Made by a program: the position numbers and the translations under genes
NCBI GenBank assembly: GCA_965262725.1
Contig: OZ253555.1
Coordinates: forward strand, 864,001-928,000
Source: Dehalococcoidia bacterium
Lineage (GTDB): Bacteria; Chloroflexota; Dehalococcoidia; UBA2979
Length of the DNA stretch: 64,000 nt
Reading direction: 5' to 3'
In this document: piece after piece, positions 1-64,000 of the stretch
Position numbering within the stretch: position 1 is the first letter of the stretch
How the letters are laid out: each line of letters begins with the position of its first letter
The notes under the pieces: generated by a model
Told to the model about the DNA's origin: nothing
Database searches by the model: none
What the model saw: the letters and a program-made list of their open reading frames with translations, nothing else

Positions 1-1220
1 AGCAGCTCCATGTCGTCGAGGGCGGCGGCCGCCGCGACGGTTCCCGTGTCCTCTTCCTCGATGCGCGCGGCTCGCGAGGCCTCGGCCACCGAGCACGCCG
101 CGTGGACGTCGACCGGGTAGAGATGGAAGGAGACGGTGTGCTGCTGGCATCTCAGCTCCTCCCACTCCGGCAGGAGCTCCGCGAGCCACGCCGCGGGAGG
201 AAGCGGATCGAGGGGCGGCGGCGAGTGGCCTTCGTCGCCGGCGTCTCCTCCCGCGTCGCCGAGCGCGGCGAGCGCGGCCGCGAGCTGCCCGGGGGCGTCG
301 CCGTGCACATCCCCCGCGTCGGCGGGAAGCGGGCGGTCGCCCCCGCCCCCCCTCTCGCCCCGGAGTGCGCCCAGCCAGCGCCTCAGCATGGGAGTCCGCC
401 CGGAAGTCACGCGGTCGAGGCGGCCGTCGGCGGCGGCATCGACCGTGCGCATCGCGCCGAGCAGGCGGACACACCACGCTGCGCTCTCCTCGCCGAGCCA
501 TCCGGCCACTGCCGGCGCGAGGTCGTGGTAGACCCGGTCGGTCGGGCGATCGCTCAGGGCGTGCAGCGCCGTGCGCGTCGCGAGCAGCGTCTCGCGAGCC
601 GCATCATCTCCGCGCGCGATCGCCTCCAGGGCGTCGAGCCACCGGGGCGCGTGCAGATCGCGCAGGCCGCCGCGGCCCGTCTTGAGCTGGGGCGAGGCGA
701 GCTGCCATCTCTCGGCCGTGACCCGCTCGCGCCGCCGTGCGGCGAGTTCGTCCGCAAGCCAGTGCCCCTGCCGCCTCGCGAGCGCGCGGTGCGCCTCCAG
801 GAAGCGGGCGAAGAGCGCGGCGTTGCCGGCGACGAGCCGCGCGTCGATCAGGGCCGTCGCCGTCTCGACGCTCTGCATCGCGGCGTCGAGCGCCTGGTCG
901 ACGTCGCGGACGGAGTGGCCGAGGCTGAGCTTCGCGTCCCAGAGCGGGTAGAGGAGGGCGGTCGCTGCCTCGTGGCTCTCCCTCTCCGCGAGCAGCATCA
1001 GGTCGACGTCCGAGTGCCGGCATAGCTCACGCCGCCCGTAGCCCCCGACGGCGATCACCGCGACGTCGGGACCGACCCGCGACGAGGCCAGCTCGGAAAG
1101 GGCTGCGTCGAGGAGCGCGGTGAGCTCGGCGCAGGCCTGGCTCCCCGCCTCGCTCGCCTGCCGCGGCGCCCGCTCCTCACGCGCCTTCAGGAAGCGCGTG
1201 AGCGCGACCGTGTCACTCAT
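1..1220 (-). CDS. glnD: PII uridylyl/nucleotidyltransferase GlnD, 5' part (runs off left edge; absent from ORF track)
   Basis: Hand translation from ATG at 1220: VIAVGGYGRRELCRHSDVDLMLL (NTase motif), LLYPLWDAKLSLGHSVR, QLKTGRGGLRDLH, LLPEWEELRCQQHTVSFHLYPVDVH (HD-domain lead-in); lies downstream of amtB-glnK. Confidence 0.92.
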   Translation of the reverse strand, partial: MSDTVALTRFLKAREERAPRQASEAGSQACAELTALLDAALSELASSRVGPDVAVIAVGGYGRRELCRHSDVDLMLLAERESHEAATALLYPLWDAKLSLGHSVRDVDQALDAAMQSVETATALIDARLVAGNAALFARFLEAHRALARRQGHWLADELAARRRERVTAERWQLASPQLKTGRGGLRDLHAPRWLDALEAIARGDDAARETLLATRTALHALSDRPTDRVYHDLAPAVAGWLGEESAAWCVRLLGAMRTVDAAADGRLDRVTSGRTPMLRRWLGALRGERGGGGDRPLPADAGDVHGDAPGQLAAALAALGDAGGDAGDEGHSPPPLDPLPPAAWLAELLPEWEELRCQQHTVSFHLYPVDVHAACSVAEASRAARIEEEDTGTVAAAAALDDMEL

Positions 1221-1327
1221 CGGCGCTCCGATCGAGCCGCGCGCTCGCTGACGCGGAGCGGCGCCGCTCGTCCCCGTGCGGGAACTCCGCGGCGCCGCCA
1301 CGTACGCCCGGTCGCCGTGCCGTGCAC
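1217..1327 (-). CDS. Putative 36-aa linker mini-ORF between glnK and glnD
   Basis: GGAGG (1336-1340) 8 nt before GTG 1327; open to TGA 1217-1219, which overlaps the glnD ATG (ATGA). Confidence 0.35.
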   Translation of the reverse strand: MHGTATGRTWRRRGVPARGRAAPLRVSERAARSERR

Positions 1328-1341
1328 GGCGCGACCCTCCG

Positions 1342-1680
1342 TCAGAGGGCGTCCTCGCCGCGCTCGCCCGTGCGGATGCGGATGACGTCCTCGACGGGGA
1401 GCACGGCGATCTTGCCGTCTCCAACCGAGCCGGTGCGCGCGGTCTGCTCGACCGTCGAGATCACGGTGGGCGCGAGCGTCTCGTCGACGAGTACCTCGAT
1501 CCGCACCTTCGGCACGAACTCGACATCGTACTCGGCGCCCCGGTAGATCTCCCGGTGTCCGCCCTGCCGCCCGAATCCCTGGATCGTCGCGATCGAGAGC
1601 CCCGTGACGCCCGCTTCCTTGAGCGCGTCACGCACCTCGTCCAGCTTGTAGGGGTTGATGTAGGCGATGATCATCTTCAC
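1342..1680 (-). CDS. glnK: PII nitrogen regulatory protein
   Basis: 112 aa; GFGRQGGHREIYRGAEY T-loop with Tyr51, TARTGSVGDGKI, IRIRTGE; adjacent to amtB. Confidence 0.96.
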   Translation of the reverse strand: MKMIIAYINPYKLDEVRDALKEAGVTGLSIATIQGFGRQGGHREIYRGAEYDVEFVPKVRIEVLVDETLAPTVISTVEQTARTGSVGDGKIAVLPVEDVIRIRTGERGEDAL

Positions 1681-1715
1681 TTGCGTGCCCCGTTTCCTCG
1701 TCCTCGCCGGCCCAC
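1677..1715 (-). CDS. Putative 12-aa linker mini-ORF (MGRRGRGNGARK) between amtB and glnK
   Basis: GGAG 6 nt before GTG 1715; TGA 1677-1679 overlaps the glnK GTG (GTGA). Confidence 0.33.
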   Translation of the reverse strand: MGRRGRGNGARK

Positions 1716-1737
1716 CTGTTGCTCCGTGCCGCGAACG

Positions 1738-2949
1738 CTAGTCGGAGAGCACATACGCCTGCTCGTCGTGCAGCGACAGGTCCAGACCTCTCCGCTCTTC
1801 CTCCTCGGTGACGCGGAGGCCGATCGTCGCCTTGATGATGCGGAGCAGCGCGTAGGAGACGACGAAGGAGTACACGACGGCGATGACCACGGAGGCCGCT
1901 TGGCGCAGCAGCTGGTCGAATCCGCCCGCGACCCCGCCGATGTCGGCGTCGGCGAGCACGCCCAGGAGGATCGAGCCGACGATGCCTCCCACGAGGTGCA
2001 CAGCCACGACGTCGAGCGAGTCGTCGAAGCCGAAGCGGAACTTGATCCGCAGCGCCCAGTAGCAGCCCGCGCCAGCCGCGATCCCGATCAGGATCGCCGC
2101 CAGCGGGCCGACGAAGCCGGCGGCCGGGGTGATCGCGACGAGGCCGGCGACCGCGCCCGAGGCGACGCCGAGCGTGGTCGGCTTCCCGGAGGTCAGCCAC
2201 TCCACGATGATCCACGTGGTGGCGGCGACGGCCGCCGCGACCTGCGTCGTCACGAACGCGTTCGCGGCGGCGCCGTCGGCGGCGAGCGCCGAGCCGGCGT
2301 TGAAGCCAAACCAGCCGAACCAGAGGATCCCCGTTCCGAGCAAGGTCAGGGGCAGAGCGTGCGGGCGCATCAGGTCGCGGGGGAAGCCGATTCGCGGTCC
2401 GAGCACAAGGACCGCGGCGAGCGCGGCCGCCCCGGCGTTGATGTGCACGACCAGGCCGCCGGCGAAGTCGATGGCCCCGAGGTCGCCGCCGATGATGCCG
2501 CCGCCCCAGACCCAGTGCGCCATCGGCGCGTAGACGACCACCGACCACACGGCGATGAAGATCATCCAGGCCGAGAGTTTCATGCGCCCGGCGACGGCTC
2601 CCGAGATCAGGGCGGGCGTGATGATGGCGAACATCATCTGGAACGCCATGAACAGCATGTCCGGGATGTCGTAGCCGTGGATCGAATTCCCCGAGCCGAC
2701 CTTCTCGAGACCGATGTAGTCGAGCGCGCCGAAGAGCCCCCAGCCCCCGACGGAGGGACCGAAGGCGACCGTGTATCCGATCACGATCCACGTCACCGTG
2801 ACGATGCCCATCGCCACGAAGTTGTTCATCAGCATCGCGAGCGCGTTCCGCACTCGCACCATGCCGCCGTAGAACAGTGCCAGTCCCGGCGTCATGAACA
2901 GCACCAGAGCGGAGCTGGTGAGCACCCAAGCGGTGGCGCCCGAGTCCAT
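1738..2949 (-). CDS. amtB: Ammonium transporter
   Basis: MDSGATAWVLTSSALVLFMTPGLALFYGG, FQMMFAIITPALISGA, DFAGGLVVH, LWFGWFGFNAGS, DDSLDVVAVH; SD AAGGAG before ATG 2949. Confidence 0.97.
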   Translation of the reverse strand: MDSGATAWVLTSSALVLFMTPGLALFYGGMVRVRNALAMLMNNFVAMGIVTVTWIVIGYTVAFGPSVGGWGLFGALDYIGLEKVGSGNSIHGYDIPDMLFMAFQMMFAIITPALISGAVAGRMKLSAWMIFIAVWSVVVYAPMAHWVWGGGIIGGDLGAIDFAGGLVVHINAGAAALAAVLVLGPRIGFPRDLMRPHALPLTLLGTGILWFGWFGFNAGSALAADGAAANAFVTTQVAAAVAATTWIIVEWLTSGKPTTLGVASGAVAGLVAITPAAGFVGPLAAILIGIAAGAGCYWALRIKFRFGFDDSLDVVAVHLVGGIVGSILLGVLADADIGGVAGGFDQLLRQAASVVIAVVYSFVVSYALLRIIKATIGLRVTEEEERRGLDLSLHDEQAYVLSD

Positions 2950-3058
2950 GGCTTCTCCTTCCGGGCGTCTCTCCCCCCGGGTTCGGTCGCCGATGACCTC
3001 ACCCGGCTGGCCCGAGCAATGTCGGATCCGATGCCCGGCCCGAGCATGGCAGCGCGAT

Positions 3059-3118
3059 GTTTCCCGTGCTTTGCGCATGTGTTTCAAAGAGGTTGCATCG
3101 TGATTGCCATCGCGTTTC
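3059..3118 (-). promoter_or_regulatory. Phased array of six 5-mers, GlnR-box-like operator upstream of amtB
   Basis: Minus strand reads GAAAC-n6-GCAAT-n6-GCAAC-n6-GAAAC-n6-GCAAA-n6-GAAAC, exact 11-bp period (plus-strand starts 3059, 3070, 3081, 3092, 3103, 3114). Confidence 0.75.
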
Positions 3119-3221
3119 TCCCGATGACGCCGACCTCCGGAACGCTCCCCGCGTCCCCGCCGGGCGCCCCCGGCGCGCAGGCGCTAGAATCGGGCACGTC
3201 TCCCCACGGGACGGAATACGC

Positions 3222-4286
3222 ATGACCGCGCCGCCTCCGGGCGCCGGGAAACGCACGCCCAGCCCCGGCACGGCGGCGGCGTCTGCGGGCACGCAGGCGC
3301 CGGACGCCCGGGGCGCCCGCAACGCGACACGTGCAGTCCTGCGCCCCTCCCTGCGCCCCTTCCTCAAGTGGGCGGGGGGGAAGGGCCAGCTCCGCCGTGA
3401 GCTGCTGAGCCGCGTTCCCGGGGAGATCGGCTGCTACTTCGAGCCGATGGTCGGCGGGGGTGCGCTCTTCTTCGCGCTGGCGGGGAGCGAGGATCGCCCA
3501 ATCGGGCGCGTCGTCCTCAACGATGCGAACGAGGAGCTAATGGCCGCCTACGGTGTCGTCCGGAACCGTGTGGAGCCCCTGATCGAGCGACTCGGTGCGT
3601 ACGCGTGCGACTACCTGCAGGGGGACGTCGAGGAGCGCGATCGCTACTACTATGACGTGCGGGCCTCCGCGCCCGCGGACGAGCTGGAACGCGCGGCGCG
3701 GATGCTCTTCCTCAACCGCACCTGCTACAACGGCCTCTACCGCGTGAACCGCTCCGGGCAGTTCAACGTGCCGCACGGGCGGTACGCGCGGCCGCGGATC
3801 CTCGACGAAGAAGCCCTCAGGAGCGCCTCCCGCGCACTGGCGGAGGTCGAGCTGCGCTCGGGCGACGTCGCCGATTCCTGCGCCGATGCGGAAGCGGGCG
3901 ACTTCGTCTACCTCGACCCGCCCTTCTTCCCGCTCAACCCGACGTCGAACTTCACCGACTACACGATGGCCAGGTTCGGCGTCGCCGAGCAGCGCCAGCT
4001 GCGCTGGCTCATAGACGACCTGACCGAGCGCGGGGTGCTCGTCATGCTCTCGAACTCGGATGTCGACTGGGTGCACGCCGCGTACGAGACGGCCCGCTAC
4101 GCGGTCGGCGACTCGGCCGGGGGGCGGAGGGGCCCCGCGGGCGCGGAGTACGCGCACCACCGTATCGACTCGGTGCCGGCGCGGCGCATGATCAACTCCC
4201 GGGGCGATCGGCGGTCGGCGATCGCGGAGCTCGTCGTGATGAACCCGCCCTTGGTCGAGGCGCTTGAGCGCGGCGCGGCGTCCTAG
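3222..4286 (+). CDS. Dam-family (D12 class) N6-adenine DNA methyltransferase
   Basis: PFLKWAGGK, YFEPMVGGGA (motif I), LNDAN, FLNRTCYNGLYRVNRSGQFNVP, FVYLDPPF (motif IV), VMLSNSD. Confidence 0.93.
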   Translation: MTAPPPGAGKRTPSPGTAAASAGTQAPDARGARNATRAVLRPSLRPFLKWAGGKGQLRRELLSRVPGEIGCYFEPMVGGGALFFALAGSEDRPIGRVVLNDANEELMAAYGVVRNRVEPLIERLGAYACDYLQGDVEERDRYYYDVRASAPADELERAARMLFLNRTCYNGLYRVNRSGQFNVPHGRYARPRILDEEALRSASRALAEVELRSGDVADSCADAEAGDFVYLDPPFFPLNPTSNFTDYTMARFGVAEQRQLRWLIDDLTERGVLVMLSNSDVDWVHAAYETARYAVGDSAGGRRGPAGAEYAHHRIDSVPARRMINSRGDRRSAIAELVVMNPPLVEALERGAAS

Positions 4287-4320
4287 GGCCCGGACCGTGC
4301 GTCGGCGCTCCTACCCTTGC

Positions 4321-4716
4321 CTACTCTCCGATCAGGAAGTAGAGGCGCAGCCACGCCTCGAGATCGGGGAGCTCCACGCCCTTGCCGGTGGAGAGGATGT
4401 AGTAGCGGATGTGATCCGTGAATCCGGCCCCGGCGAAGCAAATCAGCCCGTCGATGGGCCAGGCGGCGATGTCTTGGATCGTCGCGGGGATCTTCTCCTC
4501 CGCGGTGCCCTTGCTGTTCTGGAACTTGCACTCGATGCCGAGCGCGCGGCGGCTCTCGCGATCGGTCAGCACCACGTCGATCCTGCGGCGGGCGCCCCAG
4601 ATGCGGCGTCCGACGGGGAGCTGCCGCCGAACCTCCAGGCCCAGCCTCGCCCCGAGATCGGCGCAGTGATCCTCCAGCTCGCGCGCGTTCGTAGGCTCGG
4701 GATGCGGACCCCGCAC
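4321..4716 (-). CDS. Small PD-(D/E)XK superfamily nuclease
   Basis: RRRIDVVL...LGIECKFQNSKGTAEEKIP: D...ExK catalytic pattern; 131 aa. Confidence 0.78.
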   Translation of the reverse strand: MRGPHPEPTNARELEDHCADLGARLGLEVRRQLPVGRRIWGARRRIDVVLTDRESRRALGIECKFQNSKGTAEEKIPATIQDIAAWPIDGLICFAGAGFTDHIRYYILSTGKGVELPDLEAWLRLYFLIGE

Positions 4717-4737
4717 GCCGGCCCCCCGCCAGCGCCT

Positions 4738-5517
4738 CTAGCCCGCCCCGGGCGCCGGGACCAGATCGCGCAGCGACGCGATCTCGGCGGCGCCCGTGCG
4801 CAGGAAGCGGCTGTCGGCGCCGAGCATCACCATCTGGAAGCCGTCCTCGATGTAGCGGCGCGAGTACGTGGCGCTATGCGTGTGGATGCCGGGTGTGACG
4901 CCGTGGCGCCGGCACGCCTCCAGGACCGCCGCGACGGCCGCGACGTGCCTGGGGTCGGCATTGTCGCCGGTCGGCTGGATCCCGAGCGCGTAGGCGAGGT
5001 CCGACGGCCCGACGTATGCGGCGTCCACGCCCGGCGTCGCGAGGATCGCATCGAGGTTCACGAGCGCCTCGGCAGTCTCGATCATCACCACGCAGGCGAC
5101 CTCCGCGTTTGCGTGCTCGGCGTAGCCGTCGCCGCCGTAGAGGGAACCGCGCGCGGCGCCGGAGGAGCGGATCCCGTCCGGCGGGTAGCGACAGGCGGCG
5201 ACGGCTCGCTCTGCCTCCGCCGCGGTCGAGACCAGGGGCACGATCACGCCGTAGGCGCCCGCGTCGAGCGCCTGCATGATCGGCGCCGGATCGTTCCACG
5301 GCACGCGCACGAGCGGGACGACGTCGGTGGTCGAGATGGCCTGCAGCATGGTGACGCCGTCGCCGAAGTCGATGAGGCCGTGCTGCATGTCGACGCAGAG
5401 CCAGTCGAAGCCTTGATGGGCCATCAACTCCGCCGAGAACGCGGAATCGATGGTGAGCCAGCCACCCAGGGTGGCGCGGCCGTCGCGCCAGGCAGCCTTC
5501 AGGTGGTTCGGTCGGAT
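4738..5517 (-). CDS. HpcH/HpaI (class II pyruvate) aldolase family protein; start uncertain (ATC at 5517 or ATG at 5571)
   Basis: GFDWLCVDMQHG, LVRVPWND, ALDAGAYGVIVP, CRYPPDGIRS, VMIET, VGPSDL. Confidence 0.92.
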   Translation of the reverse strand: MRPNHLKAAWRDGRATLGGWLTIDSAFSAELMAHQGFDWLCVDMQHGLIDFGDGVTMLQAISTTDVVPLVRVPWNDPAPIMQALDAGAYGVIVPLVSTAAEAERAVAACRYPPDGIRSSGAARGSLYGGDGYAEHANAEVACVVMIETAEALVNLDAILATPGVDAAYVGPSDLAYALGIQPTGDNADPRHVAAVAAVLEACRRHGVTPGIHTHSATYSRRYIEDGFQMVMLGADSRFLRTGAAEIASLRDLVPAPGAG

Positions 5518-5566
5518 GGGTGCTCGCCCCTTTCGCTCGCGGTCGCCCGCCTCGGCCGTCTGCGGG

Positions 5567-5595
5567 AGCATCGACAGGGGGCGCCCCTCTGTCAA
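5567..5595 (-). promoter_or_regulatory. sigma70-type promoter for the aldolase-nuclease unit
   Basis: TTGACA (5590-5595), 17 nt, GATGCT (5567-5572); imperfect inverted repeat GACAG...CTGTC in the spacer/-35. Confidence 0.5.
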
Positions 5596-5644
5596 TCGAA
5601 GGCGGGCGCGGGCGCGCCGCCGCCGGGGGAGGGGAGGACCACTA

Positions 5645-6238
5645 GTGACGACCACTGAGACGATCCTCGAGACCGGGATCGGGCCGCTCTTCATCGGGGC
5701 GTCGGGCGCGGGCCTGCACCGCGTCGACTTCGTCCGCGAGGGACGGGACAGGGCGTGGCTCGACGCCGCCCTCCAGCGCGACGCCGCCCATGCCGCTGGC
5801 GGCGCGGGCGCCGCCGCCAGCGCGATCGTCGGCGAGGCGGCGCGGTGTCTTGACGCCTATTTCGCGGGTCGTCCCGTCGACTTCGCGCTGCCTCTCGCAC
5901 CGCGAGGGACGGCGTTCCAGCTCGCCGTGTGGTCGGCGCTGCGTGCAATCCCCGCCGGCGAGACCCGGAGCTACGCGCAGGTCGCCTCCGCGGTCGGCCG
6001 CCCGGCCGCCGTGCGCGCGGTGGGGCAGGCCGTGGGCCGCAACCCGATCGCCGTTATCGTCCCCTGCCACCGCGTCGTGGGTTCGGACGGCTCGCTCACC
6101 GGGTATGCGGGCGGGATGGAGCGCAAGCGGTGGCTGCTCGCGCGGGAGGCGGGGGCGAGCAGCGAGACGAACCGGCCCACCGAGGCCAGCGTCCGAGTCC
6201 CCGCCTCCGGGCCCGCTGGACCCCCGGCGGGCGCCTGA
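5645..6238 (+). CDS. ogt: Methylated-DNA--protein-cysteine S-methyltransferase
   Basis: GTAFQLAVW, IPAGETRSY, RAVGQA, NPIAVIVPCHRVVG, GYAGG; GGAGG SD before GTG 5645. Confidence 0.95.
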   Translation: MTTTETILETGIGPLFIGASGAGLHRVDFVREGRDRAWLDAALQRDAAHAAGGAGAAASAIVGEAARCLDAYFAGRPVDFALPLAPRGTAFQLAVWSALRAIPAGETRSYAQVASAVGRPAAVRAVGQAVGRNPIAVIVPCHRVVGSDGSLTGYAGGMERKRWLLAREAGASSETNRPTEASVRVPASGPAGPPAGA

Positions 6239-6434
6239 GGTTCATTCAGCGTGGGTACGACCGCCTGTCAACGAGGACGGGGCGTGCCGCTGACGGGCCC
6301 GGCCGGGGGCGCTCGCGTCGGGGGCGCGTGGTCCCGATAATCGCCGCTCGGGGGGCGCTTCGCACCGGCCGCGCGCGGGCTCTGCTAGCCCCGGGCGCAT
6401 GAGCCGACGAGGACCGCGGATCAACGGAGGCACG

Positions 6435-7685
6435 ATGGAGCGTCGCGTCGTGATCGCGGCCATCGTCGCGCATGCCATGACCCACGGGATGGAAGTGGCG
6501 TTCGCCGCGCTGCTCCTGCGCATAGGCGCCGAGTTCGGCGCTGGTCTCGCGGCGCTCGGGGTCGTCGCGAACGCCGGGACGATCACCTTCGGAAGCACCG
6601 CGATTCCCGCGGGCTACCTCTCCGACCGCTACGGCGAGCGCGCGGTGATCTCCTTCGCGATGGCCGGCGGAGCCGGCCTCTGCGTTCTCGCGGCGGCGGC
6701 GCCGAACCTGACGCTGCTCGCGGTGGCCCTCGCCCTGCTGGGCGCGGCCATCGGGCTTTACCACCCGCCCGGTACGGCGATGGTGGCGACGCTCGCGGAG
6801 CGCCGGGGCCGCGCGCTCGCCCGCCACGGGGTCGGCGGCAATATCGGACTCGGTGTCGCGCCGGCGCTCGTGACGGTCGTCGCGATCGCGGCCGACTGGC
6901 GCGCCGCCTATCTCGTGCTCGGCGCGCTCGCGCTGATCGCGGCCGTCGTCGTGTGGCGACTCGTGCCGGGTCGTGACGAGGCGGAGCGGGAGCGACGCCG
7001 GCTGCGTGCTCGCGAGCTGACCGATCCGCGCCGCCGCGCTGGCTCGACCCCGCCTCGCGAGCGTTCCTGGATGATGCCGTCTCTGCTCCTGGTCTACTTC
7101 GCCGCCGTGGGGCAGGGCTTCGTTTACCGCGGCGCGATCACATTCCTCCCGGCGCACCTCGAGCAGAACCTCAGGCTCTCGGTTTTGGGTTGGGACGCCG
7201 AGGCGATGGCCGGGGCCACCACGACGCTCGTTCTCCTCATCGGCATCGGCGGACAACTCATGGGTGGGCGGCTGATCGACCGCATGTTGGCCGAGCGCGC
7301 CGCCCTCCTGTTCACCGTGGCGCTTGTTCCGGCCCTGCTGCTGATGGCGCCCGCGACGGGATGGTGGCTGGTGCTCGCGTCGATCGGCTTCGTGCTCGCG
7401 AACTGGGGCCAGCAGCCGGTCTTCAACTCGCTGATGGCCGACTACGCCCCCGGGGGGGCGCTCGGCCGGGCCTTCGGGTTCCAGTTCTTCATGGCCTTCG
7501 GGCTCGGCTCTGTCTCGGGCTCGTTGTCGGGGATCGTCGCCGAGCGCGCCGGCACTGGGGCCGCCTTTGTTCTGCTGGGCGCTGCCGCCCTGGCGATGCT
7601 GGTCGCCCTCGCCCTCGTACTCGCGGGCTCGGAGCGGCGCCGCTCCAAGAGCGCGTCGGCGCTCGCCGCGCAGGAGGGTGCCTAG
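6435..7685 (+). CDS. MFS transporter
   Basis: About 12 hydrophobic segments, GYLSDRYGER motif A, GGRLIDR repeat; GGAGG SD. Confidence 0.9.
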   Translation: MERRVVIAAIVAHAMTHGMEVAFAALLLRIGAEFGAGLAALGVVANAGTITFGSTAIPAGYLSDRYGERAVISFAMAGGAGLCVLAAAAPNLTLLAVALALLGAAIGLYHPPGTAMVATLAERRGRALARHGVGGNIGLGVAPALVTVVAIAADWRAAYLVLGALALIAAVVVWRLVPGRDEAERERRRLRARELTDPRRRAGSTPPRERSWMMPSLLLVYFAAVGQGFVYRGAITFLPAHLEQNLRLSVLGWDAEAMAGATTTLVLLIGIGGQLMGGRLIDRMLAERAALLFTVALVPALLLMAPATGWWLVLASIGFVLANWGQQPVFNSLMADYAPGGALGRAFGFQFFMAFGLGSVSGSLSGIVAERAGTGAAFVLLGAAALAMLVALALVLAGSERRRSKSASALAAQEGA

Positions 7686-7730
7686 CCGCGCGTCGTGTGG
7701 TGAGTGGGGCCGTCGGCCGGTCGGGTGCCC

Positions 7731-8477
7731 TCAACTCCAGCCGTCGATGAGGGGCACGAGGTCCGGCAGGCGGTCGATCACGGCGTCCGGTTCCACGTCG
7801 TAGGGCGGGACGCTCGGGTTCGGGCGCAGCACCGTCTTCATCCCGACGGAGCGCGCCCCGTGCACGTCGTCGAAGGGCCGGTCTCCCACGAAGACCGTGG
7901 ACGCCGGATCAGGGCCGCCGAGCGCGTCGAGCGCCGCGCGGAAGGCGAGCTCGTGCGGCTTCATGTACGGGAGCTCGCTCGTGTACACACGCGCGTCGAT
8001 GAGCGCGGCGAGGTGATCGCGCTCCAGGAATCGCTCGTGGAAGGCCCGCGGCCAGTGCGTGTTGGAGAGCATCCCGATGGCGATGCCGCGCTCGCGGAGA
8101 GCCGAGAGCGTCTCCGCCGCGTCCGGGTCGTGGACGATGTGCGGTGTCCAGGTGTCGAGGTAGCGCAGCGCGGCCTCCTCGAGCACCGCTCCCGCCACGT
8201 CGACACCGAGGTCGCGTGCGGCCATCGCCAGGATCTCGGCGAGCGTACCGGAGCGCTGATCGGTCGCTGTCCGCGACCAGAACGCCTCCTCGACGGCGCC
8301 GAGGCGCCGCCTGACCTGATCCGCGTCGAGCCGGGCACCGGATGCCGCCACCGGATGGGTGGAGGCGATGTGCCTGGCGGCGAGCGCCCACATGTCGTCG
8401 AGCTCCACGGGGGCGTAGGTCGCAAGGGTTCCGCCCCAGTCGAAGATGACGGCGTGGACGCCGTTTCTCATGGCCAC
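7731..8477 (-). CDS. HAD-superfamily hydrolase
   Basis: VIFDWGGTL, MLSNT, MKPH, FVGDRPFDDVHGARSVGM. Confidence 0.9.
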   Translation of the reverse strand: MAMRNGVHAVIFDWGGTLATYAPVELDDMWALAARHIASTHPVAASGARLDADQVRRRLGAVEEAFWSRTATDQRSGTLAEILAMAARDLGVDVAGAVLEEAALRYLDTWTPHIVHDPDAAETLSALRERGIAIGMLSNTHWPRAFHERFLERDHLAALIDARVYTSELPYMKPHELAFRAALDALGGPDPASTVFVGDRPFDDVHGARSVGMKTVLRPNPSVPPYDVEPDAVIDRLPDLVPLIDGWS

Positions 8478-8628
8478 CCCGTCTCCCCTCAGGCCCCGGG
8501 CTCCCGGGCACGCCGGGCCGCGTCACCCCGCACCGGCGCGTGGACTCATCGGTCGGGCGATCATGGATCATCGCGCGCCAGCGCGCCCGCCCCCGTCGCC
8601 TCGGGCAAGCCGGCGCGCGACCGGGTGT

Positions 8629-9456
8629 CTAGAGCGCCCGGTAGGCGTCGGAGAGCGTGCCGGAATCGAAGCCCAGGGGCGCCTCGCCGTTCGCGAACTC
8701 GTAGAGGGCCGCCTTGAAGATGCCCTCGAGCGCCTGAACGGTGGCGACCGTCAGCCCCACGATCACGGCCCCGGCGGCGAGCCCCGCTATCGGGCTCACG
8801 GCGAAGATCGCGGCGGCGGGGAGAAAGGCCACGAGAACGACGAGGATGTAGACGAGCCCGAAGCCGAAGGAGGCCGCGACCTGCTGGCCCCACGTGCGAC
8901 GGAAGAGGCTGCCCGATCGGCGGATCGCCGCGATCGGCCCGAGACCCTCGGCGACCAGGACCGGCACCACGAAGAAGGTCAGGTACGCCCACACGCCGCC
9001 CACGATCGCGAGCGCCACGCGCCCGAGGAAATTGTCGGTGCGTCCCCGGGCGAGCTGGAGAATGAGTCCCACGGTCGCGGCGATGATCGCCCATCCCAGA
9101 ATCTGCGGGAGATGCGTCGCGGCGGCACGCAGCCCCGAGCCGACGTTGGGATCGCCACCCCGCAGACGCTCGAGCGCGGCGGCGACCAGCGCGGCGTTGA
9201 AGAAGATGACGATGAAGTAGCCCGCGACGTAGAGGGCAAGCGAGAGCGCGATGTCGAGGGCTCCCGGGCTCGTGTCCGCTCCCTCCGCGGCGATCCTGTC
9301 GAGCGTTCCGGTCACGCTCGCGATGAGGAAAAAGGCGCCGGCGGCGATAAGCACGCCGATCCCGGAGAGGATCGGGAATACGATCAGCTCGCGGTCCTTC
9401 ATCAGGACGCGCCAGCTCATCCTCATCAGCTCGATGGTGTGCCCGATGGTGCGCAT
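8629..9456 (-). CDS. Integral membrane protein (DUF6159-like)
   Basis: SWRVLMKDRELIVFPILS, FFNAALV, TFFVVPVLVAEGLGP..AIRRS..LFRRTWG, IFKAALY; family call from memory of the motif pattern. Confidence 0.7.
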   Translation of the reverse strand: MRTIGHTIELMRMSWRVLMKDRELIVFPILSGIGVLIAAGAFFLIASVTGTLDRIAAEGADTSPGALDIALSLALYVAGYFIVIFFNAALVAAALERLRGGDPNVGSGLRAAATHLPQILGWAIIAATVGLILQLARGRTDNFLGRVALAIVGGVWAYLTFFVVPVLVAEGLGPIAAIRRSGSLFRRTWGQQVAASFGFGLVYILVVLVAFLPAAAIFAVSPIAGLAAGAVIVGLTVATVQALEGIFKAALYEFANGEAPLGFDSGTLSDAYRAL

Positions 9457-9564
9457 GCCGGATGGAGTATAGGAGCTCGCGACGGGGGGCGCCGGAGGTC
9501 CGGCGGCGCGCCGGCATCGGGGGTGGGAGGAACGTGGCCGGCGCATGCGGCTACGATCGCGCCG

Positions 9565-11028
9565 ATGACGCTCCCTCCCGAATTCGACGAACCGGCCGGC
9601 CGCACGATACGGCGTGAGATCGCGCGCACCGCCGCCGGCCTCGACGCGGGGCAGCGCCGCGTCTTCCGCGTGCTCTGGTTCATGGTTCCGCCGGGCTCGG
9701 TGGTCTGGAACGTGCAGTTCCAGGCGTTGCTCGCCTCGCGCTTCCTGAGCGACGTGGCCCTGCAGGCGCTGCTCTACAGCGTCCTGATAGACCGCGCCCG
9801 ATCCGGCGGCGGCGCCGTCGACGCCGCGCTGGTGGGCGTGGCCTTCCTGCTCCCGGGCGTCGTGCTGGGCATGTACGGGGGTGCGGTCGCGGATGCGCTG
9901 CCGAAGCGGGCCGCTCTCGCCGGCGCCTACGTGGCCATGGGCGTGCTCGCCTTCCTCATCCCGGGCCTCTTCGGCACTGACCTGCTGCCGCTTCTCGTCG
10001 TGCTGTTCGCGGTGCGCGTCGCCTATCAGGTCTCGCAGCCCTCGGAGGCGTCCACGCTGCCCCTGGTCGCGACCGAGGCGGAGCTGGCGTCGGCGACCTC
10101 GTTCCTCTCTTTCGTCTCGTCCGTCGGGGAGGTCGTGGGGAAGGCGCTGCTCGCGCCGGTGGTCGTCGTGCTGTGGGGCGTGCGCGTCGTCACGGTGATA
10201 GCGAGCCTGCTCTTCCTGCTCTCGGCGACGCGCGTTCTCGATCTGCGCCTCGGCTCCGAGCCGCCTCGGGCGGTGTCCGGCGGCGGGGAGGCCCGCCGGG
10301 TTCGTGCCTCCGCGCGCTCAGAGGTCGGTCGCTACGCCCGCGCCGGCCAGTCGCTCCTGCTGACGATGCACAGCGCCACCCGGGAGATGCTCCCGTGGCT
10401 CTCGGGGCAGCCCGCGGTGCTCTGGACGCTGCTGCTCGCGGCGATGGCGAGCACCGTCTCCGTCTGCGTCGGCATCCTCGGGCCGCAGTACACCAGCGAG
10501 GTGCTGGGGGTCGACCCGGAGAACGCTCTCTACGTCTTCGCGCCCGCCGCGCTCGGCCTCGTCGTCGCGCTCCTCATCACGCCGCTCTCGATCCGGCTCG
10601 TGGGTGAGCGCGTATCGGCGGCGGCCGGCTTCGCCTCGGCGGCCGCCGGCATGACCGCGCTCGGTGCCGTCGGTGCCGTGACGGAGAGGGTGGGCTGGCT
10701 CGTGGTCATCGACCTTCCCGGCGTGCCCGAGGAGGTCGAGGTGGCGGCTCTGCTCTCGATCTCGCTCGGCTTCGGCCTCACGCTCGCCGCCGCCTCGACG
10801 CAGACCTACGTGAGCAAGTACGTGCCGCCGGCGATCCAGGGCCGCACCTTCGCGCTGCTCGGGGTGCTTCGAGACGGACTCGCGGGCGTGTCGCTGCTCC
10901 TTCTCGGCGTGGTCGCCGACGCCGTGGGAACGGCGACCGTACTCACGGTCGCGCCCGCCGTGCTGGTGGCTCTCGCCTGGGCCGTGGCGTGGCTCGCCGG
11001 CCGCGTCCGCGAGCCCGCCCGCGCCTAG
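9565..11028 (+). CDS. MFS transporter (true start is about 373 codons into track ORF 8446..11028)
   Basis: GGAVADALPKR motif A, PPAIQGRTFA, many TM segments; TACGAT 7 nt before the ATG. Confidence 0.85.
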   Translation: MTLPPEFDEPAGRTIRREIARTAAGLDAGQRRVFRVLWFMVPPGSVVWNVQFQALLASRFLSDVALQALLYSVLIDRARSGGGAVDAALVGVAFLLPGVVLGMYGGAVADALPKRAALAGAYVAMGVLAFLIPGLFGTDLLPLLVVLFAVRVAYQVSQPSEASTLPLVATEAELASATSFLSFVSSVGEVVGKALLAPVVVVLWGVRVVTVIASLLFLLSATRVLDLRLGSEPPRAVSGGGEARRVRASARSEVGRYARAGQSLLLTMHSATREMLPWLSGQPAVLWTLLLAAMASTVSVCVGILGPQYTSEVLGVDPENALYVFAPAALGLVVALLITPLSIRLVGERVSAAAGFASAAAGMTALGAVGAVTERVGWLVVIDLPGVPEEVEVAALLSISLGFGLTLAAASTQTYVSKYVPPAIQGRTFALLGVLRDGLAGVSLLLLGVVADAVGTATVLTVAPAVLVALAWAVAWLAGRVREPARA

Positions 11029-12095
11029 GGATACAGGGGGAGGCGCGAGAGCCCGTCGGCGGTATCGCGGCCGAACATCAGGTTGAGGTTCTGGAGCGCG
11101 TTCCCGCTCTGCCCCTTCATCAGGTTGTCGATCGAGGCGATCACGACGACCCGCCGCCCATCCGCGGAGGTCACCAGCGAGATGTCGCAGTAGTTCGAGC
11201 CGGCCGTCCCCTTGAGGGTTGGCGGGGTCTCAAGCACCCGCACGAAGGGCTGCTCGGCGTAGCGCTCGCGGTAGAGGGCGAGCAGCGCGTCCCGCGACGT
11301 CGGGCGTGCCAGGCGCGCGTGCATGGTGGAGAGGATGCCGCGCGTGGTACCGAGCAGGTGGGGGACGAAGTGGAGCGAGGCCCCGCCACCAGAGCCGAGT
11401 CGGCCCAGCGTCAGCTCCGCCTCCACCACGTGCTGGTGCGCGAAGACGCGGTACGGGACGACGTTGTCCGAGAGGTGCGAGAAGTGCTGAGCTGCCGACG
11501 GCTTCTTGCCGGCGCCCGAGGAGCCGGTCAGGCCGTCGATGGTGACCTCCCGGTCCGCCAGGAGATCGCGCTCGAAGAGCGGCGCGAGGCCGAGGATGAT
11601 CCCGATGGCGAAGCAGCCCGGGTTGCCGACGATCGGGGCCTCGCGTATCTCGTCGGCGCGTAGCTCGGGGACGCCGTAGACCGCGCGCCCAAGCAGCGCC
11701 TCCGCCGCGTGCGCTTCCTCGGCGATGCCGGGATGGGCGCGCGCGTAAAGCGCGTAGTCCTGACTCGAACCGAAGCGGAAGTCCCCGGAGTAGTCGAGGA
11801 AGCGAATTCCCGCGTCTGCGAGCGCGGGCGCATAGCTCTGGGAGACGCGGTCGGGCGTCGCGAAGACGACGACGTCGCAGCTCGAGCCGATCGCCGCCGG
11901 CTCGGGACGCTGGACGACGAGGTCGCATCGCCCCGCCAGGTGCGGGTAGACTTCATCGATGCGGCGCCCGGCGTCGTCGCGTGCGAGCAGAGCGGTGACG
12001 TCGAAGCCGGGGTGTCCCAGGAAGAGCTCGAGAATGCCGAGTCCACCGTAGCCGGTGGCCCCGACGATCTGAGCCCTCAGCGGCCCCTCGGTCAT
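11025..12095 (-). CDS. argC: N-acetyl-gamma-glutamyl-phosphate reductase
   Basis: IVGATGYGG, DYSGDFR, VYGVPE, GNPGCF (catalytic Cys), GSSGAG, HQHVVE, RGILST, IDNLMKGQSGNALQNLN. Confidence 0.96.
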   Translation of the reverse strand: MTEGPLRAQIVGATGYGGLGILELFLGHPGFDVTALLARDDAGRRIDEVYPHLAGRCDLVVQRPEPAAIGSSCDVVVFATPDRVSQSYAPALADAGIRFLDYSGDFRFGSSQDYALYARAHPGIAEEAHAAEALLGRAVYGVPELRADEIREAPIVGNPGCFAIGIILGLAPLFERDLLADREVTIDGLTGSSGAGKKPSAAQHFSHLSDNVVPYRVFAHQHVVEAELTLGRLGSGGGASLHFVPHLLGTTRGILSTMHARLARPTSRDALLALYRERYAEQPFVRVLETPPTLKGTAGSNYCDISLVTSADGRRVVVIASIDNLMKGQSGNALQNLNLMFGRDTADGLSRLPLYP

Positions 12096-12237
12096 TCCCG
12101 CTGCCTCTCCCGCCAGGCGCCCGGCCCATCCCGGGCCGCCCGTGAGGCTACCGCCTGTTCGCCCGGGCGTCCGCCCATGGCGCGGACCCTCCGCCGGGTG
12201 CGCCCGCCCGCGCGCGTCGGCTGCTAGCGTACGGGAG

Positions 12238-12780
12238 ATGAGCGCCCCGGGCATGAGTCCGACGTGGCGGGAGCTGTTGCCGCTCTCGGATGAGGCGTTG
12301 CTCGCGCAGTGCGATGTCGATCGCTACCGGGCGAGCGGGCCCGGCGGGCAGAAGCGCAACGTCACGGACTCGGCGGTGAGGCTCAGACACCGCCCGAGCG
12401 GCCTCGTGGCGCAGGCGCACGAGTCGCGCTCGCAGCACGAGAACAGGGCTCGCGCCCTCAGGCGGTTGCGCCGCGCGATCGCGCTCGGGGCGCGCGCGCC
12501 CGTCGCCGCTCCCGGAGAGGCTCCGCCGCCCGAGCTCCGCCCGCTCGCGGCCGGCGGGCGGGCGGGGACGCTCCACCGTCGCGATGCCCGCTACCTGCCG
12601 GCCGTCGCGGCGCTTCTCGACCTGCTGGTGGCACACGACGGAGAGCTGGCGACGGCGGCGGCGGCCGGGGGGATCGGGAGCGCGCGCGCCGCGCGACTGC
12701 TCGCCCGCGAACCGGCCGCGCTCGCCGCGGCGAACGCCGTGCGCACACGCCGCGGCCTGCGCCCGCTGCGCGAGCGCTAG
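12238..12780 (+). CDS. GGQ-motif peptide chain release factor-like protein (ArfB-like peptidyl-tRNA hydrolase domain)
   Basis: RASGPGGQKRNVTDSAVRLRHRPSG...ESRSQHENRARA; lacks the stop-recognition domain; basic C-terminal tail. Confidence 0.85.
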   Translation: MSAPGMSPTWRELLPLSDEALLAQCDVDRYRASGPGGQKRNVTDSAVRLRHRPSGLVAQAHESRSQHENRARALRRLRRAIALGARAPVAAPGEAPPPELRPLAAGGRAGTLHRRDARYLPAVAALLDLLVAHDGELATAAAAGGIGSARAARLLAREPAALAAANAVRTRRGLRPLRER

Positions 12781-12927
12781 CAGGGTCGGGAAAAAGGCCC
12801 CCTTTGGCGCGGCCACGGAGCGAATCACCGCCAAGAGGGCGTATGCGGCGTCATTTCGGGGCCGATTCTGGCCCCCTCCGGGGCTCTCTCAGCCCGTCCG
12901 GGCGCCCCGGGACCTACTCCGGGCGCA

Positions 12928-14004
12928 CTACGCCCGTGACAGCGCGGCGTCGATATTGGCCACGCGCACCAGGTTGTACGCGGCAGCGCCCATCTCCATC
13001 CAGAAACCGTTGACCTGTTCGCCGATGTAGCGGAGCTTGCGCCCGCCCCCCACGGTCTTCAGCCACCCGAAGCTCTCCTCCACCATCTTGCGCCGGCGCT
13101 GACTCACCTCGTAGCCGGGCGTCTGCGCCACCTCCTCGGGGATGGCGCTGTGCTTCGCTCGCCGTGCCACGTGCGGCACGACCCCGAGTTCGCACAGCCC
13201 CTCCACGAAGTGCTTCGCGTCGTATCCCTTGTCGGCGCCCAGCGTCGCCCCCGGTGTCAGGCTGCGCTCGGCCATGGCCAGCGCCGCATCCCGCTCCGCC
13301 CGCCCGTGCGCCGTCGTGAGCTCGACATCGACGATGAGCCCGTTGCGGTTCTCCGTCATCACATGCCCGATGTAGCTCGGGCGCGCCGCCTGCCCGTTCC
13401 CCTTCCGGTACAGGTGCGCGCCGGGATCGGTCGTGCTGACGTGGGTGTCCCGGTGCCGGCGCTCGCCGCGGAAGTCGACGTCCGGATTGCGGCCCGCAGG
13501 CTTGTCCCCGTCCTGCTCGTCGCGTGACCGGTAGCTCTTGTGCGACGCCCACGCCTCGAGCTGCGACCCGTCGACCGTGAAGTGCTCCTCGGACAGCAGG
13601 TTCCGCTCCCTCGCCTCCCTCACGACTTCCTCGAAGAACCCCCGGGCGATGTCGCCGTCAAGGAGCCGGGAGCGGTTCTTCGAGAACGTGGAGCGGTCGA
13701 AGGAACCGGGGTCTCCCGGGAGGTCGAGGAACCACTTGAACGCCATGTCGGACCGCAGCCGCTCGCAGAACTGGCTCTCGCTACGAATCGAGAAGAAGGC
13801 GATGAGGAGTGTCGACTTGAGCAGCGTCTCGGGCGGAATCGACGGTCGCCCGGACTCGCTGTAGAGACCGTCGAAGCGCGGGGAGAGATTGGCGAGCGCC
13901 CGGTCGACGATGGGCTTGATGCGTCGGAGCGGGTGGTCGCTGGGGACGAACATCTCCGGGCAGGTGAGAGTGGCGCGGCCCTGGTCCTCGCTCTGTCCTC
14001 GCAT
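12928..14004 (-). CDS. IS5-family DDE transposase, apparently intact
   Basis: VPSDHPLR, GRPSIPPE, IRSE, FKWFL, HFTVDGS (D), LGADKGYD (D), RRKMVEESFGWLK (E); GGAGG SD. Confidence 0.93.
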   Translation of the reverse strand: MRGQSEDQGRATLTCPEMFVPSDHPLRRIKPIVDRALANLSPRFDGLYSESGRPSIPPETLLKSTLLIAFFSIRSESQFCERLRSDMAFKWFLDLPGDPGSFDRSTFSKNRSRLLDGDIARGFFEEVVREARERNLLSEEHFTVDGSQLEAWASHKSYRSRDEQDGDKPAGRNPDVDFRGERRHRDTHVSTTDPGAHLYRKGNGQAARPSYIGHVMTENRNGLIVDVELTTAHGRAERDAALAMAERSLTPGATLGADKGYDAKHFVEGLCELGVVPHVARRAKHSAIPEEVAQTPGYEVSQRRRKMVEESFGWLKTVGGGRKLRYIGEQVNGFWMEMGAAAYNLVRVANIDAALSRA

Positions 14005-14044
14005 CGATATCCTCCCTCGTGGGGGTCCCTCTTGTATGATCGTT

Positions 14045-14073
14045 AGTATACTCGTCTTATCAGTTACAGTCGA
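14045..14073 (-). promoter_or_regulatory. Transposase promoter
   Basis: TCGACT (14068-14073), 17 nt, TATACT (14045-14050) in an AT-rich patch about 40 nt above the ATG. Confidence 0.6.
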
Positions 14074-14203
14074 CCACTACCTGGGGCTTCTGACAGCTAC
14101 CGGGGGCGTTTGTTGCACCCGCGGGGCACCGCCGGCCATGCTCCGGGCACCCAGGGAGAAAATCACAACCCTGCTAGGGGGCCTCGGCCGTCCCGTCCGG
14201 CCC

Positions 14204-14665
14204 TCAGCGGGTGCCGGTGAGTCGGTGGTCCCAGCTGCGATAGCGCTCCGCGTGGATGCGCAGCACGATGCGCTTCGGCGCCTGGCGTGCGGGCCGGGCC
14301 GCCTCCGGCGAGGCGTCGGCGCCGTAGCGGCGCCCGATCGCCTCCATCACGGCGCGCGTGCGCTCCGGGTCGCCCTCGATCAGCTCGCAGCGGCCGTCGA
14401 TCACGACGCCGCGCAGCTCCCCGTAGCCCGTCCCCGCCTCGACGAGCGCGGTGACGCGGGGATCGCGCCTGATGTTCTGCACCTTCTGCGAGCGGGCGTA
14501 GCTCGTGATCAGCGGCAGGCCCTCGGCGTCGAGGACGAACCACATCGGGACGACGTGCGGCCGCCCGTCCCGCCCGATCGTCCCGAGTACGAGGGTGCGC
14601 GCCTCCTCGAGCAGCGCGCGCCGCCCGCTCTCGTCCAGCGCGATGTCAGACCGCCGGCTCGCCAT
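14204..14665 (-). CDS. Pyridoxamine 5'-phosphate oxidase-like split-barrel flavin/F420-binding protein
   Basis: LGTIGRDGRPHVVPMWF, SQKVQNIRRDPRVTALVE, SWDHR. Confidence 0.88.
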   Translation of the reverse strand: MASRRSDIALDESGRRALLEEARTLVLGTIGRDGRPHVVPMWFVLDAEGLPLITSYARSQKVQNIRRDPRVTALVEAGTGYGELRGVVIDGRCELIEGDPERTRAVMEAIGRRYGADASPEAARPARQAPKRIVLRIHAERYRSWDHRLTGTR

Positions 14666-14777
14666 GCCCTCTCCGCTCCGTCCCGAGCCTACCAGTTCGT
14701 CCCCGTCCGCCGGCGGGGTGCGGGTGCGCGAGCTCTCCACGGGCGACTCCCGCTCTGTTACATAAGGGGCCGCTACG

Positions 14778-14806
14778 TTGACGCGCCCACAGGGGCGTGG
14801 TAGCAG
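14778..14806 (+). promoter_or_regulatory. Candidate promoter of the first CoA-transferase operon
   Basis: TTGACG, 17 nt, TGgTAGCAG; the -10 is weak; CGTTGACGCGC also precedes the paralog at 63490. Confidence 0.4.
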
Positions 14807-14833
14807 GGGCGCACCGTCGGCGGAGGGAGAGTC

Positions 14834-16021
14834 ATGCAGCCGCTTCACGGGATTCGCGTGATCGAAGTGGGTGCCAGCGTTGCGTCGGCCGCCGCGACGA
14901 AGACGTTCTCCGACTACGGTGCCGATGTCGTGACGGTGGAGCCCCCGACGGTCGGCTCACTCAGGCGCCTTCCGCCATTTCCGGAGGACCGACCACACGT
15001 CGACCACGGCGCTTACCACCTCGCGTTCAACACCGGTAAGCGGTCTCTCGCGCTCGATCTCGCCACGGCCTCGGGCCGCGAGGTGTTGACGCGGCTGCTC
15101 CACACCGCGCAGCTCGCCATCTTCGACGGGGCACCGCCCGAGATCCGGCGCCTGCGCGCGCTCGTCGATGCCGAGGAGGGGCCGAGCACGGTTGCGATCA
15201 CACCGCACGGACTCGACGGTCCCTACGCCGAGCGTCGCGAGAACGACCTCTCCGTGCTGTCGTGGACGACACGCGTCCACCGCAACGCCATCGAGGGCCG
15301 CGAGCCGCTCCGCTACGCGCCCGAGGCGGGGCACGTGCAGGCCGCCCACACCGCCGCCGCCGCCGGATTCGCGGTGTGCTGGGGGCTGCGCCACGGCGGC
15401 GTGAGGCGCGACGTCGACGTCTCCCAGGTCGAGGCGATCCTCGGCAACGTCGACACCTCGTTTGTCCCCTGGGCCTTCAGTGGCGCCGAGTGGGCGCGCA
15501 CCGGGGGGCAGTCCCACGTGGTCTACCCGACGGGCAACTACCGCTGCCGCGACGGCTATCTCACCATCTCGGCGCACATGGAGCCGTGGTTCAGCCGGCT
15601 ATGCTCAGCCATCGGCCACCCGGAGATGCGGGACGATCCGAGGTTCCGCCCCGAACAGCGCGGCGGCCACTGGGACGACTTCATGGAGTACTTCGGCCCC
15701 TACCTCGCCTCGCGCACGAGGCAGGAGGCGTTCGAGGAACTGCAGGACGCGGGCGTGATGGTCGCCCCGCTGCTCGACGTGTCGGAGGCTCTGACCGAGC
15801 CGCAGGCGGTCGCGCGCGGCTCGTTCGTTGAGGTGGAGCAACCCGGCGTCGGCACCCTCACGCTCGCGGGCGCGCCGTATCGCACGGGAGGGCTCGACTC
15901 CGCCGCGTGGAGTGCCCGCCCCTCCCCGCGCTTCGGGGAGCACACGGCCGAGCTGCTGGGTGAGCTCGGCTACGGAGCCGACGAGCAGATCGCGCTCTTC
16001 CGCGCCGGCGTGACGCGATGA
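14834..16021 (+). CDS. Family III (CaiB/BaiF) CoA-transferase, Asp-less alpha-type subunit A1
   Basis: PLHGIRVIE, DYGADVVTVEPP, NTGKRSLALDL, YRCRDG, PRFGEHT; APEAGHVQ at the usual Asp position. Confidence 0.92.
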   Translation: MQPLHGIRVIEVGASVASAAATKTFSDYGADVVTVEPPTVGSLRRLPPFPEDRPHVDHGAYHLAFNTGKRSLALDLATASGREVLTRLLHTAQLAIFDGAPPEIRRLRALVDAEEGPSTVAITPHGLDGPYAERRENDLSVLSWTTRVHRNAIEGREPLRYAPEAGHVQAAHTAAAAGFAVCWGLRHGGVRRDVDVSQVEAILGNVDTSFVPWAFSGAEWARTGGQSHVVYPTGNYRCRDGYLTISAHMEPWFSRLCSAIGHPEMRDDPRFRPEQRGGHWDDFMEYFGPYLASRTRQEAFEELQDAGVMVAPLLDVSEALTEPQAVARGSFVEVEQPGVGTLTLAGAPYRTGGLDSAAWSARPSPRFGEHTAELLGELGYGADEQIALFRAGVTR

Positions 16022-16116
16022 GCGCCGCCGCCGTCCGGCCGCGAGCGCGCCCGCCGCGCGCCGGCCGCCGCGGCCCGGAGTGGGGCCGGGGGCGCCTCAC
16101 GGGGGGGCCACGATGA
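16018..16116 (+). CDS. Putative 32-aa linker mini-ORF coupled to A1 and B1 at both ends
   Basis: ATG 16018 overlaps the A1 TGA; its TGA 16114-16116 overlaps the B1 ATG 16113. Confidence 0.45.
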   Translation: MSAAAVRPRARPPRAGRRGPEWGRGRLTGGPR

Positions 16117-17408
16117 CGACGCAGGCGCTGGCGGGGCTGCGCGTGGTCGAGATGACGGAGGCGTGGGCCGGCCCGGTCGGCGCCTCTCTGCTCGGCGACA
16201 TGGGCGCCGACGTGGTGAAGGTCGAGTCGTACCCCCGAAGCTCGATGACGCGCCCCGTGCGCCGGCGCGAGGGGACCATGCCGGGGGACGGTCCCCCCTA
16301 CGAGCGCGACGCGCTCCACCACCAGGGGAACCGCAACAAGCGCAACGTCTGTCTCGACGTCCGCACCCCGGGTGGCGCCGAGGTCCTGCGCCGACTGATC
16401 GCGGGCGCCGACCTCTTCATCGAGGGCTACTCCTCCGGCACCATCGCGAAGCTCGGCTTCGGATGGGAGGTCGTGCACACCCTGAACCCCCGCACCTGCA
16501 TGATCTCGCTCGCCGGCTGGGGGGTGGCGGGGCTTTACGCCGGGAAGGTGACGCTCGGCGCCGGGCTCGACGCCACCAGTGGGCACATGGCCGTGCGCGG
16601 CTACGCGGACGGGCCGATGGAGGATGTGCGTTCCAATTTCCATTCTGACGCGACCGGCGCCGCCACCACCGTCTGCGCCGCGATCACGGCGCTCGAGGAG
16701 CGCGATCGGACCGGCGAGGGGTGCTTCACCGATCTCTCGCAGTGGGAGGGGCTCGTCTGGCAGTTTCCGGGGCTTCTCGGAGAGTGGACGATGAACGGGC
16801 GCCTGCCGGCCCGCCTCGGCAACCGCGATCCGCATGTGGTGCCGCACGGCGTCTACCGCGCCGCCGGGGACGACGAGTGGGTCGCCGTCGCCGCCGAGGA
16901 CGACGCGCAGTGGGCGGCCATCGCGGGCGCGCTCGGGCGCGGCGAGTGGGCGCAGGAGGGCCACCCCTGGTCGACGCTAACGGGGCGCCTCCGCGAGCGC
17001 GGGGCCGTCGATGAGGCGATCACCGCCTGCACGCGTGAACGCGCCGCCTTCGAGATCGCCGACGCCGTGCAGGCCGCGGGCGCCATCGCCGCACCGGTCA
17101 CCTCCGCCTCGCAGGTGCTGATGTCGCCGCAGCTGCAGGCGCGCGAGTGGAACCACACCATCGAGCACCGCTGGACCGGCCCGGCGATGGTCGGCGGTTT
17201 CCTGTGGCAGGTCGAACCGGACCCGCTGAGCTGGGATCGGCCGACGGCGCTCGTCGGCGAGCACAACGAGGAGATCCTCACGGAGCTGGGCTACAGTGCC
17301 GACGAGATCGCCGACCTACTGTGCCAGGGGGCGATTGCCGATAGCTACCCCGCTCCCGGAGAGACACGGGAGTCTGTCGGGTTGCCGCCGCGGGCCGAGG
17401 CTACGTAG
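16113..17408 (+). CDS. Family III CoA-transferase, Asp-containing beta-type subunit B1
   Basis: WAGP, LGDMGADVVKVES, NRNKR, NFHSDATG (catalytic Asp), PHGVYR, GEHNEEIL. Confidence 0.93.
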   Translation: MTTQALAGLRVVEMTEAWAGPVGASLLGDMGADVVKVESYPRSSMTRPVRRREGTMPGDGPPYERDALHHQGNRNKRNVCLDVRTPGGAEVLRRLIAGADLFIEGYSSGTIAKLGFGWEVVHTLNPRTCMISLAGWGVAGLYAGKVTLGAGLDATSGHMAVRGYADGPMEDVRSNFHSDATGAATTVCAAITALEERDRTGEGCFTDLSQWEGLVWQFPGLLGEWTMNGRLPARLGNRDPHVVPHGVYRAAGDDEWVAVAAEDDAQWAAIAGALGRGEWAQEGHPWSTLTGRLRERGAVDEAITACTRERAAFEIADAVQAAGAIAAPVTSASQVLMSPQLQAREWNHTIEHRWTGPAMVGGFLWQVEPDPLSWDRPTALVGEHNEEILTELGYSADEIADLLCQGAIADSYPAPGETRESVGLPPRAEAT

Positions 17409-17459
17409 GGTGACATACGGTCCGGCGGGAATGCTGGCGGGGCGCGTGCGAGGTCGCCG

Positions 17460-18662
17460 ATGCAGCCACTCGTAGGCCTGCGGGTCGTGGAAGTCGGCGG
17501 GACGCTTGCGGCTGGCGCCGCCACCAAGCGGTATTCGGATTTCGGCGCGCGGGTCACCAAGGTCGAGCCGCCTACAGGCGGCGAGATCCGGCGCCTGGCA
17601 CCGTTCCCCGCAGACCGCCCGCACCTCGATACCGGCGCGATGCACATGGCGTTCGACACCGGGAAGCGCTCGCTTGCGCTCGATCTCGCGACGCCGTCGG
17701 GGCGAGAGGTGCTCAACCGGTTGCTCGCCGACGCCGACCTGCTGATAGCGCACCAGCCGGTGCCGGAGCTGCGCGACCTCCTCGATCGCATCGACCCGGA
17801 GGGAGGTCCCTGCACCGTCGTGATCACCGCCCACGGCATGGACGGGCCCTACGCGGAGCGGGCGGAGAACGATCTGACGCTCTTCGGGTGGTCGACGCGC
17901 GCGCATCGCCACTCCATCCAGGGGCGCGAGCCGCTGCGCTACGCGCCGCATGCGGGGATGATCCAGGTGGCGAACACTGCCGGGATGCTCGGCCTCGTCG
18001 CCATCTGGGGACGCCGGCAGGACGGACGGCGCCGCGACGTGGAGGTGGCTGGCGTCGAGGCGCTAATGGGCAACGTCGACAGCTCGTTCTTCCTCTGGGC
18101 CGTCAACGGCGCGGTCCAGCCGCGCTCGGGCGGGCAGTCCCGCAGGATCTATCCGATGGGCGCGTACCCCTGCAAGGACGGGCACGTGCTCTTCTCGGCG
18201 GCGCGGCATCCCTTCTTCACCAATCTCTGTCGGGTGATCGGACATCCCGAGGCGGCGTTCGACCCGCGCTTCACCGATCCGACGCAGCGCGCCGATCACT
18301 TCGACGAGTTCCACGGACTCCTGGTGCCGTGGCTCGCGACCCGTACGAAGTACGATATCTTCCATGAGATGCAGGCGGCGGGCGTGATGTGCGCGCCGGT
18401 GCTCGACGCCTCGGAGGTGATGACCGACCCGCAGTCTGAGGCGCGGAGGTCCTACGTGACGCTCGCGCAGCCGGGGCCGGGCGGCGAGCCGGTCGGGGTG
18501 ACGATTCCCGGTGCTCCGTACCGGATGAACGGCCTCCAGTCGGAGGCGTGGCAGGCGCGCCCGGCGCCGCGCCTCGGCGAGCACACTGGCGAGCTTCTCG
18601 ACGAGCTGGGCTACTCGAGGGACGAGCAGATCGCGCTCTTCCGGGCGGGGGTGACGGGATGA
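17460..18662 (+). CDS. Family III CoA-transferase, Asp-less subunit A2
   Basis: Close paralog of A1; APHAGMIQ at the Asp position; ends EQIALFRAGVTG. Confidence 0.92.
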   Translation: MQPLVGLRVVEVGGTLAAGAATKRYSDFGARVTKVEPPTGGEIRRLAPFPADRPHLDTGAMHMAFDTGKRSLALDLATPSGREVLNRLLADADLLIAHQPVPELRDLLDRIDPEGGPCTVVITAHGMDGPYAERAENDLTLFGWSTRAHRHSIQGREPLRYAPHAGMIQVANTAGMLGLVAIWGRRQDGRRRDVEVAGVEALMGNVDSSFFLWAVNGAVQPRSGGQSRRIYPMGAYPCKDGHVLFSAARHPFFTNLCRVIGHPEAAFDPRFTDPTQRADHFDEFHGLLVPWLATRTKYDIFHEMQAAGVMCAPVLDASEVMTDPQSEARRSYVTLAQPGPGGEPVGVTIPGAPYRMNGLQSEAWQARPAPRLGEHTGELLDELGYSRDEQIALFRAGVTG

Positions 18663-19912
18663 GCGGCGAGGCGCTCTCAGGCCTGCGCGTCGTGGAACTC
18701 TCCGAGGTCTGGGCGGGCCCCTTCGGCTGCTCGCTGCTCGGCGATCTCGGCGCCGACGTGATCAAGCTCGAGACCTACCCGCGCAACTCGGAGACGCGCC
18801 CCCTGCGCGAGCCGGATCCCCGCGTGGCGGACGGAGAGGGCCCCGTCTACGAGCGCGTCAACACGCACCACCACGGCAACCGCAACAAGCGCAACATCGC
18901 CGTCGACATCCGCACCGAGGAGGGCGCCGAGATCCTCCGGCGGTTGATCCGCTGGGGGGATGTCCTGGTCGAGAGCTTCTCCGCTGGGACCCTGGCCCGC
19001 ATGGGCTTCGGCTGGGACGCGGTGCACGCGCTCAACTCACGGATCACGCTGGTCTCCCTCGCCGGCTGGGGGCAGGAGGGGCCCTACGGTGGCTACCGCA
19101 TGTTCGGCGTCGGCTTCGACGCGATGACCGGCCACGCCTCCGTGCGCGGCTACCCCGACGGGACGATGTCGGACATGATCCCCATCCTCCACTCGGACGC
19201 GACCGTGCCGCTGGCGTGGATCTTCGGCGTGGTGGGCGCGCTGACGGAGCGCGAGCGGACCGGCGAGGGAAGCTACCTCGACCTCGCGCAGATCGAAGAG
19301 CTCTCCACGAACGTCCCGCATCTGATCGCGGAGTGGACGCTGAATCACCGCCTGCCGCGACGCCTGGGGGACAGCGACCCGCACGTTGTCCCCCATGGCT
19401 GCTACCGGGCGGCGGGCGACGACTCCTGGGTGAACATCGCCGCCGAGAACGATCGCCAGTGGGCCGCACTCGCGGCAGCCGCCGGCCATCCCGAGTGGGC
19501 GGAGGACGGGCACGTGTGGGCGTCGGCGGCGGGGCGCCTCCGTGAGCGCGACGCCGTGGACGCCGCCGTCTCGGAGTACGCCGCGAGCGCCGACGCGTGG
19601 GCTGTCGCGGATGTCCTGCAGGCCGCGGGCGTGATCGCGGCGCCGGTGCTCGCCCCGGGCGGTCCGCTGCTGTCGCCGCAGCTGCACGCCCGCGAGTGGT
19701 TCCAGGCGGTCGATCACCCGTACCTGCCGAACCGGCTGCTCGGCGGCTTCCTCTGGCGCATGCGGCCGGATGCCCCCTCGTGGGACCGTCGCGCGGCGCT
19801 CGTGGGCGAGCACAACGGGGAGGTCCTGCAGCAGCTCGGCTACGACGCGGTTGAGATCGAACGGCTGCGCTCAGCGGACGTCATCGGCGACCGTTATCCC
19901 GACCCCTCCTAG
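18659..19912 (+). CDS. Family III CoA-transferase, Asp-containing subunit B2
   Basis: ATGA overlap with A2; WAGP, NRNKR, ILHSDATVP. Confidence 0.93.
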   Translation: MSGEALSGLRVVELSEVWAGPFGCSLLGDLGADVIKLETYPRNSETRPLREPDPRVADGEGPVYERVNTHHHGNRNKRNIAVDIRTEEGAEILRRLIRWGDVLVESFSAGTLARMGFGWDAVHALNSRITLVSLAGWGQEGPYGGYRMFGVGFDAMTGHASVRGYPDGTMSDMIPILHSDATVPLAWIFGVVGALTERERTGEGSYLDLAQIEELSTNVPHLIAEWTLNHRLPRRLGDSDPHVVPHGCYRAAGDDSWVNIAAENDRQWAALAAAAGHPEWAEDGHVWASAAGRLRERDAVDAAVSEYAASADAWAVADVLQAAGVIAAPVLAPGGPLLSPQLHAREWFQAVDHPYLPNRLLGGFLWRMRPDAPSWDRRAALVGEHNGEVLQQLGYDAVEIERLRSADVIGDRYPDPS

Positions 19913-20011
19913 CGCCCTCACCCACCCGTCGCGGCGTGATCGTCACGACGGCGCGAGCTAAGCTCGACCCGCCGGGTGGGCGCGAGTCCCCCGCGCTGTC
20001 GGAGGGAGCGT

Positions 20012-21472
20012 ATGGCGACCGAGGATTCGCCGCAGGAGCGCGAACGGCCGTCGCCGGCGGGTGACCGGCCGGACGATGTCTCGGCGGAGGCGCTCGCCGA
20101 GAGGAACCTCTCCGACCCCCGGCAGGCGAGGCGCCACGCGCAGGTCCGCCGCTTCGTGCGCCCGGTGGAGCGCTTCATCCGGCTGGAGGTTGCCGGCGGC
20201 GTCGTCATCGTCGTCGCCGTGCTTCAGGCACTCGTCTGGGCGAACTCGCCCTGGTCCGAGAGCTACCACGAGCTCTTCGACATCCACTTCGCCGTGGACG
20301 TCTGGCTGTGGGCCTTCGACGAGTCCCTGAAGCACTGGATCGACGACGCGGCGATGGTCGTCTTCTTCTTCCTGGTCGGGCTCGAAATCAAGCGCGAGAT
20401 CGTCCTCGGCGAGCTCGCCTCGCCCCGGCGACTCGCGGTGCCGCTGGCCGCTGCGTTCGGCGGCATAGTGGTTCCGGTGTTGATCTTCCTTGTCTTCGTG
20501 GACGGCGAGGAGGCGAGGCGCGGGTGGGCGATCCCGATGGCCACCGACATCGCGATCGCGCTCGGCGTGCTGACGCTGCTCGGCTCCCGGATCCCGGCGG
20601 GCCTCAAGGTGCTGCTGCTCGGTGTCGCCGTCGTCGACGACATCGGCGGCGTGCTGGTGATCGCCGCCTTCTACACCGAGGGGCTCAACTACACGGCGCT
20701 CATGATCGTCGGCGCCGTGCTGGTCACGGTGGCACTCTTCAAGCGCTACGGCGTGCGGCCCGTCTACGTCTACGTCGCGCTCGGCGTTGTTGGGTGGGGG
20801 GCGACGTATGCCTCCGGCATCCACCCCACGATTTTCGGCGTGATCATGGGTCTGATGACGCCGTCGCGTCCTCTCTACGACCCCGCCGCGTTCGGGGCGG
20901 TGGCCGAGCGGCTGATCGCGCAGTTCTGGCGCGCCCACGAGATCCCCGACAGGCACTTCCGCCGGGAGCACGAGGCGGATGCCCTGCACTCGCTGTCGAC
21001 GAGTGCGACTGAGACGGTCGCGCCGCTCGACCGGCTGGAGCGCAGCCTGCTGCCGTGGTCGGCTTTCCTCGTGGTTCCGCTGTTCGCCTTCGCCAACGCC
21101 GGCGTCGACCTCCGCGACGGGGCGCTCGAGGCCGCTCTCGGCTCGTCGCTCGCGCTCGGCGTGGGGATGGGCCTGGTGGTGGGGAAGCCGCTCGGCGTGA
21201 CGCTCGGCGCGTGGATCGCGGTCCGGTTCGGCGCGTCGCTTCCGAGCGGCGTGACGTGGACGCAGCTGGCGGCGATGGGGGTGATCGCTGGCATCGGGTT
21301 CACGGTGGCGCTCTTCATCACCGAGCTCTCCTACCCGGCCGAGGTGCTCGGCGTCGAGGCGGCGGATGAGCTGCTCCGCGAGGCGAAGGTCGGCATCCTG
21401 ATCGGCTCGGTTGTGGCGGCCCTGGCCGGCCTGCTCACGCTCGCGGTCGCGTCGAGGTCCGAGCGCGGATGA
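20012..21472 (+). CDS. nhaA: Na+/H+ antiporter NhaA
   Basis: FFFLVGLEIKRE, GWAIPMATDIA, AVVDDIGG, PLFAFANAGV, GKPLG, GIGFTVALFI. Confidence 0.96.
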   Translation: MATEDSPQERERPSPAGDRPDDVSAEALAERNLSDPRQARRHAQVRRFVRPVERFIRLEVAGGVVIVVAVLQALVWANSPWSESYHELFDIHFAVDVWLWAFDESLKHWIDDAAMVVFFFLVGLEIKREIVLGELASPRRLAVPLAAAFGGIVVPVLIFLVFVDGEEARRGWAIPMATDIAIALGVLTLLGSRIPAGLKVLLLGVAVVDDIGGVLVIAAFYTEGLNYTALMIVGAVLVTVALFKRYGVRPVYVYVALGVVGWGATYASGIHPTIFGVIMGLMTPSRPLYDPAAFGAVAERLIAQFWRAHEIPDRHFRREHEADALHSLSTSATETVAPLDRLERSLLPWSAFLVVPLFAFANAGVDLRDGALEAALGSSLALGVGMGLVVGKPLGVTLGAWIAVRFGASLPSGVTWTQLAAMGVIAGIGFTVALFITELSYPAEVLGVEAADELLREAKVGILIGSVVAALAGLLTLAVASRSERG

Positions 21473-21531
21473 TGCGGCCTCAGGCGGCCGGGAGCGGCGC
21501 CCCCTCGCGGGGCCACGCCGGCCCGCGTTGA
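21469..21531 (+). CDS. Putative 20-aa linker mini-ORF (MMRPQAAGSGAPSRGHAGPR)
   Basis: ATG 21469 overlaps the nhaA TGA; its TGA 21529-21531 overlaps the antiporter ATG 21531 (TGATG). Confidence 0.4.
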   Translation: MMRPQAAGSGAPSRGHAGPR

Positions 21532-22502
21532 TGGGCTCGGGTCTCGCGGACCTCGCCCTGACGGCGGCGGGGCTCGGGGCGGTGCTTCTCGGGGCGTGGC
21601 TGCTCGTGAAGGGGGCGGCGCGCCTGGCCGTTGCCTTCGGGCTGTCGCCGCTGATCGTCGGGGCCACGGTGGTCGCCTTCGGTACCTCGGCTCCGGAGTT
21701 CGTGGTGAGCCTCGTCGCGGGTCTCGACGGATCCGGCGGACTCGCCGTCGGCAACGTGCTCGGCTCCAACGTCACGAACGTCGCGCTGGTGCTCGGCCTC
21801 GCCGGCGTCGCCCGCCCCATGGCCGTGCATCCACGGCTCCTCAGGTGGGAGATGCCGGTGCTGGCCGCGGCAACCGCGGCGGTCGTGCTCGTTGGCGTGG
21901 GCGGAACAATCGGGCACGCCGCCGGGGCCGCGCTGTTCGCGGCCCTGCTGGCCTTCGTCGTGCTCTCGCTCCGGCTGCGCCCGGAGGTGGCCGCCGTGCA
22001 GGTCGGCGGGGAGCTGCCCGAGGCGCGTGAGGAGCTCACGACGCGAGAGGTCGCCCGCGAGGTGGCGCTCGTCGTCGTCGGTATCGGAGCTCTCGCCGTC
22101 GGCTCCCAGATGGCCGTTCACGGGGCGGTCGCCAGCGCCGCGCGCATCGGCATCAGCGAGGTCGCGATCGGCGTCACGGTCGTGGCCATCGGTACGAGCC
22201 TCCCCGAGATCGTGACGAGCGCTGTCGCCGCACTCCGTGGCGAGCAGGAGATCGCCGTCGCCAACGTCGTGGGCTCGAACGTCTTCAACCTGCTGGGCGT
22301 GCTCGGTCTGACCGGGGCGCTGGCCACACTCCCGACGGCGTCCGAGCTCTACCGCTTCGAGATGCCGGCGCTCGTCGCATCGACGGCGGTTCTCTTTCTG
22401 CTGGCCTGGCCCCGGGGTCGTATCGGGCGGCCGGAGGGGGTCGCTCTCATCGTCGCCTACGCTGCTTTTCTCGCGATCGTGCTCGCGCGGGGCGGAGCGT
22501 AG
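21531..22502 (+). CDS. Ca2+/Na+ (CaCA, YrbG-like) antiporter
   Basis: Two alpha-repeats: GTSAPE...GNVLGSNVTN and GTSLPE...ANVVGSNVFN. Confidence 0.94.
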   Translation: MGSGLADLALTAAGLGAVLLGAWLLVKGAARLAVAFGLSPLIVGATVVAFGTSAPEFVVSLVAGLDGSGGLAVGNVLGSNVTNVALVLGLAGVARPMAVHPRLLRWEMPVLAAATAAVVLVGVGGTIGHAAGAALFAALLAFVVLSLRLRPEVAAVQVGGELPEAREELTTREVAREVALVVVGIGALAVGSQMAVHGAVASAARIGISEVAIGVTVVAIGTSLPEIVTSAVAALRGEQEIAVANVVGSNVFNLLGVLGLTGALATLPTASELYRFEMPALVASTAVLFLLAWPRGRIGRPEGVALIVAYAAFLAIVLARGGA

Positions 22503-22521
22503 GCCGCCGTCCGCGGGGCGC

Positions 22522-22947
22522 TCACGCCCCGGGCGCTCCCTCGGATCCGCCAGCTGCCTCCGCAGGCGAGGCGGCCCGTGCGCGCTGCCAGATCGAGAAC
22601 AGCGTGCGCCCGCCGACGTAGAGCACGACGACCCCAAAGATGCGAGAGAGCGTCTCGGAGTCGAGTTCGCCGGCGATCCGCGCGCCGACCACGGCGAGTA
22701 CGATCGCGGCCGGCGTGACGGTGGCCGCAAGCCGGCCGTCCACGTAGCCGCGCCTGAGGTTCGCCGTGGTCGCCGAGATCGCCGTCGGAATGACCGCGGC
22801 GAGGGAGATGCCCTGCGCGAGCTGCTGCTCGACGCCCAAGAATAGCACCAGTGCCGGTACGTAGAGCGTTCCGCCCCCGATGCCGAGTAGCCCGCCGGCG
22901 ACGCCGCCGGCCAGGCCGATCGCGAGCGCGCCGAGAATCTCCTCCAC
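22522..22947 (-). CDS. Half-size TauE/SafE (TSUP) exporter protein
   Basis: GGLLGIGGGTLYVPAL...AQGISL; about 4 TM. Confidence 0.88.
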   Translation of the reverse strand: MEEILGALAIGLAGGVAGGLLGIGGGTLYVPALVLFLGVEQQLAQGISLAAVIPTAISATTANLRRGYVDGRLAATVTPAAIVLAVVGARIAGELDSETLSRIFGVVVLYVGGRTLFSIWQRARAASPAEAAGGSEGAPGA

Positions 22948-22955
22948 CCCCGCGC

Positions 22956-23342
22956 CTACCCGAACACCAGAAGCCGCACGCCGACCGCGATCAGGAAGAG
23001 CGCGAAGACAGCGCGCAGCCGGGCTTCCGGCACGCTGTGCATCGCGCGGGCTCCGATCTGACCCCCGGCGACGCCGCCGACCGCGACGGCCACCGCCATC
23101 GCCCAGTCGACGTCACCGCGTCCGACGTAGAGCACGAGCGCGGCGGTCGCCGCGAAGATCACGACCACGAGAGACGTCGCGTGAGCCCGATGCTGCGGCA
23201 CGCGCAGAAGGCCGGTGAGAAGCGGGACCATCACCGTCCCGCCGCCGATACCCGTCAGGCCGGAGACGAACCCTCCGATCGTCCCCGTCGCGACGGCCCG
23301 CACCGGAGAGCGGGCGTCGGAACTCGTGGTCTGCGCTGTCAT
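22956..23342 (-). CDS. Half-size TauE/SafE (TSUP) exporter protein
   Basis: SGLTGIGGGTVMVPLL...AHATSL; ATGA-coupled to the upstream ligase. Confidence 0.88.
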   Translation of the reverse strand: MTAQTTSSDARSPVRAVATGTIGGFVSGLTGIGGGTVMVPLLTGLLRVPQHRAHATSLVVVIFAATAALVLYVGRGDVDWAMAVAVAVGGVAGGQIGARAMHSVPEARLRAVFALFLIAVGVRLLVFG

Positions 23343-24943
23343 CGCCCTGCCTTCCTTCCGATCGTAGCGGCGAACTCGCGCGCGAGAGTCGAGCGCTGCA
23401 CCTTACCGTTACGCGTGCGGGGGAGGGCCTCGACCACGCGGTACTCGTGCGGCCGCTTGTAGCCGGCGAGGTGCTGCTCCGCGTGGTGCCGCAGCGCCTC
23501 TTCGCCGATCGCCGCGCCCTCCTGGGGCACGACCGCGGCGATCACGATTGTCTTGTCCTCGTCGAGGGGGACGGCGACGACCGCCGCCTCGGCGACCGCA
23601 GGGTGCGTGGTCAGCGCCGCCTCGATCTCGACCGGCGACAGCCGGTAGCCGAAGGACTTGATGACGTCGTCTGAGCGCCCGTGGAACCAGACGTAGCCGT
23701 CGTCGTCAATCGTCGCCAGGTCGCCCCCTACGAACCACTCGCCGCGGTAGACGGCGTGCTCCTCCTCGGGCCGGCGCCAGTAGCCGAGCATCAGCCCGGG
23801 ATCCGATCGGTGCGCGGCGAGCATCCCCGTCGTTCCGCTCGGAAGCGGCCGTGCCGCGTCGGGGAGCTCGCCGTCCTCCGGCAGGATCGCGACGCGCCGC
23901 CCGGGCTGCGGGCGGCCAGGGGAACCCGGCCTAACGGGTGTGAGCGGCCCGGACGAGATATATGTCGAGAGCTCTGTCATGCCGAGCGCTTCGTAGAGAT
24001 CGGTGCCGACGCGGGAGCGCCACTCCTTGAGCAGGGCGATCGGCAGCGGCTCCCCGGCGCAGAGGCCGTGGCGCAGCGCGGTGAGCCCGGCGTCCTCGGG
24101 CCGCCCGTACTTCAGCATCTGGCGGTAGACGGTCGGCACCGCGCAGAACACCGTCACGCCGTACTGCCGCAGGATCGCCGGCCACCCGGAGGGGTCGTAG
24201 CGTCCCCCGAAGAGCAGCGCGTGCGCGCCAGCGAGCCACGGATCCATCAGCCCGACGCCGAGCGTGTAGGTCCAGTTCAGTGTTCCGGCGTGGAGCGTCA
24301 CGTCCTCGGGTGTGAAGCCCTCCCAGCCGTCGCGCATCAAGAGCCGCCCCCGGATCGTGCGGTGCGCGTGGAGCACGCCCTTGGGGCGCGCCGTGGTGCC
24401 GGAGGTGTAGACGAGGAACGCGGGATCCTCCTCGCGCGTCTCCGGGAGAGGGCCCGGCCCGTCGAGGTTCGCGAGCTCACTGCCGTCGACCGCGATGCCG
24501 GAGAATCCGGCGACTCGGGTCTCCGGGGCCGAGATCACGGCTGTCGCCGCACCATCCTCCACGAGGAACTCGGTCTCCTCGGCGGTGAGCTGCGGCGAGG
24601 CCGGGATCGGCACCAGGCCCGCCGCCGTGGCGCCGAAGAAGGCGAATGCGTACTCCGGCGAGTGCGGAAGCCGGACCAGGACGCGATCGCCGGGAGCCAG
24701 TCCCCGAGCAATCAGGCCGCGGCCGATGGCGGCCACCCGTTCCCAGAGCTCCTGGTAGCTCCAGCTTTCGGAGCGGTAGCGCCCGGGGGCCGGGTCGCCG
24801 CCCGCGGCCTCGTCGATGAAGCTGAAGGCAGGCCGCCGGGCGGTCGCGGGATCGGCGGCCTGCACCTCAATGCAGAGACGCGCGAGGTTGAGCGGCTCGC
24901 CGCGCTCGGAGGCGCTCGATGTGGGCGGCGGATCGGGAGTCAC
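23339..24943 (-). CDS. AMP-dependent acyl-CoA synthetase (ANL superfamily)
   Basis: YTSGTTARPKG, YEALGMTE, GDLA, GRSDD, LPRTRNGKVQR; start placed at GTG 24943, 7 nt after TAGAAT. Confidence 0.93.
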   Translation of the reverse strand: MTPDPPPTSSASERGEPLNLARLCIEVQAADPATARRPAFSFIDEAAGGDPAPGRYRSESWSYQELWERVAAIGRGLIARGLAPGDRVLVRLPHSPEYAFAFFGATAAGLVPIPASPQLTAEETEFLVEDGAATAVISAPETRVAGFSGIAVDGSELANLDGPGPLPETREEDPAFLVYTSGTTARPKGVLHAHRTIRGRLLMRDGWEGFTPEDVTLHAGTLNWTYTLGVGLMDPWLAGAHALLFGGRYDPSGWPAILRQYGVTVFCAVPTVYRQMLKYGRPEDAGLTALRHGLCAGEPLPIALLKEWRSRVGTDLYEALGMTELSTYISSGPLTPVRPGSPGRPQPGRRVAILPEDGELPDAARPLPSGTTGMLAAHRSDPGLMLGYWRRPEEEHAVYRGEWFVGGDLATIDDDGYVWFHGRSDDVIKSFGYRLSPVEIEAALTTHPAVAEAAVVAVPLDEDKTIVIAAVVPQEGAAIGEEALRHHAEQHLAGYKRPHEYRVVEALPRTRNGKVQRSTLAREFAATIGRKAGR

Positions 24944-24985
24944 GGGGGCCATTCTACGCGGCGTCGCCCCGTGGGGCGCTCGCGG

Positions 24986-25387
24986 CTACGCCGGCGCGAG
25001 CTCGACCACAGCGCTCATTGATCCGAGCGAGGTCGCGATGCGCGGGTCGGCGCCGTAGGAGTGGATCTGGCGCTGGTGCTCCGTGACGCGGTCGTGGCTC
25101 GCGGTCTCGATGATGACGCGCCCCTCGGTGTCGACGATGCGGGCGAGCACGAACGCCTTCTCCGGTCCGTACCCGAGCACCGAGCCCAGCATCTCCACGA
25201 CGTAGGCGTAGCTGTGCTGGTCATCGTCGATCAGGAGCAGGTGATAGAGAGGCTCGAGCTGATCGCTGGTGCTGCCAGAGGTCAGCTGCTCACGGGCCGG
25301 CGTGCCAACGCCGACCGACCCCGGCGGCGGCTGCCCCATCGCCCGCGAGGCGGCGGGTCGGGCGCGGTCGGAGCGTCGTGTGGCCAT
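24986..25387 (-). CDS. clpS: ATP-dependent Clp protease adaptor ClpS
   Basis: PLYHLLLIDDDQHSYAYVVEML...VDTEGRVII...MSAVVE; start may be 25387 or 25339. Confidence 0.8.
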   Translation of the reverse strand: MATRRSDRARPAASRAMGQPPPGSVGVGTPAREQLTSGSTSDQLEPLYHLLLIDDDQHSYAYVVEMLGSVLGYGPEKAFVLARIVDTEGRVIIETASHDRVTEHQRQIHSYGADPRIATSLGSMSAVVELAPA

Positions 25388-25552
25388 GCCACATTGTCGA
25401 TCCATCGGGGGGCAGCGCAAGGCGGGGCTGCGCCTCAGGCCGGAAGCGCCCGCGCAGCGAGCGCAACGAGCGCAGCGACGCCGTCCCCTGCGAAGGTGGG
25501 CCTCCCTGGGCGCAACGCATCGCCTGGGAGGGGCGCACGGCGGGCGGGCCCG

Positions 25553-26719
25553 CTACTCCCAGAAGATCAGCGGGTCGCGGCGCAGGCCGATGGCGATGGG
25601 GCCCGTGGCGGTGATGCGCTCGTGCGGTCCGAGGCGGACGCGCACGCGGACTCTCGCCCCGGGGGCGGGCATCTTCGTCGGCGTCTCCAGCTCCACGTGC
25701 AGGACCTGGTCGTGCCCGTAGTACTCGCGTTCGACGACGCGGCCCGGCGCGCCGCCCGCCTGCACCTGCAGGTCCTCGGGGCGCAGCACGACGGCGCAAC
25801 GGGAGCGGCCGGCGGGTGCGTCGTACTCCCCGAACGGCGTGAGCACGCAGCCCCGCTCGACGGGGTACTCGTAGATGTTTGCGTCGCCGATGAAGCGCGC
25901 CGCCGGGAGCGTCGCGGGGCGGGTGTAGACCTCGTCGGGCGTCCCGACCTGTTCGATGCGGCCCCGCCACATGAAGGCGACGCGGTCGGCGATCGAGAGC
26001 GCCTCCTCCTGATCGTGTGTCACGAGCAGCGCGGTGGCGCCGGCCCGCTTCACGATCGCGCGCAGTTCGGCGCGCACCTGCGCCCGAAGCGCGGGGTCGA
26101 GGCTCGAGAAGGGCTCGTCGAGGAGCAGCAGTCGCGGCCGGGGCGCCAGCGCCCGAGCGAGCGCGACGCGCTGCTGCTCGCCGCCGGAGAGCTCGTGCAC
26201 GCCCCGCTCCGCGGCGCCGGCGAGGCCGGTCAGCTCCAGGACCTCGGCAACGCGCGCCGCGCGGTGGGCGCCGCGGCGCCGGCGTCCCCGGAGGCCGCCG
26301 CCCGTGAGCCCGTACGCGACGTTCTGGGCAACCGTGAGGTGCGGGAAGAGGGCGTAGTCCTGGAAGACCATCCCGACGCCCCGGCGTTCCGGGGGCACGT
26401 GCAGATTCGGGCCGATCACCGGTTCGCCCCAGAGCGTGAGCTTGCCGGCCGTGGCCCGCTCGAAGCCGGCGATCAGCCGCAGCGTGGTGGTCTTCCCGCA
26501 GCCGGAGGGTCCGAGGAGCGTCATCAGCTCACCGGCGCGGACCGCGAGCGAGAGGTCGAGCACGCCGGCACGGTCCCCGAACATCCGCCGCAGCGCGGTC
26601 GCCTCCACGGCCGGAGCTTCGCCGACCGGGCGGGCGGCTCGCCTTGGCGGCTCGGCCGGGGACGTCTCGGACCGCCTGACGGCCGCGCTCAGGTCGAGCA
26701 TCGCCGGCTCAGGCGTCAC
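25553..26719 (-). CDS. ABC transporter ATPase, Fe(III)/polyamine class (FbpC-like)
   Basis: GPSGCGKT, VPPERRGVGMVFQDYALFPHL, LSGGEQQR, LLDEP, THDQEEA, TOBE-like tail. Confidence 0.93.
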   Translation of the reverse strand: MTPEPAMLDLSAAVRRSETSPAEPPRRAARPVGEAPAVEATALRRMFGDRAGVLDLSLAVRAGELMTLLGPSGCGKTTTLRLIAGFERATAGKLTLWGEPVIGPNLHVPPERRGVGMVFQDYALFPHLTVAQNVAYGLTGGGLRGRRRRGAHRAARVAEVLELTGLAGAAERGVHELSGGEQQRVALARALAPRPRLLLLDEPFSSLDPALRAQVRAELRAIVKRAGATALLVTHDQEEALSIADRVAFMWRGRIEQVGTPDEVYTRPATLPAARFIGDANIYEYPVERGCVLTPFGEYDAPAGRSRCAVVLRPEDLQVQAGGAPGRVVEREYYGHDQVLHVELETPTKMPAPGARVRVRVRLGPHERITATGPIAIGLRRDPLIFWE

Positions 26720-28340
26720 GGCGCCACAGTCCCGTCGCTCCGAGCGGGAGTGCGGAGAGCGCGATCAGCAGCAGGGCCGGGAGAGCGGCGCGTGCGAAGA
26801 AGGCCTCGCTCGAGGCGCTCCACACGCGCGTGGCGAGGGTCTCGAAGCCCGTGGGGGCCAGGAGGAGCGTTGCGGGCAGCTCCTTCACGGTGGTGAGGAA
26901 GACGAGCGCGGCACCCGCGGCGACGCCGCGCCCGGCGAGCGGGAGCGTGACCTCCGTGAACGCGCGCCAGGGTCGGCGGCCCAGGCTGCGTGCCGCCTCC
27001 TCCATCGAGGGGCGGACGGTGATGAGGGCAATGCGGGTCGCGCCGACCGCCTGTGGCAGGAAGAGCAGCGTGTAGGCAGCGATCAGGACGAGCAGCGACT
27101 GGTAGAGCGCTCCGAGGCGCACGGCGACCACCGCGAGAGAGAGGGCGACGGTCAGGCCGGGGAGGGCGTAGCCGGCGTAGGAGACGACCTCGATGGGCCG
27201 GGCGAGCAGGAAGCCGCGGTGACGCGTCGCGAGCAGCGCCACCGGGAAGGCGGCGGCCGCGGCGACCACCGCCGCGAGGGCTCCGGCGAGAAGCGTGTCG
27301 GCTACCGCGCCGCCGAGGCCGGCTACCGCCTCACCGCCGGCGAGTCCCCGCACCAGCCAGTAACCGAGCACGGTTGCCGGCAGCGCGAGCGCCGCCGTGA
27401 GCAGAAGTGCGACGCCTCCGAGCGCCGGCCATCGCCAGCGCCCCAGCGCAGCCATCGCCGGAGGACCAGCGATTCCACGCGTCGAGTGGTGTCGGCGCGC
27501 TCCCCGCGTCGCCACTTCCAGCGCGACGACCGCGAGCGCTATCAGCATCAGCAGCAGCGCCAGCGTCGACGCGCCGGCGATGTCGAAACCCGACGTGTAG
27601 CGCACGAAGACCGCGCGCGTGAGCGAGTCGAAGCGCATCAGGGAGACGGCGCCGAAGTCCGCGAGCGCGTAGAGCGCCACCAGCAGCCCCCCGGAGAGCA
27701 AACCCGGGCGCAGCTGCGGGAGCACGACGCGGCGCAGCGTCGTCCAGCGGCCGTAGCCGAAGCCCCGCGAGAGTTCCTCGAGGCGCGGGTCCAGGGCGGC
27801 GATCGCCGGCCTGAGCGTCAGTAGCATCAGCGGATAGCTGACGAGCGCCACGACGACGGCGGCTCCCCAAAAGCCGTAGATGGAGGGCAGCCGTTCGACG
27901 CTCCACGGCTCCAGCGCCTGCTGGAGCAGGCCGCGGGGACCCAACGCGGAGACGGCGACCAGCGCCGCGACGTAGGAGGGGATCGCGAGCGGAAGCGCCG
28001 CCAGCACCGTGACGAGGCGTCGCGCCGGTAGGTCGCTGCGGGTCGTGAGCCATGCCAGGGGCAGCGCGATCACCGTCGCGATCGCGGTCGTCACGGCGGC
28101 GTAGGCAAGCGTGCCGGCTGCCAGTGTGGCGACGGAGGATGCGGTGAGCGTCGACCACGCCGCCGCCGGGTCGTGAGCCACGCGCCACACGAGGTGCGTG
28201 GGCGGGAGAGCGCAGAGCGTGGCGACCGCTACCGCCGCCCCGACGATCGCGAAGGGCGGCCACTGGCGGGGCCACGCGTGGGAGCGGGCGCCCGCGAGCG
28301 CCGTTGCGACGGCGCCCGGTGCGGCGGTGCTCGCGGCCAT
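26709..28340 (-). CDS. Fe(III)-type ABC transporter permease (two fused domains, FbpB-like)
   Basis: PLAIPSYV, LEELSRGFG and MEEAARSLG EAA loops, DFGAVSL, KELPATLLL. Confidence 0.92.
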   Translation of the reverse strand: MAASTAAPGAVATALAGARSHAWPRQWPPFAIVGAAVAVATLCALPPTHLVWRVAHDPAAAWSTLTASSVATLAAGTLAYAAVTTAIATVIALPLAWLTTRSDLPARRLVTVLAALPLAIPSYVAALVAVSALGPRGLLQQALEPWSVERLPSIYGFWGAAVVVALVSYPLMLLTLRPAIAALDPRLEELSRGFGYGRWTTLRRVVLPQLRPGLLSGGLLVALYALADFGAVSLMRFDSLTRAVFVRYTSGFDIAGASTLALLLMLIALAVVALEVATRGARRHHSTRGIAGPPAMAALGRWRWPALGGVALLLTAALALPATVLGYWLVRGLAGGEAVAGLGGAVADTLLAGALAAVVAAAAAFPVALLATRHRGFLLARPIEVVSYAGYALPGLTVALSLAVVAVRLGALYQSLLVLIAAYTLLFLPQAVGATRIALITVRPSMEEAARSLGRRPWRAFTEVTLPLAGRGVAAGAALVFLTTVKELPATLLLAPTGFETLATRVWSASSEAFFARAALPALLLIALSALPLGATGLWRRDA

Positions 28341-28378
28341 CGGCGGTGACTCCCCGTTCCTGCTGGCACCACATTGAT

Positions 28379-28409
28379 GGTGAGACGAATGCATGACATT
28401 CGTATCACC
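28379..28409. repeat. 13-bp inverted repeat above the ABC permease (operator or hairpin)
   Basis: GGTGAGACGAATG-catga-CATTCGTATCACC, 12/13 match, in an AT-richer patch. Confidence 0.7.
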
Positions 28410-28589
28410 TAACTTCCGAACAGCGTACCAGCATAGACAGTCGTGTTCTGTTTCACGCTCGGCGTCGGCCCCCGCGCGTGCGGGGTTTGATCGAGCGCCG
28501 CCCTTGAAGGCAGCGAGCGGCGTCGTTGACACTGGGCCGGTGGCCTCGTGCCGCGCGTGGCGTGCCAGGAGACCGAGAGGCGGGTCGTG

Positions 28590-29597
28590 ATGGTGGAGCG
28601 TCCCCCGCGCCGCGCCGGCCGCCCGGTGCTCGCAGTGGTTCTCACCGGCGGACTCGGCACGCGGCTGCGGCCGCTCACGCACTCGTTACCCAAGGCGATG
28701 GTCCCGCTGCTCAACCGCCCACTGATCGCGTACGCGATCGAGATGCTCGTCTCGGCGGGCATCGACGAAGTGGTGGTCGTCGTGGCTGGCGACGACGGGC
28801 GCACGGAGGAGGCCGCTCGCCGCTTCGCTCCGCCCGGCATCGGTCTCTCGTTCGCCGTGCAGCCAGAGCCGCGCGGCTCCGGCGACGCCGTGCTCGCGGT
28901 CGGCGCCGCCCTTGAGGGGCGGTCCGCGGTCGTGCTCGCCGTCGACACGGTGATGACGGGAGACTCCCTCACGCCGCACGTGGCCGCGTTCGCAGCGGGA
29001 GACGAGGCCGCGCGGGTGATCCTGCACACGACCGATCGACCTCGCGAGATGGGTATCGTCGAGCTTGCCAACGATGGCGAGCGCATCGTTCACCTCGAGG
29101 AGAAGCCGGTCGCCCCGCGCTCGAATCTCGCGCTGGTCGCGGTCTGGATGCTGGCGCCCCCGGTCATCGAGCGCCTGCGAAGTGCTCCCTACGTCAATGC
29201 GAAGGGGGAGATTGATCTCTCGGGCACGCTCGCCGTGATGGTCGGCGAGGGCTCGTACCTCACGGGCTCCGTCTGGGAGGGCGAGTGGCTGGACGGCGGC
29301 TCCCTCGCCGGGCTGCTCCACGCCCAGGAGCGATTGCTCGCGCGCGGCGTCACGCCGTCCGTCCCCGCCAGTGCCCGCCTCGTCGAGAGCGCGATCACCG
29401 GGCGCGTCCTCGTCGGCGAGGATGCGCGCATCGAGCACGCGCAGCTCGGCCCGAACGTGGTGATCGGCGGCGGCGCAGCGCTTCGTGACGTGCGCCTCGC
29501 CCGTGCGCTCGTCGCACCGGGTGCCCGTCTCGCGGGCGGTGCCTACGAGAACGTGATCGTGACCCCGGACGGCGACATCGTTGACGTCGCGCGCTAG
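28590..29597 (+). CDS. Sugar-phosphate nucleotidyltransferase (glucose-1-P thymidylyltransferase-like, beta-helix tail)
   Basis: LTGGLGTRLRPLTHSLPKAMVP, QPEPRGSGDA, LEEKP, WLDGG. Confidence 0.9.
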   Translation: MVERPPRRAGRPVLAVVLTGGLGTRLRPLTHSLPKAMVPLLNRPLIAYAIEMLVSAGIDEVVVVVAGDDGRTEEAARRFAPPGIGLSFAVQPEPRGSGDAVLAVGAALEGRSAVVLAVDTVMTGDSLTPHVAAFAAGDEAARVILHTTDRPREMGIVELANDGERIVHLEEKPVAPRSNLALVAVWMLAPPVIERLRSAPYVNAKGEIDLSGTLAVMVGEGSYLTGSVWEGEWLDGGSLAGLLHAQERLLARGVTPSVPASARLVESAITGRVLVGEDARIEHAQLGPNVVIGGGAALRDVRLARALVAPGARLAGGAYENVIVTPDGDIVDVAR

Positions 29598-29692
29598 GGT
29601 GAATGTACATGGCGGCAGTTCCCGCCTTATCGCTACGACTGGGCAACACGACGCGCTGGGCCGCGACCCGATGAGGGCATACGCTCTCGGCG

Positions 29693-29800
29693 ATGCTTGA
29701 GGATCCCGGACGGTACCATTGGAAGTGGCTCGCGCTTGGCGGCGGTCTGCTGGTGCTCTACGCGATCGAGCGAACCATCCGGACGGGCGGGATCTTCTAG
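29693..29800 (+). CDS. Unannotated 35-aa single-TM small protein (MLEDPGRYHWKWLALGGGLLVLYAIERTIRTGGIF)
   Basis: TACGCT 7 nt before the ATG (leaderless pattern); hydrophobic core; below the ORF-track length cutoff. Confidence 0.65.
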   Translation: MLEDPGRYHWKWLALGGGLLVLYAIERTIRTGGIF

Positions 29801-29869
29801 CGCGGCTACGGTGCCGCCGAGGCGTTATGGGCGTCACCTGCGACATCCGGTGGATGGAGGGCGGTGGGA

Positions 29870-30406
29870 ATGGCCGATGAGGGAGGGGCGCGACGCGTTC
29901 CGGTAGAGGCCGGCCAGATTCTCTTCTTCGCGCGCGCGCTGGGAGATCCGAACCCGATCTATTCCGATCCTGACTACGCGACCGCCAGCGAGTTCGGCGC
30001 GGTGCTCGCGCCTCCGACCTTCACGGAAGTCCACCACCAGTACATGGAGGAGTACCCGCTGCGCCCGAAGCTCGGGGAACCGTGGTTCGGCTCCGGACGC
30101 AACGCCACCAGCCGCCCGCCCCGGGAGAGAGCGGCGGGCAGCGAGCGCCGCTCATCGAGCGGCGGCGGTGGGACGGGCCTTCACGCCGAGCAGCACTTCG
30201 ACTACCACGCGCCGATTCGAGCCGGGGACGTGCTGACCTGGGAGACCCGGCGCGGCGAGAGCTGGGAGCGCGAGGGGCGGCGCGGTGGGACGCTTCGCTT
30301 CCGCGAGACGATCACGGAGTTCCGCAACCAGAATGGCGAGCGCGTGGTGACCGCCCGTGCGATCACCGTCCGCACGCAGCGGCCCGTCGATCGCGGCGAG
30401 GCCTGA
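29870..30406 (+). CDS. MaoC/FAS1-like hot-dog dehydratase subunit
   Basis: VEAGQILFFARALGDPNPIY, APPTF, LHAEQHFDYHAPIRAGDVL, FRNQNGE. Confidence 0.88.
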   Translation: MADEGGARRVPVEAGQILFFARALGDPNPIYSDPDYATASEFGAVLAPPTFTEVHHQYMEEYPLRPKLGEPWFGSGRNATSRPPRERAAGSERRSSSGGGGTGLHAEQHFDYHAPIRAGDVLTWETRRGESWEREGRRGGTLRFRETITEFRNQNGERVVTARAITVRTQRPVDRGEA

Positions 30407-30427
30407 GCCGGGGGAAGGGACGCGGGC

Positions 30428-30850
30428 GTGGCGCTAAGAGCCTCGGAGCTGACGGTCGGGGATAGCCGCGAGGAGGTCGTGGTCGACAACCTGACCCGTA
30501 CGCAGATCGTGCAGTATGCGGGTGCCGCTGGGGACTTCAATCCGCTGCACACCGATGACCTCTACGCCCGCGAGGTGGCCGGATATCCCGGCGTCTTCGC
30601 GCACGGGATGCTCGGGATGGGTCTCCTGGGGAAGGCGCTCACGTCGTGGGTCGGGGACGGGCGCCTCGCGAAGTTCGGGGTGCGGTTCCGGGCCCAGATC
30701 TGGCCGGGCGACACGCTCACCGCGCGCCTCGTGGTGTCGGGCCTGCGCACCGAGGACGGCGTTCCCTGCGCCGACCTCACGGTTGCGGTCGTGAATCAGG
30801 ACGGCGCCGAGGTGATCGCAGGCGACGCGGCGGCGTGGCTCGACCCGTAG
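30428..30850 (+). CDS. MaoC-like (R)-enoyl-CoA hydratase subunit
   Basis: YAGAAGDFNPLH hydratase motif, AHGM, RFRAQIWPGDTL. Confidence 0.92.
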   Translation: MALRASELTVGDSREEVVVDNLTRTQIVQYAGAAGDFNPLHTDDLYAREVAGYPGVFAHGMLGMGLLGKALTSWVGDGRLAKFGVRFRAQIWPGDTLTARLVVSGLRTEDGVPCADLTVAVVNQDGAEVIAGDAAAWLDP

Positions 30851-30854
30851 CGCG

Positions 30855-31808
30855 CTACGGGTCGAGGCTCGACAGGAACCCGTCCACGGCGCGCGCGAAC
30901 TCGCCCGGGCGGTCGCCCTGGACGGTATGGCTCGCCTCGGGCACGGAGGTCCAGCGCCCGTCGTGCATCGCCTCGGCCGCGCGGCGAATGGCGTCCCGCT
31001 CGACGACCGCGCTCTCGCCGCCATGCACGAAGAACGTCGGCACGCGGATCGCGCGCACGGCGGCCCACATCTCGCGCTCCCTGACCCGCCGCGCCTCCTC
31101 CTGAGCCGTCTCGTCCTCCTCCTCGCCGTCCCGCCGCCCGGGGTCTTGCTTCCAGGTCCAGCGCCCGTCGTCGGTCTGCTTCAACGCGTGGAGCAGGCTG
31201 TAGCGGAGGTGTGCGGGCGGCCGAGTCGGGTTGAAGCGGACGGCGCGATCCAGGAAGTCCTCGAAGCGGTCCATCGTCTCCGTGTCCGCCCGGAATCGGC
31301 GCATCTGCTCGGTTCCCCGGGGGATCGTCTCCGGCGCGACATCAACGATGACGAGTGCGCGCAGCGCCGGGGGATTCTCCGACGCGTAGCGGAGCGCGAC
31401 GGCCCCGCCCATCGACATGCCGACCAGGCAGAGGGGTGAGGATCCCTGGTATTCGCTCTCGACGTGCCTGAGAAAGGCGCGCGTGTCCTCCACCATCAGC
31501 GGCGCCGTGTCCTGATCCGGGTCGGGCGTCCACGCGGAGTCGCCGTGACCGCGCTGGTCGAGTGCCACGAGGTGGTAGCGCTCGCGGAGAAGAAGCGCCG
31601 CGAGGTCCCAGGTGTGCGCCGTCTGCCCGCCGCCGTGCAGCAGCACGACCGTCGGGCGCCCGGCGTTGCCCCAGTCGAGGTAATGGAAGCGGAGTCCCCC
31701 GAGGGTGACCTCGCGGTCCTCGGGCACGACGATGGCGGGCGGCTCTAATGCCGCAGCCTCCGCCGCGGCAGCGAGCGCCTTCAGGTAGTCGTTCCCCGAC
31801 TCACTCAT
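30855..31808 (-). CDS. Alpha/beta-fold hydrolase
   Basis: LLHGG, DQRGHGDS, GMSMGG nucleophile elbow, ASHTV. Confidence 0.92.
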   Translation of the reverse strand: MSESGNDYLKALAAAAEAAALEPPAIVVPEDREVTLGGLRFHYLDWGNAGRPTVVLLHGGGQTAHTWDLAALLLRERYHLVALDQRGHGDSAWTPDPDQDTAPLMVEDTRAFLRHVESEYQGSSPLCLVGMSMGGAVALRYASENPPALRALVIVDVAPETIPRGTEQMRRFRADTETMDRFEDFLDRAVRFNPTRPPAHLRYSLLHALKQTDDGRWTWKQDPGRRDGEEEDETAQEEARRVREREMWAAVRAIRVPTFFVHGGESAVVERDAIRRAAEAMHDGRWTSVPEASHTVQGDRPGEFARAVDGFLSSLDP

Positions 31809-31874
31809 CGCAGCCTCCTTGCACCGGCATCCTGTCCGCGCAGTCTATCCCGGGCTGCGCCGCGGGGACGCCGG

Positions 31875-33344
31875 CTAGCGAAGGGCGACCACCGTCGAGC
31901 GCCCGGTGATCACGCCGAAGACGCCGACTGTGGCGTAGGTGCCGCCTTCGGTCACGGTCACGGACGAGATGATCTGGTTGTCGAGGGAACGCCGCGCGAG
32001 CTCCTCGCCGGTCGCTGGATCCAGGAGCTGCAGCCACCGACCCCGCGGGACGAGCAGGCCGTCCGCCGTCAGCAGCGGATCGCCGCTGATCAGCTCCCCG
32101 GGCTCCCGTGTCCAGAGCTCCTCGCCGGTGCGCAAACCACGCGCGCGGATCTCTCCCGATGCGAAGGCGACGAAGAGGCGACCCTCGTCCACGACCGGTG
32201 CCCGCGGGTTGGAGAACCGATCGCGTACGCGCTCCGTCCACAGGTTCGAGTCGCGCGGAAGCGCCGGGGCGATGTTCCACAGGAAGCCCTGACCCCATAT
32301 CCAGCGCACCGCAGGGAACCCGTCCCACGAGTACGGCGTCGCCGACTGGTCGATGACGACGACCTCGCGCCGGCTCACGCCCACGATCGCATCGTCGGCG
32401 ACGGCGAGGTGCCGCATGCGGCTCGTTCGGAATCTGTTCTCGCGGTGCAACGACACCCGCTCGTGGACGAAGATGCGGTTGGCGACGGCGAGCACCAGCT
32501 TCTCGTCCTCGATCACCGGTTGAATCGTTAGATCCTGATCGGCGAGGTCGCTACGTGTCCACAGCACCGCCCCGCTCTCGACGTCGAGGCCGCGAAACTC
32601 ACGCTGGCCCGCCGTGTAGAGCGTGCCCTCGTAGAGCACCGGCGCCGTGAAGTGGGGGCTTCCGCCGTTGAAGGCCCAGATCTGATCGCCGGTGGCCGGA
32701 TCGAGCGCGAGCACGAGGCCGTCTCGCTGCGCGATGTAGAGCACGCCGTCCGCCACGGTTGGCGCGACGTCGAGCTGGCCGGGGACCGGACGTGTCCAGA
32801 TCTCGCTCCCGTCCTCCACGGAGAGGGCGATCAATCGTGCATTGGCGAGACCAACGAAGAGTCGCTCGCCGTCGGTAGTGAGAGCGGTGGTGGTCGGGGC
32901 GTCGAAGTCGCGGCTCCAGGCGATTTCCCCGTCGAACGGGACCGAGGCGGGCGTCGCGCGTGTCGCGCCCACGTCGCCGTGCTCGGTCGGCCACAATGTT
33001 CCGGCGGCGGGCAGATCGCCCGTGCCGGTCGCGACCGGCACGGGCTGGGGCTCCCAGATGAACTGCCGGTGGACCCACGAGGCCGTGAACGCGACGACGA
33101 GGAGCACGAGCACCGTCCCGACGCGCAGCAGCAGCCGGCGCCGGCCCCGCGCGGCGAGGATCAGGCGTTGCGCCTTGGAGAGGTGCTCGGTCGACCGAGC
33201 GGTCGACTCCGCGACGACGTCGTGCTGCTCGCCGAGGCGCGCGAAGCAGCGGTGGCAAATCCGGACGTCGATGCGCATCCGTGATCGGCACCGGGGGCAG
33301 AGGCGGTAGGCCTCCCCCTGTGCGGGCGATCCGGCCACGGGCAC
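31875..33344 (-). CDS. Membrane-anchored PQQ-like beta-propeller protein with N-terminal zinc ribbon
   Basis: CPRC-x10-CHRC, one TM, repeated ALD..TG..IW blades. Confidence 0.85.
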   Translation of the reverse strand: MPVAGSPAQGEAYRLCPRCRSRMRIDVRICHRCFARLGEQHDVVAESTARSTEHLSKAQRLILAARGRRRLLLRVGTVLVLLVVAFTASWVHRQFIWEPQPVPVATGTGDLPAAGTLWPTEHGDVGATRATPASVPFDGEIAWSRDFDAPTTTALTTDGERLFVGLANARLIALSVEDGSEIWTRPVPGQLDVAPTVADGVLYIAQRDGLVLALDPATGDQIWAFNGGSPHFTAPVLYEGTLYTAGQREFRGLDVESGAVLWTRSDLADQDLTIQPVIEDEKLVLAVANRIFVHERVSLHRENRFRTSRMRHLAVADDAIVGVSRREVVVIDQSATPYSWDGFPAVRWIWGQGFLWNIAPALPRDSNLWTERVRDRFSNPRAPVVDEGRLFVAFASGEIRARGLRTGEELWTREPGELISGDPLLTADGLLVPRGRWLQLLDPATGEELARRSLDNQIISSVTVTEGGTYATVGVFGVITGRSTVVALR

Positions 33345-33357
33345 TCCGATCAGAGAT

Positions 33358-33385
33358 TGCGCACCCCCGCGCGCGGGGGTGCGCA
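33358..33385. repeat. Perfect 28-bp palindrome
   Basis: TGCGCACCCCCGCG|CGCGGGGGTGCGCA between the crotonase stop and the propeller start. Confidence 0.85.
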
Positions 33386-33440
33386 GGAACCTTACGTGCG
33401 CGTCAGGTCTGAGTGTACAGCGCAGGCGGGTCCGCAGGAT

Positions 33441-34280
33441 CTAGGGGCGCCTCCGCATTCGCTCCTCGACGCCGGCCATGTGCTCGGCGTCGTGGTAGCG
33501 TGGCTCCCGCCTCTGCCCGAGGGCGCTGAGCGCCTCGCGGTGCTCGGGCGAACGGCGCGCGGCGGCGAAGTGCTCCTCCGACCGCCTGTCGATGGCCTCG
33601 AAGTCACTCGCGAGCAGGTCCTCGAAGATCATCCTCTTGATGGTGGCGAGTGTGCTCGCGGGGTGCGCCGCGATCTCGCCGGCGAGCGCGATGGCCTCCG
33701 TCTCGAGTTCGCCCGGCTCGACGACGCGACGGACGAGACCGAGATCGCGTGCCTCCTCCGCGTTGTAGATGCGTGCGGTCAGCATCATTTCCTTGGCGCG
33801 CTGCAGACCGACGATGCGGGGAAGCAGCCACGACGAGTCGAGTTCGGGCGTCAGCCCGAGCGCGGCGAAGCGCATCGAGAAGCGCGCCGCGGTGGATGCG
33901 ATGTTGACGTCGAACCAGAATGTGCAGGTGAGGCCGGCGCCCAGCGCCAGCCCGTTGATCGCGCCGATCAGGGGTTTGCTCGCCGTGAGCCGCTCGCCGC
34001 TGAAGGCGACGGGCTGATATTCCGCCCAGTCGCGCTTCACCTGCTCGTCTCCCTCAGAGGCGCGTCGGAAGTCGGCGACGTCCGCCCCCGAGCTGAAGGC
34101 CCGGCCGGCCCCGGTCACGACGATGGCGCCGACCGCATCGTCGGCGTTCAGCTCGTCCGTGGCCTCCACCCACTCGCGGAAGAACTGCCCGTTCATCGCG
34201 TTCAGCACGTCGGGTCGTGCGAAGCGCACCACGGCGACGCGGCCGTCGTGCTCCACCTCGATCGTCCCGTAGTCGGCCAT
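33441..34280 (-). CDS. Enoyl-CoA hydratase/isomerase (crotonase) family
   Basis: RPDVLNAM, TGAGRAFSSGAD, KPLIGAING.A.GAG, GLV. Confidence 0.92.
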   Translation of the reverse strand: MADYGTIEVEHDGRVAVVRFARPDVLNAMNGQFFREWVEATDELNADDAVGAIVVTGAGRAFSSGADVADFRRASEGDEQVKRDWAEYQPVAFSGERLTASKPLIGAINGLALGAGLTCTFWFDVNIASTAARFSMRFAALGLTPELDSSWLLPRIVGLQRAKEMMLTARIYNAEEARDLGLVRRVVEPGELETEAIALAGEIAAHPASTLATIKRMIFEDLLASDFEAIDRRSEEHFAAARRSPEHREALSALGQRREPRYHDAEHMAGVEERMRRRP

Positions 34281-34318
34281 CGTGCCTCCCCCGTCCCTGC
34301 CTGCGCCGATGCGGGCCG

Positions 34319-35008
34319 CTAGCCGGTTCCCCGGGAGCGGCCGTCCTCTGAGAGCCGCAGCACGCGCTCGAGCCAGAGCGAGAGATCGCGGGCGCTCTCG
34401 TTGTTGATCTGGTGCCCCATCAGGTACTCGTGGAACTCTGGCTCCACGCCGAGGGCGCGCAGGCTCTCACAGGCGTCGCGCGCCTTCTCGATCGAAATGA
34501 GCTCGTCGTGGCTCCCGTGCTGCACCAGCACGGGGAGGCGTGGCACGTCGGCGTGCGGCGTGATCGCGTCGAGCACGTCCGGCGCGAGCCACGTCGAGAG
34601 CGTGGCGAGGCCGGCGAAGCGCCCGGGATCGGCGAGCGCCAGCGCGTAGGCGAGCGATCCGCCCTGCGAGAAGCCGAGAAGCGCGACGCGCTCCGTGTCG
34701 ATGGGGTAGCGCTCCTCCGCCTCGTCGAGGAAACGGACCAGCAGTTCGCTGACCCGCTCGAGCTCGCCGGGCGCGCGTTGCTGGTCGGAGCCGCGCTGAA
34801 ACCAGGTGTACCCCGGATACCCAGGCTCGACCGCGAACTCGGCCTGCGGGCAGATCATCAGCACCCGACCGTGAGCGAGGATCGGGCCGAGGCCGAGAAG
34901 GTCCTGCGCGTGGGCGCCGTGCCCGTGGAGGGCGATCAGCGTGGGTAGCGAGCGATCCGTCGCCGGGTCGGGGACGGCGGGGTGTGCGATCGCGTGGAGC
35001 AGGGTCAT
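34319..35008 (-). CDS. Phospholipase/carboxylesterase
   Basis: ALHGHG, GFSQGG, QHGSHD, MGHQI; TATACT 7 nt before ATG 35008. Confidence 0.92.
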   Translation of the reverse strand: MTLLHAIAHPAVPDPATDRSLPTLIALHGHGAHAQDLLGLGPILAHGRVLMICPQAEFAVEPGYPGYTWFQRGSDQQRAPGELERVSELLVRFLDEAEERYPIDTERVALLGFSQGGSLAYALALADPGRFAGLATLSTWLAPDVLDAITPHADVPRLPVLVQHGSHDELISIEKARDACESLRALGVEPEFHEYLMGHQINNESARDLSLWLERVLRLSEDGRSRGTG

Positions 35009-35121
35009 CCGGGCGAGTATACCGACGCCTTCGCTCCGGGGCGGCTGGTGCGGCACACGGGAAGCTGCGCGGGGCTCGCGCCGGAGCGCCCGGGACCGCC
35101 CTCCCGTGGTGGCGCCCGGAC

Positions 35122-37149
35122 TTAGTGCGCGCCGCCCACCCGCTCGAAGCGAGCACGCACCTCGTCGACGGCGCCGCGCGCCACGATCACGGTGACGCGA
35201 TCGCCGTGGAAGAGCCGCGTGTGCCCGCGCGGGATGTGCGTGGCGCCCTGGTGCCGCACCGCGACGATCACGGCATCGGGGGTCAGGTCGAGTTCGGTGA
35301 GCAGGCGGCCGTCGGCGCGACTCCCGCGCCCGACCTCCAGCTCCAGGTAGCGCACGTCGTCGCCGGCGACCGGCGCGAGACGGCGCCGGCGCTCCGCCGT
35401 CTCGCGCGTTCCGACGACCTGCGCGTACGCCTGCGTGATGTCGGAGCGGCGGAGCACGCCGACGGGCACCATGGCCTCGTCGCCCCGCTCGACGACCGGC
35501 AAGGCCGAGATCGCGTGTCCGGCGAATATGCGCAGCGCGTCGTCGAGCGTCGCGTTCGCGAAGACCGTTCGAACGTTGCGGGTGGCCATCTCCCCCGCCG
35601 TCGCGTCTGGTCGACCGTCGGCGAGCGCGCGGTTGAGGTCGGTGTTGGTAATGATGCCGGCAACCAGGCCGCGCTCGTCGAGCATCAGCGTCACGGACTC
35701 CGGATCGGCGTGGCCCTGCCGGATGATCTCGTCCGCCGGCATGTCGGCCGGGACGCAGAGCCGGACGGGCGACATCGCGTCGGCGACTCGGATCGTCTGC
35801 ATCAGGGAGACCGGCGCCTGCTCCTCCTCGACGTGCACCCCGGAGCGCTCGAGCTTGAAGGTGTAGATCGACCAGGGCACCAGCCGCTGCGAGATCACCG
35901 TCGCGGCGACCACCGCCGTCATCGAGGGCAGGATCAGGTGGTAGTCGCGCGTCAGCTCGAAGAGGATCAGGACCGATGTGATCGGCGCGCGCGCCATCCC
36001 GGCGAAGAGCGCGCCCATGCCGACGATCGCGTACTCCTCGGGCGTGTGGACGAGAGCCGGGAAGAGTCGCTGCATCGCGTCGCCGAACGCGCCGCCAAGG
36101 GCCGCGCCCATCACGAGCGCGGGTCCGAAGGCACCGCCTGATCCGCCCGAGCCAATCGTGACCGACGTGGCGACGAGTTTGAGCCCGACCACCAGCAGTA
36201 GCGCGCCGGCCGCCGTCTCGCCGAGCAGCGCCGCCTCGAGCGCGTCGTTGCTGAGCCCCAGCACGCGCGTGTCCCAGAGCGCCATCGCGCCGACGATCAG
36301 ACCGCCGAGCGCGGGGAGGAGGAGCGAGGGAAGGGGCAGCCGCGCGAATCGCTCCTCGGTCCAGTAGAGGCCGTACATGAAGGCGACGCCGACGAGCCCG
36401 GCGACTACGCCGAGGACGGCGTGGAGCGGCACTTCCCTCGGGTCAATGCTCGTGAGGGTCAGGATGTCGACGTAGGGGGCGTCGCCCCGGAGCGCGACCG
36501 AGGTGGCTGTGCCGATCACCGACGCGAGCACCACGACCGAGAAGTTGCGCGTGTTAAAGCTCCGCAGGATCACTTCCAGTGCGAAGAAGACGCCGGCGAT
36601 TGGCGTGTTGAAGGTGGCGGCGACGCCGGCAGCCGCCCCCGCGGCGAGCAGGAGGGTGACGGTGTCCGGGGAGAGACGGAGCGCTTGCCCCACGGCCGAA
36701 CCCACGGAGGCGCCGATCTGCGCGATCGGCCCCTCCCTCCCGGCCGAGCCGCCCGAGCCGACGGTGAGCGCGGTGGCAAGTGACTTGGTGATGGCGGTGC
36801 GCGGGTGGATCCGCCCGGCCCGCGTCTCCACGGCGAGGAGGATCTCGGCGACGCCCGGGCCCCGGGTCTCGCGCGCGAGACGAAACGCGAGCGGCCCCAC
36901 GAGAAGCCCGCCGAGCGCCGGGAGCAGTAGCAGGGTCCACCTCGAGGCGCCGAGCAGATCGGTCCACAGCAGGTCGAAGAAGAGCGCGTCGACTGCCTGG
37001 AGGAGGGCGGTGAAGCCGACGGCACCGAGCCCGGCGGCGAGGCCGACGATCGCTGCGAGGAGAAGCGGGGCCGCTTGCGACGAGCCGTCGATCTGGGCGG
37101 AGAGGCGCGAGCGCAGCCTCGCGCCCATCGGCGTTGGCGCGTCACTCAC
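35122..37149 (-). CDS. CLC-family anion channel/transporter with CBS pair and TrkA-C domain
   Basis: GPGVAE, GSAGREGP, FNTPIAG, GGSGGAFGP, SIYT; CBS repeats; IPRGHTRL..GD. Confidence 0.93.
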   Translation of the reverse strand: MSDAPTPMGARLRSRLSAQIDGSSQAAPLLLAAIVGLAAGLGAVGFTALLQAVDALFFDLLWTDLLGASRWTLLLLPALGGLLVGPLAFRLARETRGPGVAEILLAVETRAGRIHPRTAITKSLATALTVGSGGSAGREGPIAQIGASVGSAVGQALRLSPDTVTLLLAAGAAAGVAATFNTPIAGVFFALEVILRSFNTRNFSVVVLASVIGTATSVALRGDAPYVDILTLTSIDPREVPLHAVLGVVAGLVGVAFMYGLYWTEERFARLPLPSLLLPALGGLIVGAMALWDTRVLGLSNDALEAALLGETAAGALLLVVGLKLVATSVTIGSGGSGGAFGPALVMGAALGGAFGDAMQRLFPALVHTPEEYAIVGMGALFAGMARAPITSVLILFELTRDYHLILPSMTAVVAATVISQRLVPWSIYTFKLERSGVHVEEEQAPVSLMQTIRVADAMSPVRLCVPADMPADEIIRQGHADPESVTLMLDERGLVAGIITNTDLNRALADGRPDATAGEMATRNVRTVFANATLDDALRIFAGHAISALPVVERGDEAMVPVGVLRRSDITQAYAQVVGTRETAERRRRLAPVAGDDVRYLELEVGRGSRADGRLLTELDLTPDAVIVAVRHQGATHIPRGHTRLFHGDRVTVIVARGAVDEVRARFERVGGAH

Positions 37150-37196
37150 GGCGCACGACCGCCCGGTCCTCGTCTCGGGTGAGGGGAGGACTGCAT
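37146..37196 (-). CDS. Putative leaderless 16-aa upstream ORF (MQSSPHPRRGPGGRAP) coupled to CLC
   Basis: TACGGT (37204-37209) + 7 nt + ATG 37196; TGA overlaps the CLC GTG (GTGA). Confidence 0.45.
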   Translation of the reverse strand: MQSSPHPRRGPGGRAP

Positions 37197-37304
37197 GGCT
37201 TCGACCGTACGTCAGCCTCGCGTGCCGCGACAGGGGGACTCCGTGCGCGGTTGCCGTGCTGGTACAGTCCGCGTGAAGCCGCAGCGTGGTGTCGGGGGTG
37301 CCCG

Positions 37305-37793
37305 ATGTCGGCCGATGTCCACTCGCTCGCGACGCCGGAGCTCGAGGTGCGCCGGGGCGTCTGGCTGCGCGAGCGCTTCTCGGAGCCGATCAGCGGCTCC
37401 GCCGTCCGGCGCTGGGCGATCGCCTGCTACTGGCCCGAGCCGCCGCCTCGCCTCTACTGGGACGCCAAGTACGCGGCCGGTACCAGGCACGGTGGCATCG
37501 TCGCGCCGCTTGAGTTCAACGCCTTCACCTGGCCGGTCGAACGCGACGCCGCCGACTCCGGACTGGAGACGGATGCGCTTCCGGGGTTGCGCTCCATGGC
37601 GGGGGGCACGCGCGATCTCTACGGCGTGCCGATGCGCTCCGGTGACGTGATCCGCGAGCGCGCCCGCATCGCCGACTGGGAGCAACGGGAGACCAGACTC
37701 GGGCCGACACTCTTCATCCATTCGGAGACGGAGTGGACGAATCAGCGCGGGGAGCTCGTCCGCACCCGCTTTAGCACGAGCATCCGCTACTAG
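37305..37793 (+). CDS. MaoC/FAS1-like hot-dog dehydratase subunit
   Basis: VRRWAIA, YAAGTRHGGIVAP, MRSGDVI, WTNQRGELV. Confidence 0.85.
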   Translation: MSADVHSLATPELEVRRGVWLRERFSEPISGSAVRRWAIACYWPEPPPRLYWDAKYAAGTRHGGIVAPLEFNAFTWPVERDAADSGLETDALPGLRSMAGGTRDLYGVPMRSGDVIRERARIADWEQRETRLGPTLFIHSETEWTNQRGELVRTRFSTSIRY

Positions 37794-37830
37794 GGAGAGC
37801 CGCCGTGGAGAAGTCGATGGGCAGGAGGGC

Positions 37831-38286
37831 GTGACCGCCCCGCTCTACTTCGAGGACGTCGTCGTGGGCGACGAGCTCCCGGTGTGGTCGTGCGTGACGG
37901 GCCTTCTGAACTGGAACCGCTTCGCCGCCGTCAACGACGAGTTCTACGAGGTCCACATGGACGACGACGCCGCGCGCGCGGCGGAGAACCCCCAGGGGGC
38001 GTTCGGAATGGGGATGCTGCGCTTCTCCTACCTCCACAACCTGCTGCGCTCCTGGGCGGGCGAGGACGTCGACGTCCGCGAGCTCGGGTGCCGCTACCGT
38101 GCCGTCAACCAGAAGGGGGACGTCCTGCGCGTGACCGGACGCGTCATCGGCACGCGCATCGAGGACGGCGCCCATCTCGTCGATCTCGCGCTCGACGTGC
38201 TCAACCAGGACGGTGAGTCGACGACGCCCGCCCACGCGGTGGTCGCCCTTCCTTCCCGCCTCCGGGGAGTGGGTCTCCAGGCGTAG
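37831..38286 (+). CDS. MaoC-like dehydratase subunit
   Basis: YFEDVVVGDELP, FAAVNDEFYEVHMDD, NQDGE. Confidence 0.87.
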   Translation: MTAPLYFEDVVVGDELPVWSCVTGLLNWNRFAAVNDEFYEVHMDDDAARAAENPQGAFGMGMLRFSYLHNLLRSWAGEDVDVRELGCRYRAVNQKGDVLRVTGRVIGTRIEDGAHLVDLALDVLNQDGESTTPAHAVVALPSRLRGVGLQA

Positions 38287-38362
38287 CCGGGGCCGGCGAG
38301 GTCCTTATCGAGCGATCGCGACCCGTGTGGCGTCGGGCGGTCGGGGCCGGCGGCGTTGGCTT

Positions 38363-40246
38363 CTACGCGACGGTCTCGGCCTCGGCGGCGAAGAAGACGT
38401 TCCGGATCTGCTGGGCGATGCCCTCGGCATCGAGCTTGAGCCGGTGCCGCTGGTCGGCCGCGGTCCCGTGCTCGATAAACGAGTCGGGCATTCCGACGCG
38501 GTGCACCGAGACGTCGGAGAGCCCGGCGTCGGCGAAGGTCTCTAGGATGGCGGAGCCGAAGCCGCCGGCGAGCACGTTCTCCTCGACGGTGAGGACGCGC
38601 CGCACGCGCCGCGCCTCTCCCAGAAGCAGATCGATGTCGAGCGGCTTCACGAAGACCGCGTTAACGACGCCGCAGGAGATCCCCTCGTCGGCGAGGAGCC
38701 TCGCGGCCTCGATGGCTGCCTGAACCGGTTTGCCCAGGGCGAATATCACGACGTCTGAGCCCTTGCTGAGCACGTGGCCCCGCCCTATGGGCAACTCGCT
38801 GAGATCCTCGTCGAGGACGGCGCCTGCCGCTGCCCCCCGTGGAATGCGGATGGCGAAGGGGCCATCGTGCCGGTAGGCGGTGTAGACGAGGTGCTGGAGC
38901 TCGTTCTCGTCCATTGGCGCGGCGATCACGGTGTTGGGGAGGCACCGCAGAAACGAGATGTCGAAGGCGCCCTGATGCGTCTTGCCGTCCTCGCCGACGA
39001 TGCCGGCCCGGTCGGCGATCAGCGTGACGGGGAGATTCTGGATGCAGATGTCGTGGGCGACCTGATCGAACGCCCGCTGCAGGAACGTCGAGTAGATCGA
39101 GACGAAGGGTGTCAGCCCGCCGGTCGCCATCCCCGCCGCCATGCTGACGGCGTGCTGCTCGGCGATGCCGACGTCGAAGATCCGCGAGGGGAACTCCTCG
39201 CGGATCTCGGCGAGGCCGGTGCCCTCGAGCATGGCCGCGCTGATGCCGACGACGGATGAGTCGTCGCGCATGATCCGGGTGAGCGTCTGGGCGAACACCT
39301 TCGAGTAGGTGGGCGCGCCCGCCCCGGCCCCCAGTGGCGAACTCGGCTGGTGGAACTGGACGGGGTTGCTCTCGGCCGGCTCGTAGCCGTGCCCCTTGTG
39401 GGTCACGACGTGGATCACCGGCACAGACCCCGTCGGGTTCCTGGCCTGCCGGAGGGTGACCTCGAGCTGCTTGAGGTCGTGCCCGTCGACCGGTCCGAGG
39501 TACTCGAAGCCCATCTCGTTCCAGAACATGGTGGGAATGACGAGGCTGGCGAGGCCGGTATTGAACCTCTTCACGAGCCGGTAGAGGAGTTCTCCGGTCG
39601 GCATCTTCTGGGAGAGCGACCTCATCCGGTCCACCATCGCGTTGAACTCCGGATGGGTGATCACTCGCTTCCGCCAGTTCGTGAGGAATCCGATGTTCTC
39701 CGAGATGGACATTCCGTTGTCGTTGAGCACGACGATGAACCGTTCGGGGTTGAGATGCGCGATGTTGTTGAGCGCCTCGAAGCTCGAGCCCGAGGTCATG
39801 GCACCGTCACCGACGATCGCGATAGTCCACGAGTCGGGATCGCGGGTCGCCGCGCCGGTGGCGATGCCGAGGGCGATGGAGAGGCCGGTCCCAGCGTGAC
39901 CCGCGCACAGCGTGTCGTGGGGACTCTCGCCCGGTTCGCCGAATCCCGACAGTCCGCCCTCCAGGCGGATGCTCTCGAACTCGTCACGCCGCCCCGTGAT
40001 GAGCTTGTGCGTATAGAGCTGATTGGTCGTGTCCCAGACGAGGCTGTCCGTCGGGCTGTCGAACACGCGGTGCAGCGCCATCGTCAGTTCGACGACGCCG
40101 AGATTCGAGGCGAGGTGTCCGCCGCGCTCGACGATGACGGAGATAATGACGTCGCGCACCTCCTGCGCGAGCTGCTCCAGATCATCGTGGCTGAGCGCCT
40201 TCAGGTCGCTGGGGGAATCGATGCGGTCGAGGAGCCGGTCCGACAT
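38363..40246 (-). CDS. dxs: 1-deoxy-D-xylulose-5-phosphate synthase
   Basis: GGHLASNLG, GDGA...LNDN TPP motif, GPVDGH, GIAEQH, YSTFLQRAFDQ, DRAG..GEDGKTHQG. Confidence 0.95.
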   Translation of the reverse strand: MSDRLLDRIDSPSDLKALSHDDLEQLAQEVRDVIISVIVERGGHLASNLGVVELTMALHRVFDSPTDSLVWDTTNQLYTHKLITGRRDEFESIRLEGGLSGFGEPGESPHDTLCAGHAGTGLSIALGIATGAATRDPDSWTIAIVGDGAMTSGSSFEALNNIAHLNPERFIVVLNDNGMSISENIGFLTNWRKRVITHPEFNAMVDRMRSLSQKMPTGELLYRLVKRFNTGLASLVIPTMFWNEMGFEYLGPVDGHDLKQLEVTLRQARNPTGSVPVIHVVTHKGHGYEPAESNPVQFHQPSSPLGAGAGAPTYSKVFAQTLTRIMRDDSSVVGISAAMLEGTGLAEIREEFPSRIFDVGIAEQHAVSMAAGMATGGLTPFVSIYSTFLQRAFDQVAHDICIQNLPVTLIADRAGIVGEDGKTHQGAFDISFLRCLPNTVIAAPMDENELQHLVYTAYRHDGPFAIRIPRGAAAGAVLDEDLSELPIGRGHVLSKGSDVVIFALGKPVQAAIEAARLLADEGISCGVVNAVFVKPLDIDLLLGEARRVRRVLTVEENVLAGGFGSAILETFADAGLSDVSVHRVGMPDSFIEHGTAADQRHRLKLDAEGIAQQIRNVFFAAEAETVA

Positions 40247-40320
40247 CGGGAACTTCCTCGCTCGTGTCACGTCACGCCGCTCGCCAATTGGCCCTGGCGT
40301 GCCGGAGCGGCACTCCGGGG

Positions 40321-40349
40321 AGAGTATGTTCGGTGCATTTTTCTGACAA
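40321..40349 (-). promoter_or_regulatory. sigma70-type promoter of dxs
   Basis: TTGTCA (40344-40349), 17 nt, TACTCT (40321-40326). Confidence 0.65.
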
Positions 40350-40412
40350 GCAATGACGTGCGGGAGATTCAGGTCCGACACCGGACACGGCGCCTCGTGC
40401 GCGCGTGGGAGT

Positions 40413-41621
40413 TCAGCCCCGGTTCCGGCCGGGGTCGCCGGGCTCGTCGAGGGCTGCGCCCGCGAGGAGTTCCAGTGCTCGCGCCTCGATCGGCGGGTTC
40501 ACGAGCCCCCCGCGCACGTCGCGGTAGTGGCGCTCCAGCGGGTGGCCGCGCAGGAGCGCCACGCCGCCCACGATGCGCATCGCACCGTCGACCACCTCGA
40601 CCGCCCCGTTCGTGGCGAATCGCTTCGCAGCCGCGACCTGTGGCGCCAGCGCGCGACGCTCCTGGGGTCGCGCGTCCCACTCCTCGGCCGTGGAGAGCAG
40701 GAAGGTGCGGGCCGCCAGCAGCGTCGCGTCCATCCGCCCCACCTGCTCCCGAACGTGCGGTATCTGCGCTATCGGCGCTTGGTAGCCCGTCGGCTGACGC
40801 TCGCGCGCGAAGCGCACCGCCTCGTCGCGCGCCGCGACCGCCACCCCGAGGTAGGCGGCGGCGACGGTGAGGGGGAACCACCCTCCCTGCATCATCGCGG
40901 GATCGGCGTCGCCCGCCGGGCGACGCGTCAGCAGGTCGGCGTCGGTCAGCGGGACGCGGTCGAAGTGCACGTCGTGCGACGCGGTGGCGCGCATCCCCAG
41001 GGCGTCCCACGTCTCCTCGATGCGAACGCCGGGAAGGTCGCTGCGGACGGCGACGCGGCCGCTGTCGCCCGATCCGTCTTCGATCGCCACGTACGTGATG
41101 AGGTAGGTGAGCGCCGGCGCGAGCGTTGAGAAGGTCTTGTGGCCGCTGAGCCGCCAGCGCCCCGGACCGTCCGGCACGATCACCGTGCGCGGTCGTCCGC
41201 CGCCCCGGGGAGAGCCGAGCTCCGGTTCGGCGGCGATGTTGTTGACGAGCGCACCCTCCGCTGCGACCTGCCCCAGGATGCGGCGGCGCGCCTCCTCCGG
41301 CCACGAGCGGGCGGTGGCCTCGGTGCCGCAGGTCATGAGGTGCATGCCGACGGCGAGCGCCGTGGATCCGTCGCCGCGCGCGAGCACTATCTGCGCGGCG
41401 GTCACGTCGGCGAGCCCGTGCCCCCCACCGCCGTACTCGGCGGGGACGGCTGCGGCGAGGTAGCCGGCCTCCCGCAGTTCCCGGAGGTTCTCCCAGGGGA
41501 GCGTGGCGTCGCGGTCGTGCTGAGCGGCGCGGGCCGAGAACCGCGGCGCCAGTTCCTGCGCGACGGCGAGCAGCTGCGCCTGTGCCTCGGAGGCCGGATG
41601 GAGCGGGAGCGCGGGGTCCAT
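40413..41621 (-). CDS. Acyl-CoA dehydrogenase-fold flavoprotein (YdbM/DszC-like)
   Basis: VPAEYGGGG, LSGHKTFST, WDALGMRATASHDVHF, LERHYRD. Confidence 0.9.
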   Translation of the reverse strand: MDPALPLHPASEAQAQLLAVAQELAPRFSARAAQHDRDATLPWENLRELREAGYLAAAVPAEYGGGGHGLADVTAAQIVLARGDGSTALAVGMHLMTCGTEATARSWPEEARRRILGQVAAEGALVNNIAAEPELGSPRGGGRPRTVIVPDGPGRWRLSGHKTFSTLAPALTYLITYVAIEDGSGDSGRVAVRSDLPGVRIEETWDALGMRATASHDVHFDRVPLTDADLLTRRPAGDADPAMMQGGWFPLTVAAAYLGVAVAARDEAVRFARERQPTGYQAPIAQIPHVREQVGRMDATLLAARTFLLSTAEEWDARPQERRALAPQVAAAKRFATNGAVEVVDGAMRIVGGVALLRGHPLERHYRDVRGGLVNPPIEARALELLAGAALDEPGDPGRNRG

Positions 41622-41743
41622 CGCGGCCGAGCGTATCACCGGCCCACCGAAGCGGCCCCCGCCCCGGGGCCGGGAGGGATCTTTCGGGTCCCGGGCCCCG
41701 GACCACTCCCGCCGCCCGACCTGCTAACGTCGCGCGCTACATT

Positions 41744-43564
41744 ATGGAATCGTCGCTGCTCGCGGTGCTCGGCGTCGTGGGGCTGGCCGTGTCCATCGTC
41801 GGGTTCGTCGCCCGGCGGCTGCGCGTCCCGGCGGTCTTGCTGTATCTGCTGATCGGGGCTCTCGCCGGGCCCGGCCTCCTTGATCTCGTCAACCCCGACG
41901 AGCTCGGGGAGTTCTTCACGGTCGCGCTCGAGGTGCTCGTCGCGCTGATCGTCTTCGAGGGGGCATTCTCGATCGATCCGGACGGCCTGCGCCGCACGGG
42001 CCGCGTGGTCCGCAACCTGCTGACGCTCGGCATGGCGATCACCTTCGTGCTCGCCACGCTGCTCGCCGGTCTGCTCGGGGTCGTGCCGTGGGGGACGGCC
42101 TTCGTCTTCGGCGCGCTGGTCACGGTCACCGGCCCGACGGTGATCGGGCCGCTCGTGAGGCGCCTGCGCCTCAACGACCGCGTGGAGTCCGTGCTGCTCG
42201 CCGAGGGCGTGCTGATCGATCCGCTGGGCGCGATCCTCGCGGTCGTCGTGCTGGAGGTCGTGCTCTCCGGCCTGCAGGCCGATCCCTTCCTCTGGGCGCC
42301 GTCGCGGCTCGGCGGCGGCGCGCTGATCGGTCTGGCGGGGGCGGCCGCCGTGTGGCAGGTGCTGCGAATCCACCGCGAGGCTGACGAGCGCGACTCGCTG
42401 CTGCTCCTCCTGGGACTCGCCGCCGCGACCTTCGCGCTCGCCGAGAGCCTCCTCGATGGCTCGGGGCTGACCGCCATGGCGGTGATGGGCGTGGCACTCG
42501 GCACGGGGCCGGTCCCGCATCGCGAGGCCGTCACCGGCACGCAGGATACGCTCAGCCGCATTCTCGTGGCCGCTGTTTTCGTGCTCGCGACGGCGGCGGT
42601 CGATCTCTCCGTGGTCTCGCAGCTCTGGCCGCGCGGTTTCATCGTCGTGGCGGGGCTGATGCTGATCGTGCGGCCGCTCGCCGTCTGGCTCTCGGCTCGG
42701 GGGTCGGACCTCACACGCCGCGAGCGCCTCTACGTGGGGCTGATCGGGCCGCGTGGCGTCGTGGCGGCGGCGCTCGCCGCGTTCGCCGGCGAGGAGCTGG
42801 GTCCGATGGAGCGCGGCCCCGAACTGACGGCGCTCGTCTTCCTGACTATCCTCCTCACCATCGCGATCCAGTCGAGCTACGCGGGGCTGCTCGCGCGGCT
42901 CTTGAAGGTCGAGGCTATGCGGGCGATCGTGGCGGGCGCCGGGCAGGTGGGACGCCGTGTGGCGGCGCAGCTCGCGGCCGGCGGGCACTCCGTGATGCTC
43001 ATCGACAACGACCCCGAGGCGGTGTCGCGCGCCCGGTCCGAGGGGCTTCAGGCCGAGGTCGCCGACTGCACGGACGCGGAGGCGCTCGACCGGCTCGGGG
43101 CCGCCGAGGTCGCGCTCTCGGTGGGCGTGACCAATTCCGACCAGGCGAACCTCCTCTTCAGCCAGTTCATGCGCTCGACCGGAGTGGAGACCGAGGCGCA
43201 CGCGGTGGTCGTCCAGCCGGGCTCGCTCGAGGCGTTTCGCGCGGCCGGTGTGCACGCCGTCCGCCGCGACGAGGCCGTCGCGACCGCGATGTTCGAGATG
43301 ATGGGCAACCCGGCGATCTTTGACGCCCTCACCCACGACGATCAGCGGCTGGCGATCGAGGTACCGGTCGGCGGCTCGCTCGACGGGCGGCGCGTGATGG
43401 ATCTCGGTCTCCCCCCCGGCGTGCTGGTGGTGCTCGTGGAGCGGGGCTCCGGCGAGCTGGTGCCGCGCGGCACGACGCCGCTTCAGCGCGGCGACCGGTT
43501 GCTGCTCTTTGGCCGCGCCGATGCCGTGCGCGGCGCCCGCGACGCGCTCATCGCGCTCACGTAG
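41744..43564 (+). CDS. CPA1 cation:proton antiporter with TrkA-N and TrkA-C domains
   Basis: VTGPTV, EGVLIDPLG, IGPRGVVAA, GAGQVG Rossmann motif, VPRGTTPLQRGD. Confidence 0.92.
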   Translation: MESSLLAVLGVVGLAVSIVGFVARRLRVPAVLLYLLIGALAGPGLLDLVNPDELGEFFTVALEVLVALIVFEGAFSIDPDGLRRTGRVVRNLLTLGMAITFVLATLLAGLLGVVPWGTAFVFGALVTVTGPTVIGPLVRRLRLNDRVESVLLAEGVLIDPLGAILAVVVLEVVLSGLQADPFLWAPSRLGGGALIGLAGAAAVWQVLRIHREADERDSLLLLLGLAAATFALAESLLDGSGLTAMAVMGVALGTGPVPHREAVTGTQDTLSRILVAAVFVLATAAVDLSVVSQLWPRGFIVVAGLMLIVRPLAVWLSARGSDLTRRERLYVGLIGPRGVVAAALAAFAGEELGPMERGPELTALVFLTILLTIAIQSSYAGLLARLLKVEAMRAIVAGAGQVGRRVAAQLAAGGHSVMLIDNDPEAVSRARSEGLQAEVADCTDAEALDRLGAAEVALSVGVTNSDQANLLFSQFMRSTGVETEAHAVVVQPGSLEAFRAAGVHAVRRDEAVATAMFEMMGNPAIFDALTHDDQRLAIEVPVGGSLDGRRVMDLGLPPGVLVVLVERGSGELVPRGTTPLQRGDRLLLFGRADAVRGARDALIALT

Positions 43565-43667
43565 CCTCCCGCGCGTCTCCCCCCTCCTGCCGCCTCCCGT
43601 AGAATGCGCCGGCCAGCCGGCGCCACGCGCTGCTGGGGAGAACGTCGGCGCACGGGAGGGGGCGGGG

Positions 43668-45044
43668 ATGACGAGGCTCGCGATCCGCGGCGGAGCGCTG
43701 GTCGACGGCACGGGCGGGGCGCCCCTCGCCGACGCGACAGTGCTGGTCGAGGGCGACCGCATCGTCGCCGTCGGTCGCTCCGCAGCGATCGCCGTCTCCG
43801 AGGACGCGACGGTGGTCGAGGCCCACGGGCGCACGATCATGCCGGGTCTCATCGACATGCACGTCCACACCTCCCTCTGCGGAGAGGAGTCATTTCCGCT
43901 CTTCCTCGCGCTCGGCGTGACGACGATCCGCGACTGCGCCGCCGAGCCGTCCGAGATCCTGCCGCTCCGTGAGCGGGTAGCGAGGGGTGAGGTCGTGGGC
44001 CCGAGGATCGTCTCGATGGGACCGATCCTCGACGGCTCGCCGCCGACCTTCCCGCCGCCGCCTCCCCCCGGCCTCCGCGAGCTGCGCAGCGAGGAAGAGG
44101 CGCGCGCCGCTGCCGAGGCCGTGATCGAATCCGGCGCCGACGGGTTGAAGCTCTACGCCCGGCTGCCGCCGGACCTCACGGCCGCGATCCTGGAAGTCGC
44201 GCGCGGTCGCGTCCCCACGACCGGCCACCTCTCGCGCACGACGGCGAGCGAGGCCGTCCGGGCGGGGATCAGCTGTCTTGAGCACGTCCACGCCTCGCTC
44301 TATCAGGACATCGTCCGGGAGGAGGATCGGCACCCTGCCGACGCCGGCAACGGCGTCATGCCGAATTACTGGAACTGGCTGGCGGGCGGATGGGCGCGAG
44401 CCGATCTCGGGGCGCCTCACGTGCGGGATTTCCTCGCCCTGCTGGCCGAGCACGACGTCTCGCTCTGCGCGACCCTGATCATGATGACGGGGGGGATGGT
44501 GACCGAGGAGGCGGCCGAGGAGCCCGGGCTCGCCTACCTCCCCGCGCACATGCGGGAGCGTCACCTGCCGGAGGACGCCAGACGAGCCTGGGAGGAGCGC
44601 CGGGCCGCGGGCGCCCGGGCCGGACTGCCGCTGCAGCACACGGACGTGGTCACCACGCAGACCCGCGCGAAGCAGCTCGATTTCGTCAGGCGGGCGCACG
44701 AGGCGGGCGTCCGCCTGGTGATCGGGACCGACGTCGGCGGCGCGTCGATGCAGGTGCCCGGCTTCTCCATGCATCGCGAGATGGCGATCCACCACGAGGC
44801 CGGCATCCCGGCCGGCGACGTCATCGGGGCGGCGACTCGCGCCGCGGCGGAGGCGCTCTGGCGTACGGACGATCTCGGCACCATCGAGCCGGGGAAGTTC
44901 GCGGATATCGTGGTGGTCGACGGCGACCCGCTCGCCGACCTCGATGCCGCGCGCAATGTCGTCACGGTCGTCACGAATGGCGTGCCTCACGACGCCGCGG
45001 CGCTCCGGGAGCAGGCACGCGCCGTCGCGACGGCGACGGCGTAG
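43668..45044 (+). CDS. Metal-dependent amidohydrolase
   Basis: MPGLIDMHVH, GLKLY, LEHVH, IGTD, GTIEPGKFAD. Confidence 0.92.
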   Translation: MTRLAIRGGALVDGTGGAPLADATVLVEGDRIVAVGRSAAIAVSEDATVVEAHGRTIMPGLIDMHVHTSLCGEESFPLFLALGVTTIRDCAAEPSEILPLRERVARGEVVGPRIVSMGPILDGSPPTFPPPPPPGLRELRSEEEARAAAEAVIESGADGLKLYARLPPDLTAAILEVARGRVPTTGHLSRTTASEAVRAGISCLEHVHASLYQDIVREEDRHPADAGNGVMPNYWNWLAGGWARADLGAPHVRDFLALLAEHDVSLCATLIMMTGGMVTEEAAEEPGLAYLPAHMRERHLPEDARRAWEERRAAGARAGLPLQHTDVVTTQTRAKQLDFVRRAHEAGVRLVIGTDVGGASMQVPGFSMHREMAIHHEAGIPAGDVIGAATRAAAEALWRTDDLGTIEPGKFADIVVVDGDPLADLDAARNVVTVVTNGVPHDAAALREQARAVATATA

Positions 45045-45045
45045 C

Positions 45046-45537
45046 GTGCCTCCCGCAGGGGGTCGCCTCGTGATCGGCGTGATCGGCGGCGAGCAGGCCG
45101 ATGAGGCTCACGCGGCGCTCGCCTACGAGGTCGGACGCGAGCTCGGCGCCCGCGGGCACACGCTGGTCTGCGGAGGCCGTGGCGGCGTGATGCGCGAGGC
45201 CTGCCGCGGCGCCCGCGACGCGGGCGGGCTCACCGTCGGCATCCTCCCCGGCGACGACGCCAGCGACGCCAACGAGTTCGTCGACGTCGCGGTCATCACT
45301 GGAATCGGCTTCGCGCGCAACACGATCATCGCGCGCACGGCCCAGGCGCTCGTGGCCGTGGGCGGCGCCTACGGAACGCTCTCTGAGATCGCCTTCGGGC
45401 TGAGCGCCGGACGCCCGGTCATTGCGCTCGGGAGCTGGGAGCTGCGCGACGGGGAGGGGCGCGAGCCGCCGATCGTCCGCGCGTCGAGCGCTCAGGAGGC
45501 CGTCGACGCCTGCGAGCGGCTCGCCCGCACGCCGTGA
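45046..45537 (+). CDS. TIGR00725-like Rossmann-fold (SLOG/LOG-like) protein
   Basis: IGVIGG, VCGGRGGVM, VGILPG, TGIGFARN, GGAYGTLSEI. Confidence 0.88.
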   Translation: MPPAGGRLVIGVIGGEQADEAHAALAYEVGRELGARGHTLVCGGRGGVMREACRGARDAGGLTVGILPGDDASDANEFVDVAVITGIGFARNTIIARTAQALVAVGGAYGTLSEIAFGLSAGRPVIALGSWELRDGEGREPPIVRASSAQEAVDACERLARTP

Positions 45538-45544
45538 CCCCCGG

Positions 45545-45973
45545 CTAGCTGTCGCTTCGCGCGCGGCCGGCGCGGAGCTCACGCCGGACGACAAGCCTGA
45601 GGCCCGACCACGTCTCATCTATGGCGCAGACCTTGTTGTCGACGAGGCCACGCGGGAGAGCGACGTCGCGCACGATGTCCTCGCTCATATCGGTTGGGAC
45701 GCGGGCCGCGCGCTTCGGCCAGGCGACCCACAGCGCGCCGTCGGGCTCGATGCGTTGCTCGAGCGCGGCGATGCGCCGCTTCAGTGCGCGGCGCTCGGTC
45801 GTGAAGAAGATCGCGACGTCGGCGTGCCCGCGGCCCGGTCGGACGACGCGCACGCGCTCCGGGAGCTCACCGAGCGTCGCCTCGAAGCCCTCGGGCGCGC
45901 CGATGAGCGCTACGCGCGCACCCGGCGTGATCCCGAGCTTGCGCGGGAGCGGTGTTCCGGAGTAGCCCGCCAT
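45545..45973 (-). CDS. DUF3052-like protein (only the last 142 aa of track ORF 45545..50092)
   Basis: MAGYSGTPLPRKLG, LWVAWPK, GLVDNKVCAIDETWSGLRL; GGGAG SD. Confidence 0.85.
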   Translation of the reverse strand: MAGYSGTPLPRKLGITPGARVALIGAPEGFEATLGELPERVRVVRPGRGHADVAIFFTTERRALKRRIAALEQRIEPDGALWVAWPKRAARVPTDMSEDIVRDVALPRGLVDNKVCAIDETWSGLRLVVRRELRAGRARSDS

Positions 45974-46060
45974 CGCTCCCTCTCGAGTCTGGCCCTGCCC
46001 TTCGACCGCCGCCTCAGGCGATGATACGGTCCGGCGCGCACGCACTCGGGGGAACCGCCG

Positions 46061-48490
46061 ATGGTGGCAAGAACGTCGTCGGGGCCGCTCGCGGACCTCG
46101 TCGTAGTCGACACGAGCGAGGGGGTGGCCGGGGGCCACGCCTCGCGGCTGCTCGCCGATCTCGGCGCGCGGGTGGTGAAGGTGGAGCCGTCGGGCGGGGA
46201 CCGGCTGCGCTCGCTGGGACCCTTCGGTTCCGGCGACGGAGCGCGGGGCGATGCGCGCCGCGAAATGGGCGGCCTCCACCTCGCTCTCGGCGCCGGCAAG
46301 GAGAGCGTGGTCCTCGATCTCGACGACGAGGCTGGCCGACGGCGTCTCCTCGAGATGCTCGCCGGCGCCGAGATCTTCCTCGAGAGCGCGGATCCGGGCC
46401 ACATGGCCAGGCGCGGTCTCGATTACGCGAGCCTGGCCTCCCGCTTCCCACGTCTCGTCTACGCCTCGCAGACGCCGTTCGGCCAGGACGGCCTGTACGC
46501 CCGGCGGCGATCGAGCGAGATCGTCGACTACGCGATGGGCGGCTACATGTACTTCTGCGGGGAGCCCGGGCGCCAGCCGCTGATGGTGCCGGGCTTCCAG
46601 GGCGAGCTGCACGCCGGGATGCAGCTCGCCCTTGGTGCCGTGATCGCGCTCTGGCACGCGCGCCGGACGGGCCACGGACAGCACGTGGACGTCTCCACGC
46701 TCGAGTCGATGCTGAGCGCGCATTGCTGGCTGACGACGCTCTGGACGCACAAGGGAATGGTGCAGGAGCGGGCTGGCTCGACGCTGATCCGCTGCGCCGA
46801 CGGCTACGTCTACTGGATGGCGCCCCGCCCCGCGCTCGATCTCTTCGTCCTGATCGAGCGCTTCGAGCTGGTCGACGATCCGCGCTGGGTCGCGGCCTCT
46901 CAGGACGGCCTGCTGTGGCGGGAGGCAGTGCCGGAGCTGCGCGAGATGTTCGAGGCGTGGGCCAGGAAGCACCCGAAGCAGGAGGTCTACGAGCGGGCGC
47001 AGACGCTGCGGCTGAACGTGACCCCCGTCAACGACGCCGCCGATCTCGTGCGCGCGCCGGGGCTGCGCGAGCGGGGATTCTGGCGCGCTGTGGAGCACCC
47101 ACTCGCCGGCTCCCTCGAACTCGCGGGATCCCCGTGGGAGCTGCGCAGCGGACCCGTTGGGCCTCGCCGCGGCGCGCCGCTCCTCGACGCCCATGCCGGT
47201 GCGACTATCGCCGCGCCCATGTGGCCCCCCGCATCCCACCCCGAGCTTGCTGACGCGCTCCCGTTCTCCGGCCTGCGCGTGCTCGACGTCACCTCCAACT
47301 GGTCGGGGCCGGTCGCCGCGCGCAATCTCGGGGATCTCGGGGCCGATGTCGTGAAGGTAGAGACGGCCGCCCGACCGGCTGCGCGAGACAATCACCCTCC
47401 GCACGGCGAGTGGTGGAACGACTGGTACAACCGCGCCGGCTCCTTCAACCTCCTGAACCGCAGCAAGCGCGCCGTGGGGCTCGATCTCCGCAATCCCGAG
47501 GGCCGAGAGACGTTGCTCCGCCTCGCCGAGCAGGCGGACGTGTTGATAGAGAACTTCGCGGCGCGGGTCATGCCGAACCTCGGGCTGAGCTACGAGGCGA
47601 TCGCGGAGCGCAACCCGCGCATCGTGATGTGTTCGATGCCGGGCTTTGGCCAGCGGGGGCCGGAGATGAACTATTCCGCCTACGGCTCGAACATCGAAGC
47701 CTCGAGCGGACTCGTAGCCACGACCGGCTACGGGCCGGAGGAGTTGCAGGCGACCGGATCGTTCTTCGCCGACCCGATCACCGGCGCGCTCGGGCTCCTC
47801 GCGACGATCGCGGCGCTGCTCGCCAGGGAGCGCGGGGCGGGCGGGGACTACGTGGTCACGACGCTGCTCGACTCGGGAGTGCTGTTCTCGGTCGACTCGC
47901 TCATGGAGTACCGGCTGAGGGGCACGGCACCGGGTCCCCAGGCGAACCGCTCGCCGCGCCGGGCCCCGCAGGGCGCCTACCGCACGGTCGGGCCGGACGA
48001 CTGGCTGGCACTGGCTGTGGAGGACGAGCCGCAGTGGCGGGCGCTCTGTGCCACGGTTGGCCACCCCGAGCTGGCCGACCGCTATCCCACGGTGGCCGAG
48101 AGGCGGGCCGCGCACGACGAGATCGATGCGGCGATCTCCCGGTGGGCGGCGGCGCTCGACCACCAGGAGGCCACCCGGAGGCTTCAGGCGGCGGGCGTGC
48201 CGGCCGGCCCCGTTCTCGCGAACTGGGAGATCCTCTCCGACCCCCACCTCTTCGAGCGCGGCTACTTCCAGCACTACGTCCACCCGAAGGTGGGTGTCTA
48301 CCCGTGGGATGGCGTTCCGTGGAGGTTCTCCAAGACGCCGGCCCGCCCCTTCGCACCGCCCCTCTTCGCCCAGGACAACGACGCGGTCCTCGCCGAGTAC
48401 CTCGGTGCCGACGAGGAGGAGCGGGCGCGTCTGCGCGCCGCAGGGGCGCTCGAGGACGAGCCGACGATGCCGGCCCCGACCTGGTCGTAA
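46061..48490 (+). CDS. Fused two-domain family III CoA-transferase
   Basis: Two CaiB repeats; N-half PGFQGELHAG (no Asp), C-half GSFFADPITG (Asp). Confidence 0.93.
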   Translation: MVARTSSGPLADLVVVDTSEGVAGGHASRLLADLGARVVKVEPSGGDRLRSLGPFGSGDGARGDARREMGGLHLALGAGKESVVLDLDDEAGRRRLLEMLAGAEIFLESADPGHMARRGLDYASLASRFPRLVYASQTPFGQDGLYARRRSSEIVDYAMGGYMYFCGEPGRQPLMVPGFQGELHAGMQLALGAVIALWHARRTGHGQHVDVSTLESMLSAHCWLTTLWTHKGMVQERAGSTLIRCADGYVYWMAPRPALDLFVLIERFELVDDPRWVAASQDGLLWREAVPELREMFEAWARKHPKQEVYERAQTLRLNVTPVNDAADLVRAPGLRERGFWRAVEHPLAGSLELAGSPWELRSGPVGPRRGAPLLDAHAGATIAAPMWPPASHPELADALPFSGLRVLDVTSNWSGPVAARNLGDLGADVVKVETAARPAARDNHPPHGEWWNDWYNRAGSFNLLNRSKRAVGLDLRNPEGRETLLRLAEQADVLIENFAARVMPNLGLSYEAIAERNPRIVMCSMPGFGQRGPEMNYSAYGSNIEASSGLVATTGYGPEELQATGSFFADPITGALGLLATIAALLARERGAGGDYVVTTLLDSGVLFSVDSLMEYRLRGTAPGPQANRSPRRAPQGAYRTVGPDDWLALAVEDEPQWRALCATVGHPELADRYPTVAERRAAHDEIDAAISRWAAALDHQEATRRLQAAGVPAGPVLANWEILSDPHLFERGYFQHYVHPKVGVYPWDGVPWRFSKTPARPFAPPLFAQDNDAVLAEYLGADEEERARLRAAGALEDEPTMPAPTWS

Positions 48491-48523
48491 GTCGCCGGCG
48501 AAGGCGCCGGGCTGGGAGACAAG

Positions 48524-49294
48524 ATGCCGCTCATCGCCGAGGGCGCGGTGGGGCCCGACTACGCGGAGCTGACCTTCCCGCCGCCGCCGCCCGGGCGCCC
48601 CTACATCGTCACGAACATGGTCAGCTCGGCCGACGGGAAGGTCGTGGTGGAGAGCGACGAGCGAGGACTCGGGTCGCCGACCGACCGCCGGTTGATGCGC
48701 GAGCTGCGCTCGCACGCCGATGTCGTGCTCAACGGAGCCGGCACGCTGCGGGTCTCCGGGAGCTCCTCCCGGCTTGGCGTCCCCGCGCTCGAGGAGCGAC
48801 GCGTCCGACGCGGCCGTGCGCGCCTGCCGGTGGCTGCCGTCCTCAGCTCCACCGGCGACCTCCCGCTCGACCGCGCCTTCTTCCGGGCGCGCGACTTTCC
48901 GGCGGTCGTCTACCTTTCCGACGCCGCCCACCCCGAGCGCCGGGCGGCGATCGAGGCGACCGGCCGCCCGCTCCACCTCCTGCCCGGCACGGATCCGCTT
49001 CCCGCGATGGTGCGCCACATGCGCGAGGCGCTCGGAGCCGAACTCGTGCTGGTCGAGGGCGGCCCCGCGTTGAACGGCGCCCTTTTTGACCGGGACCTGA
49101 TAGACGAGTATTTCCTGACGCTCGGCTCGCGGCTCGTGGGCGGCAGCGGCGTCCGGACGGCGATTGAGGGTCGGATCACGCCCTCGCGGGCGGAGCTGCG
49201 GATGCTCGATCTCGTCTCGGCGTACGCGAACGCCGAGACGAGCGAACTCTACCTGCGCTACCGCGTGCGCCGCGCGGATTCGGGAGGCGGATGA
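48524..49294 (+). CDS. RibD C-terminal (pyrimidine reductase/DHFR-like) domain protein
   Basis: NMVSSADG, DVVLNGAGT, LVEGGP, LIDEYFLT, LYLRY. Confidence 0.9.
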   Translation: MPLIAEGAVGPDYAELTFPPPPPGRPYIVTNMVSSADGKVVVESDERGLGSPTDRRLMRELRSHADVVLNGAGTLRVSGSSSRLGVPALEERRVRRGRARLPVAAVLSSTGDLPLDRAFFRARDFPAVVYLSDAAHPERRAAIEATGRPLHLLPGTDPLPAMVRHMREALGAELVLVEGGPALNGALFDRDLIDEYFLTLGSRLVGGSGVRTAIEGRITPSRAELRMLDLVSAYANAETSELYLRYRVRRADSGGG

Positions 49295-49549
49295 GGCGCC
49301 GTACGACGCTCTCGAACCGCCAAGGCGCGTTCGCGACGCTGGAGGCCTGCGTCGATTCAACCGGTACGTCCCAGCGAGGTGAGCCAGCCGGGCCGCCGAA
49401 CAGCTCTGAGCGTTCCTGAGAGTACTGCTCACGCCGCACGGGGAGGTTGTGGGATTCCTCGATGAGATCGAACGTGGCACCGTCGTCCCGTCGTAGCGCA
49501 GGACTATGATCGGCGCTCGGGTCCGGGTCGCGGGAAGGGGGCGCGCCAG

Positions 49550-51007
49550 ATGACACAGGAGACCGCGGTGCGGGACGACGCCGGTTGGAGGGCGCGCGGG
49601 AAGCCGAGCGAGGGCCTGACAAGCGAGGCCGTCGAATTCGCCACCGGCCTCACCTTCGAGGGGATCACGCCCGAGGCGCTGCGTATCGCGCGCCGCTGCG
49701 TTCTCGACGGGCTCGGCGTCGCGCTCGCCGGCTCGGAGCAGCCCGCGATCGACCTGCTGGCCCGCTACGTGGAGAAGATCGGGGGCGCACAGCAGGCCCG
49801 CGTGGTGGGCGACGCCTCTGTGCGCCTTCCCGCCCACTTCGCGGCGTTGTGGAACGGGACGGCCGGGCACGCGATGGACTGGGACGACACGCAGCTTTCG
49901 GAGGGGGAGGGGCGGCTCTACGGGCTGCTCACGCACCCCACGATCCCGCCCCTCGCCGCCTCGCTCGCCGTGGCCGAGCTCTTGGGCGGCGCCGGCGGCC
50001 GCCGCTTCCTCACCGCCTTCGTCGCCGGCTTCGAGGTGGAGTGCAAGCTCAACGAGGCGGTAACCCCGGATCACTACATCGGCGGCTTCCACTCGAGCGG
50101 CACGTTCGGGACCTTCGGCGCGGCGACCGCGGCCGCCAAGCTCCTGGGGCTCGATGCGACTGGGACCGCACGCGCGCTCGGGATCGCCGCCTCGATGGCG
50201 TCCGGGATCCGCGTGAACTTCGGAACGATGACGAAGCCGCTACACGTCGGCCGCGCCGCCGAGAACGGCGTGACGGCGGCGCTCCTCGCGAGCGAGGGCT
50301 TCACCGCGCACGAGGAGGGCATCGACGGGCCGTGGGGCTACCTCGCCGTCGCCGGCCGCGGTGCCGAGCCGGAGCTCGTGCGCGGCCGCTTCGGCGCGCC
50401 CCTCTCCATCGAGAGCCCTGGCGTCTCCATCAAGCCCTATCCCTGCGGCGTGCTGACGCACCCGTCGATGGATGCGCTCCTAGCGCTGATGAGGGAGGAG
50501 GGCCTCTCCTCCGGCGACATCGACCGCATCACCCTTCACGCCGGCAACAACATCCTCGGGCCGATCCGCTACCGGGTCGCGACGACCGAGCTCGAGGGGA
50601 AGTTCTCGATGGCGTTCCTGCTGTCGGCGATAGCCATCGCCGGGCGCGCGGGGAAGAGCGAGTTCACCGACGACTTCGTCCGCAGGCCCGACGTCCAGGA
50701 GATGCAGCGCCGCGTCGAGACGGCGTACGACGCCGAGATCGAGGCCCGCGGTCTCGACAAGATCCGCTCTAGGCTCGTCCTCGAGACGCGGGACGGCCGT
50801 CGCTTCGAGCGCGAGGCCGGGGAGGCTTACCGCGGCGGCCCCGACAATCCCCTGACCGATCGGCAAGTCGAGGAGAAGTTCGAGGATTGCGCCGGCGGCC
50901 TCCTCGACGATGCGCGCGCGCGCGAGGTGGAGCGCCGCGTCTGGGCGCTCGAGGAGCAGTCCGACGTGACGGAGCTGCTTCCGCTCCTCTCCTGGCGCGA
51001 CCGCTGA
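49550..51007 (+). CDS. MmgE/PrpD family protein
   Basis: NGTAGHAMDWDD, THP, GFH, KPLHVG, IKPYPCG, KFS, GGPDNPL. Confidence 0.93.
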   Translation: MTQETAVRDDAGWRARGKPSEGLTSEAVEFATGLTFEGITPEALRIARRCVLDGLGVALAGSEQPAIDLLARYVEKIGGAQQARVVGDASVRLPAHFAALWNGTAGHAMDWDDTQLSEGEGRLYGLLTHPTIPPLAASLAVAELLGGAGGRRFLTAFVAGFEVECKLNEAVTPDHYIGGFHSSGTFGTFGAATAAAKLLGLDATGTARALGIAASMASGIRVNFGTMTKPLHVGRAAENGVTAALLASEGFTAHEEGIDGPWGYLAVAGRGAEPELVRGRFGAPLSIESPGVSIKPYPCGVLTHPSMDALLALMREEGLSSGDIDRITLHAGNNILGPIRYRVATTELEGKFSMAFLLSAIAIAGRAGKSEFTDDFVRRPDVQEMQRRVETAYDAEIEARGLDKIRSRLVLETRDGRRFEREAGEAYRGGPDNPLTDRQVEEKFEDCAGGLLDDARAREVERRVWALEEQSDVTELLPLLSWRDR

Positions 51008-51059
51008 GCATCCGGGCAGGGCGTTCCCGCCCGGGGGTGGTCGGCGGTGCCGCAGTCCG

Positions 51060-51884
51060 CTACGGAGAGTGCAGGTAGCGCGCGCGTGTGGCCTCGACCA
51101 GGCCCTCCGGGGGGCGGCCGCCCCAGAAGCCGCGGCGGCTGTGCCAGACGCCCGAATCGCGGCGCAGCTCGGCGAGGAACTCGGCGCTCTTGAGGGCCGC
51201 CGCCAGGGCATCGACGACCGGCGCGTCCTCGAAGCGGCGCATGCCCTGCTGCCAGAGGATCTCGGCGAGCACCATCTGCCCGGGGATCAGGACGTCGGCG
51301 CCTGAGTCGAGAGCGCGCCGCGCCGCTGCCTCGAACGCCGCGACCAGCGGCTCAGGCTCCTCGAAGCCCCGCGCAACGATCTCGTACTCCGTCTCGATCA
51401 GCGTGGTCGGGGCCGCGCGGGCGCGGAGGCCGTAGCGGTCGATCTGCTCCTCCAGCAGATCGAGCAGGGAGGGGTTGAAGGCGAGCACCGAGAAGCGGTG
51501 GCCCAGCAGGCAGGCGAGATGCATCGCGGACTCGCCGTAGCCGGCCACGGGGATATCGACCAGCGTCCGCATCTGGCGGAGGCCAGGATTCTGCACGATA
51601 CCGATCGCGACGGCGTCGTACCCCTCCGCCTCGGCGCGCCGAGCGTTCGTGATCAGCTGTTCCGTATGGAGGGAGGCGGTGTAGGCGTGGCGCGCGACCT
51701 CGGCCGGCGAGGTGCCGTCGAAGCTCCCGGGCGGCATCCCGTGGATGGACACCTCGGTCGACGGGCGCAGGATCGCGGCGGCGTGGCGGCCCAAGGACGC
51801 CCGGTAGGCCGGAACGGTCTCAAGGTCGAGGAAGCCCTGGTACCAGATGCGCAGCGGCTGCGCGTGGGCGTCAGGATCGTTCAC
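51060..51884 (-). CDS. Asp/Glu/hydantoin racemase-fold protein lacking the catalytic Cys pair
   Basis: AEAEGYDAVAIG..NPGL..MR.LVDIPVAG, GADVLIPG; GTGA overlap with the upstream transferase. Confidence 0.82.
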   Translation of the reverse strand: MNDPDAHAQPLRIWYQGFLDLETVPAYRASLGRHAAAILRPSTEVSIHGMPPGSFDGTSPAEVARHAYTASLHTEQLITNARRAEAEGYDAVAIGIVQNPGLRQMRTLVDIPVAGYGESAMHLACLLGHRFSVLAFNPSLLDLLEEQIDRYGLRARAAPTTLIETEYEIVARGFEEPEPLVAAFEAAARRALDSGADVLIPGQMVLAEILWQQGMRRFEDAPVVDALAAALKSAEFLAELRRDSGVWHSRRGFWGGRPPEGLVEATRARYLHSP

Positions 51885-54397
51885 GGTGCCTCGCTCCAGA
51901 CCACACCCGCGGCGTAGAGCTCGCGCGCCTCCCCCTCGCCCACGCCGAGCTCTGAGAGCAGGGCGAGGGTGTGCTCCCCGGCGAGGGCCGGAGGCCGGCA
52001 CGTCGCCGGCGTGCGCTCGAAGTCGACGAGAGGGCCGTGGCGTAGGACCTTCCCGTGGCGCGGGTGCACGACCGCGCGGACGAGGCGCCCGGCGTGCGCC
52101 TGCGGGTCCGTCTCTAGGAAGTCGGCGACGGTGCCGCGGTCGGCGCGCGCCGCGCCGACGCCCGCGGCGTCGAGCCTGGCCTCCCATTCATCCGCGTCGC
52201 GGCCGGCGAGGATCCCCGCGAGCGCGCGGGCGAGCTCGCGATCGTTCTGTTCGCGCGCCCCGGCGGTGGCGAAGCGCTCGTCCGCCTGGAGGGCCTCACC
52301 GCCGGGCTCGTCGGCCAGCACCTCACGCAGCGCCCCCCACTCGCGCTCCCCGCAGGCGGAGAGCAGGAGCCAGCCCGAGCGGGCCGCGTAGAGGCGCTCC
52401 AGCGCGCCGCAGCCGAGGAGGTCTGAGTCCAGCGGGCGCCTGGGCGGCTTGCCCGCGTAGTCGAGGAAGTCGTCGATCTGCGCGTAGGCCGAGGCCGCGA
52501 GCATGCTCGTCTCGACGAGCTGGCCGCGCCCGCTCCGCTCGCGGGCCCACAGCCCCAGAAGCGTGGCGGCGGCCACGACCGCCGACGTGGTGGGGTCCGG
52601 CGAGGGCTCGTTTGCCGCGTGCAGCCAGCGGGAGATCTCGATCTGCTCCTCGACATCCAGGGCTTCGGCGCCTCCGGGGGGCGGCATCGACGGTCCGGCC
52701 TGGTGAAGCGCGCCGCCGACCGCGGCCCCCGGGATCGGGTGCGCTCCCGGGCGGTTCGCCCCGGGCCCCCGCGAGCCATAGGGAGACGACCAGACGTAGA
52801 CGAGCCGGGGGTTTGTGGCCGCGAGCTCCTCGTAGCCGATTCCGAGCCGCTCCGAGGCCCCCGGTCGGTTGTTGTGGATGAGCACGTCCGAGCGCTCCAC
52901 CAGCGCCGCAAGCAGCTCCCGGCCGCGCGGGTGCTTGAGATCGAGGCAGATGCTCTCCTTCCCGGCGGTGGTCTTCGAGGTGGAGATGCCGCCGCGGAAG
53001 GCGCGGAACGGGTCGCCGCCCGGCGGCTCGACCTTGATCACCCGCGCGCCCATGTCGGCGAGCACGCAGGAGGCGAGAGGCCCCGCGATCACGCTCGCGA
53101 GATCGAGCACCACGAGGCCGTCGAGCGGGCCGCCGCTCCAGCGTCCGGGGGTAGGGACGGAGTCGGGCCTCCGTCGCGCGCGCGCAGGCCCGCGCCACGG
53201 CTCCCGCCCGCCGTCGAGCGCTGCCAGCACCGGGTCGGTGTCCGCCCCCGCGTCCGGGGACGCCTCGCCGACGGAACCGGGCGTCGCATCGAGGCGAGCG
53301 AGCACGCCCGGCTGCCTGAGCGGACCGAGGCCGGGATGCTCGCGCGTCACGACCTGGTCGTTCGCGAGGAGATCGGGATGGTCGAGCGCCTGCTGCGTGG
53401 TCTGGTAGAGCTCGGCCGCGATGTTGCCGTCTGAGATGAACTCCGGCATCCACTCGCCGGAACTCCGCTCGCGCATCCGCGCGAGCATCGCGCGCCGGAG
53501 CTCCTCCCTGGGTCCGGGCGCGATCTGGTTGGGGGGACCGGCGAAGCGGGGCTCGGAGCCAAGCTCGCCGAGGCCCGTCGCCGTCAGGTAGGAACGAAAG
53601 AGCCGCTCAACGAGGTTGCCGAGCTGCATCCAGCGCCCGTCGGCGGTCTGCACCGGCTGGTAGTGCAGCTGCGGCAGCGGGTCGGTCTCTCCCAGGGGCG
53701 TGCCGGGCCCGTAGGTGGCGGGATTCCGGCGCGCCAGCTGGCGCAGCAGTAGCCCGTGGATGTCGTAGAAGAGGATGCCCTGCACGAGGCTCGTCTCCAC
53801 GAGCTGGCCTCGGCCGGAGCGCTCGCGCTCGATCAGGGCCGCGAGGATGCCCGCCACGGCACCTTGCGCCGCGGCGTGGCGGCCGACCGGCACGGCGGCG
53901 TAGGTCGGTCCGTCGCGCCGGGCGATGCCTGAGAGCGTCTGCATGCGGCCCGAGCGGGCTGCGACGACGCTCTCGCGCCCGCGCCGGCGGGCGAGCGGGC
54001 CTGTGGGACCGAATCCCGTGATCTCGCAATAGACGAGCCCGGGGTTCGCCTCTGCGAGCGCGGCGTAGTCGCAGCCGAGCGTTGCGGCTCGGCCGGGCGG
54101 AGCCGCCGTGACCGCGACGTCCGCCCTCGCCGCGAGCGCCCGGAGTCTCGCCCGCCCGGAGTCCCCCTCCAGGTCGAGCGTGACCGACCGCTTGCCGCGC
54201 ATCCACACTGCCGAGGCGGGCGCGCGGCGCCAGGGGTCGCCGCCCGGCCTCTCCACGGCGATCACGTCGGCGCCGAAATCGGCGAGCACCATCGTCGCGA
54301 CGCCCGAGACCGGGCCGCTCCCGAGATCGAGCACGCGCAGGCCCGTGCAGGGGGCCGCCGTGCCGTCCGTCGCTCTCTCGCCGCGTCGTGCGCTCAC
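51881..54397 (-). CDS. Fused two-domain family III CoA-transferase
   Basis: Two CaiB repeats; N-half VPVGRHAAAQ (no Asp), C-half IAGP and SPDPTTS (Asp). Confidence 0.92.
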   Translation of the reverse strand: MSARRGERATDGTAAPCTGLRVLDLGSGPVSGVATMVLADFGADVIAVERPGGDPWRRAPASAVWMRGKRSVTLDLEGDSGRARLRALAARADVAVTAAPPGRAATLGCDYAALAEANPGLVYCEITGFGPTGPLARRRGRESVVAARSGRMQTLSGIARRDGPTYAAVPVGRHAAAQGAVAGILAALIERERSGRGQLVETSLVQGILFYDIHGLLLRQLARRNPATYGPGTPLGETDPLPQLHYQPVQTADGRWMQLGNLVERLFRSYLTATGLGELGSEPRFAGPPNQIAPGPREELRRAMLARMRERSSGEWMPEFISDGNIAAELYQTTQQALDHPDLLANDQVVTREHPGLGPLRQPGVLARLDATPGSVGEASPDAGADTDPVLAALDGGREPWRGPARARRRPDSVPTPGRWSGGPLDGLVVLDLASVIAGPLASCVLADMGARVIKVEPPGGDPFRAFRGGISTSKTTAGKESICLDLKHPRGRELLAALVERSDVLIHNNRPGASERLGIGYEELAATNPRLVYVWSSPYGSRGPGANRPGAHPIPGAAVGGALHQAGPSMPPPGGAEALDVEEQIEISRWLHAANEPSPDPTTSAVVAAATLLGLWARERSGRGQLVETSMLAASAYAQIDDFLDYAGKPPRRPLDSDLLGCGALERLYAARSGWLLLSACGEREWGALREVLADEPGGEALQADERFATAGAREQNDRELARALAGILAGRDADEWEARLDAAGVGAARADRGTVADFLETDPQAHAGRLVRAVVHPRHGKVLRHGPLVDFERTPATCRPPALAGEHTLALLSELGVGEGEARELYAAGVVWSEAP

Positions 54398-54425
54398 TCG
54401 TGCTCCGGTCCTCGTTGCCCGCGTG

Positions 54426-55520
54426 CTAGTCGAACGTGAGTACCGTGCGCGTTCGCTCGCCGGCCTCCATCGCGGTGAACGCCTCGTTCACCCCTTCGAG
54501 CGGGGCACGGTGGCTGATCAACTCGTCGAGGAGCAGCCGCCCCTGGCGGTAGAGAGCGAGGTACTTCGGGATGTCGAAGCGGAAGCGATTGGATCCCATC
54601 GAGCTCCCCATGAGGCGGCGGTCGGCGAGCAGGTGGCGCCCGGAGATCGAGATGTCCACGCCGTCCGGGATGATGCCGATGAGCACGGCGGTGCCGCCCG
54701 GGCGGGTCGCGGTGAACGCCTGCTCCGTCGTGCGCGCCAGGCCGATCGCCTCGAAGGTGTAGTCGACGCCGCGGCGCGCCAGTGATCGGATCGCTTCCAC
54801 GGGATCGTCGCGGGAGGCGTTCACGAGCTGCGTGGCGCCGAAGCGGCGCGCGACCTCGAGCTTGTCGTCCCGGAGGTCCACGGCGATGATCTCGCGCGCC
54901 CCCGCGAGCCGCGCGCCCTGGATCGCGGAGAGGCCCACGCCCCCCAGGCCCCAGACCGCGGCGGTGGAGCCCGGCTCCAGGCGCGCCGTGTTGAAGACCG
55001 CTCCGACGCCGGTGGTCACGCAGCAGCCGACGAGCGCCGCCTGCGCCATGGGCGTGTCGTCGGGGACAGCGACGATGGTGTTCTCGTGCACCAGCATCAG
55101 CTCGGCGAAGCCCGAGATGCGGGCGAACTGGTGGACGATATCGCCCTCCTGCGAGAGCCGGGGCGGTGCGCCGTCCGGTCGGTCGTCGAGATCGCGCGTC
55201 TCGCAGAGGTTGGGCCGGCCGGAGAGGCAGCGCTCGCACTCGCCGCAGAAGGTGGAGAGGCAGCAGACGACGTGGTCGCCGGGGCGAACGTGTGTCACGT
55301 CGGGACCCACCGCCTCGACGATTCCGGCGGACTCGTGTCCCGGGATCGTCGGGAGCGGGCGCCCCATGTGGCCCTTGAGCATGTGCAGGTCGGAGCCGCA
55401 GACGCCGGTGGCGACGGTCCGAACCAGCACCTCCCGCCCGATGGGCGTCGCGACGGTGACCTCCTCGATGGCGAGGGACTGGTCGACCCCGTGCTGCACG
55501 GCGGCGCGCGCGACTGGCAT
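54426..55520 (-). CDS. Zn-dependent alcohol dehydrogenase (class III-like MDR)
   Basis: GVCGSDLH, GHESAG, C-x2-C-x2-C-x7-C, GCCVTTGVGA, GLGGVG. Confidence 0.95.
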   Translation of the reverse strand: MPVARAAVQHGVDQSLAIEEVTVATPIGREVLVRTVATGVCGSDLHMLKGHMGRPLPTIPGHESAGIVEAVGPDVTHVRPGDHVVCCLSTFCGECERCLSGRPNLCETRDLDDRPDGAPPRLSQEGDIVHQFARISGFAELMLVHENTIVAVPDDTPMAQAALVGCCVTTGVGAVFNTARLEPGSTAAVWGLGGVGLSAIQGARLAGAREIIAVDLRDDKLEVARRFGATQLVNASRDDPVEAIRSLARRGVDYTFEAIGLARTTEQAFTATRPGGTAVLIGIIPDGVDISISGRHLLADRRLMGSSMGSNRFRFDIPKYLALYRQGRLLLDELISHRAPLEGVNEAFTAMEAGERTRTVLTFD

Positions 55521-55557
55521 GCTGCTCTCCCTTCCAGTGGCCCCATCGGGCCTGGTG

Positions 55558-56262
55558 CTAGCCGCCAAGCGCCCCCGCGAGGAAGGCGCCCGCGCGATCG
55601 GCGAGACGGCGTTCTGAGCCGAGCCAGAAGTGATCGACGCCGGGCGCGATGAGCGTCTGCGTCGCCGCCCCCCGCTCGGCGCGCTCGGCCGCAAGGGCGG
55701 AGAGCGCCTCGGCCGAGCAGAAGCGGTCATGTTCCCCGGAGGCGAGCAGGAGCGGCCGCGCGTAGCCGACGAGGGCGGCCCGGACCTCGGCGGGGGGAGG
55801 GATCGGCGCCGCGATCAGAGCGAGGGCCCAGGGTCCCGTCTCGCCGTCGGCAGAGGCGTCGGCGACGACCCCGGCCGCGACGCCACCCCCGAAGGAGTAT
55901 CCGGCGAGCGCGATGCGCGCCGCGTCTAGCTCCGGCTGCGCGGCGGCCGCCGCGAGCGCCGCGCGCGCGTCGTCCCGCTCGCCGTGCCCCTGGTCGTGTG
56001 ATCCCTCGCTGGTACCGACGCCCCGAAAGTCGAAGCACAACGCGGCGAACCCGACCGAGAGCGCCCCGTCGGCGAGTGCCCGCACGACGTTGTTGTCGCG
56101 GTTGCCGCCGTAGAGCGGGTGCGGGTGGCAGATCACGACGCAGGCCGTCGGACCGGCGCCCCCGGCCGGGAGCTCGAGCACCGCGTCAAGCGCGGGTCCC
56201 GCCCCCAGCGGCGGAATCGTCAGAGGGCGCCGGGTAGGGGCGCCCGGGGCGGGGCCCGCCAC
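55558..56262 (-). CDS. Alpha/beta hydrolase (HPHPxxGG type)
   Basis: CHPHPLYGGNRDN, FDFRGVG.SEG, GYSFGG, GEHD, DHFW; GTG just after the LLM stop. Confidence 0.88.
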   Translation of the reverse strand: MAGPAPGAPTRRPLTIPPLGAGPALDAVLELPAGGAGPTACVVICHPHPLYGGNRDNNVVRALADGALSVGFAALCFDFRGVGTSEGSHDQGHGERDDARAALAAAAAQPELDAARIALAGYSFGGGVAAGVVADASADGETGPWALALIAAPIPPPAEVRAALVGYARPLLLASGEHDRFCSAEALSALAAERAERGAATQTLIAPGVDHFWLGSERRLADRAGAFLAGALGG

Positions 56263-56264
56263 CC

Positions 56265-57224
56265 CTAGCCCTCGGCCGCAACGCGCTCGCGGAGGATCGG
56301 CCACACTGTCTCGGCGAACGTCTCGATCTGCTCCGCCTGCGCCTCCATCTCCCAGAAGCTCGTGATGAGCTCGCGCACGCCGGCATCCAGCAGCGGCTGG
56401 ATGCGGTCGGCGATCTGCTCCGGGGAGCCGGCCCAGATGCGATCGCGCAGGTAGGGCTGGCCGGCACGCGCCGCGCAGACGGTCTCGAGCCGCTCGCGCG
56501 CGCCGCTCTCGCTGCGGTCGACGATCACGGGGATGGAGACGATGTGGCGCAGTGTGGCGGGGTCGCGCCCCACCTCCGCGCAGGCCTCTGCCATTTGCTC
56601 GCGCAGCGCCAGGTACTCCTCGGGGCCACCGGCGATGTTCCACGCGTCGGCGCGGCGCGCGATCACGCGCAGCATCCGCGGGCCCTGACCGCCGATCATG
56701 ATCGTCGGCGTGGGCGTCTGCTCGGGCTTCGGGACGTTGAGCGCCCCGTCGATCCGGTAGAACCGCCCCTCGAAGCTGGGGCGGTGCTCCGTCCACATCA
56801 ACCGCACGATCGCGGCCGCCTCGTCGAGCATCTGGACGCGGTGGCCGGCGCGGGGGAAGTCGTAGCCATACTCGCGGAACTCGGCCTCCTTGTGTCCGGC
56901 GCCCAGGCCGAGGATCAGCCTCCCGCCGGAGAGGTGGTCGAGCGTCGCGCCCATCTTGGCGAGCAGCGCGGGGTTACGGAACGGCGTGCACAGCACGAGG
57001 CTCCCGACCTTGATGCGCTCCGTCTGCGCCGCGAGGGCGGTCATGACGGTCCAGACCTCGTGGCACTCCTCCTGCCCGGTCGTGTCGGCCAGGGAGACGT
57101 GATCGCGCACCCACACCGCCTCGTAGCCGAGACGCTCGGCTACCTCGGTCGCCTCCCGGAGATCGCCGTAGGTGGGAACGCCTGGGTCGAGGCGCGTTCC
57201 GATCCGAAGCTCCGCGTCTGTCAT
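56265..57224 (-). CDS. LLM-class (probably F420-dependent) oxidoreductase
   Basis: VWVRDH, FRNPALLAKMGATLDHLSGGRLILGLGAG, IMIGG; GAGGAGG SD. Confidence 0.92.
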   Translation of the reverse strand: MTDAELRIGTRLDPGVPTYGDLREATEVAERLGYEAVWVRDHVSLADTTGQEECHEVWTVMTALAAQTERIKVGSLVLCTPFRNPALLAKMGATLDHLSGGRLILGLGAGHKEAEFREYGYDFPRAGHRVQMLDEAAAIVRLMWTEHRPSFEGRFYRIDGALNVPKPEQTPTPTIMIGGQGPRMLRVIARRADAWNIAGGPEEYLALREQMAEACAEVGRDPATLRHIVSIPVIVDRSESGARERLETVCAARAGQPYLRDRIWAGSPEQIADRIQPLLDAGVRELITSFWEMEAQAEQIETFAETVWPILRERVAAEG

Positions 57225-57302
57225 CGACATCCTCCTCGTGGGCCCGCGTGCGCGCGGCCGGTGCTAGGCTTCGGCCGAGCATATCGCGAAGGGAGTGCAC
57301 CG

Positions 57303-58106
57303 GTGACCGAGACGACGGCCCTCTCGTGGCCGCACAACAAGATCCTCTACACGAAGGACGGCCGCGTGGCGGTGGTGACCAAGAACCGCCCCGAGAAGGT
57401 CAACGCGATGGACGAGGAGATGGAGGCCGCCTACGACGAGGCGCTGGCGGATGCGGAGTCCGATCCCGAGATCCGGGTCATCGTCGTGACCGGAACCGGT
57501 CGCGGGTGGCACCCCGGCGCGAACCCGCAGTCGTTCGTCGAGGGGAAGAAGAACATGCCGCCGTGGTGGAGGCCGCACGGCGAGCTGGCGGTCTCCCCTC
57601 TGAGGCGATCCGACAAGATCACGATCGGCGCGATCAACGGGCACGCCTACGGCGCCGGCTTCGGCGAGGCGCTGTGGTGCGATCTGCGCGTGATGGCGGA
57701 GTCGGCGAACTTCGGGCCGAGCTGGGCGCGCTTCGGAGCGCCGCTTGAGAATGGCACGTCGGTGAACCTCACCAACCTGGTGGGGCCGGCGAAGGCGCTC
57801 GAGCTCTACTTGCTGCGCGAGCCGATCCCGGCGCCGAAGGCGCTCGACCTGGGCCTGGTGAACTACGTCGTGCCGGACGACCAGCTCATGCCCTTCAGCA
57901 TGGATCTCGCTCGGCGGGTGGCGAAGAACGCTCCGTACTCAAGCGCGCTCTCCAAGTACATGGTCTACAAGCACGCGACGCCAGACATCGAGACGCATCT
58001 GGAGTTCTACCGCTTCGCCGAGGAGACGACCGGTCGCTCCGTCGACTCGAAGGAGGGCGGGGCCGCCTTCCGCGAGCGGCGCGAGCCCGATTTCCGCGGC
58101 GAGTAG
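57303..58106 (+). CDS. Enoyl-CoA hydratase/isomerase family
   Basis: NRPEKVNAM, VTGTGR, IGAINGHAYGAG, CDLR, GLVNYVV, AFRERREPDFRG. Confidence 0.9.
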   Translation: MTETTALSWPHNKILYTKDGRVAVVTKNRPEKVNAMDEEMEAAYDEALADAESDPEIRVIVVTGTGRGWHPGANPQSFVEGKKNMPPWWRPHGELAVSPLRRSDKITIGAINGHAYGAGFGEALWCDLRVMAESANFGPSWARFGAPLENGTSVNLTNLVGPAKALELYLLREPIPAPKALDLGLVNYVVPDDQLMPFSMDLARRVAKNAPYSSALSKYMVYKHATPDIETHLEFYRFAEETTGRSVDSKEGGAAFRERREPDFRGE

Positions 58107-58137
58107 GGGCGCAGGCGCAGCGGGGGCGCCCGCGGCG

Positions 58138-58608
58138 ATGAGAACCGACACCCGGTCGGCACCCGCGCTCGAGATCGCGGTGGTGGGGTCGCCCGAGGAA
58201 CTCGCCGAGTCGCTCGCCCTGCGCCGCGCGGTCTTCGTGGAGGAGCAGGGCGTCACGCTCGCCCTGGAGGTGGACAGGATGGACGGCGATCCCCGCCGCG
58301 CGGCGGGCGTCATCCATCTTCTCGGCTGGCTCGGAGGCGACGCGGTCTGCACCGGGCGCCTGGAGTTTCAGAGCAGCCCGGCCCACATCACGCGCGTCGC
58401 CGTCCGGCGCGACCAGCGGGGGCGCGGGTTCGGCGCACGGCTGATGGAGGCGCTCCACCAGGAGGCGCGCCGGCGCGGGATCCGGCGCGTCGCCCTCAAC
58501 GCGCAGCTCCATGCCCTCGGTTTCTACGAGCGGCTCGGCTACCGGGCGCACGGACCAGTCTTCCTCGACGCGGGGATCGAGCACCGGGCGATGGATCGCA
58601 GCCTGTAG
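58138..58608 (+). CDS. GNAT N-acetyltransferase (ElaA/YjcF-like)
   Basis: RRAVFVEEQGV, RGRGFG, LNAQ...FYERLGY, FLDAGIEH. Confidence 0.92.
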   Translation: MRTDTRSAPALEIAVVGSPEELAESLALRRAVFVEEQGVTLALEVDRMDGDPRRAAGVIHLLGWLGGDAVCTGRLEFQSSPAHITRVAVRRDQRGRGFGARLMEALHQEARRRGIRRVALNAQLHALGFYERLGYRAHGPVFLDAGIEHRAMDRSL

Positions 58609-58658
58609 CGACCCGGCGGCGCGGCTTGCCGGGGGCACCGACGGATGAGGGGGGACGG

Positions 58659-59705
58659 ATGAACCGGCACGGGATCTCGCTCGCCTATTCGGAGCTCGAG
58701 GAGAAGCCGGCGCTCGCGCGCCGTGCGGAGGAGGCGGGCTTCGACATCGTCTGGAATTCCGGTGAGAGCATCCCGCTCTTCGGGACGATCGCGGGCGTGA
58801 CTACCCGGGCCCGCTTCGGCTCGGGCGTGATCCGCGTCTTCGCGCACGAGGCGAGGGAGCTGGCGCAGGCGGCCATCGACCTGCAGCGGCTCTCCGGCAA
58901 CCGCTTCGTGATGGGGCTCGGGGGCGGCACGAAGAGAATGAACATCAACCAGCTCGGAAAGGAATTCGACCGCCCCGCGACGCGCATCCGCGAGCTCATC
59001 CGGGCGCTGCGCCTCGCATGGTCGACGCCGGTCGACGAGGCGCTCGAATTCGAGGGCACCTACTACCAGCTCTCCGGACGCGGGCTGCTCGGGGGCGGCG
59101 ACGTTCCCGCCGGGATGGGCCTCGGCGGCGGGTCGGCGCCTCCCGCGCCTCTCGAGACGCCCATCTACCTGGCCGCCGTGAACCGGGCGATGCTGAGGCT
59201 CGCCGGTGAGCGGTGCCAGGGACTCTGCGGCCATCCGATCGCCTCGGTGCGGTTCATGCAGGAGGTGGCGTGGCCCGGCATCGACGAGGGTCTGGCGCGC
59301 TCAGGCCGCACGCGCGAGGACTTCGACCACAATGCGTGGATCGTGACGGCGATCTCCGGCGACCGGGAGCAGGCGAAGCGCGAGGCGAAGTACCACATCG
59401 GCCGCTTCATGGCGACGCGGAGCTACGGGATCGTGCTCGACTCGCAGGGCTACTCCGACGTGCGCGGCCGCATCCAGGAGGCCTTCTTTGGTCGGCAGGG
59501 GGATCCAGGGGCGCTCATCGACGCCGTGCCGGACGAGGTCGCGCGCGACCACGCGATCTTCGGGACGCCCGACGAGGTGCGCGAGCAGTCCGAGCGCTAC
59601 GAGGGCGTGGTGGGGACGTCGACCTTCTACTGCGCCTCGGCGCTGATGTCGCGGGAACGGATCCGCGAGAACATCGGGCTGATGATCGAGACCTTCGGGC
59701 GCTGA
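58659..59705 (+). CDS. LLM-class flavin-dependent oxidoreductase
   Basis: AEEAGFDIVW, LQRLSGNRFVMGLG, PIYLAAV, LAGE, IFGTPDEV. Confidence 0.88.
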   Translation: MNRHGISLAYSELEEKPALARRAEEAGFDIVWNSGESIPLFGTIAGVTTRARFGSGVIRVFAHEARELAQAAIDLQRLSGNRFVMGLGGGTKRMNINQLGKEFDRPATRIRELIRALRLAWSTPVDEALEFEGTYYQLSGRGLLGGGDVPAGMGLGGGSAPPAPLETPIYLAAVNRAMLRLAGERCQGLCGHPIASVRFMQEVAWPGIDEGLARSGRTREDFDHNAWIVTAISGDREQAKREAKYHIGRFMATRSYGIVLDSQGYSDVRGRIQEAFFGRQGDPGALIDAVPDEVARDHAIFGTPDEVREQSERYEGVVGTSTFYCASALMSRERIRENIGLMIETFGR

Positions 59706-59712
59706 CGGGACG

Positions 59713-60981
59713 CTACGCGCTCGCCTCGCCGTAGCTCTCGCCGATCACGCCGCCCGCTCGCAGCTTCGTGATCTCGGGGCGAGCGTAGCCGAGTTCTGAG
59801 AGGAGCTCCTCGTTGTGCTCGCCGACGAGGCCGGCGGGTCGCTCCCACGAGGGGGCATCGGGCGCCACCCGCGCGAGGAAGCCCGACATCAGCCGCTCGC
59901 CCAGGTAGCGGTGCACGACCGGGACGAACCAGGAGCGCGCCTGCAGCTGCGGCGAGGCGAGCATCGCCGAGGGCTCGAGCACGGGGGCGGCTATCGCGCC
60001 CGCCTGCTGCACGGCGTCGGCCACCTCCCATCGATCGCGGACGCCCACCCACGCGGCGAGCACCGCGTCGATCTGCGCACGCCCGCCGAGCCGGCCCGCG
60101 ACGCCCGCCCACGGGTGGCCGTCCTGGGCCCACTCCGGGTGCCCGAGCAGCGAGGCGATCCCCGCCCACTGCGCGTCGGTCTCCGCCGCGACCGCGACCC
60201 AGTGGCCGGAGCCGCTCCGGCCGTCGCCTGCGGCGCGGTAGCAGCCGTGCGGCACGATGTACGGGTCGGAGTTGCCCAGGGGCCTGGGGGTGCGGCCGGC
60301 GAGGACCTGCTCGCCGAGGAGACCCGCGAGGTACCACGAGAAGGCCTCGGCGTGTGAGAGATCGATGAACGACCCGACGCCCGTCGCTTCGCGGCGGCGC
60401 AGCACACAGATGCTCGCGAAGGCGACGGCGAGCGGGGCGCTCGCGTCCGTGGCGACGGTGCTCGGGATGTCCTCCACGTCGCCGCCGGGCCGGCCGCGGA
60501 GGCGGAGGTGGCCCGTTGTTCCCTCCACGCCGGAGCCGAGAGCGACGTAGCCGAAATACGGACCGGCCAGCCCCCACGCCGGCATGGAGATCATCGAGAG
60601 TCGCGGATGGCGCGGGTGCACCGCCTCCCAGCCGAAGCCGAGGCGCTGGATCGTGCCGGCCGCGTAGCCCTCGACGACGACATCGGCCGAATCGAGCAGG
60701 CGGTGGAGCACCTCGGCGCCTGCGGCGTCAACGATGTTGAGCGCGAGGAAGCGCTTGTTGCGGTTGCTCTGCGTCTGCGGCGCGGTTCTCTCATACGGGG
60801 GCCCGGGCCCGTCGGCGACCCGCGCGTCCGGCCGGAGCGGCCGCGTCAGCGAGGTCCGGGGGTAGGACTCCACCTTGATCACGTCGGCGCCGAGGTCGGC
60901 GAGAAGGGTCGCGCCGAGCGGACCCGCGTGCACCTCCGCGAGGTCGATCACCCGCACGCCCGCCAGCGCCCGCCCTGCCAT
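59713..60981 (-). CDS. Family III CoA-transferase, Asp-containing subunit B4
   Basis: HAGP, NRNKR, STVATDASAP; own GGGAGG SD. Confidence 0.92.
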   Translation of the reverse strand: MAGRALAGVRVIDLAEVHAGPLGATLLADLGADVIKVESYPRTSLTRPLRPDARVADGPGPPYERTAPQTQSNRNKRFLALNIVDAAGAEVLHRLLDSADVVVEGYAAGTIQRLGFGWEAVHPRHPRLSMISMPAWGLAGPYFGYVALGSGVEGTTGHLRLRGRPGGDVEDIPSTVATDASAPLAVAFASICVLRRREATGVGSFIDLSHAEAFSWYLAGLLGEQVLAGRTPRPLGNSDPYIVPHGCYRAAGDGRSGSGHWVAVAAETDAQWAGIASLLGHPEWAQDGHPWAGVAGRLGGRAQIDAVLAAWVGVRDRWEVADAVQQAGAIAAPVLEPSAMLASPQLQARSWFVPVVHRYLGERLMSGFLARVAPDAPSWERPAGLVGEHNEELLSELGYARPEITKLRAGGVIGESYGEASA

Positions 60982-61005
60982 GCGCCTCCCGACCGTGCCC
61001 CGGGG

Positions 61006-62274
61006 CTACGCGCCGAGGAGCGCCTCCGTCTCGGCGTCGTAGCGATCGCCGATGGCGCACGCTTCCTCCAGCGCGCGAATCTCGTCTGAGTCGTAGCCGA
61101 GATCGGTGAGCACCTCGCGGTTGTGCTCGCCGATCAGCCCGCTGCCGCGCTCGTACTCCGGGGAATCGGGCTCCATCTGCCACAGGAAGCCCGGAAAGAG
61201 TCGCATGCCGAAGTAGGGCTGGTCCACGGGCTTGAACCAGCCGCGGTGCTGCAGCTGTGGCGAAGGAAGCATGGCGGAGGGGGCCGCGACCGGCGCGGCG
61301 ATGACGCCGGCGGTCTGGAGCTCGTCCGCGGCGTCGGCGTGCGGGCGCTTCCGCGTGAAGGCCGCGACCTCGCGATCGATCTCCTCGCGCGCCGCGAGCC
61401 GCCCCGGGACGCTCGCCCAGGGATGGCCGTCCTCGGCCCACTCCGGGTGGCCAAGCACGCCGGCGAGCCCGGCCCACTGCGCGTCGGTCTCGGCGGCGAC
61501 CGTCACCCACTGCTCGGGTCCGGCTGAGGGGTAGCAGCCGTGTGGCACGACGTAGGGATCGCGGTTCCCGAGCGGCCCCGGTACGCGTCCGGCAAGCTCC
61601 GACTCGCCCAGGGAGCCTGCGAGCGCCCAGGCGAACCCCTCGGCCTGCGAGAGGTCGATGAATGAGCCCTCGCCGGTTCTCTCGCGCCGGCTGAGCGCGG
61701 TGAGCGCGGCGAAGACGACCTCGATGGGGGAGGTCGCGTCGGTGTGGAACCCCCCCGGCACGTCCTCCACGTCCCTCCCCGGCACGCCGCGGAGGGAGAC
61801 GTGTCCGACGTGAGCGTCGATGCTGGAGCCAAGGGCGACGTAGCCGCGGTAGGGGCCGCGCACGCCCCAGGCCGGCATCGAGATCATCGAGATGCGGGGG
61901 TTCAGGGTGTGTACGCTCTCCCAGCCGAAGCCTGCCCGGTCGATGGTCCCCGCCGCGAAGCCCTCGATGACGATGTCCCCCCATGCAAGCAGCCGGCGGA
62001 GCACCTCGGCGCCCCCTTCGGAGCGGAAGTCGATCGCGATGTGGCGCTTGTTTCGGTTCCCCTGGATCTGCGAGTCGACGCGCTCGTAGACCGGGCCGGG
62101 GCCGTCGGCGACCCGGGCGTCGGGCACGAGGGGACGCGTCAACGAGCGGCGGGGGAACGACTCCACCTTGATGACATCGGCACCCATGTCGCCGAGGAGG
62201 CAGGCGCCGAAGGGCCCGGCCCAGACTTCGGCGAGGTCGATCACGCGGATGCCGGCGAGCGCCGTGCTCGTCAT
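61006..62274 (-). CDS. Family III CoA-transferase, Asp-containing subunit B3
   Basis: WAGP, NRNKR, GFHTDATSP. Confidence 0.93.
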   Translation of the reverse strand: MTSTALAGIRVIDLAEVWAGPFGACLLGDMGADVIKVESFPRRSLTRPLVPDARVADGPGPVYERVDSQIQGNRNKRHIAIDFRSEGGAEVLRRLLAWGDIVIEGFAAGTIDRAGFGWESVHTLNPRISMISMPAWGVRGPYRGYVALGSSIDAHVGHVSLRGVPGRDVEDVPGGFHTDATSPIEVVFAALTALSRRERTGEGSFIDLSQAEGFAWALAGSLGESELAGRVPGPLGNRDPYVVPHGCYPSAGPEQWVTVAAETDAQWAGLAGVLGHPEWAEDGHPWASVPGRLAAREEIDREVAAFTRKRPHADAADELQTAGVIAAPVAAPSAMLPSPQLQHRGWFKPVDQPYFGMRLFPGFLWQMEPDSPEYERGSGLIGEHNREVLTDLGYDSDEIRALEEACAIGDRYDAETEALLGA

Positions 62275-62312
62275 CGCCCGACCCCGTGCGCCGCCTGGTC
62301 GAGGATGCTCAT
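62271..62312 (-). CDS. Putative 13-aa linker mini-ORF (MSILDQAAHGVGR) coupled at both ends
   Basis: ATG 62312 overlaps the A3 TGA; its TGA 62271-62273 overlaps the B3 ATG 62274. Confidence 0.45.
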   Translation of the reverse strand: MSILDQAAHGVGR

Positions 62313-63490
62313 CCCGTGACCCCCGCCCGGAAGAGCGCAATCTGCTCGTCGCGGCTGTAGCCGAGCGCGTCGAGGATCTCGCCTCCGTGCTCGCCGAAGC
62401 GGGGCGAGGGTTGCGCCTCCCACGCCTCCTCCATCTGGAACGGCGCGCCGTGGATCGTGACCGGGCCGACAAGCGGCTGCTCGACCTGAACGAACGACCC
62501 GCGCGCCTTCGCCTGCGGGTCCTGGGTCACCTCGGACATGTCGAGCACCGGCGCCACCATCACGCGGTGCTTCTGCATCTCGTGGAAGACCTCCGCACGT
62601 GTGCGGGCGTCGAGCCACGGCCCCAGGTATTCCATGAAGTCAGCCCAGTGTTGCGACTTGGCGATCGGCTCGTTGAACCGGGGATCGTCGACGAGCTCAG
62701 GGTGCCCGATCGCGTCGCAGAGGCGCTGGAACTGCGGGCCCAGCGTTGCCGCGAACATCACGTAGCCGTCCCTGCAGGCGTAGTTGCCGATCGGGTAATT
62801 CTCGGTCATCCGCCCGCGGGCGCGCCGCTCCGTGCCGAGCAGCACCCAGTCGATGTAGCCGGTGTCGACGTTGCCGGCGAGCGCCTCCACGCCGGAGACG
62901 TCGACGTGTCGCCTGGTGCGGTCGTGCGCCTGTCCCCAGGCCGCCCCGAGGCCCACCGCCGCGGCGGTTGCCCCGACTTGCATCGTGGCGACGTTGGGGG
63001 CGTAGCGCAGCGGCTCGCCGTCCTGCCCCACGGCGTGGCGGTACATCCTGGTCGTCCACGCGAACATCGACATGTCGTTCTCAACGCGGCCGGCGTAGGG
63101 GCCGTCGAGCCCGTGCGCGGAGATCGCGACCGTGGAGGCGCCGGACTCGGCGTCGACGACCCCGAGCACGCGCGCTGCCGACTCCGGGGGGAGCTGCACG
63201 AAGAGTAGCTGCGCCCCGGAGCAGAGCCGTCCGAGCACCTCACGACCCGACGGCGTCTCGACGTCGAGCACTATCGATCGCTTCCCGGTGTCGAGGGCAA
63301 GGTGGTAGGCGCCGGTGTCGAGGTGCGGGCGATCGTCGGCGAAGGGGGGCGTGCGCCGGAGCTCGCCCCCGGCCGGGGGCTCGACCTTCACCACCTCGGC
63401 ACCGAAGTCGGAGAACTGCTTCGTCGCCGCCGCGACCGCGATGGTCCCGCCGACCTCGATGACGCGCATTCCGGCGAGCGGTTGATCCAT
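62309..63490 (-). CDS. Family III CoA-transferase, Asp-less subunit A3
   Basis: Paralog of A1/A2; APNVATMQ at the Asp position; ends EQIALFRAGVTG. Confidence 0.92.
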   Translation of the reverse strand: MDQPLAGMRVIEVGGTIAVAAATKQFSDFGAEVVKVEPPAGGELRRTPPFADDRPHLDTGAYHLALDTGKRSIVLDVETPSGREVLGRLCSGAQLLFVQLPPESAARVLGVVDAESGASTVAISAHGLDGPYAGRVENDMSMFAWTTRMYRHAVGQDGEPLRYAPNVATMQVGATAAAVGLGAAWGQAHDRTRRHVDVSGVEALAGNVDTGYIDWVLLGTERRARGRMTENYPIGNYACRDGYVMFAATLGPQFQRLCDAIGHPELVDDPRFNEPIAKSQHWADFMEYLGPWLDARTRAEVFHEMQKHRVMVAPVLDMSEVTQDPQAKARGSFVQVEQPLVGPVTIHGAPFQMEEAWEAQPSPRFGEHGGEILDALGYSRDEQIALFRAGVTG

Positions 63491-63601
63491 CTCTCGTCAC
63501 CTCCGCCGCGCGGCGCCCGGTAGGCATCCGAATATCACGGCCGAGCGCCTCGCGCGTCAACGCTCGCAGGGCCTCGGCCGGCCCGGGTCGCGTCCGACCG
63601 G

Positions 63602-64000
63602 CTAGTGGGGGCCCCCCCGCCTCGCCCGGGACACGACCAGGAGCAGGAGCAGCGCCGCGCCGCCCGCGACGGCCGCGAGCAGGGGGGTGGCACGTCGGGG
63701 CATCGCCCCCGACGGCGCGCGGGCGCTCGCCCCCGCGGCAGGCGGCCTTGCATCGGCCGGCTCCGCTCCGCTTCGGGTGGGAGCGGGCCGCGGGCCGGCA
63801 TCCGCGCCTGTGCCGGCACCCGCCGCCGGCAGGGCGGGCGTCTCGATGCGCTCCCGCTCCAACGGCCGGGGCGGCGCGCGCCGCCCCGGCGGCGTCGGCG
63901 CGATGACCACGAGCACGGTCGCAAGGAGGGAGAAGAGCGCGAGCACCGCGAAGACCCCGTCGTAGCTCTCGAAGGCGTCGAAGTAGAGCGAGACCATGAA
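63602..64000 (-). CDS. 3' end of a membrane protein, probably MFS (runs off right edge)
   Basis: LYFDAFESYDGVFAVLALFSLLA resembles the last MFS helices (D..GSY motif), then a Pro/Ala linker and one extra hydrophobic helix. Confidence 0.6.
   Translation of the reverse strand, partial: FMVSLYFDAFESYDGVFAVLALFSLLATVLVVIAPTPPGRRAPPRPLERERIETPALPAAGAGTGADAGPRPAPTRSGAEPADARPPAAGASARAPSGAMPRRATPLLAAVAGGAALLLLLVVSRARRGGPH

Follow-up and report, generated by a model that had tools for sequence, protein, structure and literature searches.

For short open reading frames (ORFs) that fill a gap within an operon and overlap both neighboring genes, the closest precedents are the MIRUs and the coupled uORFs of mycobacteria. 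MIRUs are units of 40–100 bp that occupy operon gaps and are co-transcribed with the operon; the ends of their ORF overlap the adjacent genes, tetranucleotide direct repeats stand on both sides, and the units presumably insert at start codons, in which case the ORF is coupled at −4 nt and expression suffers little (PMC3184786, PMC12548453). In Mycobacterium tuberculosis, uORFs such as uPPE2 couple a short, poorly conserved ORF to the main ORF through a NUGA or URRUG overlap, are described as a “landing pad” or “relay” acting by termination-reinitiation, may overlap further uORFs, and may counter Rho termination (bioRxiv 10.1101/2022.06.01.494293, PMC11260477). In synthetic bicistronic designs and “nonsense” leader ORFs, a short non-functional ORF just 5′ of a gene delivers ribosomes to it (PMC12548453, PMC13255528). 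Reinitiation across an untranslated gap is reported to be lost at about 20–38 nt (PMC10666635).

The window analyzed here is a stretch of 64,000 nt from a Dehalococcoidia bacterium (assembly GCA_965262725.1, contig OZ253555.1, positions 864,001 to 928,000), and three of its intergenic mini-ORFs, called linkers below, have a stop–start overlap (4 nt NTGA or 1 nt TGATG) at both of their junctions. These motifs are those of the canonical stop–start overlaps, of which the genome under study (G000) has 309 at −4 and 56 at −1, but a linker strings two such junctions together, separated by a disposable ORF. Like MIRUs, linkers are intergenic units whose ORF overlaps both flanking genes; MIRUs, however, are a repeat family whose roughly 40–50 copies occur both dispersed and in tandem, whereas linkers form no repeat family and originate in local junction duplications and tail frameshifts. 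An all-against-all blastn comparison of 794 gaps found a similar gap for 7 of 43 class members; for the window's three linkers it gave, beyond short GC-rich matches, nothing except self-hits. With the uPPE2 type the linkers share a short, poorly conserved ORF having its stop over the next start, but those uORFs belong to 5′ leaders and attract their own ribosomes, through an SD or leaderless, whereas the linkers lie between two operon genes and would be fed by upstream termination. Assignment to the leader “landing pad” type was rejected in view of this intergenic position, the background level of SD at linker starts, and the SD of their downstream genes (frequencies below). The synthetic designs differ in being engineered, with a strong internal RBS and no feeding by an upstream gene.

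Mini-ORFs of the window

A preliminary description had presented nine mini-ORFs as possible relays carrying ribosomes across operon gaps throughout the window. All nine are found in the sequence, each with a start, a stop, and a length that is a multiple of 3; five lie on the + strand (16018–16116, 21469–21531, 37805–37834, 49506–49553, and 58645–58662) and four on the − strand (62271–62312, 1677–1715, 1217–1327, and 37146–37196), strand having been absent from that description. The coupling claimed at both ends of 16018–16116, 21469–21531, and 62271–62312 is exact, and the SD-like purine runs before 1715, 1327, and 37805 are visible in their sequence context. Two distinct things stand under the one heading, namely six chance mini-ORFs and three members of a genome-wide linker class. 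Of the window's 25 same-strand gaps of 10–150 nt, 13 have a stop that overlaps the following start, 7 contain a mini-ORF, and 3 are coupled at both ends; the corresponding genome counts are 332, 162, and 47 of 977. The window by itself does not exceed chance (at least 3 double-ended cases versus 1.30 expected, Poisson p = 0.14), and the window-wide relay picture is not supported.

At 72% GC, ORFs such as the six single-ended or weak ones turn up as by-products, and their frequency is that of chance. With stops so scarce, and NTGA at the start of between one quarter and one third of genes, an ORF in another frame that terminates on the following start is to be expected by default: gaps are stop-free in any frame in ∼80% of cases (70–86% in most frames and categories, 53% in one category), and 24–30% of non-overlapping genes have an A directly after the start codon. 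Single-ended mini-ORFs number 104 in G000 versus 95.6 ± 7.1 in shuffled gaps, and 110 versus 94.3 ± 6.5 in G003, a genome of the same genus. With the G000 count at the shuffled level and 0/6 of the window cases retained in G003, their proposed role as relays is not upheld.

Inspection of the individual loci agrees with the judgment of chance in all six cases. On the − strand, the single-ended mini-ORF 1217–1327 of the glnK–glnD gap has a GTG with an SD and a stop over the ATGA of glnD; the gap measures 121 nt here versus 128 nt in G003, a difference that is not a multiple of 3, and the G003 frame ending on the ATGA, read by eye, has no ATG, GTG, or TTG. Mini-ORF 1677–1715 of the amtB–glnK gap requires a GTG-1680 start of the P-II gene that is unsupported, since the Pfam P-II alignment to the ATG-1674 form already begins at residue 1, and GTGA is absent from the G003 counterpart. 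Mini-ORF 37146–37196, located in a divergent region 5′ of a CLC channel gene, requires the uncertain GTG 37149, and the channel gene starts in G003 with ATGC, hence without overlap. On the + strand, the single-ended 37805–37834 (9 codons), before a MaoC-like gene, corresponds in G003 to a gap of 17 versus 37 nt, where the called start lacks an overlapping TGA. The single-ended 49506–49553 precedes a PrpD/MmgE-like gene whose ATG 49550 start is supported by the G003 orthologue, which begins with ATGG and hence has no overlap. For 58645–58662 (5 codons), before a luciferase-like monooxygenase gene, the G003 gap is 40 versus 50 nt, and its ATG is, by eye, out of frame with the start-overlapping TGA.

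The first double-ended linker, 16018–16116 (+ strand, 32 codons), lies between two CoA-transferase family III genes, 14834–16021 and 16113–17408 (both + strand and CoA_transf_3 by Pfam), with one ATGA over the stop of the former and another over the start of the latter, a start confirmed by orthologue N-termini. This junction is a direct 4-nt overlap in genomes G001, G002, and G003, and a 107-nt version in G004, likewise in frame, encodes a peptide whose C-terminus is a copy of the upstream gene's C-terminus, AGVTR. The second linker, 21469–21531 (+ strand, 20 codons), joins an NhaA-type antiporter gene (20012–21472, + strand, Pfam Na_H_antiport_1) through ATGA over its stop to a Na_Ca_ex gene (21531–22502, + strand, Pfam) through TGATG over the ATG at 21531. 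The gap is 58 nt both here and in G003, where both overlaps are retained and the sequence has diverged; the linker at this junction has 15 codons in G001, 20 here, and 43 in G004, the last ending with TAG 1 nt before a GTG. The third, 62271–62312 (− strand, 13 codons), has ATGA at both ends and separates a second, paralogous CoA-transferase III pair, with 62309–63490 on its 5′ side and 61006–62274 on its 3′ side (both − strand and CoA_transf_3 by Pfam). Its G003 counterpart is a 34-nt gap of diverged sequence that retains GTGA and ATGA at its ends, and across this junction G001 and G002 align 1001 to 1001 nt while G004 has an additional 42 nt.

Frame excess of double-ended linkers

Genome-wide, the class was defined as linkers that start on a codon over the upstream stop (NTGA or TGATG) and end on a stop over the downstream start. 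Genes and starts were taken from a home-made caller that demonstrably miscalls some starts (e.g., 49550), and G003 is a congener sharing 26 of the 38 G000 class members that have conserved gene adjacency, such that the two genomes are not independent. Double-ended linkers are a real class and are strongly over-represented in the linking frame. Among junctions competent at both ends, 34 of 56 in G000 are in this frame; counting 1-nt overlaps as well gives frame classes of 48, 21, and 9, hence 48/78 in the linking frame (binomial p = 4e-7 versus 1/3; p = 1.5e-7 versus the same-frame class). In G003 the values are 49/63 and, with 1-nt overlaps, 70/88 (classes 70, 9, and 9; p = 7.5e-19), whereas junctions with neither end competent have flat frame distributions in G000 and G003 (158, 151, and 179; 174, 166, and 161). 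The in-frame fraction thus lies above 1/3 for double-ended junctions in both genomes, as the preliminary description had proposed to check, and its observation is partly confirmed, being above chance for this class genome-wide only. The further claim that the genome uses linkers to keep operon translation continuous is not supported, with 48 class members among 922 gapped junctions compared with 309 plain −4 overlaps. Of the 48 in-frame double-ended chains in G000, 42 are open, and depletion of stops in the linker frame relative to shuffles is slight (42 versus 37.2 ± 2.1; 64 versus 58.4 ± 2.6).

A frame excess of this kind might also be a pure by-product, in which a tail frameshift splits an ATGA or GTGA overlap junction and leaves a remnant that is automatically in the linking frame without ongoing function, other outcomes vanish as gene fusions or annotated N-terminal extensions, and apparent conservation reflects young age, small numbers, or locally low indel rates. 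The CTGA control in G000, in which the upstream stop carries no canonical start, favors this explanation: its enrichment (34 versus 7) equals that of start-capable junctions (40 versus 7; Fisher p = 1), and therefore the excess can arise by construction, from tail frameshifts and without reinitiation. A start-specific excess is found in G003 only (57:32 versus 9:19, p = 0.004). Codon scores point the same way, being slightly more coding-like at −0.22 and −0.27 in the linker frame versus about −0.35 to −0.5 in other gaps, as might be expected of formerly coding sequence.

Conservation between two congeneric genomes

Class members ascertained in G000 were read in G003 at 23 junctions, a small sample in which 8 have changed length. 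Length is the same at 15 junctions, changed by a multiple of 3 at 7, and otherwise changed at 1, so that the frame is kept at 22/23; control gaps of 10–64 nt are distributed 80, 32, and 105 over the same categories and keep the frame at 112/217 (Fisher p = 2.5e-5). Changes by a multiple of 3 account for 7/8 length changes in the class versus 32/137 in controls (p = 4e-4), and the 1-nt-overlap cases keep the frame in 7/7, the three that changed length having done so by 3, 12, and 30 nt. The overlapping start over the upstream stop is retained in 22/23 class junctions versus 28/48 controls (p = 9e-4) and the stop over the downstream start in 23/23 versus 108/131 (p = 0.026). The sequence itself drifts like that of any spacer: identity in linker gaps is 0.71 versus 0.70 in other spacers, and mismatches are flat over codon positions (0.29/0.29/0.34) compared with coding sequence (0.13/0.12/0.25). 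The class start, frame, and stop are what is kept between the two species.

These data speak against the by-product explanation: the class keeps its frame after divergence to ∼0.71 identity, at which unconstrained spacers often lose it, the overlapping start is retained more often than in controls, and linking-frame junctions that have a downstream NTGA yet lack an overlapping start at the upstream stop preserve the frame in no more than 26/54 cases. On balance we regard an origin as pure by-product, with nothing maintained thereafter, as somewhat unlikely. Two tests proposed in the preliminary description, namely in-frame fraction and length changes by multiples of 3, are positive for mini-ORFs coupled at both ends and for these alone; the six single-ended or weak cases and the window-wide picture are not borne out.

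Origin of linkers

Sequence comparison shows that linkers arise by splitting of an ancestral 4-nt ATGA or GTGA overlap junction, and sister genomes have the plain overlap at sites where G000 has a linker. One route is duplication or insertion at the junction, as at the 16018–16116 locus, where G004 carries the AGVTR copy, and in a 16-nt case; the suggestion that such ORFs are scars of start duplications fits 16018–16116, given the plain overlap in G001–G003 and the copy in G004. The other route is a frameshift cutting off the tail of the upstream gene. Seven junctions were aligned, yielding six qualifying transitions from a −4 overlap to a gap (linking frame, NTGA at both ends), and in four of the six the orphaned tail is homologous to the C-terminus of the other genome's upstream gene. 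In these four the frame is given by construction, which again favors the by-product explanation.

Translation signals and a possible relay

Linker starts have an SD at the background rate given by the same position in other junctions (21% versus 21% in G000, 29% versus 20% in G003), compared with 62–63% before real −4 overlap starts; this, too, favors the by-product explanation. The genes downstream of linkers have their own SD in 48% (G000) and 64% (G003) of cases, and because this amounts to about half or more, they may not need a relay. Regarding a shared transcript for linkers and flanking genes, no promoter-like site was detected, and scans of the two + strand gaps revealed nothing resembling a terminator.

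Given the retention of start, frame, and stop, a relay or insulator role by termination-reinitiation is a plausible hypothesis. Ribosomes terminating on the upstream stop would reinitiate on the overlapping start of the linker; variants whose reading enters the following gene in a wrong frame, or fuses with it, would be removed, and those stopping exactly on the next start would survive, either because the ribosome is handed on (relay) or because it is kept from blocking the next start (insulator). Selection would then act on the start, frame, and stop of the linker, the peptide being irrelevant. The combined reading, with single-ended mini-ORFs as by-products of high GC and double-ended linkers as a real class born from split overlaps and selected on start, frame, and stop, has in our estimation an even chance of being correct. 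A bolder and more tentative proposal, which we lean slightly against, is that high-GC operons hold dozens of sequence-free relay ORFs, born from split ATGA or GTGA junctions and kept by purifying selection on the delivery or stopping of reinitiating ribosomes, a situation probably general to GC-rich bacteria.

If selection of this kind does operate, the linkers would constitute comparative-genomic evidence that termination-reinitiation in vivo is strong enough to shape non-coding spacers, would explain how operons tolerate the splitting of overlap junctions, and would represent a class of translated ORFs with irrelevant peptides that are missed by annotation and conservation screens and visible only via conservation of frame. 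A simple rule would follow for genome annotation, as well as for the engineering of operons in GC-rich hosts: a start over the stop, a spacer of 3n, and a stop over the start. It comes with the warning that, in GC-rich DNA, a mini-ORF whose stop meets the next start is usually noise, the signal residing in double-ended cases only.

Coding character of the gaps

The gaps might alternatively be an annotation artefact, being in reality coding (as an N-terminal extension of the downstream gene, a C-terminal one of the upstream gene, or through an assembly frameshift), with the mini-ORF a shadow frame and the 3n pattern due to normal constraint on protein. The caller does miscall starts, most start-over-stop junctions with the downstream gene in that start's frame being true −4 overlaps; the linker frame outscores the called frame before the stop in 3/34 G000 and 3/51 G003 members, suggesting broken genes, and one upstream gene of G000 clearly carries a frameshift when compared with the orthologue in G003. 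In the remaining 31/34 and 48/51, however, scores up to the stop are above zero for the called upstream frame and below zero for the linker frame. GC content by codon position is flat in the gaps (0.765/0.745/0.784) but not in genes (0.72/0.51/0.90), substitutions are likewise flat over the three positions, and orthologue N-termini begin at the called starts under the start-agreement filter. Contigs from 4 runs, which belong to 2 studies, match two window junctions exactly, those of 16018–16116 and 21469–21531, with no difference in either linker. An artefact is thus improbable as an explanation for the class. That linkers encode functional micro-proteins is highly improbable: the ORFs do stay open between species with start and stop retained, but a small protein under purifying selection is contradicted by the flat codon-position mismatches, with no synonymous bias, and by orthologous peptides that differ freely in alignments and vary in length as at 21469–21531, and R, G, P, and A together make up 62% of residues, as is typical of out-of-frame GC-rich DNA.

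Genome, gene calls and frame of double-ended linkers

The genome studied (G000) is a single contig of 3.67 Mb with 72% GC. Genes were called without existing annotation by a purpose-written program combining iterated codon log-odds with greedy ORF choice, starts being selected by coding score together with trained weights for the type of start and the Shine-Dalgarno (SD) motif. The program called 3,239 genes in G000 and was also run on the whole genome of a relative in the same genus, G003. Start positions are the weak point of this caller and were treated accordingly. Stop codon usage in G000 is unusual for 72% GC (TGA 1,624, TAG 1,469, TAA 146), and that of G003 is similar (1,277, 1,245 and 107, respectively).

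A linker is termed double-ended when its start overlaps the stop of the upstream gene and its stop overlaps the start of the downstream gene; the linking frame is the one frame in which the linker ORF ends on that start. The frame was analyzed in same-strand gaps of 10–150 nt with the upstream stop in [AGT]TGA and the downstream start in NTGA. The linking frame is found in 34 of 58 such double-competent junctions in G000 before de-duplication. A junction of the form "TGA + 16 nt + ATGA" with identical flanks occurs in 15 copies (for example at G000:C1 near 247102) and is probably an IS element that carries two ORFs and is present in multiple copies; it and other repeats inflated some of the initial counts, and all later counts are de-duplicated, which reduced 977 pairs to 922 (55 dropped). 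After de-duplication the linking frame accounts for 34 of 56 junctions in G000 (p=4e-5) and 49 of 63 in G003, in both genomes exceeding the 1/3 against which the preliminary description had proposed to measure it. Inclusion of 1-nt overlap types at either end gives frame classes of 48, 21, and 9 in G000 (n=78, p=4e-7) and 70, 9, and 9 in G003 (n=88), while junctions with neither end competent have a flat frame distribution in both genomes. The middle class, in which a start lies over the upstream stop and the downstream gene is in the frame of that start, is unreliable, consisting mostly of true 4-nt overlaps for which the caller placed the start too far downstream; the linking frame was therefore also compared with the same-frame class only, giving 48 vs 9 in G000 (p=1.5e-7) and 70 vs 9 in G003 (p=8e-13). 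These comparisons indicate that the double-ended class is real. As a separate observation, same-strand gaps of 10–150 nt in G000 with both genes in one frame have an excess of TAG over TGA stops (201 vs 94), with a ratio of approximately 1:1 in the other two frame classes; this excess is absent from G003.

Conservation of frame between congeners

G000 and G003 share 2,033 reciprocal best hits with a median amino-acid identity of 85.7%, and 1,210 same-strand adjacencies are conserved. Conservation was assessed where independently called downstream starts align and a gap is present in both genomes. The double-ended in-frame class as defined in G000 keeps its frame at 22 of 23 junctions (15 of the same length, 7 changed by 3n, and 1 otherwise) as compared with 112 of 217 other gaps of 10–64 nt (80, 32, and 105; Fisher p=2.5e-5), bearing out the proposal that orthologous gaps would vary only by multiples of three. 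Among gaps that changed length, the 3n share is 7/8 in the class and 32/137 in the control (p=4e-4); the control share of 23–31% agrees with the 34% given for E. coli vs Salmonella operon spacings in the portion of PMC1480536 consulted. Both ends are also retained: the start over the upstream stop in 22 of 23 members vs 28 of 48 other junctions having one (p=9e-4), or vs 18 of 29 when the unreliable class is removed from the control (p=0.007), and the stop over the downstream start in 23 of 23 vs 108 of 131 (p=0.026). Seven members with a 1-nt overlap, which fall outside the first comparison, retain the frame without exception, and in three of them the gap length differs by 3, 12, and 30 nt. 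With the NTGA-type class defined in G003 instead, frame is kept in 15/21 vs 201/427 (p=0.04). The conservation sample as a whole is small, and of the 38 members in G000 whose adjacency is conserved, 26 are common to both genomes. A stricter positional filter leaves 11 members, too few to use, with the frame retained in 10 (p=0.017). Where NTGA lies downstream and no start lies over the upstream stop, junctions in the linking frame stay in it in only 26 of 54 cases, and this value separates the origin of the linkers from their maintenance.

On these genome comparisons there is about an even chance that selection acts on the frame through reinitiation, the linker serving either as a relay, in which a ribosome would be handed on by termination-reinitiation, or as an insulator, in which a ribosome would be stopped from blocking the next start. 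Several signals speak against a working relay. Dependence of the class on SD motifs gives no clear signal in either G000 or G003: an SD precedes the linker start in 21% vs 21% at the same position elsewhere in G000 and 29% vs 20% in G003, with 62–63% before true 4-nt-overlap starts. An SD belonging to the downstream gene itself is present in 48% of members vs 65% of other junctions in G000 (p=0.02) and in 64% vs 69% in G003, the latter difference not being significant. Stops are only slightly depleted in the linker frame.

Origin of the linkers

A pure by-product of junction splitting is a less probable explanation than selection on the frame, though one to be taken seriously. Some junctions have a plain 4-nt overlap in one genome and a gap in the other. 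When these were aligned, four linkers proved homologous to the C-terminal tail of the upstream protein as encoded in the other genome, the upstream gene having been moved to the +1 frame by an indel of 1 nt; in two further aligned cases the junction itself is duplicated. In GC3-rich coding sequence the +1 frame is able to stop only at NTG|A, which by construction places the orphaned tail in the linking frame for any N; a shift in the other direction would fuse both genes. Such placement of the leftover explains why the excess in G000 is independent of start capability, being 34 vs 7 at control junctions with CTGA, where the upstream stop offers no canonical start, and 40 vs 7 at start-capable junctions. 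In G003 the frame excess is start-specific (57:32 vs 9:19, p=0.004). Since the excess can be obtained by construction, frame excess alone is no proof of function. Junction duplication is not a general recognizable cause in G000, where the 24-nt stretches preceding the two junctions resemble each other no more than random pairs do, and duplications are recognizable in single cases only.

That the class is instead an annotation artefact is improbable. Assembly frameshifts or relic coding were rejected as the bulk cause, as GC in the gaps is flat by codon position and the called upstream frame is the better one up to its stop in 31/34 members in G000 and 48/51 in G003, although this explanation still holds for a minority of members. 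At G000:C1 near 2902037 the final ~20 codons or more of the upstream gene are read out of frame relative to the G003 orthologue, and the conserved C-terminus sits in the "linker" frame; the cause of the mismatch is either an assembly indel or a true frameshift.

Functional peptides encoded by the linkers have little probability: same-length linkers are 0.71 identical vs 0.70 for other same-length gaps, and linker mismatches per codon position are flat (0.29/0.29/0.34) as compared with 0.13/0.12/0.25 over codons 1–30 of the downstream genes. The linker sequence itself is free to drift.

Relation to known systems

The double-ended class is either a variation on a known type of element or a by-product of the splitting of junctions. 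MIRUs resemble the linkers in being intergenic operon units with an ORF overlapping both neighbours; they are flanked by tetranucleotide repeats, and their insertion is thought to take place at start codons, giving -4 coupling, according to PMC3184786 and PMC12548453. The linkers differ in forming no repeat family, and a MIRU-like mobile family was rejected accordingly. In M. tuberculosis leaders, short uORFs coupled through NUGA/URRUG overlaps have been shown to act as a "landing pad" or "relay" (bioRxiv 10.1101/2022.06.01.494293 and PMC11260477). A short ORF may exist just to deliver a ribosome, as reviews have it (PMC12548453), and PMC10666635 states that reinitiation fails over untranslated gaps of ~20–38 nt. 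PMC9094748 contains no word that starts with "coupl" or "reinitiat". A literature search mostly outside subscription journals and supplements found no paper describing linker ORFs between operon genes that are conserved in frame alone.

Double-ended linkers of the window

The three double-ended linkers of the window (16018–16116, 21469–21531, and 62271–62312) have exactly the architecture first described. By Pfam, the first joins a CoA-transferase family III pair on the plus strand (14834–16021/16113–17408), the third joins a paralogous pair on the minus strand (62309–63490/61006–62274), and the second is flanked by NhaA and then an Na_Ca_ex exchanger. At the 16018–16116 locus the upstream C-terminus in the relatives G001, G002, and G003 (...AGVTR or AGVIR) runs directly into an ATGA/GTGA overlap. 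The spacing between both ATGA motifs is 95 nt in G000 and 107 nt in the relative G004, a difference of 12 nt, and the linker is open in the linking frame in both. In G004 approximately 25 nt of the junction are repeated, and in the linker peptide the first residues are the MT of the downstream gene and the last are a copy of AGVTR from the upstream one; the duplication origin guessed at in the preliminary description fits this locus as a junction duplication. At 21469–21531 the gap is 58 nt long in G003 as in G000, and both overlaps survive there around a diverged interior; in G001 the linker has 15 codons and likewise retains both overlaps; and in G004 an ORF of 43 codons begins at the GTG lying over the upstream stop and ends at a TAG that precedes a GTG start by 1 nt. 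At 62271–62312, the gap of 34 nt is kept in G003 together with GTGA...ATGA; by lengths in the alignment table only, G001 and G002 align 1001 to 1001 nt and G004 has an additional 42 nt.

Contigs of four public runs from two studies, one of the runs perhaps being itself the source of the assembly, have zero differences over 14800–16915 and 18878–22600, indicating that the first two junctions are no assembly errors. RNA structures of the three linkers are not more stable than shuffles (Z-scores 1.65, 0.48, and -0.56). Within 14800–22600, which covers the first two linkers, promoter or terminator sites were found only inside genes and none in the gaps.

The CoA-transferase family III genes include a third pair with a plain 4-nt overlap (17460–18662/18659–19912; Pfam). 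A 1.2-kb probe over one of the pairs in 14834–19912 and 61006–63490 gave 22 matches in G000 and ~20 per congener, and the 4-nt overlap is the usual joint within such pairs. These overlaps suggest heteromeric enzymes, which fits the enrichment of heteromer subunits in overlaps noted in the part of PMC10666635 consulted.

Single-ended mini-ORFs

All nine mini-ORFs reported for the window, four of them on the minus strand, read as ORFs at their coordinates, although the starts of three single-ended or weak ones are questionable: GTG 1680 as the P-II start is unsupported, ATG 1674 being more likely; GTG 37149 is uncertain; and for the PrpD/MmgE-like gene (49550–51007) the orthologue N-terminus backs ATG 49550 where our caller had GTG 49568. 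Pfam assigns an amtB, P-II, glnD-like operon to 1–2949 on the minus strand, and a FAS1_DH/MaoC pair, a CLC channel gene, RibD_C followed by PrpD/MmgE, and GNAT followed by a luciferase-like monooxygenase each lie near one of the nine.

Stops occur in gaps at ~1–1.5 per 100 codons in any frame, so that 70–86% of 10–150-nt gaps are open in a given frame in most categories, and A directly follows the start codon in 24–30% of genes not overlapping a neighbour; an out-of-frame ORF ending on the next start is thus the default. Single-ended mini-ORFs number 104 in G000 vs 95.6±7.1 with gap interiors shuffled, and 110 vs 94.3±6.5 in G003. Of the window's 25 same-strand junctions with a gap, 7 carry a mini-ORF and 3 are double-ended, where genome rates predict 4.1 and 1.3 (P(≥3)=0.14). 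None of the six single-ended or weak mini-ORFs is kept in G003, owing to a non-3n gap change, no TGA over the start, or a different start. The picture of relay ORFs acting across the window is not supported, six of the nine being noise. An additional single-ended mini-ORF that is not among the nine ends on an ATGA start at 35008 (minus strand) in a 113-nt gap; its G003 counterpart is a 49-nt gap of the double-ended type (GTGA...ATGA).
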